A DNA stretch of 64,000 nucleotides, from positions 434,001 through 498,000 of the forward strand of contig NIVC01000089.1 in the NCBI GenBank assembly GCA_002269645.1, read 5' to 3'. A model generated the notes under the pieces. That model saw only the letters and a list, made by a program, of their open reading frames with translations. It was not told the origin of the DNA and searched no databases. The translations under genes were made by a program, and so were the position numbers. Numbering within the stretch: position 1 is the stretch's first letter; the number at the start of each line of letters is the position of its first letter. Positions 1 through 64,000 of this stretch are shown here, one piece after another. The stretch is from Macrostomum lignano (lineage: Eukaryota).

Positions 1-1050
1 GGTGGCTCTTTAATGTTTGACATGGTGGCTCTTTAATGTCTGACATGGTGGCTCTTTAATGTTTGACATGGTGGCTCTTTTATGTTCGACATGTTGGCTC
101 TTTAGTGTTTGACATGGCTCTTTAATGTTTGACATGGTGGCTCTTTTATGCTTGACATGGTGGCTCTTTAATGTTCGACATGGTGGCTCTTTAATGTTTG
201 ACATGGTGGCTCTTTTATGCTTGACATGGTGGCTCTTTAATGTTCGACATGGTGGCTCTTTAATGTTTGACATGGTGGCTCTTTTATGCTTGACATGGTG
301 GCTCTTTTATGTTCGACATGGTGGCTCTTTTTTGTTCTACATGGTAACTCTTTTATGTTTGATACGGTGGCTTTTTAATATCTGACATTGTGGCTCTTCT
401 ATGTTTGACATTGTGGCTCTTTTATGTTTGACATGGTGGCTCTTTAATGTTTGACATGGTGGCTCTTTAATGTACGACATAAAGGTTCGTTTATGTTCGA
501 CATGGTGGCTCTTTTAGGTTTGACATGGTAGCTCTTTTATGTTCGACATGGTGGCTCTTTTAGGTTTGACATGGTGGCTCTTTTAGGTTTGACATGGTAG
601 CTCTTTTATGTTCGACATGGTGGCTCTTAAATGTTTCACATGATGGCTCTTAAATGTCTTACATGGTGGCTCTTTTATGTTTGACAATGTGGCTCTTTAA
701 TGTTTTACATGGCGGCTCTTTTATGTTCGAAATGGTGGCTCTTTAATGTTCGACATGGTGGCTCTTTAATGTTTGACATGCTAGCTCTTTAATGTTCGAC
801 ATAGTGGCTCTTTTATGTTTGGCATGGTGGCTCTTTAATGTTCTTCATGGTGGCTCTTTTACGTTTGACATGGTGGCACTTTAATGTTCGACGTGGTGGC
901 TCTTTAATGTTCGAAATGGTGACTCTTTAATGTTTCACATGGTGGCTCTTTAATGTTTGACATAGAGTCACGTATTTGTTTTACATGGTGCCCATGTAAT
1001 GTTTGACATGGTGCCTCTTTTATGTTTGACATTGTGCTTTTTTATGTTTA
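1..1050. repeat. 23-bp tandem satellite (GGTGGCTCTTTAATGTTTGACAT)
   Basis: Visible period of 23, about 45 copies. The reverse complement CATGTCAAACATTAAAGAGCCAC resembles the 3.9-9.1 kb unit CATGTAAACAATCATAGAAGCGT. Confidence 0.95.
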
Positions 1051-1099
1051 GCAGTTTCGTGTTTTCAAGGTGTTTTATAAAAAATTATTTTGCACTACT

Positions 1100-1156
1100 A
1101 AGATTCGAACCCAGGTCGCTACGTTGGCAGTCCAGTCTGTTCGTATCTAGGCTATC
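1100..1156 (-). other. tRNA-like (Pol III A/B box) segment inside the Helitron-like element
   Basis: Minus strand TAGCCTAGA...GGGTTCGAATC. Homolog on the plus strand at 7378-7432 (TAGCCTAGAGG...TGGTTCGAAT). No complete cloverleaf. Confidence 0.4.
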
Positions 1157-1799
1157 TCTTTTCAATTGGAGTACATGAATTGTGGCCCTTATAATTAAAT
1201 TCTTACAGCAAGTCAATTGGGGTAAAAAGTTATGACATAATCAATTTCTCAGTCAGCCAGTATCAGTCTCAGTTCAAGTTAGCAATATTGGTTACGCAAT
1301 TTTAATCAAGTCGTGTGTGCATTTCTTCGGCACTGTTTTCAACTTGTTGTGATGCAATCTTTATGACAATCAGAATTCAGCCAGTCAGTTTTTTTCTCTA
1401 GCATTCTTACAATGAATTTTAGGTCGAAAGAGCTGCTTGACCTTTGCAAAAAAGCATGTTTTTCGAATATTTAATCCCTTTATCATTGAGCAATTTTTTA
1501 GCCAAGATGCATGTACCGTCCCAGGAAAATTTCTGATCGAATGGTGCAAGTTTGAAGAAAATCGGTTGAGCCATTTTTTCTGAAATCTATCGCATACCTA
1601 CCCACATACAGACAACTCATTTTTAGTATATACGAGTGGAACTCCTCCTTCGGAGGAGAAAGGGGAAGAACTCCCATCACCGGAATTCTATTCCCTAAAA
1701 TATCCATCAACTGAAATTCCATGTCTTTAACCCTATCTTCCAAATCGTCTCCAAATTCTTTACAAAATCTTTCAAAGACCATAGCTCAAAGACTCTCAA

Positions 1800-2510
1800 G
1801 TCTCTCATATCTCCTCTCTCCTCTCTTTCATCTCATCTCTACCCCTGCTCCCTTATTTATCTCTTCTCCCTCGTCTTTCGTCTGTACCTTCTCCTGTCTT
1901 CTGTCTCCTCTCTTCACTCTTATCTCTCCCTCTTCTCTCCTCTCTCATATGTCATCTCTACTCACTTATCTATCGTCTCTCTTAACCCTCTCTCTCTCTT
2001 CTCTTTTCTCTTCTCTCTGCTCTCATTTCTCATATTTCATATACGCTCTGACACTACTTTCTTGTCTCCCATCTTTCTTCCTCCTTTTCACTATCCCCTG
2101 TCTCTTCTCTTCTCTCTTTTCTATTCTCTCCATTCTCTCTTTTCTCCTTTCCTTGCTCCTTTCATCTCTCTCCTCTCTCCTCACTCTCTTCTCCTTTCGC
2201 TTCTCTCTCCTCTCTCTCCTCTCATCTTTACTACCTTATTTATATCTTCTCCCTAGTCTTTCGTCTGTACTCTCTCCTGTCTCCTCTCTCCCCTGCTCTC
2301 TCATCCCTCATCTCCTCATCTCACTCTTTCTTTCTCCTCTACTCTCCCCTCTCTTCTATTGCCTCTGTACGCTCTTATCCCTCATCTATTCTCTCTCCTA
2401 TCATCTCCAATCTGTCATGTCTAATCTCTCCACTCAATTATACTCTGTTTTCTATCATCTCTTCTCTCTTCTCTTTTCAGTCTTCTCTTTACTCTCTTCT
2501 CTGACTGATT
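1800..2510. repeat. CT-rich degenerate low-complexity tract
   Basis: Almost purely pyrimidine on the plus strand. It produces the spurious Leu/Ser ORF 1721-2512. Confidence 0.9.
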
Positions 2511-2514
2511 GAAG

Positions 2515-2870
2515 ATGCCAAACCCATCAAGATCCTCTCCGCGAAGCAAAAATCCTGTCTGTGCAACTAAAAACCATCGAAATCCTCTCCGTGAAACTGG
2601 ACTCCTTCGAAATCCTCTCCTTGAAACCTGAATCCATCAAAATTGTTTCCATAAAACAGAAATCAATCATAAATTATCTCCGCGAAACAGAAAGCCTCTC
2701 CGTGAAGCTGAACATGATCGAAATCCTCTCCGTGAAACTGAACACCATGGAAATCCTTTCGTGAAACTGAACATCATCGAAATCCTCTCCACGAAACAGA
2801 AATCTTCTCCGTCAGAATTTAAACATTGAAATCGTCTCCGCTAAACTTGACTTAATCGAATTTTTTCCGT
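2515..2870. repeat. Degenerate ~27-bp tandem repeat (CATCGAAATCCTCTCCGTGAAACTGAA-like)
   Basis: GAAATCCTCTCCGTGAAAC core recurs about ten times. Confidence 0.7.
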
Positions 2871-2895
2871 CAAACAACTCAACTCGCCAGATTCA

Positions 2896-2923
2896 TTAGG
2901 GTTAGGGTTAGGGTTAGGGTTAG
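2896..2923 (+). repeat. Interstitial (TTAGGG)n
   Basis: Four to five TTAGGG units. Confidence 0.9.
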
Positions 2924-3896
2924 AACTACGCACAGCTTCGTGTTAAAAGGCACAGATAAAAATATTGAACTAATTGAATCAATTCATTGCGCAACCGATT
3001 TCACAGTCAGTCAGTATCAGCCTCAGGTAAAGTTAACAAAAGATTGCGCAATCTAAATCAACCCTCCAATCCACAGCAGCAGTGAGAAGTTGAACCCTCC
3101 CCCCAACTTTATCTATTACGTCTTGCAAAACTGAGTACAATATTTGCAAAAAGTTAAAAGTATGGAAATAGTTTTCCAAATGCTGTGCTTTTTCTTTTCA
3201 TAGTTAAAGCAAACAACTTTTATCCCCGAACTCAGCGTTGCAAGATCTTGCCAGCAATATAAGTTTCTCCTCTCAAAGTTTAAAACTCGAGGAACAGTTA
3301 GCGTTTGAAACTGTCTGATTTATAGCATTGAAGTATCGAGTGTACGTTCACTGCCTGCTTGCAAGTTGATGCATTGAATTTCAATGTCCAACAAATACAC
3401 AGGACTGCCCATTGATAGGCAGGAAAACTTATCAGTAGCCATATCATTGCGCAATTATCTATAAAGTCAGCCAGTGAGCCAGGGTCCAATTGTACACACG
3501 CCGCCAATGAGAACGCGCCCATTCCCCCACAGGAGAGAAAATGCACTGGCGACATAGGAAAAAGTTGTGGCGTAATCACTCAAAATTTATGCCAATTTTC
3601 AGCTCCGAGCAGAAAGAGGGGACAATTAAGATTATCAAAGGTCAAGACCGCCGTTTTCTGCTTTTTTAGGGATCTTAAAAATTGAAAATGAAAGATTAAA
3701 ATAGCCTAAAGCCATCCTCGGAAAATTTGCAGTTTTCCCATATAAGTTTCAACGCTGAGTTGCAAGTATTCTAGGAGGAGTTATCGAACTGACATACAGA
3801 CAGACAAACAACGCGTCAACTTTAGTATATATAGATAGACGAGGATTTTTTTAATTAAAGCTTTTCAACGTCAGGAAAACTAAAAGACTTTTTAAA

Positions 3897-5670
3897 AAGA
3901 AGCGTCATGTAAAAATCATAGTAGCGTCATGTAAAAAATCGTAGAAGCGTCATGTAAAAATCATAGTAGCGTCATGTAAAAAATCGTAGAAGCGTCATAT
4001 AAAAAATTATAGAAGCGTCATATAAAAATCATAGATGTGTCATTTAAAAAACCATAGAAGCATCATGTAAACAATCATAGAAGCGTCATTTAAAAAAATC
4101 ATAGAAGCGTCATATAAAAATCATAGATGCGTCATTTAAAAAACCATAGAAGCATCATGTAAACAATCATAGAAGCGTCATATAAAAAATTATAGAAGCG
4201 TCATATAAAAATCATAGATGTGTCATTTAAAAAACCATAGAAGCATCATGTAAACAATCATAGAAGCGTCATTTAAAAAAATCATAGAAGCATCATATAA
4301 AAATCATAGATGCGTCATTTAAAAAATCATAGAAGCATCATGTAAACAATCATAGAAGCGTCATTTAAAAAAATCATAGAAGCGTCATATAAAAATCATA
4401 GATGCGTCATTTAAAAAATCATGGAAGCGTCATGTAAACAATCATAGAAGCGTCATGTGAAAATCATAGAAGCGTCACGTAAAGAATCATAGAAGCGTCA
4501 TGTAAACAATCATAGAAGCGTCATGTAAACAATCATAGAAGCGTCATGTAAACAATCATAGAAGCGTCATGTAAACAATCATAGAAGCGTCATGTAAACA
4601 ATCATAGAAGCGTCATGTAAAAAATCGTAGAAGCGTCATTTAAAAAATCATAGAAGCGTCATGCAAAAATCATAGATGCGTCATTTAAAAAATCATGGAA
4701 GCGTCATGTAAACAATCATAGAAGCGTCATGTAAAAAATCATAGAAGCGTCATATAAAAATCATAGATGCATCATTTAAAAAAATCATAGAAGCGTCATA
4801 TAAAAAATCATAGAAGCGTCATGTAAAAATCATAGAAGCGTCATGTAAACAACCATAGAAGCGTCATGTAAAAAATCATAGAAGCGTCATGTAAACAATC
4901 ATAGAAGCATCATGTAAACAATCATAGAAGCGTCATGTAAGCAATCATAAAAGCATCATGTAAACAATCATAGAAGCGTCATGTAAACAATCACAGAAGC
5001 GTCATGAAAAAATCATAGAAGCGTCATGTAAACAATCATAGAAGCGTCATGTAAACAATCATAGAAGCATCATGTAAAAAAATCATAGTAGCGTCATGTA
5101 AACAATCATAGAAGCGTCATGTAAAGAATCATAGAAGCGTCATGTAAAAAAATCATAGATGCGTCATTTAAAAAATCATAGAAGCATCATGTAAACAATC
5201 ATAGAAGCGTCATTTAAAAAAATCATAGAAGCGTCATATAAAAATCATAGATGCGTCATTTAAAAAATCATAGAAGCGTCATGTGAAAATCATAAAAGCG
5301 TCACGTAAAGAATCATAGAAGCGTCATGTAAACAATCATAGAAGCGTCATGTAATGAATCATAGAAGCGTCATGTAAACAATCATAGAAGCGTCATGTAA
5401 AAATCATAGAAGCGTCATGTAAACAATCATAGAAGCGTCATGTAAAAAATCATAAAAGAGTCATGTAAAAAATCATAGAAGCGTCATGTAAAAAATCATA
5501 GAAGCGTCATGTTAACAATCATAGAAGCGTCATGTAAAAAATCGTAGAAGCGTCATATAAAAATCATAGAAGCGTCATGAAAAAAATCATAGAAGCGTCA
5601 TTTGAAAACTAATGAAAGTGTCATTTAAAAAATTAAGAAGCATCATGGTAGAAGAAAAGAAGCGTCATGT
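3897..5670. repeat. ~23-bp satellite (ATCATAGAAGCGTCATGTAAACA)
   Basis: Visible tandem array with 22-24-bp units. Confidence 0.95.
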
Positions 5671-6502
5671 CAGACATGAAGGGTGTCATGGAAAAATTAA
5701 ATCCAGCTATAATGCTGTGCTGGGGAGAATTACTGAGACGTCAAGGCTCTCAGAGAATAACTGAGATTACGGGGGGGGGTTCTGAGATGTCAAAGCAAAA
5801 GTCAGAAGCTACTTCAAAGTTCATGTACTTTACTCAATTTTTTTATTGCATTCTTTGTTGGCTCGCCACGGGGGGGCACTGATAGAAGAAGAGTCATGTA
5901 AAAAATAAAAGTAGCACTATGTATACATAAAAGAAAAGTCATGTCGAAGTTAAAAGATTCATTTGGGAATTGCTACGATGTCAAAGCTAGGTGGAAATCG
6001 TTATAGTGCTGTGATTCTTAAAGAAGGAATCACTAAAATGTCAAGGCTTACGGGAGAAGAATTGCTGAGATTTCAAGGCTTTATGTTGGGTTAAAGTTAG
6101 GTTTAGGTCAGGTGTGGGTTGAGGGTTACATTTTATCAGGTTTCAAGGTTAGCAGGGGATTTTTCAGATTTCAAGGTTTATGGGCGCCATCGCTGACATG
6201 TCAAGGCTTACGGGGGGAATAGCTGAGATGTCAAGGCTCACGGGGGTATAAATGAGATTTCAAGGCTAAAGTCAGAAGCTACATGTAGTTTATTGAAAAC
6301 TTTTTATTACATTATTTGATGCCTCCTCAGGGGAGGGATCGCTGATTAAAAAAGCGTAATGTAAAAAAATAAAAGAAGCTTCATGTCGAAGTTAAGAGAT
6401 TCATTTGGGAATCCCTACGATGTCGAGGCTTGCAGGGAATCGCTATAATGCTGTAGTAGTGCTATAATGACTCTTAGAGAGAATTACTGAAATTTCAATG
6501 CT

Positions 6503-6625
6503 TTAGGGTTAGGTTAGGGTTAGGGTTAGGGTTAGGGTTAGGGTTAGGGTTAGGGTTAGGGGTTAGGCTAGGGTTAGGGTTAGGGTTAGGGTTAGAGTTA
6601 GGGGTTAGGCTAGGGTTAGGGTTAG
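6503..6625 (+). repeat. Interstitial (TTAGGG)n with CTAGGG variants
   Basis: About 20 units inside copy A. Confidence 0.95.
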
Positions 6626-6880
6626 AAGGTTGACAGATATTTTTAGATTTCCAAGGCTTATTGGGGGCATTGCTGAGATGTCAAGGGGGGAAGTTGATAT
6701 GTTAAAGCTTGTAGGGGGGGGGAATTACTGACATGTCAAGGGTTACAAGGTTTGACAGGAGATTTTTTAAGATTTCAAGGATACATGTAGCTTATTAAAA
6801 AAATATGTATTGCATTTCTTTGGCTCCCCAACGGGGGGCGTAGATTGCTAGTCCTATATACTAAAAATGGTCTGTCTGTG

Positions 6881-6913
<33 letters not shown>

Positions 6914-7496
6914 GTGATCGATTAGAGAAAAAATGGCTGGACCGATTTTGTTCAAACTTGCACTGTTCGATCAGAAATTTTCCCGTGACTGTACATGCAT
7001 CGCGGCTAAGAAATTGCTCGATGCTAAAGGCATTAAATATTCGAAAAACATGCTTTTTTGCAAAGGTCAAGCAAACTTTTCGACTTGAAATGCATTGTAA
7101 GAATGCTAGAGAAAAAACTGACTGGTTGAATTCTGGTTCTGAAATAGATTGCATCATCACTGAATTGTAACTCCGACTTGAATTGAAAATGCAGTGTGGA
7201 AGCGTAGCACCAGACTTGATTTAAATTGCGTAACCATATTGTTAACTGATACTGACTGACTGAGAAACTGATTATGTCATAACTGCTTCGTGTGATTTAC
7301 TCTATGCTTGGATTTTAAACTGTTGAATTATATATATATATAAGTGCAAAATTTGATGTTATCAAAAAGATGAGAACTAGCCTAGAGGTGAACAGACTGA
7401 ACTGCTAAATGCAGCGACGATGGTTCGAATTTTCATAGAGTATAATTTTTTTAATTAAAGCTTTTCAACGTCAGGAAAACTAAAAGACTTTTTAAA

Positions 7497-9130
7497 AAGA
7501 AGCGTCATGTAAAAATCATAGTAGCGTCATGTAAAAAATCGTAGAAGCGTCATATAAAAAATTATAGAAGCGTCATATAAAAATCATAGATGCGTCATTT
7601 AAAAAATCATAGAAGCATCATATAAAAATCATAGATGCGTCATTTAAAAAACCATAGAAGCATCATGTAAACAATCATAGAAGCGTCATTTAAAAAATCA
7701 TAGAAGCATCATATAAAAATCATAGATGCGTCATTTAAAAAATCATAGAAGCATCATGTAAACAATCATAGAAGCGTCATTTAAAAAAATCATAGAAGCG
7801 TCATATAAAAATCATAGATGCGTCATTTAAAAAATCATGGAAGCGTCATGTAAACAATCATAGAAGCGTCATGTGAAAATCATAGAAGCGTCACGTAAAG
7901 AATCATAGAAGCGTCATGTAAACAATCATAGAAGCGTCATGTAAACAATCATAGAAGCGTCATGTAAACAATCATAGAAGCGTCATGTAAAAAATCATAG
8001 AAGCGTCATGTAAACAATTATAGAAGCGTCATGTAAAAAAATCATAGAAGCGTCATGTAAACAATCATAGAAGCGTCATGTAAACAATCATAGAAGCGTC
8101 ATGTAAACAATCATAGAAGCGTCATGTAAAAAATCGTAGAAGCGTCATTTAAAAAATCATAGAAGCGTCATGCAAAAATCATAGATGCGTCATTTAAAAA
8201 ATCATCGAAGCGTCATGTAAACAATCATAGAAGCGTCATGTAAAAAATCATAGAAGCGTCATATAAAAATCATAGATGCATCATTTAAAAAAATCATAGA
8301 AGCGTCATATAAAAAATCATAGAAGCGTCATGTAAAAATCATAGAAGCGTCATGTAAACAACCATAGAAGCGTCATGTAAAAAATCATAGAAGAGTCATG
8401 TAAACAATCATAGAAGCGTCATGTAAGCAATCATAGAAGCGTCATGTAAACAATCATAGAAGCGTCATGTAAACAATCATAGAAGCGTCATGTAAGCAAT
8501 CATAAAAGCATCATGTAAACAATCATAGAAGCGTCATGTAAACAATCACAGAAGCGTCATGAAAAAATCATAGAAGCGTCATGTAAACAATCATAGAAGC
8601 GTCATGTAAACAATCATAGAAGCATCATGTAAAAAAATCATAGTAGCGTCATGTAAACAATCATAGAAGCGTCATGTAAAGAATCATAGAAGCGTCATGT
8701 AAAAAAATCATAGATGCGTCATTTAAAAAATCATAGAAGCATCATGTAAACAATCATAGAAGCGTCATTTAAAAAAATCATAGAAGCGTCATATAAAAAT
8801 CATAGATGCGTCATTTAAAAAATCATAGAAGCGTCATGTGAAAATCATAAAAGCGTCACGTAAAGAATCATAGAAGCGTCATGTAAACAATCATAGAAGC
8901 GTCATGTAAACAATCATAGAAGCGTCATGTAAACAATCATAGAAGCGTCATGTAAAAAATCATAGAAGCGTCATGTAAACAATCATAGAAGCGTCATGTA
9001 AACAATCATAGAAGCGTCATGTAAACAATCATAGAAGCGTCATGTAAACAATCATAGAAGCGTCATGTAAAAAATCATAGAAGCGTCATGTAAAAATCGT
9101 AGAAGCGTCATTTAAAAATCATAGAAAATC
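7497..9130. repeat. ~23-bp satellite, second array
   Basis: Same unit and variant order as 3897-5670. Confidence 0.95.
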
Positions 9131-9971
9131 ATAAAAATCAAAAATTAAATGCAGCTATAATGCTGTGCTGGGGAGAAAAACTGAGACGTAAAGGCTCTCA
9201 GAGAATAACTGCTGAGATTACGGGGGGGGGTTTCTGAGATGTCAAAGCAAAAGTCAGAAGCTACTTCAAAGTTCATGTACTTTACTCAATTTTTTTATTG
9301 CATTCTTTGTTGGCTCGCCACGGGAGGCGCTTATAGAAGAAGAGTCATGTAAAAAATAAAAGTAGCACTACGAGCGTATGTACGAGCTATACATAAAAGA
9401 AAAGTCATGTTCAAGTTAAAAGATTCATTTGGGAATTGCTACGATGTCAAAGCTTGGTGGAAATCGTTATAGTGCTGTGATTCTTAAAGAAGGAATCACT
9501 AAAATGTCAAGGCTTAGGGGAGAAGAATTGCTGAGATTTCAAGGCTTTAGGTTGGGTTAAAGTTAGGTTTAGGTCAGGTGTGGGTTGAGGGTTATATTTT
9601 ATCGGGTTTCAAGGTTAACAGAATAACAGGGGATTTTTTAGATTTCAAGGTTTATGGAGGCCATCGCTGACATGTTAAGGCTTACGGGGGGAATAGCTGA
9701 GATGTCAAGGCTCACGGGGTATAAATGAGATTTCAAGGCTAAAGTCAGAAGCTACATGTAGTTTATTGAAAACTTTTTATTACATTATTTGATGCCTCCT
9801 CAGGGGAGGGATCGCTGATAAAAAAGCGTAATGTAAAAAATAAAAGAAGCTTCATGTCGAAGTTAAGAGATTCATTTGGGAATCCCTACGATGTCGAGGC
9901 TTGCAGGAAATCGCTATAATGCTGTAGTAGTGCTATAGTGACTCTTAGAGAGAATTACTGAAATTTCAATG

Positions 9972-10033
9972 TTAGGTTAGGGTTAGGGTTAGGGTTAGGG
10001 CTAGGGTTAGGGTTAGGGTTAGGCTAGGGTTAG
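9972..10033 (+). repeat. Interstitial (TTAGGG)n
   Basis: About ten units at the position homologous to 6503-6625. Confidence 0.95.
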
Positions 10034-10699
10034 AAGGTTGACAGATATTTTTAGATTTCCAAGGCTTATTGGGGGCATTGCTGAGATGTCAAGGGGGGAA
10101 GTTGATATGTCAAAGCTTGTGGGGGGGGAATTACTGACATGTCAAGGCTTACAAGGTTTGACAGGAGATTTTTTAAGATTTCAAGGATACATGTAGCTTA
10201 TTAAAAAAACGTGTATTGCATTTATTTGGCTCCCCAACGGGGGGCGTAGATTGCTAGTCTTTGCTAAAACTTTTTCCCCAACATACTTGGCATCGTATAC
10301 GATCTTTTCCTGGGCTGACTTTCCTGGGTTTCACCGAGATGAAAAAATGACCTTTTTGTACACTACGTAGTGTATTTTTTTGAAAAAACCTGCCTCTAAA
10401 ACTATCCTTTTTCTAAGAAACGTAATTTCCACCTTCCTAGTTCAGTAGTCTTTGTGCACTCCACCATGGTTAGGGTTAGGCCTTTGCACTTTTCTCTGGA
10501 TGTCTGCTGTCACGTCCTTCATTTAGCTTAGTCTTCAGCTTAACTCAATTTTAATTTAGCTGTTTTCGATCTGGAATTCATTTTATCGATCGGCGGAATC
10601 GCCTGGATTTAATAAAAATCGTGCTCAGTAAAAGTTGCAACCGATAGTTTATTGATGATTCATTGATAAACTTTGGTGATAAAAACAACAAGCACTCAC

Positions 10700-12012
10700 T
10701 TTCGACGGAATTCCGGCCCGATTCGGAACTCAAGGCGGCCGGTCGGATCGGTGACTAATACCTGACGATTCGACCTGTCAATCACAATTAGAAGATTCTG
10801 CCTGCTACACGATCGAATTCGATACGGATGAATCACGGGCGGACTGTCCACTTGATGCCTGTAGCTGAAGAAGAACACCTTGAGAAACTTGCCCGCTGCG
10901 CTGTACACAAATATCCTCTTCTGCGGCAGCTCAACAGAGAAATACATGTTTGACAAATAAGTCAGTGATACGGGAAAGTTGTGCAGACTGAAAGACATAA
11001 TGATCTCAAATGGCAGCGCATCCTGCACCGCCGACAATGCATCTGCATTGCCGCAGTCAGCTCTGTCGGCATCAGGAGCTGCTGTAGGCAAGGTGTGACC
11101 GCCTCTATTAAAGCCACCTCTGCCTCCTCTGTTGGCTGAGGCGACATCGGACGAGCCGCGTTGAGACGGCCAAGAAAAGTTTCCACCACGAGACCGAGAC
11201 ATGCCACGACCAGCTCGAGAACGAGGGCCGCTTCTACCTCGAGATGAAGCCACTTGACCCCTAACTGCAACAGGTGAAAAGAAGTGCGCAGCGTCATCTG
11301 CATCGCCTTCACAGTCATCCTGAGAAGGTGTGTTCGAATTTTCATCGGATGTTTCGTCTTCGACAGTCTGATTGAACTTGTGCAGTTCAGCAGCTGATCC
11401 GTGCTTAGCAGCGCCCCGACCATACGGCCTGGCTCGTGCACCCACACTGACTCCACGAATTCCGTGCGCTCGATAAGGCCTTCTGTGCAGCCAGGTGCCT
11501 CCACGAGCACCGAAAGATCGTTGTTCATCACCGCCAGCTTCATCTAGAGCTGCTGCACCACTGCATTCTTCTTCTCTACTGCTGCGCAACATTGTGCCAA
11601 AATCAACTTTCTGCAGCATCTGATAGTCACAGCTGGCGAAATCTTCAGCCTGGCAGTCTTCGCCGCTGTCGGCTTCTCCGGCGTCCGCAGTCGAGGCGAA
11701 CGGATTGTCGGCCTCGCGCCGCATCATCCACTCGTCGCGCCAGTCGATCTTCAGACTGTCCAGCAGACGATGCGTTCGTCGACTAGCCAGCATTGCGTCA
11801 AAATGGCCGCTTCTGAGACGGATTTCCAGTCTCTGTTCAGCATCAGAATTTGCAGCAGCTTTATAAGCATCCTCTCTGCCATCCTGCTGCTCCTCGTGCT
11901 CTTCAATATCTTTAATGAGCTCGGATCTGCGAGCCTCCAGTTGCGCTATAACGTCGTCAAAGAAACTATTGACCTGACTTTTAAGCTCCACGATTCCGGC
12001 TGCTTGGCTCAT
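10700..12012 (-). CDS. Array gene G1, exon 1: coiled coil + RGG-rich linker + first half of NHL-like propeller; second exon not found
   Basis: ATG at 12012. TRIM-type coil FFDDVIAQLEARRSELIKDI and LLDSLKIDWRDEWMMRREADNPF motif. Propeller half ...LIVIDRSNRQVLVTDPTGRLEFRIGP. Phase-2 donor AA|GTGAGT at 10699, as in paralogs. Confidence 0.8.
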
Positions 12013-12133
12013 CGAATGTGATCGGCGAAGTCGAGGAAAACATAAAAAAATGTTTTTAATAATTTAATAACTGTTAATAAAAACGGATCTTGCTATCAAA
12101 GATTTAAGCTTCAGTTGAGAACTTTCCACCATC

Positions 12134-12412
12134 TTGCGCCGGCGGCGACTACAACTGGCGGGCCACGTGATCCCCTACTGCCTCCAACCTGTTCAGGACG
12201 TCCTGCTTCTCACCCTGCAGGGCCCGTTTAGGCCGGGTCAGGCCCAAACCCGTCGATACGTGGACTGCCTCCTACGCGACGCCGGGGCGCCCGACACTGC
12301 CAAACTGGGCGAACTTAGTCCGCTCTCTCAGGCTCTTCGGCGCGCCATCTGACGCACCCTGCTGTGAATTTGCTTGCGGGTCTGCGTAATTTGTTGTTGT
12401 TGTTGTTGTTGA
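12134..12412 (+). mobile_element. 3' fragment of RTE-type non-LTR retrotransposon
   Basis: Encodes RRRRLQLAGHV...VLLLTLQGPFRPGQAQTRRYVDCLLRD, the typical RRLxWAGHV...RGRP..W.D LINE C-terminus. Ends in a (TTG)n tail. Confidence 0.7.
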
Positions 12413-13124
12413 GAGCTGTCTTTGGTTGATGGAGGACCAAAGTGAGAACAAGACTAACAACGCTGAAAACTTGTCATTTACTTTTTAGGCTATAAAGCTA
12501 ACTGTTGATCTTTTACCTCTAAACCCTATTTCGATTCCTGCTAGTGTAAAAAGTGTTACAAAATTACAATAATAATGCTCAGTCAGCCACAAAACAGATA
12601 ACTGCTTTGAGATTGCGATTTTTTATTTTGTAAAAAATTCCAAACAACCATAATTGTGTTCGAGTAAAACACACCGACAAATTATAATCAACAGACACAC
12701 TTATAAAATTGAGTTCGTTAAAAAATAAATGATGTGAGTTTGAGAAAAAATGGTTTGAGTTATTATTAATAGAAGCGAGAAATATTGCGAGAAGTTGAAT
12801 GCAAGGATTATGTAAAATCAGCACAATTATTGCTAACTGAGAAATGCAAAATGCGAAATGAAAAAAATTATTGATCAAGTTGAGTAGCTGATTAACTATG
12901 ACATGAAACAAGTAAGAGCTTATTTGATGATAAAATAGCAAAGCTAAGTGCAATACAACTTGGGTATAGTCTGGCATGAAAACAAACCGGTGAAAAATTC
13001 CAAATAATGTAGCACCATGGTTTTGAAACAACATTTTGCCATACACTATATAAAATAATAGATTGGCAGTCAAGACAAAGACACAAAACGATAATATTAG
13101 TCACGCCGAAAATTAATTTAAAAG

Positions 13125-13625
13125 TGTATAGCGCATTCTGCACTTGATATTTTGCCCTTTTCCACCTTGTCTGGGTCGGCCACCCCGGGTGACCAAGTTC
13201 TGTCTGGTTGGGGGTGGTCCGGCCCTTGGCTTGAGCCCTCACCCCTCCCTTGCGCGCGGCCTGATTGGTCGTTCAGCCGGTTTTAGCTACGATGGGCGGC
13301 TCTTATTCGCTGGGTAAGGCTCTCTCTCTCTCTCCCGCTCACCCTTTCTCTCTGCCCAAGCCGGTTTGGCGGTATTTACGAGTATGCCTTAAGCGTCTCG
13401 CTTTGCCCCTACCCCTTTATTTCCATTTTGCGGTTGTGTTCTTCCTTTTGTTGAGCCACGAAATTAAAACTAAACAGACGAAGCGGAGGAAGAAAGCTTG
13501 ACAGAGAATATAGCTATAGACCATACAGAGCTATTCAGAGAATTGAGATTCAGTAGCATACGCTCGTAAAGAATCAAGCAACAAAATAAACAAGCTCAAC
13601 ACGAATTCGGTGTCCGCCCGTTACA
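13125..13625 (+). mobile_element. Possible solo LTR
   Basis: TGT...ACA ends, internal CCAAT-like and CT-rich segments, AATAAA near the 3' end. No target-site duplication seen. Confidence 0.3.
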
Positions 13626-14092
13626 GCTGATTGACCAAACTGGTAATTTGTGTTGCTCCTTTTCGTGTATACAGATTTAGGGCAGTGCGTCCCAACGCCT
13701 GCTTACTTATTCCTATCCAAATATTTGTTAAGCTACCGATACAATACATCAACGTACCTGCATTAACTATAGAAGCACGCCGTGAGTGTCCCAACACCAC
13801 ATAGTGCCAGGCTAAGTCAGTGCATCCCAACGCCAGACCACCTCGGCCACCCGACAACAACGATCCAGTGCGTCCCGACTTTATTTATAACATACTCGAA
13901 TAATCTTAATCTGACTGTGGAAACCAAACCGACCACAGCCACCACAAGTGTTCAGATAAATCTCTGGCTGGAAATGCAACTGCCTCTGAGACACCTCTGA
14001 ATATGACTAATATAACTCAAACCCAAGTCTAAAAAGCACTTGAGTCGATTTTAACGACTTTCTGACGATAGTAAGCGATTATATCCGCAGTG

Positions 14093-16239
14093 CTACATCA
14101 GGTAGCGTCTATCAACAACATAGACTTTTCCATTGTCGCAGCCGATAGCAGCTTGGCCACTTTCCAACGGGCAGAGGCAGATCGCTGGCCAAGGCGTCTT
14201 CACCGACTGGAAGCTGGCGCGCCACAAGTCGATGCCAAGGAAGCTGAAAACGCGAAGGGTCCGGTCGCTGGTCCAGCAGCACAGCAGCAGGCGGTCGCCA
14301 AAGAACTCCAAGCAAGGCGGCATCTCCGATTCGAACGTCCCGCCGTCTGGCGCGCCCCAGTCGCTCGCCTCAACTGTAGTTTTAGCCGGCTTCAGATGGA
14401 ACGCGCGCAGACTGTAGGTGCCGAGAGTCACGTGGTCGAGGACGCAGAGCCTGGCCGCAGTCGGATTCCAGGCCAGTCGCATCGGCGCCGACAATCGCAG
14501 TTTGTCACGAGCCAGCGTCGCTTTGCAAGTTTTAGGTGCGGTCAGGGAGACCAGGTAGATACCCTGGCTTGGCGAGCAAATTGCCAGAAACTTGCCGGTG
14601 CTCACGGCGTCCTCGGGTGCAGACAGGCGGTGACTGCAGAATGTTATTTAAGAAAGATGGATTCCACTAGCCGTTTATACTAGCAACGCACACACATACG
14701 TGTAAGTCACTATTGGCTAAGAAAAGTTATGTAAAATCTGGCCCATCCCGCCACATCAGTTTCTGTGGCTATGATTCATACAAGGCACACTTACAGTAAG
14801 CGTCTGGAAGAAATATGAGACTTACACGCAGCTAAAATACGGACCAACAGTGAGAATCGGTGACAAGTTTTGTCTGGCCAACAGGTGAACCTGACAGTTG
14901 GACTTGTCAATTAGGATAAGCGCGTCCCATTCTTTAAACGAGCGAATACGATAGGCATTCTTCACGTGAGGGCCAATGTTGCGAGCTGTGCCAAACTTTC
15001 CACTTGAATCGTACACGGAAACACTTTTTGGATGCGACTCAATTGAGTAGAATTCGTCAGATAAATAAGTTAGCGACGTTGGTTTCTCACGGAGACTGAT
15101 TGACAGTTGGCAAGGAAACGGCGAGGAATCGCTACTTGAGGAATTTTGTTGCTTACTAGATGAGGAACTTAGAGACTGGTCTGTTGATTTAAAATGATGT
15201 GACGCCTTTAGCTTATCCATGTGAGGCGGTACCGACTTCTTTTCAACAATACACGGAGATTCACTTAGGATTGAAACGGAATAGTCTTTGTCGGAATCTG
15301 ATACAGACGCACTCTGTCCAGAAGCTGACACAGGTGTACCTTTTCCAGTCGCAGAAGGCATAGATGCACCTTTACCTGTCGCTGACGGCATAGATGCACC
15401 TCTTCCAGTAGCTGACACAGACGAGTAGCGGCTATTTCGAGCTGATGCGGAACCAATTTTAGTAGAAGCAGACACATTACCACCTTCATCAGAGGTTGTT
15501 TCAGATGCGCCTTTGTTGGCATCCAATGTTATTTCTGTATTGAATACGGAACTCTGTAATGGTTTATAATAGTAGTTATAATCACATGCATGCAATTGAC
15601 TTTATATGATTGTATATTTTTCAAGTGAACTGATAGACACTATCAACTCACTTGTACACCAGCTTGCTTATTTTGAACTTCTGACAAAGCAGAGCGCAAG
15701 TTCTCCGTGCTTAGCAGTGAATACGCAGAGAGAATTTCGCTTTCTTCATCACTCTCAACCTTCGCAGCGTCCACAGATGAGGCGAACGGGTTGTCTGCCT
15801 GGCGCCTCATCGTCCACTCGTCGTGCCAACTGATCTTTAGACTTTCCAGCAGACGCTCCGTTCGCCGCGTGGCCAGTTTTATATCGAACTACCCGATCTG
15901 CAGCAGGTCAGCTTCGCACCGCAGGCAAGCGTCAAGCCTCTGCTCGACATCGCAGTGAGTCGCTGAGTGATCAGACTTATGATCACCGGAGCCCGTCAAC
16001 TTCTCTGCATCCTCGGCAATAATGAGACTATTAATTCGCTGTTCAGGTGTCAGAGAGTGATCTTGAATCTCTCTGAGCAGGCCGGCTCTGCAAATCTCCA
16101 ACTTGGCGATTGAATCGTTGAAAAACTCGTTCACCTGCCTGAGCAGCTCTTTGTTGTCAGATGCGCGGTTAATCAGCGACCGGAGCTGCGTAGACTTGAA
16201 CTGCATTGCCCCCGTGTCTATTATTGATGAGCGAGACAT
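14093..16239 (-). pseudogene. Array gene G2: coiled coil + NHL-like propeller with an in-frame TAG
   Basis: Exons 16239-15652, 15553-14826 and 14633-14093 join in frame (phase 0, phase 2). TAG at 15891-15889 lies inside IG*FDIKLATRRTERLLESLKISW..ADNPF, collinear with G1 SGHFDAMLASRRTHRLLDSLKIDW..ADNPF. Confidence 0.75.
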
Positions 16240-16870
16240 TCGGCAAGCTGAAATAGGACGTTTGAAAATACGCGTAAATTACAACTGCTAGGGTGCAAGA
16301 CTGACTGGCTTCAAGGTAAAACAGCTGCAACTGTAAGCTCGTTTTAACCACAATTAGAGCTTAGAAACGTTAGATAGATAGCCCATTTGATGCCCAAGCT
16401 ACACTGTCATTTGTCTGAAGCTTCACGTCTGGCTCTATCTAAAATATTTTTGACAGCCTTTAAAAGAAAATTACCTAGTACTGTGGAGGTTCTACCACCG
16501 GAACCTCCCTATGTAACTAAAATTCAATGCATAATAGCAAAAAATAAAGCAAAGAAGCATAGCAATTCCAAAAAAGCCAATGGCAAAAGTATATATTTAA
16601 ATGCCCACTTTGACGCCACACAATCAGTAAAACGCAGCTGCTTGAACGAACAAACTTGCTAGACATGGAAGCTTCTCTAAAAAAGAAATGCTAGCTTTGA
16701 ACGACAAAAACGGTGACCACAAAAAGAATAAATTTATATAAAAACTCTTATGAGAGGTTAATAAATATACTTGACGAAACCTAATAGGACCCCAGACACA
16801 GACATTATTTAGTGCCTTTAGACAGTTTCGCATTATTGCCACCAGCACAAGCTCCACTTGCTCAAGCTAA

Positions 16871-19209
16871 TTACGGTTCGAGGCGCAGCAGGCTGACGCG
16901 GCAGCCGCGCTTATCGCAGACTGCCAGGCGACTGCCGCCATCTCCGACTGGATCGTCGACCCAGCAAACGTCGGTCAGACGCTCCCAGTTACCGAACTCA
17001 CACGTGTAGTTAAGCCTGCGCAGCGGATTTCGGTCCAGTCGACGAAAAGATTCATCGCGAAACTGCATCAACTCGTAGCCATCGACGATGACGGCCAACG
17101 GCGAAAAGCCGCTGCCGCCAGACGGCAGGTAGGCGATCTCGGGCGTCCTGTCCGAGGCCAGGCACGCGTAGAATTCGCTGTTCAGCATGAGACCACCTGA
17201 CGGTTCGTGACAGTTGGCGAATTCAAAAGCGCGCGCAACGTAGCGACCGTCTTCATCGTCCACAACCACCAGATGGCCGGCCGACTCGCACCAGGCCATG
17301 CGGACCGGCTGCTCGAGGTCCAGATATTCGCAGGTCTGCGTCACCACGCGAACGGCGCTGTGAGCGGAGTCGACAACAAGGATAAAAATGCCAACCAATG
17401 GGCAGCAGATAAAGAGACAGCTGCCGTTGCTCACAGCCTGCTCAGGATTCTCAAGAAAGTACCTGAAAATGAGAACATTTGATTGATCGTGTTTACGAGT
17501 AGAAACTTGCTTATATTATAGTTTGTCCGCTAACTAGAGCGAACTCTAATAATACCGACTATGGCTAGAACACATGATAATAATCAACCACAGAAGGCTT
17601 GCACTACTACAGAAGCAGTGTCACTTCAGGTTCAGTTCATGACAAGCTAAACATTCACGCCCCATTTCGTTTAACCGCCCTGAGCACGCAGGCATGTGTT
17701 CACATAGGGAGCACAGCGATCAAGACTTTTTATCGTCAGGCATGTTTAAACTCTGTGCCTTAGGGGGTTGGCCTTTATGGACAAGAATCGCACAATCCCC
17801 CCAAGTCAATTTAGGCACGGGGCCCAAATTAAATTGGCCGCGCAAACCAAATTTAACCTGGTGACTTTGGTGCGAGTCGGGGCGCGCTACCGCTGAGCTG
17901 CTCCACTCATATAATTGATAATTAATAATTTATTACACCTGCCCCAATTAGGCAGATGTGCAACTGACAGCTCAGCCGCAGCTATTGCGCGGCGCATCTG
18001 AAGGCTGCGTACGGCTGTTCAGTTTAAAGACTGGGGGGTCGCGACACACACCCTCAATTACCCCAGCTAATGCTGGCACCCATTTTACCGTCGTGAGTCC
18101 GACGCTCTGACCACTAGGCTACAACTCCAAGTGACCTCAGATCACGTGATCAGAAAGCTACAACATGTAAATCAAAGCAGATCCAGAACAGCATGTTAGA
18201 CATCACTGGGCAGTCTCAAAACTAATCAAATAATGAACATTCTATTGGATCGGGAAACGTCTAAAAAAGTTCAGAATTCTAACGCTCACCTAGCACTAAC
18301 TTTAGGACCGATTTCCCACTCGCAGCGGTGCTTCGAATTGACACAAAGCACAATATCGTTGCGGTTGTCAACAATGATGAGCCAGTCGTTAGTTTTGCAC
18401 GAGCTAAGCCGATAGGCTTTCGTATGCTGCATTTCCACGCCATCAAAATCTGTGACTCGAAGCTGGCCGCGATACTTTCCGCTAACTGCATCGTATCTGT
18501 GAACAGAGTTCTTCTCCACAGTGTAGAATTTACCGTGAATACTGGCGATAGAATACGGCGAATTCATTGTGCGAAACTGCTGCGTATACAATTTCTTGGC
18601 ACCGTGACCGACACTGTTAGGTGAACCTAAAGCTGTTGAGTAGCTAGAAGCACTTGAATTAGGACTAAACCCAGTAGCAGCCATGTTGCTTTGGTTCGAG
18701 TTAACCAAGGTGGTACGGGCAACTCCAGTAGCAGCAGCCATGTAGCTTTGGTTCGAGTTAACCAAGGTGGTACGGGCAACTCCAGTAGCAGCAGCCATGT
18801 AGCTTTGGTTCGCGTTCCCAACGGTGCTATGACAAACTTCAGTGGCGGTCATGTTGCTTTGGTTAGCGCTATTTGCTCCACAAACTGTGCTGCCAGCAGC
18901 TGTATAAACAGTGTTGTAGTTAGAAGATCTTGAAGGCTCGACAGAGTTTTCCGATACCACAGTGTCAGGTGTCCAGTCAAGCCGCAGACAATCCAAAAGA
19001 TGGCTGGCGCGCCTACCAGCTTCGGATAAGTCCAGGCCGATTCGCGGTACACTGGACGATTCAGATGGAGCAGAAATTGTTTCGCTAAGCTGGCGGTACA
19101 GCTCGGACTGACGCCGCTCGAGCTCGGTGACGGTCTCTTCAAAGAAGCCGCCTAGGCGGGCGCGCAGCAAGCGTAGCTGCTGCTGCTGCTCAACGTTGGA
19201 TTGTTGCAT
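16871..19209 (-). CDS. Array gene G3: coiled coil + NHL-like propeller, 503 aa
   Basis: Exons 19209-18290 and 17462-16871. AG|GTGAGC donor and TTTTCAG| acceptor, phase 2. The junction reads GPKVSAR-YFLENPEQAVSNG, as in paralogs. Confidence 0.85.
17640..17907 (-). mobile_element. tRNA-derived SINE-like fragment in the G3 intron
   Basis: Minus strand starts GAGTGGAGCAGCTCAGCGGTAGCGCGCCCCGACTCGC (tRNA-like head with A box). Confidence 0.45.
17910..18128 (-). mobile_element. tRNA-derived SINE, internally deleted copy
   Basis: Reverse complement of 56066-56345 (TAGCCTAGTGGTCAGAGCGTC...GTAAAATGGGTGCCAGCATTAGCTGGGG), lacking the middle segment. Confidence 0.75.
18671..18870 (-). repeat. Coding 57-bp tandem repeat in the G3 linker (NSNQSYMAAATGVARTTLV)
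   Basis: CCAGTAGCAG at 18671, 18725 and 18782; about 3.5 copies, in frame. Confidence 0.9.
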
Positions 19210-19869
19210 CGGATGTACGCGAAGTTTGAGTCTTGAGCGTGAGAAGCCACTTGGAAAAACGAAATAATTTTGTCCTTACCGGGCCAGCTGAAAGCAGCGG
19301 GAGAATGATATGATTAAAAAAGGATAAAATTGGCACTAAACAGTGCAGTTTTATCTACATGCATAGTTTAACACGCAAAACACATCCAATAAAGACTAAG
19401 GCCTAAAACTGAAGGCCAAAGTTCAATTAAGCTAAAATAATGAAAGAAAAAATCTGAACTTAAATGTATTTTTTTATTTAAGTTAAGTAATAAGTAACTA
19501 TTAAGTATTAACTTAGGTATTGCTTCTTCGAGCAGTAAAATTTTAATTACAGATGTTATTTACATCAAAAAGTCGAAAGAGTCAGCTTATACCTATTAAG
19601 ATTTTTAAGAAGTTGGATAAGCTGCTGCAAAAGCATCATATTTTCTCCGTTTAATGATCATACTTGATCGATACAACTACTGAATTCTGTAGAAAATACG
19701 ATAGCTAAAGAGAAGGAATGTATGAAAATCGAAAAATATAGGCAATAAAAATGTCTTAGAAATACGATACGAGCTGAATCAGCAGTATACTTGATCCGCT
19801 GTATGCACAAAACAAACGGAATTCTAATCAAAGCAGTTTGATTTCGGGTTTAAGCAGTGTTGCCAAAAT

Positions 19870-21726
19870 TTAGCAGGTGTTCAGTAATCGAATCCATCGA
19901 GTTTTCTTATCGCAAACTGCAACGCGGAATTCGTCAACAACGCAAATGTCCGTGATATGCCCCCAGTTGGCGGGCTTGCTAAAACTGTACAACTCATGGC
20001 ACTGAGGGTCATACAAACACTCTCGATTGAAGGCTCCTACATATGTTTTATTGTGAGTGAAAACAACTCTATCGGAGTCAGGTAAGCAGACGAATTCTGG
20101 CACATAATCCGACTGAATACTCATACAATGATCGCTGGCCTTGGCAAGGCCGCCAGCAAAAGACGACCCAGTGACCTCCAATGCGTGAAAAGTGTAAGAG
20201 GCAGAGTGACCTTCGTCGTTTATAACTATTAATCGATTGGTTGCCAGACTCCAAGCTATGCAAATAGGCTGTGACAAGCCAATGTGCTCAATTGTTTGTG
20301 TCACGCTCCTGTTGTCGCTGAATCGCACAATAAAAATAGCCTGCTCAGGACAGCAGATAAACAAATGACTGCCGTTGCTGACAGCCTCGACTGGATCTTG
20401 AAGTCTGTACCTGTAAATGTGTAGAAAATTATAAAGATGTTTGTAAATTGCGCTGAAATTTATCAATGCACGAGAATCGTAGAATCATGAATACTCGCAC
20501 GCTTGCTATATGCCTACTTACTTGGCACTAATACGAGGCCCAGCCTGAAACCGGACAACACCGTCCGAGTCAACACACAGGACTCGATCATTATCGCACT
20601 CAATAATCAATAACCAATCGTTTTCAGTGCAACGTCGAACGTACAGAGGTCGATAATCGACAGGATTACATTCATCATCAGTTAAGGCCAGTTTGCCCAA
20701 ACAGCGCCCGTCCTGACAGCGGTATTGTCGAATGCAGCCGCCCTCAACTGTATAGAATTTGTCATGCACGTAGGTGACAGACTTCGGCGCACCAACAGTG
20801 CGACAGTCTTTTATCTCAATAAAGCTGGACGTATCGGAAGAATCAGACGAAGGAGAGTCGGATATGCTCGGTGGGCGGTCGTCTGCATCGAAGCCTGCGT
20901 TATGCTGCAAATATGATAAGCCATTAGCACCTGCTGGCTGCATGCTTAAAGGCTGTGTTGCGCTTAGAGGCGGAAAAAACATATCGATAGCAGAGACGCT
21001 ACCGGAATGCGTTGGAGTGTGATCTAATCTATAAGGATCAGGTGTTTCGGCACTGGGCGATTGACTGCCAGTTGCGTCGCAAGCTTTGAGACTGTTGGAA
21101 GGCGTCAGGACATGCGAGAAGTCGATTGAGCCGCTTGAAGCAAACTCTCCGTAGGCGGACTCTGTCGTAGGCGGCTCAGAAACCGTTGCCGACGACGCAC
21201 CTGCAGCGAATGGATTGTCGGCCCGACGTTGCCGCACCCAATCGGCATCTTCGCCGTCGCCATCATCATGACAGCTCGAGTTTAACCGAAGACAGGACAG
21301 TAAACGGCGAGTGCGACGTTCAGCCTCGGCGAGGTCGATGTCAGGTTGCTCTCGCAAGGCGATGGCATCATCCAGGCGTCGCAGAAGGTCGACCGAGGCG
21401 GTCTCCGAACAGACTGCTGAGGCCGCTTCGGCAGCTTCTGTCAGCAGCGTTTGTTCTTTCCCGGAATTTGCCGCCGCCGCTGCAGCTAACCGACGGTCGA
21501 GAGCTGCCTGCAGTTCTGTCCTGCGCCGCTCGAACCTTTGCAGCGTCTCATCGAAGTATGCGTCTAACTGAGTGCGCAGCTGTCGAGTCTCAGTCTCAGC
21601 TGCGCTAATCTGGTGGAGGCTTTCGTCTTCGACTGCAGATTCGGCTGCGCTCAGCAAACGCTTCAGTTGTGTCGCTTTGACTCGAATCAAGTCAACATTA
21701 GCGCTTGCCTTTTCCGTGTTAAGCAT
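19870..21726 (-). CDS. Array gene G4: coiled coil + NHL-like propeller, 581 aa
   Basis: Likely ATG at 21726. Exons 21726-20522 and 20410-19870, separated by a 111-bp phase-2 intron (AA|GTAAGT...TTTACAG|). Carries the DWVRQRRADNPF motif. Confidence 0.85.
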
Positions 21727-22351
21727 TCTTTTTTTCTTTGGTGTAATTGTGCCTGAAAAAAGGTATGAGCAAGCACGAAATATTTTTTTTATACACAGAA
21801 GCACAATTAACGACCCAACAGCCATCCTACGAATCGTATATAGCTGCTTTTTAGAATTACTAGGCGAACTAATTTTGTACAATCTGATATTAATCGCTAT
21901 TATTAATAATATAATAATACTCGTTCCCTAGTGACTCAGTGAGAAATCAATCGAACTATATAGACGGAAACTTGCTAATAAATACTTTAAGTGAAATGCA
22001 AAACTGCTTCCACGAACTCGAGACAGTCAAAGAAAGATATAATCGCATTTAAACATAGAAGAAAATAAATAGACCGCATAAAATAATAATTTTTAACATC
22101 AAATAATTCTGACAAAGCAAACGGCCACCTGTAAATACAAGCTATGAGCTACATAAGTAAATTGCAAAAGCTGCAGCTAGCCAGAAAAGTCAAGCTTGGC
22201 ACAAAAATACATTAATAAATTGCTAATACATTGGCAAAAATAGAAAAAAAACTTTACCGGATTGCTGTTACGATTATAATGACAAGCGAAGTTAAAGTAT
22301 TAAACTGACAATAGGGAGAAATACTTTGAATGAAATGCACAAACTACCATA

Positions 22352-22890
22352 TATGCTCAGCAACACTCAAAAGTTCCACCCTCCAAGCAAAATGAAAATT
22401 TTCTCACTTATTGCGGCAACTTCTCACCCACAATTCAATCCTCCAATTACGCAACTAAGCCGCCGCGAGGAAGGGAAATTTGATTGAATCAATAATAAAC
22501 GTCAGTCGCACAAAATCATAACAGTTTATTTTTCATGCAAAATGCAGTCAGAATCGCGATACTTAACAAGGCACGTGGGATCCCCTAGCACGCAGAATCT
22601 GCGGGGCATCCCCAGGATGAGGCGGCGCAGAAAGTCCTGGGGAAGACATGCTCTATGATGGATTCTTGTCTGGGGACCGAGAAGGCCAGCGCAGAGTGCG
22701 CAACTGTTCTTTCAGTTGATTAACAGCATCAGCTCGATGTGGCGGCTTTTGTTTTGTACCATTAAACAGACCCAAGCCACCCCAAGGTGGCAATAAGCTT
22801 CGCGCGTGCCGTAAGCTGCGTCACTTGCAATAAGTGAGAAAAATTCATCTCGCTTGGAGGGTGGAAATTTTGACTGTTGCTCAGTACATA
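22352..22890. mobile_element. MITE-like element with ~60-bp imperfect terminal inverted repeats
   Basis: TTCCACCCTCCAAGCAAAATGAAAATTTTCTCACTTATTGC at 22374-22414 is mirrored at 22827-22867. Confidence 0.6.
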
Positions 22891-22968
22891 TCTACGAAAA
22901 ATTTCTCACAATGAACAACTCAAAAGTACTAAACGGTTATCTGCCACTCAGGTCACTTAAAAAGCATT

Positions 22969-25900
22969 TCATTTCATACTTAGTACGCGAATCCATCGAG
23001 TCTTCTTGTCGCACACAGCCACCAGACCCTCGCATACGACACAGATACCGGAGAGCAGCTGTGACTGGACAAATCTGCACGTAGAATCGCTATCGCCTGG
23101 GGGATTGTAGAATATCTCACTGCCGAATAGGGTGACTTTAGAGTCGTTAGAAGTGTAAACAACTTTATCAGACTCAGGAAAGCAAACAAGATCCGGCTCG
23201 TTGTAAGAATCCAATTTCAAATATGAAATATTGGCCTTTGAAAGACCACCAATTCCACCACCAGTGACGTCAAACACATCCACAGTGTATGAGCCATTGT
23301 CTTTGTTGTCCATTACAATCAACCGACTGGTCACCTCACTCCAGGCAAGGCGAATGGGCCTGGATAAGCGCAGATGCTCTTTGGTCTGCGTCACAGTCCT
23401 ACCGTCACTGATTCGTACAAAGAAAATGGCTTGTTCAGGACAGCAAATGAACAGATGAGTGCCGCGGCTCACCGCTTGTACCGGGTCTTCTAGTGAGTAT
23501 CTAAAAAGTAAGAATTACTTGGATATGCAGATAAAGAATGTTTAATAAGAGTGCACGTGGCAACTGTGAACAACAGCGAAATGATTTAACGAAGCTACAA
23601 CTTACTTCGCACTGATACGAGGTCCGAATATTCGCTCCGCAGTGCCGAATATATTGACGCAAACGACACAACAATTTTCCTTGTCGACAATCAACAGCCA
23701 GTCATTGGTAGCGCAGCTGTGAAGAGAAAATGGCCGAATATGCTCCATAGGTTCTCCATCCTCGTCAACCAGTGCTAGTTTTCCCAGGCAGCGACTATCT
23801 TGCCAACTGTATTTACGAATACAGCCGCCTTCTACTGTGTAGAATCTGTTGTGCACGAATGCGATGGACTTCGGTGCACCAATAGTATGACAGTCGCTCA
23901 TATCGAATAACCCAGACGATAGACTTGTTGATTCGTCATCAGAAGCATCAGCACTATAAAGCTTGTCTCCCGTGTTATGAAGGCTGGACGATTCGCAGCT
24001 ACCTGAATTCGATTTATAATTAAGTCTATCAAAATCATAATTAAATGAAGATGGCTCTGCTGAGCATGGTCTCCGACTGGTGTGCGTGGAACTTGTGACG
24101 GGACTGTCACCAGCAATAGCATCATTCGCCAATGGAGTCACAGACGCTGAAATTGTATGTTTGCTACGGTCGGAATCTTCAGAGCGAAGATTGCCAGTGG
24201 AATTAGTAGACTTGGCGTATAGCACGTAGATCTTTCTAGCCTTGTGGTCGCACACGGCCAAACGATCTTCGTCAATGACGCATATGTCTGAGAGGCGCTT
24301 CCACTCGTCGAACTTGCACAGCATTGTGGCCATTTTTATGGGTATATTAAACGAATCGTAGTCAAACTGCATCAATTCAGTGCCGTAAGAAGTGTAAACA
24401 ACTCTGCCAGACTTGGCTAAGCAAACAAGATCAGGGTCGTAGTTGGAATATAATTTCAAATAAGAGTCGTTGACCATCGAAAGACCACCAATTCCACCAC
24501 CAGTGACGTCAAACACATCCACAGTGTATGAGCCATTGTCTTTGTTGTCCATTACAATCAACCGACTGGTCACCTCACTCCAGGCAAGGCGAATGGGTCT
24601 GGATAAGCGCAGATGCTCTTTGGTCTGCGTCACAGTCCTACCGTCACTGATTCGTACAAAGAAAATGGCTTGTTCAGGACAGCAAATGAACAGATGAGTG
24701 CCGCTGCTCACCGCTTGTACCGGGTCTTCAAGTGAGTACCTAGAGTGAATAATTACAAAAGATATTTTTATATTCTGAGGCTTCAAATGAGACAAGAGAC
24801 CTCTCAGGTCAGAAAACAATGATCATATTTTATTCTATGTGAACTTCTATAATTAGGTCAGATTAGCATACTTATTTTAGTGCTGAGTACTTTTGATAAA
24901 AAAATTAAGCTAAATACAGAACAAGGATACGCTAGAATCCTAGGTTATATGAATTGAAGCAAACAGTTTCAGCTGACGACGTACTTAGCACTAACTCGTG
25001 GTCCAAATTTGAATCTCACAATTTCGTATGAATCGACACAAGCAACACGACAATTAACCATGTCGACGATCAACAACCAATCGTTGGTGTCGCAGCTTCG
25101 AACAGAATAGGGAGTAACATCTACAGACTCATCGTCTTCGTTAGTCAAGTTTAGCTTGCCTAGACAGCGTAAATCCTGCAAGCGGTATTTCCGAATGCAG
25201 TCCCCCTCCACTGTATAAAATCGTCCGTGTACGAAGGTCAAAGACACCGGAGCACTGACAGTATCGAAATTAGCCAATTCCTCACAGAAGTGTAATGATT
25301 CCGAGGACGGAAAATCAGAATTAGAAGAACTGCTTGGTTTGAACTCTACAGCTGCCTCTTGGTAATCAAAGTTGTCAGGCATATCCTGATAACTTGTAGA
25401 TTCAATACGCTCTAAGTTGATTTTGGATTCAACCATCTCCTTTCTATCGGACGCATCAATAGTAGGATGCGCGCTTCTATAAAAACCAGCCTCTTTGGAG
25501 ATATTTTCCGAAATCTTCTTTAATGATGAAAACTCGCAAGGACCAAAGCCAGTAATAATCTTTGTCGAATCGTAAGAATTCTCAGCTGAGGCTGCCTGCG
25601 GGCCGCTATCGTTCATTTCATTGGTTAAATGCTTACAAACATTAGACGCGCTCAACACTCCACTGTCAGAAATGTTTTCAGGGCCACTCCATGGCGATAG
25701 GACACGTGAGAAGGCAATTGAGCCGTTTGACGCGATCTGTCCGTAGGCAGACTCTTGAGCAGGCTCAGAAACCGTGGCTGGCGACGCACCCGCAGCAAAC
25801 GGATCGTCGGCCCGACGCTGCCGCATCCAGTCAGCATCTTCCTCGTCACAGCCATCTTGATGGCTCCAAGCAAACGTCAGACAGGCCAGTAAACGACGAG

Positions 25901-26336
25901 TGCGACGTTCCGCCTCGGCGAGGTCGATGCCGGAACCATCGTCACCATCGACGCTGGGTCGCTCGCGCAGGGCGATGGCTTCGTCCAAGCGTCGCATAAG
26001 ATCGACCGAGGCGGCATCAGATGAGCCTGCTGATAAAAAAGCATTCGCTTCAGCTAGCAACGTCTGTTCCGCTCCGTCACCTGCAGCAGCAGCAACCACT
26101 AATCTCCGCTCGAGAGCTGCCTGCAATTGCGCCTGGCGCTGTCCCAGCTTCCGCAACGTCTCGTCGAAGAAAGCATCTAATCTAATCCGCAACTTTTGAG
26201 TCGCCTCTTTTACAGCACTTATATTATCGGCATCACAATTTGCGGCAGACTCAGACGCACCAAGCAGACGTTTCAGTTGAGTGGCCTTGGCTCGAATTAA
26301 TTCGACATCTGTGTCCGATGATTTATTGATCGGCAT
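22969..26336 (-). CDS. Array gene G5: coiled coil + two tandem NHL-like propellers, 1005 aa
   Basis: Exons 26336-24985, 24739-23606 and 23500-22969, both introns phase 2, total 3018 nt in frame. The middle exon encodes half 2, a Ser-rich linker, then half 1. Confidence 0.8.
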
Positions 26337-27269
26337 CCAGCAGATAGTTGTAGCAGAGGTCACTGCAAAAGCAATTTAGCGAAATAATTATGACAATATG
26401 GAAGTGCGGCTTATCATAGATCTATAGGATCCCACTATTGAAGTGGCAATGGATGCAAAATCATAAAAAATCTTGTATCTCTAACGTTTCACTCACTCTC
26501 AGTAGATACTTCCAATATAGGGGTTTAAGTAAGATCCCTATTTCTCATTATTACCCATTGAGGGAGTTGTAGGAATCTAGGATTTTAAGATTTTACACGC
26601 AATGCGTGTGTATGAGTACAAGACGTGAGTAATAGACGTGGGATCTGACAGCGATACCGCCTTTCAATCAGACTTTACACTTCTGAGAGCCTAATTTCCA
26701 GATATAATTTGTTACTGCTAAATAGTATTTAGTTGTTTGCAACTAAAAGGTACAAACTTTTACAATACTTTTGAAAACAATCAGCGGAACATTTCTTTAA
26801 AAGTCTATTACGTTATTGAAATAAATTGGATTCAAATAAATACATGTACGACTACTATAAAGTTAAATCTGAACAGTAACAGAATTCACTTAATGTTAAA
26901 AGGTGAAAGTACATATAACAATCTATAGAATTCAAAGCGTTGAAAATCAGAACATAAAACAATATTTAATACAATTTGATTAAGACTGAAGACCGTTTGC
27001 AAACATTTCCAAACATTTGGAACTAGTAACACGGATAAAAAATTCAATCACTATTTCAGTATTGTATAATATTTTTTATGAAAGATTCGTCAACGCCATA
27101 TCATTTTGTAATGAGTTAAGGACATGATATACAGTAACTTAACACTTTACGCTTGTAACTAATTACTTCAACAGATGAGAATAGCTTAGAGGAGACTTTT
27201 AATTCCTGGCAGCTGTCGTTAAAAGCGTTACGGTGGCAACATTTGAGAAAAAGCAAACAACTTTCTAGT

Positions 27270-27800
27270 GACCTTGAAGCGACTCTGGGGTAACGACTCT
27301 TAGGACTTTTAACGACTTCTGAAAGAGACTAACAACAGAGGCGACTGTTGCGTGACGAGCCAATCATGCGAATTGTAGAGTCGCTAAAAAGTCGTTCAAG
27401 AGTTATTATGTCGTAAAACTTTTAACGAGTACTAACTCAAGTAGACTAAATCGAGTTTAATAGGTTGCAATTAGTATTTACTACGTGTTTCCCTACTTAT
27501 GCATATTTTGATCCAGAAGCTTTCCTAATAATATTTTTGATGGTTTATATTGATTGGCTGGCTGAGCTGGAGAAACTCAAATAAGACTCTACGGCCCCAG
27601 AGTTGTTATACATGTAGAAGCGTCCCAGAGTCATTTGCGTCGCCCTAGAGTCGTTTCAGAGTCGCTGACAATAAAACGCCTCAAAATGACTCTTAGGCGA
27701 CTCCTTGATGACTTTTTGGCGACTTGTACCGTGACACTCGTTGCTTTAGAGTCGTCGAGTCCCTTTTTTAATTTCCTGTTACTTACAACCACTCTGGGGA
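27270..27800. repeat. Dispersed GACTC/GAGTC/GCGAC-rich repeat family
   Basis: 27585-27730 is an inverted homolog of 42975-43130. A related copy lies at 58990-59365. Confidence 0.6.
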
Positions 27801-28129
27801 CGCTTCTTGGCCTATTAACGTTTTCATCGTTACTTAACCTGTTTTCTGTTTTGCAGAGTACTTATATGTAACTTCTCTAGTCCTCAGAGTCCTCGTTAAA
27901 AAAACTTGTCTAGATAAAACGAATCACTGGCTTTACTGAAACAGGCTAGGCATAGAGAAGTTTGAATTTATCGGCCTTTTGACTGTTAAATGATCAAATT
28001 TCTTAATCTTCAAAGCTCACAAAAAAGCTTACACGTACAAAGCTTCAAGATTTCAGCGAGAAAAACACAATAAAACTTGACCTACTAAGCGACAGGCAGG
28101 ACAGCAAAAAATAAAACAATTTAAAACGT

Positions 28130-29781
28130 TTATTGCAAACTCTTCCAATTAACAATATCGGAAAAGCCATTCTCATAGAAAACAGAAATGGAGTCTTCAT
28201 CCTCTAGACAGCAAATGTCAACAACGCCAGCCGCTCTTGAACTAAATAGAGGCGCACTGAGTTCTATTTCGCGACGGCCAGTAGATGGAGCGTTTGTATC
28301 AGACGATATGCTGATCAGCTTGCTCGAATCACCAGCTGACACCGACACTATTACTCGACTACGCTGAGCAAATATGCTTGGAACGCAGCGACTATTGAAG
28401 TCGGTCCAGAGATTTCCAAAAGAAATAAGCGAAGCAGTTGTGACACTAACAGTAATCTTATACAAAACAATCTTAAACACGTTAGCAGTAGACACTCTGT
28501 CAAGAACGACAAGCAACCGCTTTTGTTGATCGAAGGACAATCGAACAGGTGAAATCAGCTTCAAAGACTCGTTTGACAGAGAGGCCTTGCATTGTTTGCT
28601 TTTCGTAAGTGATACAAGATAGATTCCAAACTTTGATGAAGCGATAGCTATAACTTCGCCGGCTTCAATTGCATCATCTGGTGGTAGCAGCCGATAGCTG
28701 AAAGTAGAGTTAAATAGAGTTATCACAGGTAAAAAATAGCGAGCTAAAATAAATTTAAATAAAGAAATCTAGACTCTTAACGTTGCGACAATCTACTCAC
28801 TGCACACTGAAATTCGGCCCCACAATTAAACTGGCGACGCCGTCAGGCTGGGCAAGGATAACTTTGCTGTGACGCTGGTCGGCAATAATAAGGCAGTTAT
28901 TTTTGCGGCAGGAGCGAACAACGTGAGGTATGAAAGATAGCGATTTTCCATCGATCGTCGATAGAGAAATATGATACTTGAAATCAGAAACTGGTTGAGC
29001 TGCTGCCGTCGGAGCGTCGTTGAAACACTTTACGACGAACCGGATCGACGCAAATGTAATTGCCCCAAAAGAATGTCGCTGATGCTAGACTTGACAAACC
29101 AACAAATTGTGATTGGCAAACAGGTGAATTAGAAGCGATGGCAGCGGCATTGCTATCTTCACTAGCTACACTAACTGAATCTTTGAGTGATGCTGAAGAC
29201 TTTGGAGGTAACTCATGTGGAACAAATTTTTCCTGACTAATCATCGTCCAAACTATGGACTCATTAGATTCTTTACTGCTTGTTTGTTGATCCACCGTTG
29301 TAGTTGCTATCTCATTTGTCACCGGACTTGCGGCGACCCACTCTAGACACTTGTCAAAACTTTGTAGCTCATGCCCTTCCCAGCTAATGCTTAGCGACTG
29401 CAGAAGATCGTTAATCTTGGAATTGACTTCACTAGAATTCCAGTAGCCCTTCTGAATCGCAGGCTTGTCACTGCCAACAACAGCGTCCAAGTCGGCCTCA
29501 ACGCGGCACAGCTCATCGATAGGCCAGTTGGATTTCTCTGCCACAGAAGCCTCCCAAACGACCTCCTGCAGTTGAAGTCTCTTTTGACGCCAGTCAGTCA
29601 GCTCCCGAGCTGCCACAGCGCGCCTCCGCTCGAGGGCGACAGACAGGCGTTTAAAGTAATTGCAAGGAGGTGCCGGCTCGGTTCCCATTCTCTGGAGCAG
29701 CTGCGAAGCTCTTTCTGCCTTAGAGCGAACCGAGTCGACCAGTTCGCTTTTAGTAGAACAACCAGAATTGTTTGATGACAT
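28130..29781 (-). pseudogene. Array gene G6: coiled coil + NHL-like propeller needing one +1 frameshift
   Basis: The zero frame stops at TTC TGA (28986-28984). The +1 frame continues DFKYHISLSTIDG...LIIADQRHSKVILAQPDGVASLIVGPNFSV to a phase-2 donor CA|GTGAGT at 28800. Exon 2 is 28697-28130. Confidence 0.7.
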
Positions 29782-30462
29782 TTGTTAGACGGAGCCAGAA
29801 AAATCATTAAAAGTTATACTGCAAGATTCATAGGCCAGAACTTATAAGTTGACTACAAAATTCGTATGCTACATGTAAATAACTAGCTGCTAAAATAGTC
29901 ATTAAAGCATTACAAAAATATTTCAAATATACCGATTAGGGAACTAAATATTCTTACTCATGCAAAAAAGAAATGATTCAATCAAAGCCCACGTTCCTTT
30001 TTGAAAGCGTGAAAATTTGAAATGATTATCAATTTATTGATTTTGTAAATCAGAAAGTAACTTTGTAGTCCGTTGCAACTAAGCCACCGATATACGAGAT
30101 AAACTATACATGTACATTATTTAGAACTGGAGATATTGTCGAATAGGAGAATGTTTGGATCAGGAAAGTTCATAAACAATCTGTAAAGAAAACTTATTAC
30201 GTCGCACTTAGTTCCGTGCAAATCTATATGGAAGGGAAAGAAAATTGAAAAGTGAAACTATAAAAAGACATTAATTGAATTTAGTAGTGTTCAAATAAAA
30301 AGACTACCTAGTGCTAATAGCAAACACCTTTGAATCAATCTGCTAATGAATAGCGGAATGAACAGATCTTCGAAACGAGTAAAACGTCAGCTTTAGGGTA
30401 TAGCTTTTGTACTTATAGAAAGACAAAATTTGAGTAGTGCATCAGAACACTGCGCCACCTGC

Positions 30463-30888
30463 CTACTTGCCAGCCGGTGCTTCCCACTGAATCCTTAATG
30501 ATTCAATTAAATCTGCCGTTTTACGGTCAACATCGCTAGCATTCCAGGAGCCTCGAATTCTAACAGCAGTCCTGTCGCTGTCAATGGCAGCATCCAGTTC
30601 GGCTTCAATGCGGCACAGCTCGGCGACAGACAGGCTTGACAAATTGGCAGAGGAAGCTTCTTGCACAGATTTCTGCAGTTGCGACTGCCTCCGGCGCCAG
30701 TCTGCCAACTCCTGCTCAATCGCGGCGCGTCTCCGCTCCAGAGCTATCGACAAGCGCTCAAACAAATCACTAGGTAGGGCTGGTTCAGGTCCTATTGACT
30801 CCAATAAATGTGACGCCTTTGAAGCCTGCGACCGAACAGACTCGAACAGTTCTTCGTTGGTTGAACCGCCAATGAATTTTGATGACAT
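30463..30888 (-). CDS. Array unit G6b: coiled-coil-only paralog
   Basis: MSSKFIGG...LIESLRIQW is homologous to the G6/G7/G9 N-termini. It stops right after the W motif at AA|GTAGGC, which is both a stop and a possible phase-2 donor. No propeller exon between it and G6. Confidence 0.65.
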   Translation of the reverse strand: MSSKFIGGSTNEELFESVRSQASKASHLLESIGPEPALPSDLFERLSIALERRRAAIEQELADWRRRQSQLQKSVQEASSANLSSLSVAELCRIEAELDAAIDSDRTAVRIRGSWNASDVDRKTADLIESLRIQWEAPAGK

Positions 30889-32392
30889 CGGATTGGCTAG
30901 CATGAATAAAAAGGAAAAAAATCTTTAACCAGGCTTTCGAACAAACAGTTATGCATTACATAACAAATAATAAAAAGTACTACGTTTATTTGATATATTC
31001 AAGTCTTATTTGAATACTTAATTGAGGATTTGGGGATTTATTTGAACATCTTTCGGCATGCTACTGTAAACTTGTCATTCAAGCAAGTATAAATAACCCA
31101 AGCTAAAAGTACACAACTTCACCACCGAGTTATTTATTTATTTGCATATCAATATTAATATGGTCTACTAACTCACAACACTGCAATTATAAGACAAAAA
31201 AGCTAAATACGACTAAAACAATAGGGTTCCACAAGAATTTGAGGAATACATGGAATAAGGTAATACAGGCATATTTTTAGCTATAAAAATAGTAAGCGTA
31301 ATTAAATATCAGATCAATGGAACTTTCTGCTAAAAAACAGAAAATCGATTTTGGCAAAAATTAGGAAAGCACTCTCACCAGCATGAAAATATGCGTCCTG
31401 GTATACTTACACAAGCATCCATTTTACACAGAAAAATTAACATATTATTTTAACACCTATCTTATTATTATCAATAAAAATTTTAAACAGTTATAAATAA
31501 AAGCTAAGATGTGAGTAAATTAAAAAATAATGTGTAAAATAAAAAAAGGACCAAAAATGAAGAGAATTCTAGTCTAACCAAAATATTTGATTTACATGTA
31601 AACAAGCGCTGACACAAATGCTGTGCAAAGAAATTTTTCCAACTGTGTTGGATCGCCACCTTGAAAAGTCATCAGTATTGTTTCTATCTATTGATGTGCA
31701 ATCTTGCCCTTTTTGCTCTCGCGCCCAGCTCCAACCCTTCAGTTTTCTAAATCAGTGCGTACGCTGATCACGCCACCTCGCACCTCACCCTACCATACCG
31801 TACATTTGAACTTTAATTATTTAATAGTCGTGTAGGTCAACTGATAAATATACTATATAATGAAGTTGTTGTCTAATGGGGCATCCTCTTTTCCTACCGG
31901 TTGTCTATTGACAAAACAAAAATACCATGGTAAGTGCGCGTTGAACTACATCGGCTACTACGAGTGTGTAAGTTCCTGTTCTTTTCCTGCTTCCTTCTCC
32001 GGCGCAGGACTGGAGCTCTGACTGGGGACCTGGGGGGTCGCAGCTTCTTTTTCTTCTTCTTGTATATAATGTATAAAAATAAATAAAAAAGAATAAAAAT
32101 ATTTATTTGGCTTTGTTTTTTTACTCGTACATAAGATGTTGAAAACTACTACATTCTAGAGAAGAATTTCAGTTTAATGATTGCAGTAGTTAATATATTA
32201 ACGAAGGAAGACTTCAACCGAAGCTTAAAATGTTACATGTAAGTTTCCATAGTTTCCACGGAAACGTCCTGGTAGAGTTCTGCGTCTAGACACTTTGATA
32301 GAGGAAACTTGTCAAGGTACGTCAAAGGGTCTACAGACTAAACAATAATAAGTTTAAGGTGAATTTAAATAAACTGAAAAATCAGTAATTTG

Positions 32393-33860
32393 TCAGATTG
32401 GACGACGGATTCGGACAATCGATCCATGTTTGTTGCACACGATAATCTCGCCATGGTCCTCCATAGTTAATTGAGTAGGATCAAAGAACATGTCTGTTGG
32501 ATCAGACGCCCTGCTGACAATCCTACATATTTCGTCTGACATACCTGTGGCAGAGGTAGGCAACCAACTGATAACTGCCCCAGAATTGGGAGCCCAGGCA
32601 ATAACAAAGACTCTATTATTAATAAGCACAGCCGGTATAACAAAAGATGTAAGTTCTATATTAGGAGAAGACATTCCAGTCAGCCGGTTGCAAGTGTTAC
32701 GATAACCCTGAATGCGATATCGATTGCTAGCCACTCGGTCGACAATCAAGAGTATGTTTGACTTGCAGCACCATGCAAGCCGAATTGGAAAAGTTAGTTT
32801 TACATCGGAAGTGCATTCGCTGACGTCCGACTCGCTGACGCCCGACGGATTTGTAAGACGCGCAGAATAAATACCAGCTGTAGGACAGCACATAAAAAGC
32901 TGTTGCCCAGTACTAATGGCGTCATGCAGTTGGCCCTTAGGAACCCGAACAAAAGCCACAAGATAGCATGAATCAGATGTGCACAACAGTACGCGCTTAT
33001 TAAATTGATCAACTATAATTACATACTTGCTAATAGGGCAATAGCGAACACGATAAGGATTAAATTTCACCGGCGTTGCGTCTTTATTCATCAATTTTAG
33101 AGTGCCGTTTCTGGTACCGTTAGGGCTAAAAAAAGCTGATTTGCTTTGTACACTGTGCGAACTCAAGAACAATTATAGAATTTGGAATGAAGGCTCCAGA
33201 AAAAATATTCCAGCTTGATTTAAATATAAGCCTAAAAGCATCGTAAACTGGCGCACTACACTCCGGCAATTTAGGGGTGTCAATAAGTGAAACTTCTTGC
33301 AACTCTGACTCTTTTTGTGATGATGAATCAACACAATCTCTGAAACTAGAGCAAGCTTCCTCCGAAAGGGCATTTTTGGTAAACGATTTTGCTTGAGAAA
33401 CAACTGGCGAATAAGTTGATTCACTTTCGCTAATTTTCGAGTCCGGATTTTTCCTTGGCTCCCAATGAATTCTCAGAGCTGCGATCAATTCGTTTGTTTT
33501 AACTTGAACGTCAGTTGTGTTCCAGACCCCTCTTCGAGCTAACCTTCTGTCGCTGTTAATAGCATAAACCAATTCAGCTTCGATATCGCACAGCTCATCG
33601 ACAGGCAAAGTGCACTGCGGCAATTCAGAAGCCTTTTGCAGAGCGTCACGCAACTGGAGCCACTTTTGTTGCCATTCCGCTTGCTCTCGAGTCACAGCAG
33701 CGCGTCTCCGCTCTAGCGCTACTGAGAGTCGTTCAAAATAATCGTCTGGAGGACCGGGTTCTTGTCCCATAGACTCCAGCAGCTGCGAGGCTATTAATGC
33801 TTTGGAGCAAACTGACTCTTCTAGTTCGCTATAGGAGCAGCCGGACAGATTCGATGCCAT
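32393..33860 (-). pseudogene. Array gene G7: intronless coiled coil + NHL-like propeller, split by a +1 frameshift in a T7 run
   Basis: ORFs 33860-33126 and 33172-32393 overlap. Removing one base from the A7 run at 33128-33134 gives ...KQISFFSPNGTRNG... and a 488-aa protein. An assembly error is possible. Confidence 0.7.
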
Positions 33861-34829
33861 TTGGGATTAAATCATTTTTATAGTGCTATAAACCGCGCTT
33901 CTTCATAAATGGTATGGAAATTAACAAACAAGTTGTTGCTTCAATCGGTCATATAGTTGGTCAAGAGGGTGATGACTGCAATATGGGCGAATCGCTTTCC
34001 TATTCGATCCACAGGACTAAGAAAAGTTCAGTTTCTTAACATCTAACCAGTAACTTCTGAAGCCGGAAATTAGATAACCCAGTTCGTAAGCCAAATACGA
34101 GTACAAGTAAAAATCAAGGAATGATGAGGAAAACACTGCTTCTTGCAGAAAAAGCGAACAATTTATTGATGTTGTTGTCTTAGAGATGATACTATACGAG
34201 TCGTCGTATACAATATTTAGAGCTACTTCAGACAGAGAATATCAAGACCTGAAGAGTATAATCAGCCCAATGCTAGTCCAATACGTTTCGATAGTTTGCC
34301 TACAGCTGCTAAAGTAAAACTTCCCAAGGAACACTATTCAGGGAGAACGAAAAAATCTCCGAAACAACTAGCTACACTACTAACAATAATATTTTATTTA
34401 CATTTCATATTGTACCAGCTCAACATAAGACTATAGCGTAGTGTTTGGTAAAATAAATGGAATAAAATCAGACAATAGACATAAGGTTATAAAATATAAT
34501 TATAATATCTAATGTGTAAAAATATGTACATGTGCACAGTGACTGAAAAATGATTGGCAACAAAAAATCTGCGAAATGTAAAGTAAAAATACAGCATATA
34601 AGAAACTTGATTTAGGCTGGCGCAAAGTTTTAATAACTTGTTACTCCAGAAAAAAGCAACAGTGTACCATCGATACAGATACTAGCAATACAGATAACGC
34701 AAATTGAGGAATTGTGAATTTTCTTATTTAGGCACCACACTATCAAATGACAGGATTCAAAACGTAAATTTAGAAAAGTAACCAAAACTGAAATTTAATT
34801 GAAATTTAATGTCGACAAAGGGCCGGTAA

Positions 34830-35075
34830 AATTAAGCTCATAAAGTGGAGCCCGAGCAACCCATGTACACAAATAATATGTCATTCTGCTCACAATGCCA
34901 CTAGGAAGGAGCTTAAGTTACATAATAATAGTCCCTAATTATCCCCTTGCTTGTTCTCCCAAGTCCAATTTTTGTCGCTGTTTTGCCAAACCCAGCTTCC
35001 TAGCGTCATTATGAGCAGAATGACATATTATTTGTGTACATAGGCCACTCTGGCTCCACTTTATGAGCTTAAGTT
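34830..35075. mobile_element. Foldback/MITE with ~75-bp inverted arms
   Basis: TAAGCTCATAAAGTGGAGCC...TGTACACAAATAATATGTCATTCTGCTCA is mirrored at 34995-35075. Confidence 0.65.
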
Positions 35076-35258
35076 GACACACCTTTATTTCGCTTGAGAG
35101 GGCAAAAAACAAAAAAATCAACGACATAACAATAAGTCAGAAAAATCTCATATTCAAGCTCATAAGTTCATAAAATCTCCATTAGTGAAAGATTAACAAA
35201 ACAAATACTAACATAACATAATATAAAAAGTTCCACGTGTACTCTTCTGGCAGATTCA

Positions 35259-38200
35259 TCAATAAAGTGGACGCCGAAAGGCTAAAACGGAGCCTTTCGC
35301 ATTGCAAATAATAGCTTCACCAAAACTGCTCATCTCAGATGGAAGCCAACAAATATCTCTTGGGCTAATGTCTTCAACAGTAGCGCTGCAGTGCTCAGCA
35401 GCCAGATTCATGGCATCAGTGGGAAGCCAACTAATAGTACATGTTGAATCTGAAACCCAAACAAGTACCATTTCGTCAGCTTTAAGCAGGACATTCGGCG
35501 CCACCGATGACTGAATCGTCAATCTGGGAGCCGGGAGTGCCGTCAATTGACAGCTGTCAATCTTAAAGGCTAAAATTCTATACTCCTCAGTCTTTATAGA
35601 GGTTCGATCAACTACGAGAAGCGTTTCTGACTCGTTACACCAGGCCATTCGCACAGGACAGGAGATCTTTAAATCGGTGGAGCATAGCTTAATTTCGGTA
35701 AGGTTATCAAAAATAGCCGTGTATATGCGACCACCAGGACAGGCAATAATCAGCTGACGGCTGGTACAAATTGCGTCTTCAAAGCCTCCTTTAGGAACTT
35801 TAAGAGAGTGCAAGAGACGACCCGCAGGATTAACACAAGCAATTTGCTTGTTGGTGGGATGAGAAACTATAATCCACTGTCCAGTGCAGCTAAGTCTAAT
35901 GCGGTAAGCAGTGATATCAACGGCTTCACCACCAAGCGTGCACAGACGAATACTTTCTAACTTTTTACCTGTCAAGTTATAAACACTGAAGCAACCCCGG
36001 CCAGATCCTTCTGAAACGTAAATTCGATCGGAAAGAACAGCTGCAGACTTCGGCTTCGAAACTTTAAATAGTTGTAAAACATTCTGCGCGTGTGAAGCAA
36101 CCTGTTCAGTTGGACCTTTTCCAGCAAATCTTTCGCTAGTTAAGCGAGAATTGCTGTCTAAAGTTGAGTCGCTGTGATTTTCACAGGCGGTAAGAGCTTT
36201 CACAGTGTGAGATGCGTTGTCGGTCTTCGGCATGGGATATCTTTTGATCAGCGTTTCCGAAACAACTTCTGTAAAACAATCATTGGCAAGGCGAACTACG
36301 TCGACTGAAACATCTAAGGTGTGCAGTTCTGCATCATCTCTGATTAGCCCAGATGCGCCCATGCTAACAGCATGTTCATCCTCTCTGCTCATTACTCCGT
36401 TTGCTTCCGTCCTATCAGTTGGAGCTTCATCCGCAACGATGCCCTCGGTTGGCTCACATTCATCTTGAGTAAGATTTGTTGCAGAATCAGATTTCGCAGA
36501 TTGGTGCTGCAGGCTGCTGCAAAAATTTTTGGGCAAAAATTGCGTTTTAGGATACAACTTACGATTTTAGAACGATTTTTAATCGGATCATATTACTTAA
36601 AAATGAAAGATATAAAAAGAAATAAATAAGAGCTTACCTGCTAGAAATAACTATAACGTAGCCTGAGTTCTTACAAACAGCAAACGTGCCCTTTTCTGTA
36701 GGCACCCAATTCATGTCGATAGGAAACGACTCTATTCCAGTTTTCCAGCTTTCCAGTTCGAGCAAATCATATTGAGCGGACATCGAGTCTGAGTTAGATG
36801 CTAACCAACTAAAAACTGCCGTAGTACCATTAAGTCTTCCAATTACAAGTTCACTGTCATTCATGATAGCGCTGGGAATCACCGATGACTCAATAGCCAA
36901 ACTTGGAAAATCCAATAATTTTAAACCCTGATCACATAGCTGAAATGCCCGAATTCGATAACTGTCAGAGTTAGTTTCGTTAACGTCGACAACAAGCAAG
37001 GTTACGGAATTGCTGCACCATGCTAGTCTCATTGGAAGCAATGGCTCTGGAACGCCAAGAATATCGAGCTGGGATAGTTGCTCAACATTATCTAAAGAGG
37101 AAATGAATATGCCACTTGATGGAAAGCATGCAATTATATGCTGGCCTGTGCTAATCGCATCTTGTAAGCCAGAATGCGTATTTATAATAGCATCGACTAT
37201 TCCATTAGGTCTGGCGCACACAATTCTATCATTGCTCTGGTCGATAAGGATAATCCATTGCTTAGTTTGACATGAGCGAAGGATACTTGGAACGCAGGCT
37301 ACTTGGCGGTCATCGTGTCTTTTAAGGACAAATGCCCCGCGTGCGAAACCAGAACTCGTATACACATTAATTGGACGAGACGATGTCGATCCCAAAACAT
37401 AAAACTGCTTCTTCAAGTACGTCACGGAGATGGGATTCATAAAAGTACGAAACTTCCGCACAGATGTAGATCTAGAGTTAGTAAAGTCCGAATGGTTGGA
37501 AGAGAATTCATCATCGTGAGTATCAAACAGTTTAGAAGATTTAACAATGTTTCTATCTTCATAACTGCTTTGTTGGTTAGAGAAAAATTGCGACGCTCCA
37601 GCTTCAGTGTCTGTGAACAAGCTTCCAGAAATCTCCGAGCAAGTAATGGCGGAGAAAGGTTCTGACCATTCAAGCCCCTGATCCCTGGAACATACAGACG
37701 CGGATTGCTCACAAGTAATGGATACATCTGTGTCTGATTTCACAGAAGCTTGATATTCCAAAGATTCTGCATTAACCAGCTCAGTTGCTTTCTCTATGCT
37801 GCTGTCAGCCATCCTGCTACTGATTGTCGGCTTCTCATCGACACTTTTGAGAGCAGATTCATCACGTGGAGCTTCCTCGCGAGCGATTTCTATGGTAGCA
37901 GTTAAAGTAGGATGGTCGATTTTTTTCGACAAAGTATAGTCGCTTTGGTCCGATGACGCAGCGGCGAGACGGTCACCTATTTCGCTATTCTCGTCACGGT
38001 TTACAGAAGAATTCGAGTCTTTTTGGTTGTCTCTGACACGACCCTGAATAGAAGCTGCACATTCAGGGCCTTCTGAGTTTTGACGGGAGGCCGACTCTTT
38101 GTCAATAATCTCACTAACTTTTACTTCTTCCCAATGAACTGCCAGGGCTAGCAAAAGCTTTTCAATTTTTTCTTCAATATCGATGGTGTTCCAGAATCCG

Positions 38201-38604
38201 CGCATGACACTGCCAGACTCTGTGACAACTTTATTGATAGCGGAAGTTAAATTTGCCTCAGCATGGCACAGCTGGCTGACAGTGGTGCAGGTGGACTGCT
38301 TAGCCTCGGAGGCTTCGGAAACTGCTCTCTGCAATCGCTGACGTCTCTGCGCCCAGTCCGCCAGCTCTCGGTGGATAAGCGCACGTCTACGCGCAAGGGC
38401 AAGCGACAGCTGGTCAAAAAGTTCGCTAGGCGACGCGAGCTCTGGCCCCATCGATTCCAGCAGTAACTTCCCCATGCCCAACTTGCGTTGAACGTCCAGC
38501 TGTAGCGCTTGGAGCGCGTCGCTGTTTGGATTGTTAGAGTCGAACATGAAGAATATCAACAAGCTACTCGTTTTATTGAATAGTGAGAATAAATCACGCA
38601 TCAT
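35259..38604 (-). CDS. Array gene G8/9: coiled coil + long Ser/Glu linker + propeller + linker + second propeller, about 1055-1074 aa
   Basis: Exon 38604(or 38547)-36638, donor AG|GTAAGC, 121-bp intron, acceptor TTTTTGCAG| and exon 36516-35259 join in frame (phase 2). The second ORF has no coiled coil and starts on TTG in the ORF track. Confidence 0.7.
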
Positions 38605-39711
38605 ATCAATATCATAGAGCTCTTACACCATTTGGCAAAATAGTCTTTATGACAGTGGCTACCAAACTCGAACCTAGCTGAATGCTAAGGTCCTGCCCTT
38701 AGATATTGGTGGCGTCAAATACGATAATCTGGGGCTTAAAAATCAACTATAAAGCTGTAGTAGCGTAAGTCAGATCGTACGTCGGAACTTTTACAGTGCG
38801 GAGATAGAAGCTAAGAACGATCTTATCTTAGGATGGCTTAATAGAACTTGCCCAAGTCTTTTTCTATACAATGAACCCAATTTCTAACCAGTTTTCAATG
38901 CAATCTTAGGAATAAATTTTCTAATTTGATAACTACGCCCGTACGGACTTAATTTGGTCTCTTTGAAAAAAACGAAAGCTCTAGATAATGTTTTGAATGC
39001 TTTTAATAAAGTAAGAAGCTGAAAGACAAGCTAACAATTACCAAAAAGCGCAAGGCAAGCAAACAACACAGTTGAAAACACTGGCAGTGTGTCATTTTAC
39101 TTTTGCTAGTTAATTGGCAGCTAATTAACACGGAGAGCGAAGCTTAGAGAATGCAACTTTAATCACCAACTGGGAAAAGCATTGTTAAATAAGGATAAAA
39201 AATAATTGAACAGTGATTTAAAAATACGAAGTACATCTACGAAAACAAATAGGTTTGAAAGGAACGGGTGTCTTTATTTAAATATATAGAAATAGTATCG
39301 GCCGCACAAAACGAACAAACAATCAAAGTACATATATATATATATATTTTTTTATTTAGCCCATACATTTGAAACGCAGACTTTTTGATTAAATCTTTCT
39401 ATCAATTTATTAGACTGAAGTTACGAGCCAGCCAATATAAATTAAGTTAATGGAAATGTGAAATAAACAATTAACAAACATTGAAGGAAAACAGTCGAGA
39501 CTTTTAGCCGATGATTTCGCTGATCGCTACCAAAAATGGAAGACAGAATACTTAAAGTAATATCTTATACGGCTTTAAAGCTATAGATAGATAAATGCTA
39601 ATCGAAGCACTCGTGACCGACAGCTCAAGAGAAAACCTCAGAATCTGATCTGGAACAGTCAGCAAAGTCATTCAACGGGCAGACATAACCATGTGTTAAA
39701 TCCTCGCGTAC

Positions 39712-42700
39712 TCAACTTAGCTCAGCAATTTGCTCAACCACAACCACACTACCATTTACAGCGTCGCCAAATACAGCACCTTGACCGTCGCGAAAAGTAC
39801 ACAGAGCAGTTGGACGAGTCACCGAACCAATGGCAGAGTCGACGTCCTTAGCAACGGTAACAACGCCCAACCCGGAGTTGGCGAGATTAATTAGCAACAA
39901 TCTGCAGACTTCTCTTATTCCATTGTCACCAAGGCAGACAGCGGCCGGCAGGATTAGTCGATCCCGGCTGTACACCATCAGCCCAGTCAGCACCAAAGCC
40001 GACGACGTAGCAAATGGAAGCGAATTGAAGTTCAGGCGTCGGATAGGCGAAAAGGACAGCGGCGCCAGCGGAGTCCGCGCCAGGCCGCAAAGCACTACCG
40101 CCGACGGTTGCGATCCGGCCAAGGCCGCTGACGCAACAGCCAGGAGACTGTGGCTTTGGCACCAAGCCAAGCTGGCAGGCCGGCTGACGCTCAGAGATTC
40201 GCCGGACTGACGTTGCCACACGGCCGGGGCGAGGCCGGGCTGGCTGGCGGCCAGCAGCAGGCAGTCGGTGTCCGGACAGGCCACGCAGACAAGTCCGGCG
40301 TCGGATGCGGCAACATCCGTAGCACCGGTGGCAACTTCGGAGCCTTAAACAGTCATTGAAGCGTCGAAGGAGTCATTGAAAAGTGATCGGCACTTGGCAA
40401 ACCAGGGCTATAGTGGTGCATTGGCACTTTTAGTGTTTTTTACACTAAGCAGATGTACAGTGGTGCAAATTGTTGGAAATTCCACCTCACTCATTTAAAA
40501 CAAAGTGCTCTACCTTCAAGCGTCCACAGAAGACAACCCGACGGCAGCTGAAAGGCGCGCACAGAGGTGCTGGATTCGCCAGTTCGCGCCAAAACGAACA
40601 GCGCGCCGCGTCCACCGATGACAGCCGATCGAACCGCGCCGATTCCAGTCAGCGCAGTTAAGCCTGGCGGCAGGGGCTGCTGCTGGCCGCGAATGTCGTA
40701 GCAGCCAAGTCGACCGATTTTTTTTAAATCAGAGTCTTCCTGTTCAACCACGTACAGCCGGTCATTGTGGCAGGCAATAGAGAGCGGCGTGCCGGCGTTG
40801 GCGGTGCGAAAACGCCAGGAGTTCGCGCTACTGGAGGCGGAGGTCGAGGCTGAGACGGCAGAATCGTCGGCGGTTGAGGCAAGCGAATTGGAGCGCTGAG
40901 GATTGGCGAAAATACGAAGACTAATCATTGCGCGAACGAATATATATAGGAATTTAGCACGATTCAACGCTTTTTAAATTAATTATAGAGTAATATAGCT
41001 TTTTGCAGCCCATTTGGGCTTACGCGCATTGAATTTAATCCAAGATACGTTTGCCTATGTAGTGGAGCTTTTTTCTATGGTAGCAAGGCTGGCATAGCGG
41101 CATCTAATTTGGTCCAACAAGCACAATTCGGTCCATAGCTTCATTTGCAACTGCTGCGAAGGAGCAAGATCGGCCCCAGAATTGTGGACCATATGCTAGG
41201 CTGTTGAACGAACGCCATTGGCTTGTGATCGAAGCACTCGACAGAGGTGAACACCCAAATGACATTGCAAGGTTGCTGAATGTAAAAGAAAATATGGTTT
41301 ACAGCATCCATCAGCGCGTTGAAACTCTGCCGGCAGAGATCGCCTGCGAAAGGGTGGCAATCGCCAAGGCAAGTTGCTCGAGAGCCGGCCTCAGGTCCAA
41401 CTGCTACTCGAAGCAGTTGAGAAACCCTTTGACGTTGCAGAAAATGCAGCAGAAGTTGAAGAAACAGTTCCAGTTAGTTATCAGATTTCTACCATCAGCA
41501 GAGCTCTGGAAAAGTGACTGAAAATTGTTGGTAGAAACGCTGACATTCCAGCGGTACGCAACAACCTGCAGACGGTTGCGATAAGGCAAGAGTTTGTCCA
41601 ATGGCTCCCGAGCATTCGGACCAAACTGATGCTTGTTGGACCAAACTAAATGCCGCTATGCCAGCCTTGCTACCATAGACAAAATCTCCGTTACATTGGC
41701 AAACGTATCTTGGATTAAATTCAATGCTCGTAAGCCTAAATGGGCTGCAAAAAGCTATACATATATATATGTATACTTTTTTGCGATTGAATTCATCCAA
41801 ACTGCAAAACCTTTCGTCCACAAATGCTTTCTTAATGGGAGCTAAATTTAGATTATACCATAGACAACTGTGTTCACGCAAAACGGTTCATCCAGTTTGT
41901 AAAACATTTCGTCTAAACCCTACGTCCAAACAGCTAACAGCTAAACGGAGCGACTTTATTTGATATCACGAGATATTGAACAAAGCAAAAACAGTGTCTC
42001 TTGTTAGAATGTTAGTTCAAAATGTCTTCGTAGTCCAAACAGCGGCCGTAGTAACCCACAGTGTGATTGGTCCATTGCTGGCACTTCTCCTGTGTAATCA
42101 CGTGCAGTGCAGCTTCGACCTCTCTCTTCAAAATGTGCATCCGCCAGGCCTCGGTTCATCTTCGACTGTTTTGCCGGGTTCAGAATGGAAGATATGCGTT
42201 GCTGTAGCTGTAGTGGTAGCAAAAGCGAACTGTCAATTGGGTGTTAACTATGGTAGGAACAGTACACTCGGTCTCTAGTCTAGGGGACGAAATGTTTTAC
42301 AAACTGGATGAACCGTTTTGCGCGAACACAGCTGTCTATGGTATGATCTAAATTTAGCTCCCATTAAGAAAGCATTTGTGGACGAAAGGTTTTGCAGTTT
42401 GGACGAATTCAATCGCAAAAAAGTATATTACTCTATATATATATATATTTGCGACCCGTTTGATTTTTACTTGATTAAAATCCAAGACACTAAACTGGCG
42501 CATAGCAGTCTGACGTAGCAGCGTGGGAGATTTTACACAGACAATGCATAGACAACAGAAATCAATGGTAAGCCGAGGTCAATACTCGTAAACAAGTCAC
42601 TCAAGCATTTATTGCCCTAGCACTGGTATTAATATTATTATAAATATAAATGGGGAATATTATACATGTATTCCCCAGTTGCACTGGTGCAGTAGTCTAT

Positions 42701-45700
42701 GTTCTAATGGTTTATTTCGTTTATCTGCACCGGTGCAGATAAATGATTTATTTGCACCGGCACAGAGTGCAAATAAACGAGAACTTTATATTTTAAAGGG
42801 ATACATTTGGGCATCAATAACTGAGCCACAGGTGGAATGCATGACTAAAGTAAAGAATGTCACACAGAGGACCAAACGCCGAAATAAGTCTGGACCGGTG
42901 GTTTGGAGTTTGATGTTGGTGAAATAAAGCAAATTGATAGAGACAACGAATAGAATAAAAACGACGAGATTTCACTGTAACAGTCGCCAAAAGTAGTCTT
43001 AATAGTCGCCAAGAGTCACTTTGAAGCGCATTTTTTGTCTGCGACTCTGAAACGACTCTGATGCGACGCAAGTGACCCTGCCGCGACGGTATAACGACTC
43101 TGGGGCCGTAGACTCGTATTCGAAGCGCTATAGTCGTGTTTGAAGCGCATTTGCGTCGCTTGATGAATTAGAGTGACATCTCTAGCGAAATTTAAGCGAC
43201 CAACACACACGATTCTTGGAGGATTCTATCAAGACTTACAATTTCACAACGTGACGCGTTTGAGTCGTTAAAGTAAGTCACAAAAGTCACTCCAGAGTCG
43301 TTTTCTAAAACCTAGTCTAATCCATTTTTCCAAAAAACGAATTAAGTTTCAGACTGAAACTCGATCTTGGATAGCTGTGATGCAAAAACTTTAGAGCTTC
43401 TCAATCAATTTTCATCGGGAATGGTCTTGCTTAAGATAAAACGAGCAGCTTGTTTTTGGAAGTTTCTTTAGGGAGTAAATGTTCAGAGCACCGGCCCATA
43501 TAATTCGCACAGAAGTAAATCCCAGGGAAGTGCCGACACCCATGGACAAAATTAACACTAGAATATTCATTAAGTCACCCATATCGAATTTTAGGCTGCC
43601 AATGATTTTGCTTACCGTATAGGTCAGTGACCTCTCTGAGGAATATAAACGTATAACATCTATGGTGACGCATCCACTTACGTTAGCTAAAACAGCACGA
43701 TGAGGAGTTTCAATTGCAACCAGTTGCTTTGCCTCATCATTGGCTGGCTTCGCCTCTATTCTGGTGCCAATATTGGCTTCAACTGTGTCGCCAGTGCCGC
43801 CAGCAGCTGAGAAGGACTCAGTCAACGGTATGAACAGGCTGGAAAGGCGAAGTGCAGCACCCGAGATAACGGTGCTGCCTGACGACTTGATTGAACTTGC
43901 AGCTGGCAAGAGAAGCGGTTCAATGCCGTCAGCGGAACGGAAGCCGCAATTTGGGCAGGCAAGGTCGCGAGTTCGAGCATCCTGTAGCGCGACAAGACAA
44001 GGTGCGCAGAACACGTGGCCGCAAGGTATCCGTCTCGGATCAATAAACGACGCGTTGCAGACGTTGCAGGTTTGACTGATGTCCCTCTTCTGCTGCGCCT
44101 TGTCTGGGAGAGCATTTTCTTGACTGGACAGGCTCCTGTCTTTTAGATTGGCTGTGTAACCAGTGTTCTTTGTCTCTTCATTAACATTGGGTTGAGCGCT
44201 AGCCATTTCTGAAGCTTTCACTGACAAAGAAGATACTTTGGGAGCAGCAAAGAAGGGAGCAGCAGCCATCGACGCAGTGATACTAGAGGCACTAAACGTC
44301 TCAATGCTTGGCCCAGCAGAAGATTTTTGCTTACGCGCAGTGGACACAGCAACTGTTGCCACGTCAGCTGTAGCCGACTGATTCGCTGAGTTGGCCGATT
44401 CTCTAAAGGAAAAGGAAAAGAAAGGAAACTGAAATCTAGGCATGGAACAAGTCTATAGAATTAATTTGAGAATGAAATAACCGAAATAATACTTTAGTCG
44501 AGTCAGAAATTCAATTTATATATCTGATTCTATATGCTTACGAGGATACCTAAATTTTTTTTGGTTTCGACCCTTTTTGACCAAGGTCAGCGCACCAAAC
44601 TTCCACACCTTTTCAGAGCACCCCCTCCCCCTACTCTGAGTACAGCGCTCCATACGATGAAACCAGGCCTGAAAGCACTGGGACCACTTCTTCGGAATAG
44701 GCACCTCTTTTATAGGGAGGCTCTGTAGGCTTCCTCTTCGTCCTGGAATTAAAGTTCCACGAAGTTTTTCCTTGGCTAGTGCAAACAACAAGTAGTCCCA
44801 CGGTGCCAAGTCAGGAGAATTAGGAATGGATTTCTGAGCCATGAAACCCACATTGCGAGCTGCTGTGTGGGCACACTGGTATTGTCGTGGTGCCACAACA
44901 TACCGCATGTTCCGCTGCGAGGTCTCTTCTCGTGCCACTTCTGCAGAACCTCTGGTACGCATACTGTTGTGTACCATTCTTGTTGTGTCCCTTATACTGG
45001 CCCTTAATGCCAGTAATCCCAGTTTGTTTTTTCTAAGCTTGTTTGCTAAATGATGTCGACACCAAGGACTACTCAAGTGGGACGGAAAACTACGTTTTCT
45101 TAGAAAATGTTAAGAAGGCTGGTTTTCGCCAAAAATACACTACTGAGATAGGAAGTTTTCATTCTTTCAGCACAAAATTGTTATTGCTTTCGATAGGAGG
45201 CAGACCCAATGCTCAACCCCCGATATGCTGTGCCTTTCTTCTACGAAATTCTTCTCTATTTGATTCTAGGTAGAATAAAGAATTAGCACAGAATCCAAAT
45301 TTTCTGAACAAAAAACCCGTTGAACTTTTCACCCGGAATTTTTTCCTATTCCAGTAATGCAATCAGATCCGGGTGGAAATTCCGGATCTGTAACGAAAGT
45401 TTACAGAATCCGGGCGAATTTTCCGGATCATTTGGTCCGGATCACTGAGGAATTCCGACTGAAGTCCCGAAATTCTCCCGGATCAGCTTCGCCCGGAAAT
45501 TGGCTGAAATTCGGGTCAAGGGGAGCTGATCCGGGTGAATTTTCCGGATCACTGGGGAATTCCGACTGAAGTCCCGAAATCTCACCCGGAACATTTTCAT
45601 CCGGAATCTTCATCCGGTATCCTACTAAAATTCGGGTCTACACTCAGAATTCAGTAGTGTACCGGGTGAAAAATTTCGGAAAATCCAACCCGAACAGCTT

Positions 45701-48700
45701 TTCTTTTTCCCAAAATTTTACCGGATCATATTTCCGGATCTTTCTCCGGAAAAAGTGGCTGTTCCGGGCCAAAAAAGCTGATCCGGGCCTTCATCCGGAA
45801 ATAAATTAAAAATCGGGCCCGGATCACAAAATTCCGGGTGAAAAGTTCAACGGGAACTTTATGAAAATCAATATACCTATAGGAAAGGCACAACATATCA
45901 AAAGATGAAAATTGGGTCTGTCTCCTATCGGAAGCAATAACAATTTTTATGCTGAAAAAATGAAAACTTCCTATCTACGTAGTGTATTTTTGGCGAAAAC
46001 CAGCCTTCTTAACATTTTCTAAGAAACGTAGTTTACTGCTTCTTCTACTTGAGTAGTCCTTGGCCGACACACAAAGAGCACTACTCACGCTGGCCTGTCA
46101 ATAAACAGTACGGAGCCGAGCTTGTCCCAGACTGCCACAGTCTGGCAGTTGTCATCGTCGCTCGCGCTTGTCACATCGGCTGGCAGGCACTGCGCCAGCT
46201 GCACCTGGCGCACCGAGTAATCATCCAGTGAGGTGGCGCCCGGCGGCAGCCAGCTGACAACCAGCCGGCCGGGCCAGTAGCGCGCCACAACCAGCTCGCC
46301 ATCTGCGCGCACCAGCAGCGCCGGCAGAGTGGCCGATTGAAGAGATACACAAGGCCGCTGGGCTGGCCGAAATTCCGCTGTTGAAGTGGCCGAGTTTGCA
46401 TTGATTTTATAAGCGCGGATCGAATACTCGGAGCTGCTGTCGGCTGATTGGTCTGTGACCAGCAGCAGCCTGTACTGCCGGCACCAGGACAGGCGCTTGG
46501 GCTGGACCGGTTCGTTGGACTTGAATGTGCACCTGTTGATGTTTAATCAGCATTAGGAATGTAAACAGGGAATGTCAACTTGAGCACTGAAATTGGGGCC
46601 AGAAGCGAAGCAATCTATAACTTGTCCGACTAGCCGACTAGAGAGGCCGTGAGGTATGGGAAGAAGCTTTGGACTTCCATAGGATAGGATAGGACATTTA
46701 TTGGATTCTCAAATTCTGACTGCCAGCCAACAGTTCGAAGACCAGAAATTGACTACAAAGACCCTAACTATTAACCTTTAACCCCTACTTACCCTAATCA
46801 TAAATCATAACCCAAATTGCTAGCAGCCAAATCGGTAATCAAATTCATTAATTAAAATAATTGGTTTGATATTGTACCTAACATGTACTTTGGTAGCCCA
46901 AGGGAGGGACCTAGTTTCTAGTTGACTCAATGCAATAATTCAGTAGTACCTTGACAGAAATTTTAGTGCCCCTTGTAATTTCACCGAAAATATGGCTTAT
47001 CTATCAGATAGAATGAATAGAAATATTTCGTTAACACTGCTATAAATAAGAATGTGACGAATAATTTTGTACAAGCCGTACGTCATCTGGCACGGCTCGG
47101 CTCATTGGTTTAATGACCCTGTTTTATCGTTCTTAGCTGACTGTGTAACAAAGTGTGTAACAGAGATGATGAAATAGATTCATAAAATCAAAGAGTCGAG
47201 CAGTGCCATGCATTTTTATGACTTCTAGGTACAGGGAATGTACGTAGAATAAAAATCTAACATAGAATTCTAATTTTCTGAACAAAAATCTTTATTAATA
47301 TCAATAGAGCTATAAGAAAGGCAAAACATATCAAACTGCCTCCTATCGAAAGCAATAACAATTTTATATGAAAAAAGTGAAAAGTTCCTATCTCCGTAGT
47401 GTATTTTTTCGAAAAAACCAGCCTCCTTAACTTTTTCTGAGAAACGTAGTTTCCGGCCCTTCTATTCGAGTAGTCCTTGGTGTAAGTTAGCATAATAATG
47501 ATTGTTTGTTCTTATGTACATCGTTCAAAAACTGCAAGTTTTACAATCATGGTGATTATGCCGCTAAGAAGTGCATCTCGAATCCACCAATAGACTTATT
47601 TAGGTCTTGGATTAAGATATTGTTGTATTGTAATCAAAGCAAAAATGATGACATGTATTCATTTTGTTAACACACCTGTTCAAACCGCTTCCTTTATCAA
47701 CAGGGCCAGTGTAAAATTGGTGTTAACCCACCTGTTCAAACCGCTTCCTTTATCAACAGGGCCAGTGTAAAATTGGTGTTAACACACCTGTTCAAACCGC
47801 TTCCTTTATCAACAGGGCCAGTGTAAAATTGGTGTTAACACACCTGTTCAAACCGCTTCCTTTATCAACAGGGCCAGTGAAAAAAATGGTGTTAACACAC
47901 CTGTTCAAACCGCTTCCTTTATCAACAGGGCCAGTGTAAAATTGGTGTTAACCCACCTGTTCAAACCGCTTCCTTTATCAACAGGGCCAGTGTAAAATTG
48001 GTGTTAACACACCTGTTCAAACCGCTTCCTTTATCAACAGGGGCAGTGTAAAATTGGTGTTAACACACCTGTTCAAACCGCTTCCTTTATCAACAGGGCC
48101 AGTGTAAAATTGGTGTTAACCCACCTGTTCAAACCGCTTCCTTTATCAACAGGGCCAGTGTAAAATTGGTGTTAACCCACCTGTTCAAACCGCTTCCTTT
48201 ATCAACAGGGGCAGTGTAAAATTGGTGTTAACACACCTGTTCAAACCGCTTCCTTTATCAACAGGGCCAGTGTAAAATTGGTGTTAACCCACCTGTTCAA
48301 ACCGCTTCCTTTATCAACAGGGGCAGTGTAAAATTGGTGTTAACCCACCTGTTCAAACCGCTTCCTTTATCAACAGGGGCAGTGTAAAATTGGTGTTAAC
48401 CCACCTGTTCAAACCGCTTCCTTTATCAACAGGGGCAGTGTAAAATTGGTGTTAACACACCTGTTCAAACCGCTTCCTTTATCAACAGGGCCAGTGTAAA
48501 ATTGGTGTTAACACACCTGTTCAAACCGCTTCCTTTATCAACAGGGCCAGTGTAAAATTGGTGTTAACACACCTGTTCAAACCGCTTCCTTTATCAACAG
48601 GGCCTGTGTAAAATTGGTGTTAACACACCTGTTCAAACCGCTTCCTTTATCAACAGGGGCAGTGTAAAATTGGTGTTAACCCACCTGTTCAAACCGCTTC

Positions 48701-50964
48701 CTTTATCAACAGGGCCAGTGTAAAATTGGTGTTAACACACCTGTTCAAACCGCTTCCTTTATCAACAGGGCCAGTGTAAAATTGGTGTTAACACACCTGT
48801 TCAAACCGCTTCCTTTATCAACAGGGCAGTGTAAAATTGGTGTTAACCCACCTGTTCAAACCGCTTCCTTTATCAACAGGGCCAGTGTAAAATTGGTGTT
48901 AACACACCTGTTCAAACCGCTTCCTTTATCAACAGGGCCAGTGTAAAATTGGTGTTAACCCACCTGTTCAAACCGCTTCCTTTATCAACAGGGCCAGTGT
49001 AAAATTGGTGTTAACACACCTGTTCAAACCGCTTCCTTTATCAACAGGGGCAGTGTAAAATTGGTGTTAACACACCTGTTCAAACCGCTTCCTTTATCAA
49101 CAGGGGCAGTGTAAAATTGGTGTTAACCCACCTGTTCAAACCGCTTCCTTTATCAACAGGGCCAGTGTAAAATTGGTGTTAACCCACCTGTTCAAACCGC
49201 TTCCTTTATCAACAGGGCCAGTGTAAAATTGGTGTTAACACACCTGTTCAAACCGCTTCCTTTATCAACAGGGCCAGTGAAAAAAATGGTGTTAACACAC
49301 CTGTTCAAACCGCTTCCTTTATCAACAGGGCCAGTGTAAAATTGGTGTTAACCCACCTGTTCAAACCGCTTCCTTTATCAACAGGGCCAGTGTAAAATTG
49401 GTGTTAACACACCTGTTCAAACCGCTTCCTTTATCAACAGGGGCAGTGTAAAATTGGTGTTAACACACCTGTTCAAACCGCTTCCTTTATCAACAGGGCC
49501 AGTGTAAAATTGGTGTTAACCCACCTGTTCAAACCGCTTCCTTTATCAACAGGGCCAGTGTAAAATTGGTGTTAACCCACCTGTTCAAACCGCTTCCTTT
49601 ATCAACAGGGGCAGTGTAAAATTGGTGTTAACACACCTGTTCAAACCGCTTCCTTTATCAACAGGGCCAGTGTAAAATTGGTGTTAACACACCTGTTCAA
49701 ACCGCTTCCTTTATCAACAGGGGCAGTGTAAAATTGGTGTTAACCCACCTGTTCAAACCGCTTCCTTTATCAACAGGGCCAGTGTAAAATTGGTGTTAAC
49801 CCACCTGTTCAAACCGCTTCCTTTATCAACAGGGGCAGTGTAAAATTGGTGTTAACACACCTGTTCAAACCGCTTCCTTTATCAACAGGGGCAGTGTAAA
49901 ATTGGTGTTAACACACCTGTTCAAACCGCTTCCTTTATCAACAGGGCCAGTGTAAAATTGGTGTTAACCCACCTGTTCAAACCGCTTCCTTTATCAACAG
50001 GGGCAGTGTAAAATTGGTTGCGCTCCGAGCAGACAATCAGGTGTTGCCCAGTGCTAACAGCGTCCACCAAGTCAGCCAAAATGCCAGCCACAGCGGTAAC
50101 CTGGCCGCTGGTCTTGGCCCAGGCCACCCGCTTGTGCCCGGCATCAAGCAGGATCAGGCGATTCGACACGCGGCAGGCGGCAACCCGAACCGGCCAGGTC
50201 ACTTTTTTGTCGGACAATTTCACTTCTCCAATGCTACGAATCGCCGGACAATTTTCGTCGCTGCCAAGCGAATAGGCCACAAGGCGAACTTGTTCGATAC
50301 CGCGAGAACCGGACACTTCTAAGTTGTAGTAGGTGTCCCCGAGGCGGGTTGCAGAAATCAGAGGCGAAATAAGACGGACTGACTTGGACTGAGTTGTTGC
50401 TCCAAAAAGAGCTGCATTTGATCTGCCCGACTCAGCAACAGAGCCTGCAGTTGACCTACCAGACGCCGACTCGCTTAAACATCCAGAATTCGCAACAGAA
50501 GAAGCTAAAGTCGAACTGTTTGAATTCGAGGCAGAATCAGAAGAGCTCAGTACAGCATCTGCTGCAGTTTTCGCCGACTGTCTCGGTGACTGCACCGGAT
50601 TTTTGTCAACTTTGCTACCAAAATTTACCAACGAATAGCCTCCTCCAGCAACCGGAACAAAGGCGGCGGTCCTGTAACTGTCTGTCGCAGGCATCCACCG
50701 CAGTTCCAAACAGCGCATGAGCCTGGCAACTGCTGACTTTAACTCGGCATTAGATTCTCTGCTCAATTTGTTCTCTACCGAGCAGTGCCGAGTAAGCTGT
50801 GCGAGTTGCCCTGAGAGACGGGCGAAAAAAGCATCAATGTTTGTCTGGCAACAGCCGGCCGACTCTGTGGCGTCAAGGAGTCGACGAACAACGTCAGCCT
50901 TCTGACGGAGTCGCTGCCGGGCGAGCCGCTCCAGGATCAGCTGACTGTCAGCTGACTCTTGCAT
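39712..50964 (-). CDS. Array gene G10: coiled coil + propeller + C3HC4 RING + propeller, 1056-aa model (probable E3 ligase)
   Basis: Exons 50964-49973, 46532-46089, 44402-43682, 40895-40514 and 40343-39712. All joins are GT-AG and frame-compatible (phases 2,2,0,1), total 3171 nt. The exon 1/2 join reads GLNR-CTFKSNEPVQPKRLSWC, matching the paralog PxRxAWC motif. Confidence 0.6.
40996..41757 (+). mobile_element. Tc1/mariner-derived non-autonomous element
   Basis: About 130-bp TIRs (TAGCTTTTTGCAGCCCATTT... / ...AAATGGGCTGCAAAAAGCTA) with TA on both flanks. Internal remnant ORF 41204-41521 has a helix-turn-helix-like IARLLNVKENMVYSI. Confidence 0.75.
41774..42425. mobile_element. Second TA-flanked MITE with ~140-bp TIRs
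   Basis: TACTTTTTTGCGATTGAATTC...CATTTCGTC (41774-41912) is mirrored at 42285-42425. Confidence 0.75.
43946..44068 (-). other. C3HC4 RING finger coding segment
   Basis: CNVC-x11-CGHVFCAPC-x13-CPNC, TRIM-like spacing. Confidence 0.92.
44516..45050 (-). mobile_element. Degenerate mariner transposase C-terminal remnant
   Basis: PNSPDLAPWDYLLFALAKEKLRG resembles the mariner YSPDLAPxD motif, and FQAWFHRMERCTQSRG resembles the C-terminal motif. Confidence 0.75.
45062..46063. mobile_element. MITE with ~150-bp TIRs (CCAAGGACTACTCAAG...CTTGAGTAGTCCTTGG)
   Basis: Inverted arms at 45062-45207 and 45913-46063. Further family fragments at 47257-47480 and 10340-10432. Confidence 0.8.
45316..45854. mobile_element. 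Nested CCGG-rich MITE with CCC...GGG ends
   Basis: 26-bp TIR CCCGTTGAACTTTTCACCCGGAATTT. The empty-site homolog at 47275-47300 suggests a 2-bp (AA) target duplication. Confidence 0.75.
47665..50017. repeat. 56-bp tandem array (about 42 copies) derived from the G10 exon 1/intron 1 junction
   Basis: Unit (A/C)CACCTGTTCAAACCGCTTCCTTTATCAACAGGGCCAGTGTAAAATTGGTGTTAAC. Period 56 (47671, 47727...). The minus strand encodes NQFYTAPVDKGSGLNR followed by a GT donor. Confidence 0.97.
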
Positions 50965-52201
50965 GGTCGGGCTGTTGACCAGAAAATGATTTATTGATAT
51001 TATAACTGGTAAACTAGTCGTATAATTAAATAACATTTTAGCTGTCCTTTTAGGGAACTTCAGGAACTACACAACTCTAGGCAAGTAGTAATACCAATTT
51101 TGCAGTCCTGCCTAAGCCCAACTCACACGGATATGCACGCACTCACAAGCAGCATGTACAGAGGACCTGATTTTCTCTTTATTAGCCATGCAGACAGTCG
51201 GCGCCTTTGAGACTGGCTCTAATGGGCTTGAATTGCACAACAAGACCCACCCCTGGGCTAAGTGCAAAAGCTGAATTACGAGTAACTAGGACTAAAATTG
51301 CACAATTAGATATGTACAAGACAGAGTTCAACAATTTTAGCAAAATGTGGCACAAGTTTTATTGCATATAAACATGCTCAAAGTAAATAACATGATAGAA
51401 TCCATAAGTTTACGTGATGCAGTACATGAGCAGCAAGTAACAATGAGCAGTTTCAGTAGCAGTAGTACAATTATCAATATAGAAATGCGTTTGCACGTCT
51501 GGGCATTCTGCGACAGTTTTAAACTATTTCAGTAAGACTACAAATAAAATTCTTAATTAGTCTGTGAATGGGAAGGGTTCTAAATTAAAAAACGAGCACT
51601 ATTAGTAATAGACTACTAAGAGTAGATAAACAGAAAGCTTCGTTTTAACGAATATTTTCCTAAGGACTCGCCTTTCTGCGCAAACCTTGTGATGGCGCCT
51701 GATTGAGAGCTTCATCAACAACACACAACAGCAACATCAACAACAAAGCACGCGGTCGCAAATTTCTTAAACGATAACAGTGTCACAGGGCCTTATAATT
51801 ACTAATTTTTATGTATCTGCTCTATCGCTTCGATTGTTTGTTTTATTTTGACTGTAAAAAAGAATTAGATGTGAATTTATTTGTTCTCATATAGTTTAAA
51901 AGAAAAAACCAAAATGCTGAGGAGTTGATCGCCTGGAATTTAATCACTGCCAGAAATATCAAAGCAAAAACCAGACGTTCATATATTGGCCGTGTACTTT
52001 CTTGGGAAACGCAGGCCCCTCAAAAAAAGTTCTAAAAAACGCAAAGTGTCCATTCCATCCACACTTAGCTTCTAGTGGTCCTTGCGATCGGTGCAGCAGA
52101 CAAATTTACACGCAACTGGGGACCAGTTGACAAGACAAAATGCCAGAGAAAATTGACCCAATAAAAAAGAGCTCAACAGGATGTACAGCCCCGACTGGCA
52201 A

Positions 52202-55200
52202 CTAAATCGGCTGAGCCGCCCACAACTTGAAGGTCCTGTCAAAGCCGCAGGTGACGATAAACCGGCTGTCCGGGGCGATGTCCGCGCACATCAAGCGCGA
52301 CTCGTGCCCACTCAGCTGGTGGATTGGAGTCCAGTTTGGGTGGCTCCACAGCCGGGCACTGCCATCGTAGGAGGCGGTTAGCAGGAAATGGGAGATGCCG
52401 GCTGCGCCAGAGCTGCCTGGCTGGAACAGCACCTGCGGGTGGGGATGGGGAAGACTGAGAAGCTGACAAGGCAGAACAGCAACTGACGAGCTGACAAGGC
52501 TGGCCCAGCAACTGAGGACATGGGAGGCTGGACCAACTGAGGATCTGGGAGACTGGTGGCCCAGCAACTGAGGATCTGGGAGGCTGGCCCAGCAACTGAG
52601 GATCTGGGAGGCTGGCCCAGCAACTGAGGATCTTGGAGGCTGACCCAGCAACTGAGGATCTGAGAGGCTGACCCAGCAACTGGGGATCTGGAAGGCTGGC
52701 CCAGCAAATGGGGATCTGGGAGACAGACCCAGCAACTGAGGATCTGTGAGGCTGGCCCAGCAACTGGGGATCTGGGAGACAGACCCAGCAACTGAGGATC
52801 TGGGAGGCTGGCCCAGCAACTGAGGATCTGGAAGGCTGGCCCAGCAACTGAGGATCAGGAAGGCTGGCCCAGCAACTGGGGGTCTGGGAGGCTGGCCCAG
52901 CAACTGAGGATCTGGAAGGCTGGCCCAGCAACTGACACTCTGGGAGGCTGGCCCAGCAACTGAGGATCAGGAAGGCTGGCCCAGCAACTGGGGATCTGGG
53001 AGGCTGGCACAGCACCTGAGGATCTGGGAGGCTGGCCCAGCAACCGGGGATCTGGGAGACAGACCCAGCAACTGAGGATCTGTGAGGCTGGCCCAGCAAC
53101 TGAGGATCAGGAAGGCTGGCCCAGCAACTGAGGATCTGGGAGGCTGGCCCAGCAACTGAGGATCTGGAAGGCTGGCCCAGCAACTGAGGATCAGGAAGGC
53201 TGACCCAGCAACTGGGGATCTGGGAGGCTGGCCCAGCAACTGGGGATCTGGGAGACAGACCCAGCAACTGAGGATCTGGGAGGCTGGCCCAGCAACTGGG
53301 GATCTGGGAGGCTGGACCAGTAACTGGGGATCTGGGATGATGGCCCAGCAACTGGGGATCTGGGAGGCTGACCCAGCAACTAGAGATCAAGGAGTGGCCC
53401 GTGGCGGTTCAGCTAGAATTTGGGTGAAACATACAAAAATCAAAAGTCCAACCTTGGAGACGTTGCTGGTATGCGCAGGCACAGTGTACAGGCAGACTTG
53501 CTTGCGTAGATCCCACAGCTTGGCCCCATTGTCTTCTGAGCCCGTCGCCATGTGATGCCCGTTGGGCGCGAACGCCACTGAGAGGACGCTGCGCTGGTGG
53601 CCTTCCAGCAGCATCACACAGCGACCGTTGCGGAGGTCCCAGACGCGGCCGAAGCTGTCCAGGCCGCCAGTCAGCGCCAGGCTGCCGTCGGGGTGAAATG
53701 CGATGTCGTACACCTCCTTGCTGTGGCCCTCCTGGTGCAGGATTTCATCGCCGGCCTCGAGATCCCAGAGGCGCCAGGAGTAGTCGAATACGCAGGTGCC
53801 CAGGAAGCGGCCGGACGGGTGCCAGGCCAAGCGGCTGACCCTGGATGGAGCCGCGAAGGGGGAGGGGGTAATCAATGGAATGAGGGCAGACCAAATCGAA
53901 ATTGAATGGGTAATGAGACGCGAATAAACAAAATGAGGCGGTAATGAACCAGATGAGGAATTAATGAACCAGATGAGGCATTAATGAACCAGATGAGCAT
54001 TAATGAACCAGATGAGAAAGTGATGAACCAGATGAGGCATTAATGAACCAGATGAGAATGTAATAAACCAGATAAGGCATTAATGAACCAGATGAGGCAG
54101 TAATGAACCAGATGAGGCATTAATGAACCAGATGAGGCAGTGATGAACCAGATGAGGCATTAATGAACCAGATGAGAAAGTGATGAACCAGATGAGGCGG
54201 TAATGAACCAGATGAGGCAGTGATGAACCAGATAAGGCAGTAATGAACCAGATAAGGCAGTGATGAACCAGATGAGGCGGTAATGAGCCGGATGAGGCAT
54301 TAATGAACCAGATGGGGCGGTTATAAACCAGACGAGGCATTAATAAACCAGATAATATGTCAGCAGCACTAGCCAGCCACAAAAAGACCCGCACCTATAC
54401 GGTTCGTGGCCATCCAGCTCAGCATAGGGGGATTCGCTGTCCAAAGACCAGAGCTTCACAGCGCCATCCAGAGAGCTGGACGCTAGCGCAACCGGGCCAG
54501 CCTCAGGCGTGGTGGCCTTCGGATGCCAAGCTACACAGCAGGCGTTGGTTTTGTGGCCGCGCAAAGTGAGGGCCAGCTCGCACTCGGGCAGGCGCCAGAC
54601 CTGACAGAGGCCGGACCAGCTGCTGACAGCCAGCTGGGAGCTGTCTGGCGACACCTGGCAGTAGCTGAGCGGCCTCGAATCGCCAATTTGGCTGGCCTGG
54701 ATGGCGAACGAGCGCAGATTGTTCTGCCATTCCATGTGGCGAGCTTTGCGCACCGAGTCCGGCGTATTGGCGTAGTAGGCTCGAGCGGCATCTAGGCGAG
54801 CGCGGGCCCTGGGCAGCGAGTACTCAGCCAGCCACAGCCGGCCGGTCTGCAATGTAACGATTGCATGGCAACCAGGTAAGTGGCTATGGCAACAATCTAC
54901 CGAAATTTTCGGGTAACTAAATATTTTACTCTTAGTTTGTATTTTTAGTATATGGAAGTGTGCGGTGAGTAGCCGGTTGTAAGTGTACGGTGAGTGGCCG
55001 GTTGTAAGTGTACGGTGAGTGGCCGGTTGTAAGTGTACGGTGAGTGGCCGGTTGTAAGTGTACGGTGAGTGGCCGGTTGTAAGTGTACGGTGAGTGGCTG
55101 GTTGAAAGTGTACGGTGAGTGGCCGGTTGTAAGTGTACGGTGAGTGGCTGGTTGTAAGTGTACGGTGAGTGGCCGGTTGTAAGTGTACGGTGAGTGTCTG

Positions 55201-58200
55201 GTTGTAAGTGTACGGTGAGTGGCCGGTTGTAAGTGTACGGTGAGTGGCCGGCTGTAAGTGTACGGTGAGTGGCCGACTGTAAGTGTACGGTGAGTGGCCG
55301 GTTGTAAGTGTACGGTGAGTGGCCGGTTGTAAGTGTACGGTGAGTGGCCGGTTGTAAGTGTACGGTGAGTGGCCGGTTGTAAGTGTACGGTGAGTGGCCG
55401 GTTGTAAGTGTACGGTGAGTGGCCGGCTGTAAGTGTACGGTGAGTGGCCGGCTGTAAGTGTACGGTGAGTGGCCGGTTGTAAGTGTACGGTGAGTGGCCG
55501 GTTGTAAGTGTACGGTGAGTGGCCGGTTGCAAGTGTACGGTGAGTGGCCGGTTGCAAGTGTACGGTGAGTGCCCGAAAATGTCGAAATCTCAGCCACTAG
55601 TAGTGTGGTAGTTTCTAGCGGGCCAACTGCAGCGCGCCAATCCAAAATTGAAAATGAGGCAGAGTGTGCAGAATGAAACTCGTACACCTGTACTCCGACT
55701 CAAGCACCATAAGTACAAAACTGACCTTCAGCGCTTCCGGGCCCTCGTGATACCACAGCTCCTTGTTGATGGCCGCACCGCTAGCAGACGTCGAGGCTCC
55801 AGCTGTTGACGCGGCGGCTTCGGAGTCGCCAGCGGAGTCGGACGCTCCGGCAGGACGCTTGCGAATCGCAGACTCGCCGTGCAGGACAATCAGAGTCTTC
55901 AGGCGTTCTCGACGATCGGCTGCATCTTCGCCAAATAGGCAGATCGGCTCTCCAAGCTGGCGCAGGTAGGCGCGCACTTCGCGATCGTCTGTTGACACCT
56001 GGATGATGGGCAGGTGGCTGATTGCTTATCTGAGCTACGTGTATACATGCTGCAAATGTATTACTGGGGTTTTAGCCTAGTGGCCAGAGCGTCAGACTCG
56101 CGACTGAAAGGTCGGGAGTTCGATTCCCGATCCCACTGGAACAATTTTGTCCTTGAGTAAGACACGCATTGCTTCAGTTCACCCAGCTGTAAAATGGGTG
56201 CCAGCATTAGCTGGGGCAATTGGGGGTGTGTGTGGCGACCCCCCCCCCTGCCTTGGACTGAACAGCTGCGGCTGAGCTGTCGGTTGCACATCTGCCCCAT
56301 TAGGGCAGGTGTCAACAATTATGATTAATATTATCATTATTAATATATGTATTACGGAAGGTTAGAACTACTTTAACTAACCAACCAGAGAACTATCAGC
56401 TAGACGTCACCAGGCAAAGCATATCAGTCATCAAAGGAGAAGATTCTAAACGAATCCCCTTTCACTCAAACTTTTCTCGACTTGCTTGACTAAAAATCAG
56501 GAAAAAGTATCTGAGAAGCAGTTAAATAATTACAGATATCTGGTTGCTTTTGCTCCAGAGAGGAACGAAAGATGTACTCAGGAAGCCAGAAATTTCTATT
56601 TTTTCATGACAAATGAGTTTTTCAGCCAACATGTAGGAAATATTAACGCTTTAAGCAATTGTTTAATTTGCCAGATCAACAAGAGGTCGTGCGGCAGGTT
56701 ACCCAACCGAACCAACTTTCTCAACCACAGCCTACGCCCGGCAAACAAGAACTAGACTAGAACTAGATGCACTAGTTCAAATAAGGTTTCCCAGTTCAGA
56801 ACCCATCATCCAGATGAATGGCAGCGCTTGGAGCGGATCTCTCCTGAACGAATGAGGCGTATTTACACCCCGACAACAGCAAACGTCTCCAGGTACAGCA
56901 TCAATAATCGTACTGTTGTGGCGCGCAGATTGAATATTGAATATTTCCACGTGCATCAGTCGTTGTATCATATTCATGATACATTGTATTTAACTGTCAT
57001 TCTGTCAATCACTTCAAGCATTACCATACATGCGCAACCTCTAAAATTCGGTCGGCCATGCGACTTAGTTTTAACAAAAATGCGACGTAGTTTTTGGCCA
57101 AAAATGCGACTTACATGTAATAAAAACCCTAAAGCAAATTAACGCAACTTTGGGTAAACGGCAGGAGTAACTATGACTGTCTTATTAGGTCAAAATGCCT
57201 CGTCAGCTACTTTAGTTATACTATTTTGGTATTTTTCGGGTGGGCATTTTTGCGACTTCCTTGATTGGCTGCCAAATCGGTCGGCCGGATCGGCCAACTC
57301 GGCCGACTGTTGCGCATGTATGAGCATTACGCAACATATTTAAGCCAAGTTAATTGTTCTACTATATACGCACCACGAGCATGATTAATAAACAGTATAA
57401 ATACGCTCGTATACAGCAGTGGAGTCAGTTGAGATTCCAAAATTCTTACTTGCATTAAAAAATCCACGCGTTCAAGACACCAACACATACCAAACGAAAA
57501 ATCTTTGATTTTCTCGTAGCTCCCCTTGCAACGCAAAACGCAATTCATAACTTGTACTCTTTCCTCTTATCTAAGCTGTGGAGAGCTTTATGCTGTTGCA
57601 GCCCTAAGCCCTTCCACAATACGTTGGCTGGAGGAAAAACTTGCTAACTGCTCGCTCTTAAAACTTTTGCCCACCTCCTCATCTTTCAGAAGCCGTTTCT
57701 TCACCCCCCTCCTCCACAGAAATTTCATTAACTTCTGTCTCAAGAGAGCTGTGACTATGAGCAGTACAGGTAATAGTAGGAAAGCTTGAGGGGGGTAGTG
57801 GAAAGAGAAACACAGGGTCGAAATCGCTACAGCTGTCTTTGAGTCTCTGAAGGAACCTCACCCGATCCTCATTTACAATACATACATACCAGTTAATTTT
57901 CGACCAACTGCTTATTGCTACAGTTGATAAGCTCAGAACTTCGAGCAATAGTAGCTTCTCCATATCATTCATTTAATTCCCTACAATGTAATGTTGCATC
58001 GCGTCCACTGTAATGTATAAAATCTTCAGCATTGTTGCATTGAGATTCATAAATTTGTTTGCGTTTCATCATGTCGTTTACATGGTGTAGAATCTAGATA
58101 TACGAGAGCAGAGAGGAGTGAAAGAGTGCACAACTTGATGTGTTTTCTAAATAAAATATTAATCGCGCTTTATCACATCATTTCCATCGGGTTGAACAAG

Positions 58201-58858
58201 GGTTGTAAAACTTGAAGTCAAGAACCTTGCGGCAGCTGTCATAATGATTAGTTATTATGCCTGATTAATTCAGAGCGTTAATTTCTACCTGGGGCAAAGT
58301 TTTGCATGCACTGAGCCCGTCGAGGTTAAACGTAGCTGGTGACCTGGTGAGACTACTGAAAACTATTTTTATTGTACAAATTACATTCAAATTCGTTTAT
58401 TGTAAATTTGTCCTATCGGTAGACAATTTTGGTAGATTAAGCAAGCGGCAAGATAAAGTGTTGGAATTAAGTCGAAATCATCGACCTTGTTATTGTTAGT
58501 ATTGCCATTCCTTTGATAATATGGAATTAATGAGATCATGGAGAGAGTGAAGCATTTTTCTAAAAGACCCCTGTTGACAAGAACTCCCAGAAAACCAACT
58601 CAATATTAACCTACACATTAAGAAACGCAGCAGGATTTTAATACTTATTGAAAATCCCCAGTACTAAGAGTTCGCACGCACCTGAATCTGTCTAGTCTTG
58701 CGACGCAGCTCAACTAACGCCAGCATTTCTCGCCGGCTCTCGCTCTGCTCCGGCGGCTGCGAGGCGACGCCGTCAAGCAGGGCGCTGCCTAGGGGCACAT
58801 CAATTGCGCCAGATTTTATGCTGTCCCGAAGGATGGACATCTGCTGGCCGCTGGACAT
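52202..58858 (-). CDS. PRPF4: U4/U6 snRNP protein Prp4 (PRP4 domain + WD40 repeats), 506 aa
   Basis: Exons 58858-58682, 55998-55726, 54846-54395, 53840-53453 and 52432-52202, all GT-AG and in frame. Hallmarks: [69 protein letters not shown]. Confidence 0.96.
52485..53385. repeat. 28-bp minisatellite in PRPF4 intron 4
   Basis: Unit GGCTGGCCCAGCAACTGAGGATCTGGGA, about 32 copies. Confidence 0.95.
53942..54355. repeat. 20-bp minisatellite in PRPF4 intron 3
   Basis: Unit TAATGAACCAGATGAGGCAT, about 20 copies. Confidence 0.95.
54960..55572. repeat. 25-bp minisatellite in PRPF4 intron 2
   Basis: Unit CGGTGAGTGGCCGGTTGTAAGTGTA, about 24 copies. Confidence 0.97.
56066..56345 (+). mobile_element. 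tRNA-derived SINE in PRPF4 intron 1
   Basis: A box TAGCCTAGTGG, B box GAGTTCGATTCCC, body GTCCTTGAGTAAGACAC...CACCCAGCTGTAAAATGGGTGCC, AT-rich tail. Second copy at 17910-18128. Confidence 0.8.
57025..57322. mobile_element. hAT-type MITE
   Basis: 14-bp TIR CATACATGCGCAAC/GTTGCGCATGTATG and a perfect 8-bp target duplication AGCATTAC (57017-57024 and 57323-57330). Confidence 0.88.
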
Positions 58859-60411
58859 GGCTGCTCTATTGCTGAAAAGTGGTTGCGGAAGACATTTAGC
58901 CGCCTTTCCTATTATTACCCGATAAAAAGTCCCTAGGCCAAGAATACTTGCTTCGCCCGAGATTCGTTTCAGATGACATGAGGCTAAACAAGTCTAAAAT
59001 GACAAACTGTAATGGTACAAGTCGCTAAAAAGTGACCAAAGAGTTTCCCAAAAGTCACTTTGAAGCATTTTGTTGTCGCGACTCTAGTGACTCTGAGGCG
59101 ACCGTCTCACTTCGAAGCACATTTGCATTGCTATGTAGCTCATATTAGAGTCACATCTCTGGCGGTTCTCCAGTCGCGAAAAAGAAGCGCTTTAGCTTAA
59201 GCCAACACAAAAATTCTTGAACGACTTTTTCAGGACTCATTTCTAAATTCTACAACTCACGTGACGCGCCTGACGCAACAGTCGTCTCTCCATCGCATAG
59301 GATGCGTTTAAGACGTTAAAAAGTCACCAAAGTCACCCAAAAGTCGCTAGAGTCACTAAAGAGATATTTGCAACAAATTTTAGGCGAATCTTGTTGTATT
59401 GTCTTTTCAACAGGCTAAAAACAAACTAAGAAATACTGTTTTCTACAAAAACATCACTGCATCAAAAAAATAAACGCAGTTCACTTGTAACAAGGATTTG
59501 AAACAACAAAAGTGACTGATGATTTTGGTGGGCATGGGCACCACTATCTGGTTTTTATGAGCATTTGAAGCACAGTGCCATTTGTCATCCTGTGTGACCT
59601 ACTACATTTAGTATGCCACATAAAAAGGATCAAGCTTGCGCAGCAAATGTTAAAAAATTTAAATATTTTAAATTATAGGATATTTGCATAAATATTTTCT
59701 TCTACAATTTTAGTCATCTTCATTCTTGAGCAAAAGGTTATTTGAAATCTAATAACATTATTAATACTTCAAAAAATATTACATTATGAAATAAAGATTA
59801 GAACTCAAACTTAATATAATATATAATATAATATATATATAAGTTTTAAAAACCAAAAGTCAAAATTTAGAATACCAAAATTTAAGTTGGTCATCTTGAT
59901 GAAAATGGAATCTAGGGCAAATGTTTTGAAGCCACTTAAATCACCCTACTCCCAGAGTTACTTCAAAGTTTCTACAAATAACATAATCAAAATAGCCTAA
60001 AAGAAATGACTTAAGACAACTCTAGGCCACTTGATATTAGAAAAACAAACTCTTTATACCAAGTAAAATTCATGCAAAATGCCAAATATTTTATCTTTTT
60101 TTGTCAAAAAAATCACAGAAAATTTTTTGTTATAAATATATAGGAGAGGAAATGGTAATGGATGGTAATAATTATCTTATGAGCCGTTTAATAAGACTCA
60201 AACAATTCAACCTATACATTCTTAGAGCCTTTGAGCTAGGAGTGAGTTATTCATTTTTGAAGTTGAAGAACCATTTGAAGAAATTACTGAGAAGGAATTA
60301 GGAAGCAATCCAAAGAGAGATACTAAGAGTTGCATTGTGACCCTCTGATCCCAATATTGCCCAGGTTGGAAAAAGTATATATATAATAAAGATTGCTTAG
60401 GCTAGAAAATT

Positions 60412-60690
60412 ACTAGAATGCTACTAGAACATTACCAGAATGCTACCAGAACATTACCAGAATGCTACTAGAACATTACCAGAATGCTACCAGAACATTA
60501 CCAGAATGCTACTAGAACATTACCAGAATGCTATCAAAATATTACTAGAATGCAACCAGAACATTACCAGAATGCTACCAGAATATTACCAAAACTTTAC
60601 CAGAATGCTACTAGAACATTACTAGAATGCTACCAAAATATTACCAGAATGCTACAAGAACCAAAAATAAAGTTACCAGAACAGCTACCA
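60412..60690. repeat. 22-bp tandem repeat (CCAGAATGCTACTAGAACATTA)
   Basis: About 12 degenerate copies. Confidence 0.9.
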
Positions 60691-60900
60691 GAAATGCACT
60701 ATAATTAAATCAAAGGCATTCTAAGAAACACATATGTAGGCTTATAATTACTATTTAGAGACCTGTTACAAATTGGTGGCTTAATTGTGGGATTAAATTC
60801 AATAGGCAGAAATAAGTCCTGCAACGTTTAATATGTTTAATGCAAAAAAACTTAAAATCTCAATAAAAACTTGAATTATTATCTTATCTAATCATAAATA

Positions 60901-61648
60901 TGCTGTGTCTCAACCTAATGGCCGCTGGACAGGTCAGGGTTCGGGTCCTCCTGCCTAAGACACCCCGGTCCCAGCCCTCTACCCCGGCTACTCCTATGCA
61001 CCCTTCACTCGGCTTGGCGAGAGTTCGCCAGACCGATCACCCTGGTATCAGTGAGAGTTCACTGGCCCCAGGTCCCTACAGATCCTAGCCCCACCCGGCA
61101 ACCTAGGAGAAGAAAGCACGCGCTCATCTCTGTGTTACAGACTTATTTGCGAAGCATTTATTGGCGAAGCATTTATTGGCACAAAGCAGAATAATCAGCG
61201 ATTGTGGGAGTCACAAGTTATTAGCTTGCAGAGAGCAAGTTTGCAGAGGGACGCCGATGGATGGATGGGATAGAATATAAACAAAAAAGAAAGAAAGAAA
61301 TGTGGAGTGCAGCACGCTCAGGGCTAGCCCTTAAATAATATAACACAAAAAAGGGGGAAGGGGTGGGGCAGAATGGAGAGGGCAAGCCAAACCCTGGGGC
61401 CCAGCCAGCTTATCAGCCAGCCAGCCAATATGAGCAGCCCCAGGGTAAGGCGGGCAAAGAGGGAGGGGGTAGGGTCAGCATCAGTACCCAGATTGGACAG
61501 AAGTTGGGCCGGGGGCTGGGTGCAGAAAGGGGTAGGCCAGGGTTAAGGCTTATGCCTCTCACAAACCCTGGCACGGGCGCGAGACAGGGGACAGGGCGGG
61601 GTGGCAAGAAAACTGAAAACACAATCACTAGAAGGGTGCAGCCCAACA
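60901..61648 (-). mobile_element. Probable solo LTR
   Basis: GC-richer 748-bp island in AT-rich DNA with TG...CA ends. Duplicated CCAATAAATGCTTCG (polyA-like) on the minus strand. Only a 3-bp ATA flank match. Confidence 0.45.
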
Positions 61649-63159
61649 ATATATTAATAATATCTAATCTTTAGCTTTTACTTAAGCTAAATACTTAAAA
61701 TAGGCCTAGTTATTTTACTTTTTATTATCACTCATAAGAAAGTCTTTATTTGCTTTAATATTAATAATAATATGAAGAAATAAATGATATTACCAAGATT
61801 TATAGTCATGGAAACTCTGGCTCATCTGTGTGTGACAATGATAGCTAGACAATTAAGATTTAGAATGACTAAAAGCTTTAAGACAAAGACTTAAAGACTT
61901 AGAAACAAATACTTAAAAACTCAAAAGTTAAGAAGATAAAAAGGTTTTTTTGAAAAATAGACCATTTTTCTCGTGTACTTAGGTAGGATATTTGGCACAA
62001 AATGAGAAATGAGGGTCATTGGCATTGGGTGCCATTGGCATTGGGTGCAATACTAATAGAGGGTTTAGATTCCTTCGCTTCTAGACTATAGGCTTAATAG
62101 GTAGCAAGTCAATTTGCCAAAAGTTGATTTGCCAAAAGTAGGTTGTTTTGCTAAAGGTTGTTTTGCTAAAGGTTGTTTTGCTAAAGGTTGTTTTGCCAAA
62201 CAAACAAACAATGAACAAATAAATAAAATGAACAAATAAAGAAATTAAATGTTAAATGCTAGATATAAAATGATAAAATCAATTGATGACCCTATCTATG
62301 AATAAATAAATAAGGTAAAATGTAGAATGTTAAATATTAATATATAAAACCACTTGTTTTATAAATAAAGTGGTAAAATACATGCACATTGTGGCTTACA
62401 AAACAGTAGCCTGAAATTATAGAGTTTGCTGCATAGTAAGCCAATCTCAATTCATTATTCATAATTCATAAAATATAAAGTAATAGTTTTATATTATTGT
62501 ATTGCTTGTTTATCTGAAAATGTCTTTCTCAAGAAGGAAAAGTGTCTTACAATATATGTTGGCTCAACTGTTATATAGCATGCATATGTGGCAGTTGTAA
62601 TACAAAAAATTATTCTCCCCATATTTCAATATATAAAAATGAAACACTGTGTATCTGTGTGTGTGTGTGTCTATGTATATATTCGCTATGGACTCTTAAA
62701 TGGTAAGTCGTAAAAAGATGGGACTTAAACTAATAGACACAAATTTTTACGGGGAATGCTTTAGGCTAATAAAAATAGGGGTCCTAACTAAAGAAATGGC
62801 TAAAAATGGCCTAACACCTGTTTTTTCCTCTCAGTAATGTATTTTTGCTTGCAGAGACTAAAAGCTATGTTTATAGTCGATTTCTCTCTGGCTGAGGCTA
62901 AGAAAACAAGCTACACATACATAGAGTGCTAACATTAAATAGCATTTACCACTGCTTTATTAATGCACATTTTAAGTTTGAAGTTAGCTTTTTTCCTTAA
63001 GACTATACTCATAGGCCTAACAACAATTGATATGGAATAAAGTTCTTGATAGTTTAGCTTTTATGCTTCCCAAAAAGGGCACTCTTAGAAAGATATTAGC
63101 AGTTGCTAGAAGGCTTAGACAGGCAAGAGATAATGAATCAAAAGAAGCAAGAGAGCAGT

Positions 63160-63460
63160 GGCAAGCTGCTAACAGAGCTTGCTCAAATGTCAGCTACTTG
63201 AAATTTAGAAACGACAGTGCAGAGAGAACAAAGACTAGCTGCTAACAGAGCTCAAATGTTAGCTGCTCAAAATTAACAAATGATAGCATAGAGAGAACAA
63301 AGACCAACTGTTAACAGAGCTCAAATGTCAGCTGCTCAAAATGAAGAAACAACAGCATCAGAGAGAACAAAGACTAGGCCTAGCTACTAACAGAGCTCAA
63401 ATGTCAACTGCTCAAAATGAATAAATAATAGCACAGAGAGAACAAAGACAAGCTGCTAAC
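63160..63460. repeat. Degenerate ~62-67-bp tandem repeat
   Basis: TAACAGAGCTCAAATGTCAGCTGCTCAAAAT...GAGAGAACAAAGACT recurs 4-5 times. Confidence 0.8.
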
Positions 63461-64000
63461 AGTAAAAGAACATCTTAAGCATCTTAAGCAAGGGATACAG
63501 AACTACCAGAAGAATGGCTAGTAAGGCAAAAGCAAATAGAGAAAGAACTTTGGCCACAAGGCAAAATGCACCTCCTGATCAGATAGACAGGCAGTGTCTC
63601 AAAGACCATAAGAGAGAAGAAAGAGGAGAGAATAAGGAAGAGTAGAAAGGAGAGAGGAGTGATTGAAAAGTGGAGATGGTTGAGAAGAGTGAGGAGAGGA
63701 GAAAAGTTTTAAAGGCCTCAAATCTTAATTTAATACTATATTTATTCCAATTCTATTTACCTCTATCCCCACTACTTATAAGTGTTCATTTGAGTATGAC
63801 TTTAGGTATGCAAAAACAGTTCCAGGGATTGGAATTCAGTGGGTTAAAATTCACTTAAAAATCTGTGGGTTTTAACAACTCATTTTTGATAAAAATTAAA
63901 AGAATTGTGCTAGCAGGAAATTTTCTATAGTTGATAATCAAAAAAAAATTATTGGCAATGACAAAAAAATCAAACTCACAACCTTATGCACATGACCCCA

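Follow-up and report, generated by a model that had tools for sequence, protein, structure and literature searches.

TRIM-NHL proteins are conserved across animals, and expanded TRIM families act in vertebrate immunity. The closest described systems also include the RING + NHL E3 ligase NHLRC1 (malin). Here we describe a tandem array in Macrostomum lignano whose genes encode a related architecture, in which a coil precedes one or two NHL-type propellers. We consider it probable, with some reserve, that this array arose from a TRIM-NHL or RING-NHL ancestor and encodes a propeller platform that is dimerised by its coil.

Layout of the array

The array lies within a 64-kb window (the whole stretch of DNA analysed); this belongs to M. 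lignano contig NIVC01000089.1, to which it is 100% identical over 22 kb. All units run along the minus strand. When the six-frame translation is scanned with the profiles, ten N-terminal coils and 11 propellers of one family are found; the diverged G2 propeller is a weak match (E 0.007). Propellers excluded from the training alignment still match strongly (first half of G1, 3e-13; its second half, G1b, 6.5e-18; first half of G11, 1.4e-14), so the repetition is not due to chance. The units are as follows.

10700-50964, minus strand: tandem array, 10 coil and 12 propeller domains
10700-12012, minus strand: G11 exon 1; coil 11988-11728, Gly/Arg/Ser-rich linker, blades 1-2 at 10995-10708
14093-16206, minus strand: G12; coil exon 16206-~15653 (coil 16206-15814), linker and first propeller half ~15553-14826, second half 14633-14093
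16871-19209, minus strand: G10, intact, two exons (19209-18290 and 17462-16871), 503 aa; coil 19185-18964
19870-21726, minus strand: G9, intact, two exons (21726-20522, from the ATG, and 20410-19870); coil 21726-21262, linker, propeller
22969-26348, minus strand: G8, intact, three exons (26348-24985, 24739-23606, 23500-22969), 1009 aa; coil 26336-25854, linker, propeller a, linker, propeller b
28130-29781, minus strand: G7; coil 29781-29368, linker, propeller; family intron 28800-28698
30463-30903, minus strand: G6; 146-aa ORF, coil only (30888-30475)
32393-33860, minus strand: G5, intronless; coil 33860-33450, linker, propeller; one frameshift at a T7 run, 33128-33134
35259-38604, minus strand: G3+G4; G3 38604-36634, intact, 656 aa, coil 38538-38122, linker, propeller; G4, linker and second propeller, ending at 35259
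39712-44402, minus strand: G2; RING exon (acceptor 44402, GTAAGT donor after 43682), propeller exons 40895-40512 and ~40343-39712
46088-51036, minus strand: G1; coil 50964-50683, linker, propeller halves 50385-49963 and 46519-46091

The scan bears out much of what an earlier, sequence-only reading had described: about ten co-oriented paralogs, array limits of 10700 and 50964 (both accurate), unrelated low-complexity linkers, and duplicated, truncated or frameshifted members, such as G8 with its two propellers, G6 and the frameshifted G5 and G7. A typical member has a helical coil of about 80-160 aa, then a disordered low-complexity linker, then one or two six-bladed NHL-type propellers. The linkers of different units are mutually unrelated; those of G10 and G12 contain internal repeats of 57 bp and 30 bp. 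No signal peptide is seen at the N-termini, and the encoded proteins are predicted to be cytoplasmic.

Our gene models for G8, G9 and G10 coincide exactly with the transcript-derived GenBank models. G10, with a short coil, a linker containing the 57-bp repeat and a propeller, is identical to PAA91367.1; G9 is 100% identical to PAA91368 (586 aa) across all three domains; and the summed exon lengths of G8 give exactly the 1009-aa GenBank model (L002 2862-6241). The Mlig_3_7 GenBank annotation was made only from RNA-seq and transcript assemblies (PMC5730564). Judged from this agreement, the array genes are transcribed and spliced. Expression data listed by gene ID were found neither in a full-text search nor in the supplements of M. 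lignano papers, one of whose tables was available in part.

Each of the three coil-less propellers lies downstream of a coil + propeller unit with an in-frame junction. There are two propellers per gene in G8, in G3+G4 and possibly in G1+G2. The G3 donor (CAG/GTAAGC, exon end 36638) overlaps the G3 stop codon, and the acceptor at 36516 joins G4 in frame; this is exactly the junction used by P0001, a transcript-derived homeolog model. No record was found when the 656-aa product of G3 was looked up by exact sequence. At G1 a GTGAGT donor likewise overlaps the stop, at about 46088. Propellers a and b of G8 are connected by a gene-conversion tract (24756-24376 against 23518-23137).

Other units are interrupted or incomplete. 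Between the two propeller halves of G1 lies a 3.4-kb insertion; part of it is a minisatellite (56 bp x 42, 47665-50018) that arose from the coding sequence. In G7 the frame shifts by 1 nt within blade 1, near 29010, and the UniProt model P0002 omits the frameshifted part. The G5 homeolog in L001 has a 482-codon frame without interruption (called gene 480 aa). G6 matches the coil profile at E 1.3e-47, with no propeller-profile match between 32399 and 29112. G12 has a premature TAG at 15891-15889, where its homeolog P0008 (622 aa) has Gln, and no GenBank gene is called at its position; in this contig it is likely a pseudogene allele. G11 exon 1, 99.8% identical to PAA91366 (578 aa) over aa 1-447, ends in a GTGAGT donor. 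The PAA91366 model extends past the locus end, and exon 2 lies beyond a satellite-filled intron of more than 10 kb; this second exon and the next paralog, P0013, are absent from the window, both being beyond its left edge.

We also considered whether the units are transposon-borne, and rejected this. Apart from the one gene-conversion tract they have no common DNA-level repeat structure, and the short repeat elements sit within genes or in the gaps separating them, none flanking units. Rfam and tRNA scans of the window gave no matches.

Propeller, coil and RING

The alignment gives the propeller consensus as PxSxT..FYxVE, WLIIxDxxNxxVxCV, DAVSxGxxLFICCP, PxRLAW and AVCxxxG, and that of the coil as FFxxxxxxLERRRA...EL and LLxxLxxxW; the motifs noticed earlier in both domains are present. 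The fold expected of an NHL-type domain is a six-bladed propeller of about 270-290 residues. An AlphaFold2 model of the G3 propeller (pLDDT 89.2, pTM 0.88) is all-beta, with 23 strands in six blades. Foldseek against the PDB places it nearest the NHL domains of TRIM2, TRIM3, TRIM71, Thin, Brat and Mei-P26 (TM 0.64-0.68 by query and target). These are the best full-length structural matches, and seven-bladed WD40 proteins fit more poorly. Against PDB sequences the propeller profile finds the NHL domains of TRIM2, Thin and TRIM71 at E 2e-3 to 1e-2, and also TRIM3 and NHLRC2, with the canonical NHL repeat IIVDxxNxRVxvf..G as the shared motif. Among 1.84 billion representative proteins, eight of the nine weaker matches scanned carry PF01436 (E 2e-18 to 4e-6), whereas P0064, the ninth, belongs to the family itself; five additional matches carry PF01436. 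Model, structure search and profile thus agree on the C-terminal six-bladed NHL-like propeller that had been proposed. Pfam scans of ten window ORFs matched neither coil nor propeller, with no PF01436 match at E<=1; a relative elsewhere, P0004, is the sole one just over the Pfam NHL cut-off (21 against 20 bits).

Whole-domain pI is 5.3-5.95 for the G3, G8a, G8b, G9 and G10 propellers and 8.8-9.0 for those of G4, G5 and G7. Because pI spans 5.3 to 9.0, a uniform basic RNA-binding face across the propellers is unlikely.

What was the ancestor of these proteins? With the propeller profile, bacterial and archaeal NHL proteins score as high as animal TRIM-NHL proteins. The propeller sequence therefore does not discriminate between TRIM and other NHL ancestry. 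The matches to prokaryotic as well as animal proteins are compatible with an independent origin, in which a fusion brought an NHL propeller together with a generic coiled coil of no relation to it, the G2 RING was gained separately and the likeness to TRIM proteins is convergent. We regard such an origin as unlikely, though deserving serious attention, and the coil and the RING each bear on it in both directions.

The coil, 83-162 aa among paralogs, is predicted to form four helices, among them a 43-residue helix with a pLDDT of about 90. Searched against the PDB, its profile returns TRIM25 coiled-coil entries at the top (ranks 1-4 in one profile version; 1, 2 and 4 in another) with marginal E-values of 0.014-0.03, the alignment spanning the LL.A.E...(ld)..F....L..R..E part of helix 1. 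Coiled-coil sequence matches are prone to compositional artefacts. A Foldseek search with the coil model gave zero matches, and a similarity at this level, without structural counterpart, suits an independent origin. Against that origin, TRIM25 entries head the results of both profile versions, and TRIM-NHL proteins have the same domain order, with the coiled coil immediately N-terminal to the propeller. Of the TRIM-like (BBC) coil in the sequence-only reading, the helical prediction stands; the link to TRIM is reduced to the marginal TRIM25 match.

A single RING is present in the whole window, a C3HC4 RING starting at 44068 in G2, a unit that has no coil and the most diverged propeller of the array. 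This RING scores above the Pfam thresholds for zf-RING_UBOX, zf-C3HC4 and zf-C3HC4_4. All ten units with a coil lack a RING, which leaves one RING among 11 units. In the six frames of the 64-kb window there is no ligand pattern of B-box1 or B-box2, relaxed versions included, and no Pfam zf-B_box match was found in the ORFs and relatives scanned; the complete transcript-derived CDS of G10 begins at the coil. The absence of a B-box, and of a RING from most members, was thus correctly perceived from the sequence. On the side of an independent origin, the RING member lacks a coil and the coil members lack a RING, and a 1.8-kb segment with the RING exon is missing at the corresponding position of the homeolog and adjoins repeat elements. 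However, the RING scores best against TRIM-type RINGs (best PDB matches TRIM39, RNF135, TRIM69 and TRIM2), and the homeolog's transcript-derived model that ends at the G2 propeller also has RING matches. The RING exon may be spliced behind the G1 propeller, placing the RING mid-protein, as in the models P0055 and a 1083-aa homeolog gene.

A coil-like stretch seen by eye in G2, at about 41.4-41.2 kb, was rejected: it has no coil-profile match, P0055 skips it, and most of the interval has no counterpart in the homeolog.

Range, divergence and decay

Within the databases searched, the family is restricted to M. lignano. In a profile search of the 1.84 billion representatives, all 13 matches below 1e-30 are from this species, and word-indexed homology searches returned M. 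lignano proteins only. Family members there occupy three homeologous arrays and two further loci. The earlier proposal of a lineage-specific family holds, there being no one-to-one orthologs elsewhere among the strong matches.

The paralogs are highly diverged, as first noted: propeller identity is 18-31% from one subgroup to another and 36-66% inside the G8/G9/G10 subgroup. Within the G3/G5/G7 subgroup the propellers share 19-31% identity against 37-53% for the coils. Values of dN/dS range overall from 0.13 to 0.77 and never exceed 1: 0.13 for the old G8a/G8b split, 0.31-0.33 for G5, and 0.56-0.77 between homeologs for G2, G3 and G4, the last on few substitutions and close to relaxed or neutral evolution.

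Could the array encode sensors of innate immunity or genome defence, whose propeller surfaces diversify by positive selection against viruses, transposons or foreign RNA? Several features point that way: the tandem expansion is confined to one lineage and follows birth-and-death dynamics, the G3/G5/G7 propellers are far more diverged than their coils, propeller charge is heterogeneous, and several members have higher ratios. Nevertheless we find this improbable. No ratio exceeds 1, and between homeologs the propeller diverges no more than the coil, so that the specially fast-evolving propeller of the sequence-only reading is not supported. Nor was a hypervariable top face found: mean pairwise identity is 0.20-0.22 in top-face loops and 0.15-0.18 in bottom-face loops, which are equally variable, a pattern that fold constraint by itself would produce. 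The M. lignano literature searched yielded neither expression nor infection data.

About half of the units (5 of ~10) are broken or incomplete in this contig: G1 has its insertion, G5 and G7 are frameshifted, G12 carries a nonsense codon and G6 consists of a coil only. In the homeolog it is instead G3 that is frameshifted. Pseudogenised and truncated copies, the gene-conversion tract and the different members broken in each homeolog agree with the birth-and-death history proposed earlier. It is very improbable that most of the array is functionally redundant DNA decaying within a neopolyploid genome and that its transcripts are by-products without selected function: the broken units and the ratios of G2, G3 and G4 lean towards decay, but G3, G8, G9 and G10 keep long intact frames and conserved splice sites, with G8, G9 and G10 equal to transcript-derived models, long-diverged paralogs retain fold-defining residues at the low ratios of G8a/G8b and G5, broken members have an intact counterpart in another homeolog wherever this is checkable, and the frameshifts may be long-read assembly errors.

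Beyond the earlier reading, the array has double-propeller genes, a RING member without a coil, and a propeller surface without special hypervariability.

Origin and relation to known systems

We favour descent from an ancestor that was most likely of the RING/B-box/coiled-coil/NHL (TRIM-NHL) type, or else RING-NHL. The B-box would have been lost, and the RING in all but one member, before multiplication by tandem duplication; the entire array would later have been triplicated through M. lignano polyploidy. The coil would pair two chains, as TRIM coiled coils do, and each dimer would then display two propellers; for the double-propeller genes (G8, G3+G4 and possibly G1+G2) the number would be four. 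Propellers paired in this way could form a multivalent platform for RNA or protein ligands. Because most members lack a RING they could not ubiquitinate by themselves, and their role would be that of adaptors, repressors or competitors, not of E3 ligases.

By analogy with the expanded TRIM families of vertebrate immunity one may imagine, with considerable doubt, Macrostomum-specific, coiled-coil-dimerised, RING-less NHL 'receptors' that together recognise a range of RNAs or proteins of foreign or selfish origin. Their propellers would be diversified, some of them occurring as tandem pairs that arise when splicing bridges a stop codon, the expression unit would be processed from multi-gene precursors, and the effector would be the single RING member or other E3 ligases.

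If functional, the family would represent a TRIM-NHL module reduced to coil and propeller and multiplied within one animal lineage, including proteins with two propellers per chain. It bears on how NHL propellers gain new ligands and on whether a coiled coil alone can organise them. Transgenesis and RNAi exist for M. lignano, and the family is therefore experimentally accessible.

How does the array compare with described proteins? With the TRIM-NHL proteins (TRIM2, TRIM3, TRIM32/Thin, TRIM71/LIN-41, Brat, Mei-P26 and NHL-2) it shares the C-terminal six-bladed NHL propeller, an upstream helical coiled-coil region followed by a linker, and a predicted cytoplasmic location. It differs in that its members lack a B-box, ten of the 11 lack a RING, Pfam NHL scores fall below threshold, orthologs are seen only in M. 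lignano, and there are double-propeller genes; to our knowledge tandem double propellers have not been described for TRIM-NHL proteins. If G2 is a separate mRNA, its C3HC4 RING, linker and NHL-type propeller repeat the layout of NHLRC1/malin, both lacking B-box and coiled coil. However, sequence orthology is not detectable, and the G2 RING may lie mid-protein behind the G1 propeller. The antiparallel dimeric coiled coil of TRIM25 (PDB 4LTB/5NT1) is the top coil-profile match, whereas coil length in the array is very variable. Prokaryotic and other multi-repeat NHL proteins (PF01436) share the repeat motif (profile matches E 1e-18 to 1e-4) but, unlike array members, are secreted or multi-domain, with many near-consensus repeats and no N-terminal coil. 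On present evidence the array, set in a polyploid genome rich in repeats, is an ordinary expansion of genes within one lineage, with a putative sensor or adaptor role, and a lineage-specific derivative of a well-known type of protein.

Composition and borders of the array

The 656-aa ORF at 38604–36634 (minus strand) is 98% identical to a Macrostomum lignano protein in a homology search, and the spliced product of unit G10 is encoded exactly on GenBank contig NIVC01000089.1, assembly GCA_002269645.1 (Mlig_3_7). Window positions 6871–29209 are 100% identical to L002, the locus fetched from that contig; record positions equal window positions plus 434,000.

Gene models were obtained by ORF translation, followed by location of a conserved phase-2 intron whose donor lies right after 'GPxxSA[KR]'. 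A profile scan of the six-frame translation of the window finds ten coils, the N-terminal helical domain (G1, G3, G5, G6, G7, G8, G9, G10, G12 and G11), and 11 propellers plus a weak match in the diverged G2 propeller. The whole family is encoded on the minus strand. Copies kept out of the training alignment still match at 1e-13 to 1e-18, which confirms the repetition. The tandem array of paralogs proposed in the sequence-only reading is correctly located. The coil and propeller motifs of that reading are the consensus of the family alignments. The low-complexity linkers are indeed unrelated, each with its own short tandem repeats, and the paralogs are highly diverged (propellers 18–31% identical between subgroups and 36–66% inside the G8/G9/G10 subgroup). 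Propeller pI ranges from 5.3 to 9.0. The array is better described as about 9–10 genes with twelve propellers, three of the genes having two propellers each.

Satellite blocks with a short TTAGGG tract form the left border, and a splicing-factor gene the right:

1–1049, 3898–5670 and 7498–9126: 23-bp satellite in large blocks, units GGTGGCTCTTTAATGTTTGACAT and AGAAGCGTCATGTAAAAAATCAT
6503–6625: interstitial (TTAGGG)n, about 20 copies
About 52.2–56 kb (52200–56000), minus: PRPF4 (U4/U6 snRNP Prp4) gene, PRP4 and WD40 domains

G11 is cut by the window edge; its transcript-based model, PAA91366, runs on beyond an intron of over 10 kb filled with satellite; as modelled by GenBank, this intron contains the 23-bp blocks and the (TTAGGG)n tract. 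A further paralog (P0013/PAA91365) lies beyond the left window edge. On the homeologous contig a satellite related to the 23-bp blocks comes directly after G5. The PRPF4 introns hold 28-bp, 20-bp and 25-bp minisatellites (52477–53381, 53933–54353 and 54956–55575) that produce long spurious ORFs.

Propeller, coil and RING domains

Pfam gives no match for the propeller in the window proteins. Against PDB sequences, a profile of nine propeller copies finds the NHL domains of TRIM2, Thin (TRIM32), TRIM71, TRIM3 and NHLRC2 (E from 2e-3), and the match passes through the classical 'xIIVDxxNxRVxVFxxxG' repeat in blade 2. AlphaFold2, run with the paralog alignment, predicts an all-beta G3 propeller of 23 strands in six blades (pLDDT 89.2, pTM 0.88). 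The best full-length Foldseek fits of this model in the PDB (TM 0.64–0.68 on both sides) are the NHL domains of TRIM2, TRIM3, TRIM71, Thin, Brat and Mei-P26; the fit to seven-bladed WD40 proteins is poorer. When HMMER was run exhaustively over 1.84 billion representative proteins, only 13 scored below 1e-30, all 13 from M. lignano, and the score then fell sharply to multi-repeat proteins. Pfam NHL repeats are present in eight of nine weaker matches scanned (the ninth, P0064, is itself an M. lignano family member) and in all of five additional ones. The structural fits and these NHL-carrying matches identify the domain as an NHL propeller that has diverged strongly, six-bladed in the model as had been anticipated.

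The N-terminal domain has four predicted helices, one of 43 residues at pLDDT ∼90. A Foldseek search with the coil model returned no match. The coil profile (nine window copies) has TRIM25 coiled-coil entries as its top PDB matches at a marginal E of 0.014–0.04, and the TRIM25 coiled coil stays on top (E 0.028) when four relatives from other loci are added. The likeness to TRIM25 is thus suggestive but marginal.

The single C3HC4 RING in the window belongs to G2 (44068). Its Pfam scores exceed the cut-offs of zf-RING_UBOX, zf-C3HC4 and zf-C3HC4_4, and its best PDB matches are TRIM39, RNF135, TRIM69, TRIM2 and then CBL. The B-box ligand pattern, even when relaxed, is absent from every frame of the window, and the complete G10 coding sequence starts at the coil. 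The proposed lack of a B-box, and of a RING in most members, is borne out. Two further features are a segment that holds the RING exon and a repeat element:

43478–45314: RING-exon segment, 1.8 kb, also holding an ORF (44516–45076); without counterpart at the matching place in L001, the homeologous locus on contig NIVC01001995.1
45900–46090, 45062–45210 (opposite orientation), 47336–47480 and 10340–10454: four copies of a ∼150-bp repeat element

On visual inspection this ORF looks like the C-terminal portion of a mariner/Tc1 transposase; Pfam gives no match for it.

Joined, transcribed and broken units

Three propellers (G2, G4 and G8b) have no coil, and each lies directly downstream of a coil-plus-propeller unit to which it can be joined in frame, an arrangement overlooked in the earlier reading. 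G8 is one continuous reading frame, and the 1009-aa GenBank model has the same three exons (sum 3030 nt). The G3 stop codon (36634–36640) is overlapped by a strong donor, AGCAG/GTAAGC, with exon end 36638, and with the acceptor at 36516 the reading frame continues into G4. Both sites are also found in L001, and the homeolog model P0001 (BOX15_Mlig019517g1) uses exactly that junction. The stop of G1b, the second half of the G1 propeller (∼46086–46090), overlaps a GTGAGT donor, and 44402, where the RING exon starts, is a good acceptor. The two are joined in UniProt model P0055, and a homeolog model of 1083 aa ends at the G2 propeller, with RING matches. With a donor over the stop in G3 and G1b, splicing adds the next propeller unit to the protein and intron retention ends it. 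On sequence grounds, these donors could be a switch between single- and double-propeller products. Alternatively, the members of the G1/G2 and G3/G4 pairs could be kept apart rather than joined, since spliced-leader trans-splicing is used in M. lignano to trim multi-gene precursors (PMC5730564).

The Mlig_3_7 annotation was built from RNA-seq and transcript assemblies only (StringTie/TACO plus a de novo transcriptome), and repeat-overlapping models were removed (PMC5730564). In every domain, our models of G9 and G10 show 100% identity to PAA91368 and PAA91367, respectively, and G8 agrees with its GenBank model by exon arithmetic. At least G8–G11 are therefore transcribed and spliced as modelled, which answers the objection that the units might be untranscribed. 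No tissue or condition expression data for the array genes were found in the M. lignano papers searched.

Intact units are G3 (656 aa, intronless), G8 (1009 aa), G9 and G10 (503 aa). Together with the double propellers, the following account for the duplicated, truncated and frameshifted members already suspected:

G5, minus: one frameshift at a T7 run, 33128–33134; uninterrupted 482-codon frame in L001
G7, minus: frameshift near 29010
G12, minus: TAG at 15891–15889; Gln at that site in homeolog P0008; no GenBank gene call
G6, 30463–30903, minus: 146-aa ORF, coil alone, no propeller
G1, minus: 3.4-kb insertion that divides the propeller exactly between profile positions 138 and 139
47665–50018: minisatellite in the G1 insertion, 56 bp × 42 copies, 97% identity

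The minisatellite unit, which reads QFYTGPVDKGSGLNRCVN, is a piece of G1 propeller coding sequence; G1 appears to have been disrupted through expansion of its own exon segment. The G6 coil is 52–53% identical to those of G5 and G7, and a coil-only product, if expressed, could pair with full-length paralogs. L001 reverses the pattern of the window, with G3 frameshifted and G5 intact, so the broken members are not the same in each homeolog. Errors in the long-read assembly could explain the frameshifts; they are a less likely cause of the G12 nonsense substitution.

Evolution and relation to TRIM proteins

Three contigs, of 215 kb, 1.05 Mb and 1.57 Mb, carry the same array, which fits the redundancy already described for the polyploid M. 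lignano assembly. Over G2–G5, L001 and the window are 88–98% identical, and intergenic satellite and repeat content differs. Two further M. lignano loci hold relatives, each in several near-identical (homeologous) copies: one encodes multi-propeller chains (P0007, P0009, P0126 and P0136; at least three predicted propellers; P0009 also has an internal coil), and the other a single coil-plus-propeller gene (P0064, Mlig006918) with a Gln-rich N-terminus. No comparable family outside M. lignano was found in the libraries searched, from which other Macrostomum species may be missing.

Between window and homeolog, dN/dS is 0.63 for the G3 linker and propeller, 0.77 for the G3 coil, 0.56 for G4, 0.64 for G2 exon 1 and 0.31–0.33 for G5. 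Few substitutions underlie these values, which indicate constraint that is relaxed, yet present. Across the old G8a/G8b split between the two G8 propellers, dN/dS is 0.13 (dS saturated), so the fold has long been maintained. A specially fast-evolving propeller is not supported between homeologs, where propeller divergence does not exceed that of the coil; among deep paralogs of the G3/G5/G7 subgroup propellers are much more diverged than coils (19–31% versus 37–53% identity). Projected onto the model, conservation is found in the inner strands a and b (mean pairwise identity 0.39–0.42) and variability in strand d and every loop. The top face is as variable as the bottom face; a hypervariable top face was not found. 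On this predicted structure, the pattern is what fold constraint alone would be expected to give.

One tract links the two G8 propellers:

24376–24756 against 23137–23518, minus: 382 nt, 91% identical, core 99–100%

Its flanks cannot be aligned at the DNA level, and the tract therefore indicates gene conversion.

A transcribed family of coil and NHL-propeller proteins without B-box, so far confined to M. lignano, is well supported, as is its evolution by tandem duplication, conversion and loss. The mechanism favoured here, by family resemblance, would be pairing of chains through the coils, so that two or four propellers would together offer RNA or protein ligands a RING-less binding platform. 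The sensor or immunity role proposed earlier is possible and gains no specific support from this analysis. The proteins fall outside the definition of TRIM proteins: of the three defining motifs, two were tested for and are missing. Descent from a TRIM-NHL or RING-NHL ancestor is the most economical reading, short of proof, favoured by the coil-then-NHL order, the TRIM25-like coil match and the TRIM-type RING in one member.

Follow-up and report, generated by a model that had tools for sequence, protein, structure and literature searches.

Two adjacent TRIM-NHL-type units of Macrostomum lignano are probably spliced into one coil-NHL-RING-NHL protein

BOX15_Mlig013203g1 of Macrostomum lignano is probably one gene, in which two adjacent units of a single family are spliced past an in-frame TGA to encode a 1056 amino acid protein with the order coiled coil, NHL propeller, RING, NHL propeller, a presumed E3 ligase. 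The locus is a real gene and not merely a chance chain of ORFs. The five-exon model, on the minus strand of the window (the whole 64 kb stretch of DNA analysed), is equal to GenBank PAA91374.1 (Mlig_3_7 annotation), the initial Met apart; this protein was already public, labelled hypothetical protein. The exons sum to 3171 nt and give 1056 codons and a stop, with no internal stops. The donors are GTGGGT, GTGAGT, GTAAGT and GTAGAG, with AG at all acceptors and compatible phases throughout. The chain of five GT-AG exons and 1056 codons proposed in the initial annotation was reproduced when the model was rebuilt, and the same architecture is encoded at the homeologous locus (PAA61812.1, 1083 aa). 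The GC content of the exons was 0.52-0.62, against 0.41-0.43 in the introns. With regard to expression, a search of M. lignano papers and their supplements for the gene identifiers gave no match. The features of the locus and its two siblings are as follows.

49973-50964, minus strand: exon 1, start ATG 50964-50962 (phase from the rebuilt model, sequence equal to PAA91374.1)
50710-50961, minus strand: predicted helical coiled-coil region, residues 2-85 (AlphaFold2)
50392-50709, minus strand: predicted disordered Ser-rich linker, residues 86-191 (AlphaFold2, disorder at 87-191)
49973-50391, minus strand: first blades of predicted NHL propeller 1 (AlphaFold2 propeller from residue 192)
47665-50018, no strand: tandem repeat, 56 bp in 42 copies (TRF), most of intron 1, starting inside the 3' end of exon 1
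46089-46532, minus strand: exon 2, rest of the propeller 1 blades, ending ...VLFIDRP(A)
46083-46088, minus strand: 5' splice site GTGAGT, bases 2-4 being the in-frame TGA 46087-46085; conserved in the homeologous locus (L001)
44403-46088, minus strand: intron 2, 1686 nt (997 nt in the homeolog), repeat-rich
43682-44402, minus strand: exon 3, the RING exon, RING followed by a disordered linker; donor GTAAGT
43946-44068, minus strand: C3HC4 RING finger, residues 599-639 of 1056 (Pfam and pattern scan)
40896-43681, minus strand: intron 3, 2786 nt, nested inverted-repeat transposon remnants
40514-40895, minus strand: exon 4, end of the Ser-rich linker and N-terminal blades of the putative, divergent propeller 2 (from about 40820)
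39712-40343, minus strand: exon 5, C-terminal part of putative propeller 2; stop TGA 39714-39712
35259-38544, minus strand: sibling PAA91373.1, 1054 aa, coil-NHL-linker-NHL, lacking a RING
22969-26348, minus strand: sibling gene, 1009 aa, coil-NHL-linker-NHL, lacking a RING and with no stop between its units

The upstream unit (unit A) begins with the coil, which AlphaFold2 modelled as helices at residues 2-64 and 72-85 (pLDDT 55-75). The best PDB matches of the coil profile were to the TRIM25 coiled coil at a non-significant E of 0.05, and a TRIM-NHL link is no more than hinted at for the coil. Propeller 1 was modelled with 24 strands at pLDDT 85-94, a confident six-bladed NHL propeller, and its top Foldseek matches were the NHL domains of Thin, Brat and TRIM2 (E 6e-10 to 6e-9, TM 0.60-0.69). 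PDB matches to the family propeller profile were NHL domains only, the distant matches to the profile were NHL-repeat proteins, and exon 2 matched the family C-half HMM with an E of 5e-40. Neither the exon ORFs nor the full protein PAA91374.1 matched the Pfam NHL repeat (PF01436) above the gathering score; two family members did match the repeat, P0008 at 21.0 bits (cut-off 20) and P0014 at 16.5 bits. As Pfam on single exons gave no NHL match, the NHL assignment rests on profile and structure comparison; on these grounds propeller 1 is NHL-type, and its TRIM-NHL link is supported. Upstream of the coil, from the start codon back to the PRP4 gene, the short ORFs showed no remnant of a RING or B-box on inspection by eye. 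In intron 1, every unit of the 56 bp repeat copies the end of exon 1 and its 5' splice site, and the homeolog has a single unit.

The downstream unit (unit B) carries the RING. The initial annotation had called a C3HC4 RING at 43946-44068, the only one of the array, and both parts of this call held: the scores exceed the Pfam gathering values for zf-RING_UBOX (33.2 against 25.2) and zf-C3HC4 (30.7 against 21), and a six-frame pattern scan of the whole 64 kb found no second RING. All eight zinc ligands are present, spaced C-x2-C-x11-C-x-H-x2-C-x2-C-x13-C-x2-C (CNVC-x11-CGH-x2-C-x2-C-x13-CPNC), and they are identical in the allelic copies P0002 and P0004, though adjacent residues differ. The closest solved RINGs are those of TRIM39, RNF135, TRIM69, CBL, TRIM2, TRIM21 and TRIM25. 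The RING is complete and TRIM-like, and a TRIM-NHL link is supported for it. The first 190 residues of PAA91374.1 contain no RING, and a B-box was absent from the Pfam matches of the exon ORFs and of the full proteins P0003 and P0004. Many active RINGs have a basic 'linchpin' residue directly after the last zinc ligand; here this residue is Gly, which was counted against the predicted ligase activity.

A disordered linker of about 130 residues separates the RING from propeller 2. Exon 4 matched the family N-half HMM (E 0.009) and exon 5 the C-half HMM (E 4e-5), while hhalign aligned propeller 2 with the family profile over 143 columns (81% probability, E 1.2e-5). The identity to paralogs is ∼13%, the family profile covers just the first ∼176 residues, and Ala, Leu, Ser and Gly are abundant in its composition. 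AlphaFold2 gave a mean pLDDT of 52, with beta strands at 55-84 and a helical insert. An NHL fold of propeller 2 is not claimed from structure, as Foldseek with unit B returned generic propeller matches at low TM scores. By profile, propeller 2 is probably a very divergent homologue of the family propeller; as a propeller it is modelled at low confidence. The initial annotation's picture of a RING between two propellers thus stands for the domain order and for the first, confident NHL propeller; the two propellers are unequal, the second being divergent (hhalign 81%, pLDDT 52). The first in-frame ATG of unit B lies at 44269-44267, after 133 nt of open sequence from the acceptor; an open stretch of these 44 codons has a chance probability of about 0.15. 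ATG 44443, at the head of the long RING ORF, was rejected as a start because it is not conserved in the homeolog. Unit B, malin-like and with in-frame ATGs of its own, could function alone, and this was counted against the fused-gene reading.

Family matches were limited to M. lignano in the databases searched, with a RING in one member only. A search of the family propeller profile against a large protein collection gave no match, probably since low-complexity words filled the candidate list; relatives of the propeller were obtained by an exhaustive representative search. In PAA91373.1 the units are joined by a 121-nt intron whose donor, G-TAAGC at 36637, overlaps the stop of the first unit, in the same phase as in PAA91374.1. 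Each of the three coil-less units of the array has an in-frame join to its upstream neighbour, and bypass was seen at none of the eight other unit ends in the window. What is special to PAA91374.1 is the RING in the linker, the double propeller recurring in two neighbours. The RING-less coil-NHL-linker-NHL form of these neighbours had been missed by the initial annotation.

Comparison of the homeologs showed that the donor, the stop TGA and the acceptor are all kept. Divergence is about 14% upstream of the acceptor of the RING exon and 1.5% downstream of it; the drop falls precisely at this acceptor, not at the first ATG. Over the 1056 codons every indel is in frame and the overall dN/dS is 0.40; the 7 differing sites in propeller 2 are too few to judge selection there.

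These data are consistent with a gene that arose from two neighbouring units of one family, which is lineage-specific, expanded in tandem and of putative TRIM-NHL-type descent. Unit A would supply the coiled-coil helices and, after a disordered linker, the six-bladed NHL propeller, as in the RING-less paralogs; unit B would supply the TRIM-type C3HC4 RING, a second disordered linker and the very divergent NHL-like propeller, in the layout of malin/NHLRC1. Splicing at GTGAGT would remove the stop of unit A, since the TGA lies inside the donor, and would join the RING exon 1.7 kb downstream in phase 2. The resulting protein may act as a RING E3 ubiquitin ligase, dimerising through its coil in TRIM fashion and binding a target protein or RNA by one or both propellers. 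If intron 2 were retained, translation would end at the TGA and yield coil-NHL lacking the RING, so that the splice could toggle between ligase and non-ligase forms. We give little credence to the wider scheme, set in a fast-diversifying array specific to M. lignano, in which the stop-codon donor is a switch from RING-less adaptor to self-contained ligase, the sole RING member lends ligase activity to its RING-less paralogs through coil heterodimers, the variable propellers of those paralogs are the target receptors, and the layout is an intermediate in a permutation of domains through duplication in tandem and fusion. Its heterodimer part, put forward by the initial annotation, is speculative.

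A rather unlikely alternative is that the locus holds two functional genes, a coil-NHL gene ending at TGA 46085 and a RING-NHL gene read from ATG 44269, by trans-splicing at 44402 or from its own promoter, with the fused mRNA a minor read-through (conjoined-gene) product that the annotation pipelines chanced to retain. The TGA sits exactly at the C-terminal end of the paralogs, so that unit A by itself would make up a whole protein of the paralog type; trans-splicing affects about 30-39% of M. lignano genes, and many genes lie in operons; and the acceptor at 44402 has a strong polypyrimidine-AG. RING followed by NHL repeats is also known as a stand-alone layout, P0034 being an example among the profile matches, and the stretch between acceptor and first ATG has no coding signal either way, its 0 synonymous and 2 non-synonymous differences between homeologs being uninformative on coding. 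Against this, the exon 2-RING exon junction reads FIDRPA-E[S/P]AN (FIDRPA-ESANS) in all five public models that cover it (PAA91374.1, PAA61812.1 at the homeologous locus and three fragmentary models of the earlier ML2 assembly), and a separate coil-propeller or RING-propeller product is absent among the public models. In the Mlig_3_7 annotation, StringTie/TACO/Trinity transcripts were divided wherever spliced-leader or poly(A) sites had been mapped by experiment (PMC5730564), and this pipeline (TBONE) made no cut between units A and B at either homeologous locus. The junction support comes from RNA-seq-derived annotations, in which reads can multi-map between the ∼95% identical homeologs. The donor GTGAGT fits the top donor motif of the species, GT[G/A]AG, the three coil-less units of the array are likewise joined upstream, and intron 2, which includes a mariner-like transposase remnant at 44516-45076, contains neither AATAAA nor ATTAAA in the window. 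A spliced leader ending in ATG and joined at 44402 would be out of the RING frame and meet a stop after 12 codons. The operon spacing threshold is 1000 bp (PMC8629364); units A and B are 1686 nt apart at this locus and 997 nt apart at the homeologous one. Between the fused E3 and the two genes that the initial annotation had offered, a fused mRNA is favoured by the RNA-seq-built models at two homeologous loci, and ligase function stays predicted. The concern of the initial annotation over TGA 46087-46085 was upheld: the position of the TGA at the paralog ends makes an unspliced RING-less isoform plausible beside the fused form.

It is improbable that unit B is a decaying relic drawn into the mRNA, functionless or triggering mRNA or protein decay, with coil-NHL as the only working product. 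The low identity of propeller 2 to its paralogs, its partial alignment to the family profile, its skewed composition and its poor model would agree with decay, as would the broken look of other array members (p33 and p29 with out-of-frame ORFs, and one orphan coil). However, about 1735 nt of exons 3-5 are open in all copies seen, the RING ligands are intact and invariant among allelic copies, and the exons have coding-like GC, with high GC3 in exons 4-5, the introns being AT-richer. AlphaFold2 still yields a closed propeller-like arrangement of sheets for propeller 2.

On the preferred reading of one fused gene, the closest known systems are the TRIM-NHL proteins (TRIM2, TRIM3, TRIM32/Thin, TRIM71/LIN-41, Brat and Mei-P26). 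Both have a six-bladed NHL propeller, the part that matched best by structure and by profile, as well as a TRIM-type C3HC4 RING and a long helical region before the propeller (the TRIM25 coil being the top match, non-significant); RING-less members also exist, such as Brat, as do RING-less M. lignano paralogs. In contrast to the N-terminal RING of TRIM-NHL proteins, that of PAA91374.1 is internal, downstream of an NHL propeller; there is no detected B-box, a second propeller is present where TRIM-NHL proteins have a single one, the coil comes first in the chain, at the N-terminus itself, and the sequence similarity is too low for a Pfam NHL match. NHLRC1/malin has a RING followed directly by NHL repeats. 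Unit B alone, with RING, linker and NHL-like propeller and no B-box or coil, is likened to malin by layout alone, but is spliced behind a complete coil-NHL unit and has a long disordered linker and a highly divergent propeller. As in conjoined (read-through) genes that arise from tandem paralogs, neighbouring units on the same strand are linked by splicing that skips the stop of the upstream unit, from its final coding exon to an acceptor inside the downstream unit. Unlike in conjoined genes, the join is kept at two homeologous loci, recurs in three array genes and is the sole annotated form, which suggests a fixed architecture and not an occasional chimera. PAA91373.1 and the 1009-aa gene have the family, the array and the coil-NHL-linker-NHL order in common with PAA91374.1; their second propellers are near-copies of the first, whereas that of PAA91374.1 is an outlier.

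The ligase activity of TRIM-NHL proteins is thought to depend on placement of the N-terminal RINGs by the coiled coil, and we know of no description of a TRIM-NHL ligase whose RING lies between two substrate-binding propellers. Should the fused protein be produced and be active, it would show that a RING can function from a central position in a TRIM-like protein. Lineage-specific domain shuffling is not rare in repeat-rich polyploid genomes. The locus is a clean and repeated example of tandem paralogs becoming multi-domain genes, with a stop-overlapping donor in two genes of the array, and it suggests that RING-less coil-NHL proteins underwent an expansion specific to flatworms.

The five-exon minus-strand model of BOX15_Mlig013203g1 was rebuilt and comprises 3171 nt (1056 codons and a stop), with GT-AG at all introns and matching phases, which reproduces the compatible phases and codon number of the initial annotation. 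The product is identical to GenBank PAA91374.1 (1055 aa, 5' partial) apart from the first Met, and the homeologous locus in NIVC01001995.1 (retrieved as L001) carries PAA61812.1, a complete protein of 1083 aa that shares this exon plan. In the older ML2 assembly, three fragments (A0A1I8GP84, A0A1I8GKC8 and A0A1I8GVG7) read FIDRPA-E[S/P]AN continuously over the junction of exon 2 and the RING exon (46089/44402). The gene model thus already stands in public databases, its product labelled as an unnamed hypothetical or 'RING-type domain-containing' protein. Exons 1-2 (unit A) encode a coil, a disordered linker and NHL propeller 1; exons 3-5 (unit B) encode the RING, a linker and propeller 2.

Features of the gene and its surroundings (window coordinates)
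50964-49973, 46532-46089, 44402-43682, 40895-40514 and 40343-39712, minus strand: exons 1-5 of the GT-AG model
43946-44068, minus strand: RING (CNVC...CGH..C..C...CPNC), from six-frame pattern and Pfam
38544..35259, minus strand: PAA91373.1, 1054 aa, coil-NHL-linker-NHL, no RING, from GenBank annotation
26348..22969, minus strand: sibling gene, 1009 aa, coil-NHL-linker-NHL, no RING
52200-58900, minus strand: PRP4-type WD40 splicing-factor gene, directly upstream on the same strand
47665-50018: 56-bp tandem repeat, 42 copies, 97% identity, starting within the 3' end of exon 1
1-1049, 3898-5670 and 7498-9126: large satellite arrays with a 23-bp unit, at the low-coordinate window end

The six-frame scan and Pfam agreed on a C3HC4 RING between the two propellers, the sole RING of the array, as had been noticed from the sequence. 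It exceeds the Pfam gathering scores of zf-RING_UBOX and zf-C3HC4, its closest solved relatives are the RINGs of TRIM39, RNF135, TRIM69, CBL, TRIM2, TRIM21 and TRIM25, and translating the window in all six frames gave no second RING pattern. A B-box was not detected by Pfam search of the exon ORFs and full proteins.

The initial annotation had left it open whether units A and B form one fused gene or two. The donor of intron 2, GTGAGT at 46088-46083, includes an in-frame TGA (46087-46085), and without splicing of this intron the product would end in ...VLFIDRPA, precisely at the C-termini of the paralogs; the concern that transcripts stop here was thus justified. Fusion is nevertheless favoured by RNA-seq-derived models and by conservation. 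The Mlig_3_7 annotation was built from RNA-seq (StringTie, TACO and mapped Trinity transcripts) and cut transcriptional units at boundaries marked by spliced-leader or poly(A) reads (PMC5730564). Units A and B were left uncut at both homeologous loci, although these are not wholly independent evidence because reads multi-map between homeologs. The annotated coding junction coincides precisely with GT and AG, and the donor, stop, polypyrimidine tract and acceptor are all conserved between the homeologs. Homeolog divergence falls from ~14% in the final 78 nt of intron 2 to 1.5% across the 132 nt past the acceptor, with no drop at the first ATG (44269). Every indel between the homeologs is in frame across the 1056 codons, overall dN/dS is 0.40, and GC content is 0.52-0.62 in exons vs 0.41-0.43 in introns.

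The ATG at 44443, which opens the long RING ORF, is not conserved in the homeolog and was rejected as a start. The M. lignano spliced leader has an ATG at its end (PMC8629364); placed at 44402, this ATG is out of the RING frame and meets a stop after 12 codons. On the other side, the 44 codons ahead of the first ATG would stay open by chance with a probability of ~0.15. Neither AATAAA nor ATTAAA occurs in the 1686-nt intron 2 of the window, which is weak evidence for fusion since, by estimate from base composition, only ~1.6 would be expected by chance. Several lines, drawn from public RNA-seq-derived annotations and sequence, favour a genuine fused mRNA across exon 2 and the RING exon.

The surrounding array was mapped with HMMs built from the paralogs, and about a dozen minus-strand units were located from 10.7 to 51 kb of the window. 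PAA91373.1 has a 121-nt intron whose donor at 36637 (G|TAAGC) shares bases with the TAA that terminates its first unit, in the same phase as in BOX15_Mlig013203g1, and in the 1009-aa sibling the units run together with no intervening stop. Each of the three NHL units without a coil of its own is fused in frame to the preceding unit, and the remaining eight unit ends in the array showed no stop-bypassing donor; such a split among 11 unit ends has a chance probability of ~1 in 165. This pattern is the strongest internal argument for fusion. As coil-less NHL units are joined in frame to upstream units in three genes, the double propeller is a recurring design in the family. What sets BOX15_Mlig013203g1 apart as unique is the RING within the inter-propeller linker and a strongly divergent propeller 2. 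Elsewhere in the array, the coil and NHL ORFs of two members (32393-33860 and 28130-29781) overlap out of frame, GenBank annotating only their coil ORFs (244 and 265 aa), and a 138-aa coil ORF at 30463-30879 is an orphan; pseudogenes or frameshifts in the assembly are the probable explanation. For the last member (10696-12012), no C-terminal half was found within the window.

An AlphaFold2 model of unit A, based on a paralog alignment, predicted helices at 2-64 and 72-85, disorder at 87-191 and a propeller 1 of 24 strands (pLDDT 85-94). The best structural matches of propeller 1 were the NHL domains of Thin, Brat and TRIM2 (E 6e-10 to 6e-9; target-normalised TM 0.60-0.69). A propeller family profile matched only NHL domains in the PDB, Thin first (7.9e-4), followed by NHLRC2, TRIM71, TRIM2/3, Brat and Mei-P26; two family members had a Pfam NHL match, and the distant matches of an exhaustive profile search were NHL-repeat proteins. 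The top PDB match of the coil profile was the TRIM25 coiled coil, a resemblance that is only a hint at E 0.05. Propeller 2 shares ~13% identity with the paralogs and matched the N-half and C-half HMMs weakly, in the correct order; hhalign against the family profile gave a probability of 81% (E 1.2e-5) covering the first ~176 residues. The unit B model was poor (mean pLDDT 52; 55-84 in the propeller region), and its fold search returned generic propellers only.

The introns and repeats of the locus were also recorded. As the 56-bp array begins inside exon 1, each copy duplicates the exon end and 5' splice site (GAACAG|GTGGGT or GTGTGT); the extra donors are unable to lengthen the ORF because the unit length is indivisible by 3 and every unit contains TGATAA. 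The homeolog has one such unit, so the expansion is confined to the window copy. A 33-nt coding repeat in the Ser-rich linker (GRS[NT]AGSVAES) is present in ~2 copies at ~50400-50470 and ~7 in the homeolog genomic sequence (10600-10780 of L001), where the GenBank model treats 66 nt of the repeat as an 'intron' that may be an artefact of another allele's transcripts. Introns 1 and 2 share a ~190-bp repeat in both orientations (47480-47297, 46071-45864 and 45249-45030), and an intron 2 ORF (44516-45076) resembles by eye a mariner/Tc1 transposase C-terminus, with no Pfam match. Two nested pairs of inverted repeats lie at 40994-42461 within intron 3. One pair (130 nt, 93% complementarity) encloses a helix-turn-helix-like plus-strand ORF (41204-41521), the other measures 176 nt (91%), and they are likely remnants of foldback or MITE-type transposons. 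Intron 1 (49973/46532) lies ~35 codons downstream of the position common to most paralogs, and the unit B intron is close to the shared position in phase 1, vs phase 2 in the paralogs; the intron positions of the family were therefore not all inherited. The PRP4-type gene spans apparently intronic 28-, 20- and 25-bp tandem repeats that produce long spurious ORFs. The fused gene of the homeolog is, by name, g2 of its transcriptional unit.

With the 1056-aa product as query, only Macrostomum lignano proteins were matched. In the exhaustive profile search, 13 clusters (50% identity) fell below 1e-30, every one looked up was from M. lignano, and no RING was found in family clusters other than that of BOX15_Mlig013203g1 itself. 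No paper was found on the family or its gene identifiers; the gene is real and already annotated, yet undescribed. Its parts list is like that of TRIM-NHL ligases, but it is not to be classed with them because it lacks the N-terminal RING and B-box that define them. Malin has a RING-NHL layout, which unit B alone resembles when layouts are compared. The join is similar to that of conjoined genes but appears to be fixed and is recurrent.

According to sequence and public models, splicing at the stop-overlapping donor links the RING-less unit A (coil-NHL) to unit B (RING-NHL), generating coil-NHL-RING-NHL. The protein would be a putative RING E3 ligase, which may dimerise via its coil in TRIM fashion and use its propellers in target recognition; retention of intron 2 would yield a RING-less isoform resembling the paralogs. 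Loan of the RING to paralogs through heterodimeric coils, as the initial annotation proposed, is speculation. Plausibly, a TRIM-NHL-like ancestor was duplicated in tandem, with differential loss of RING or coil, and fusion followed.
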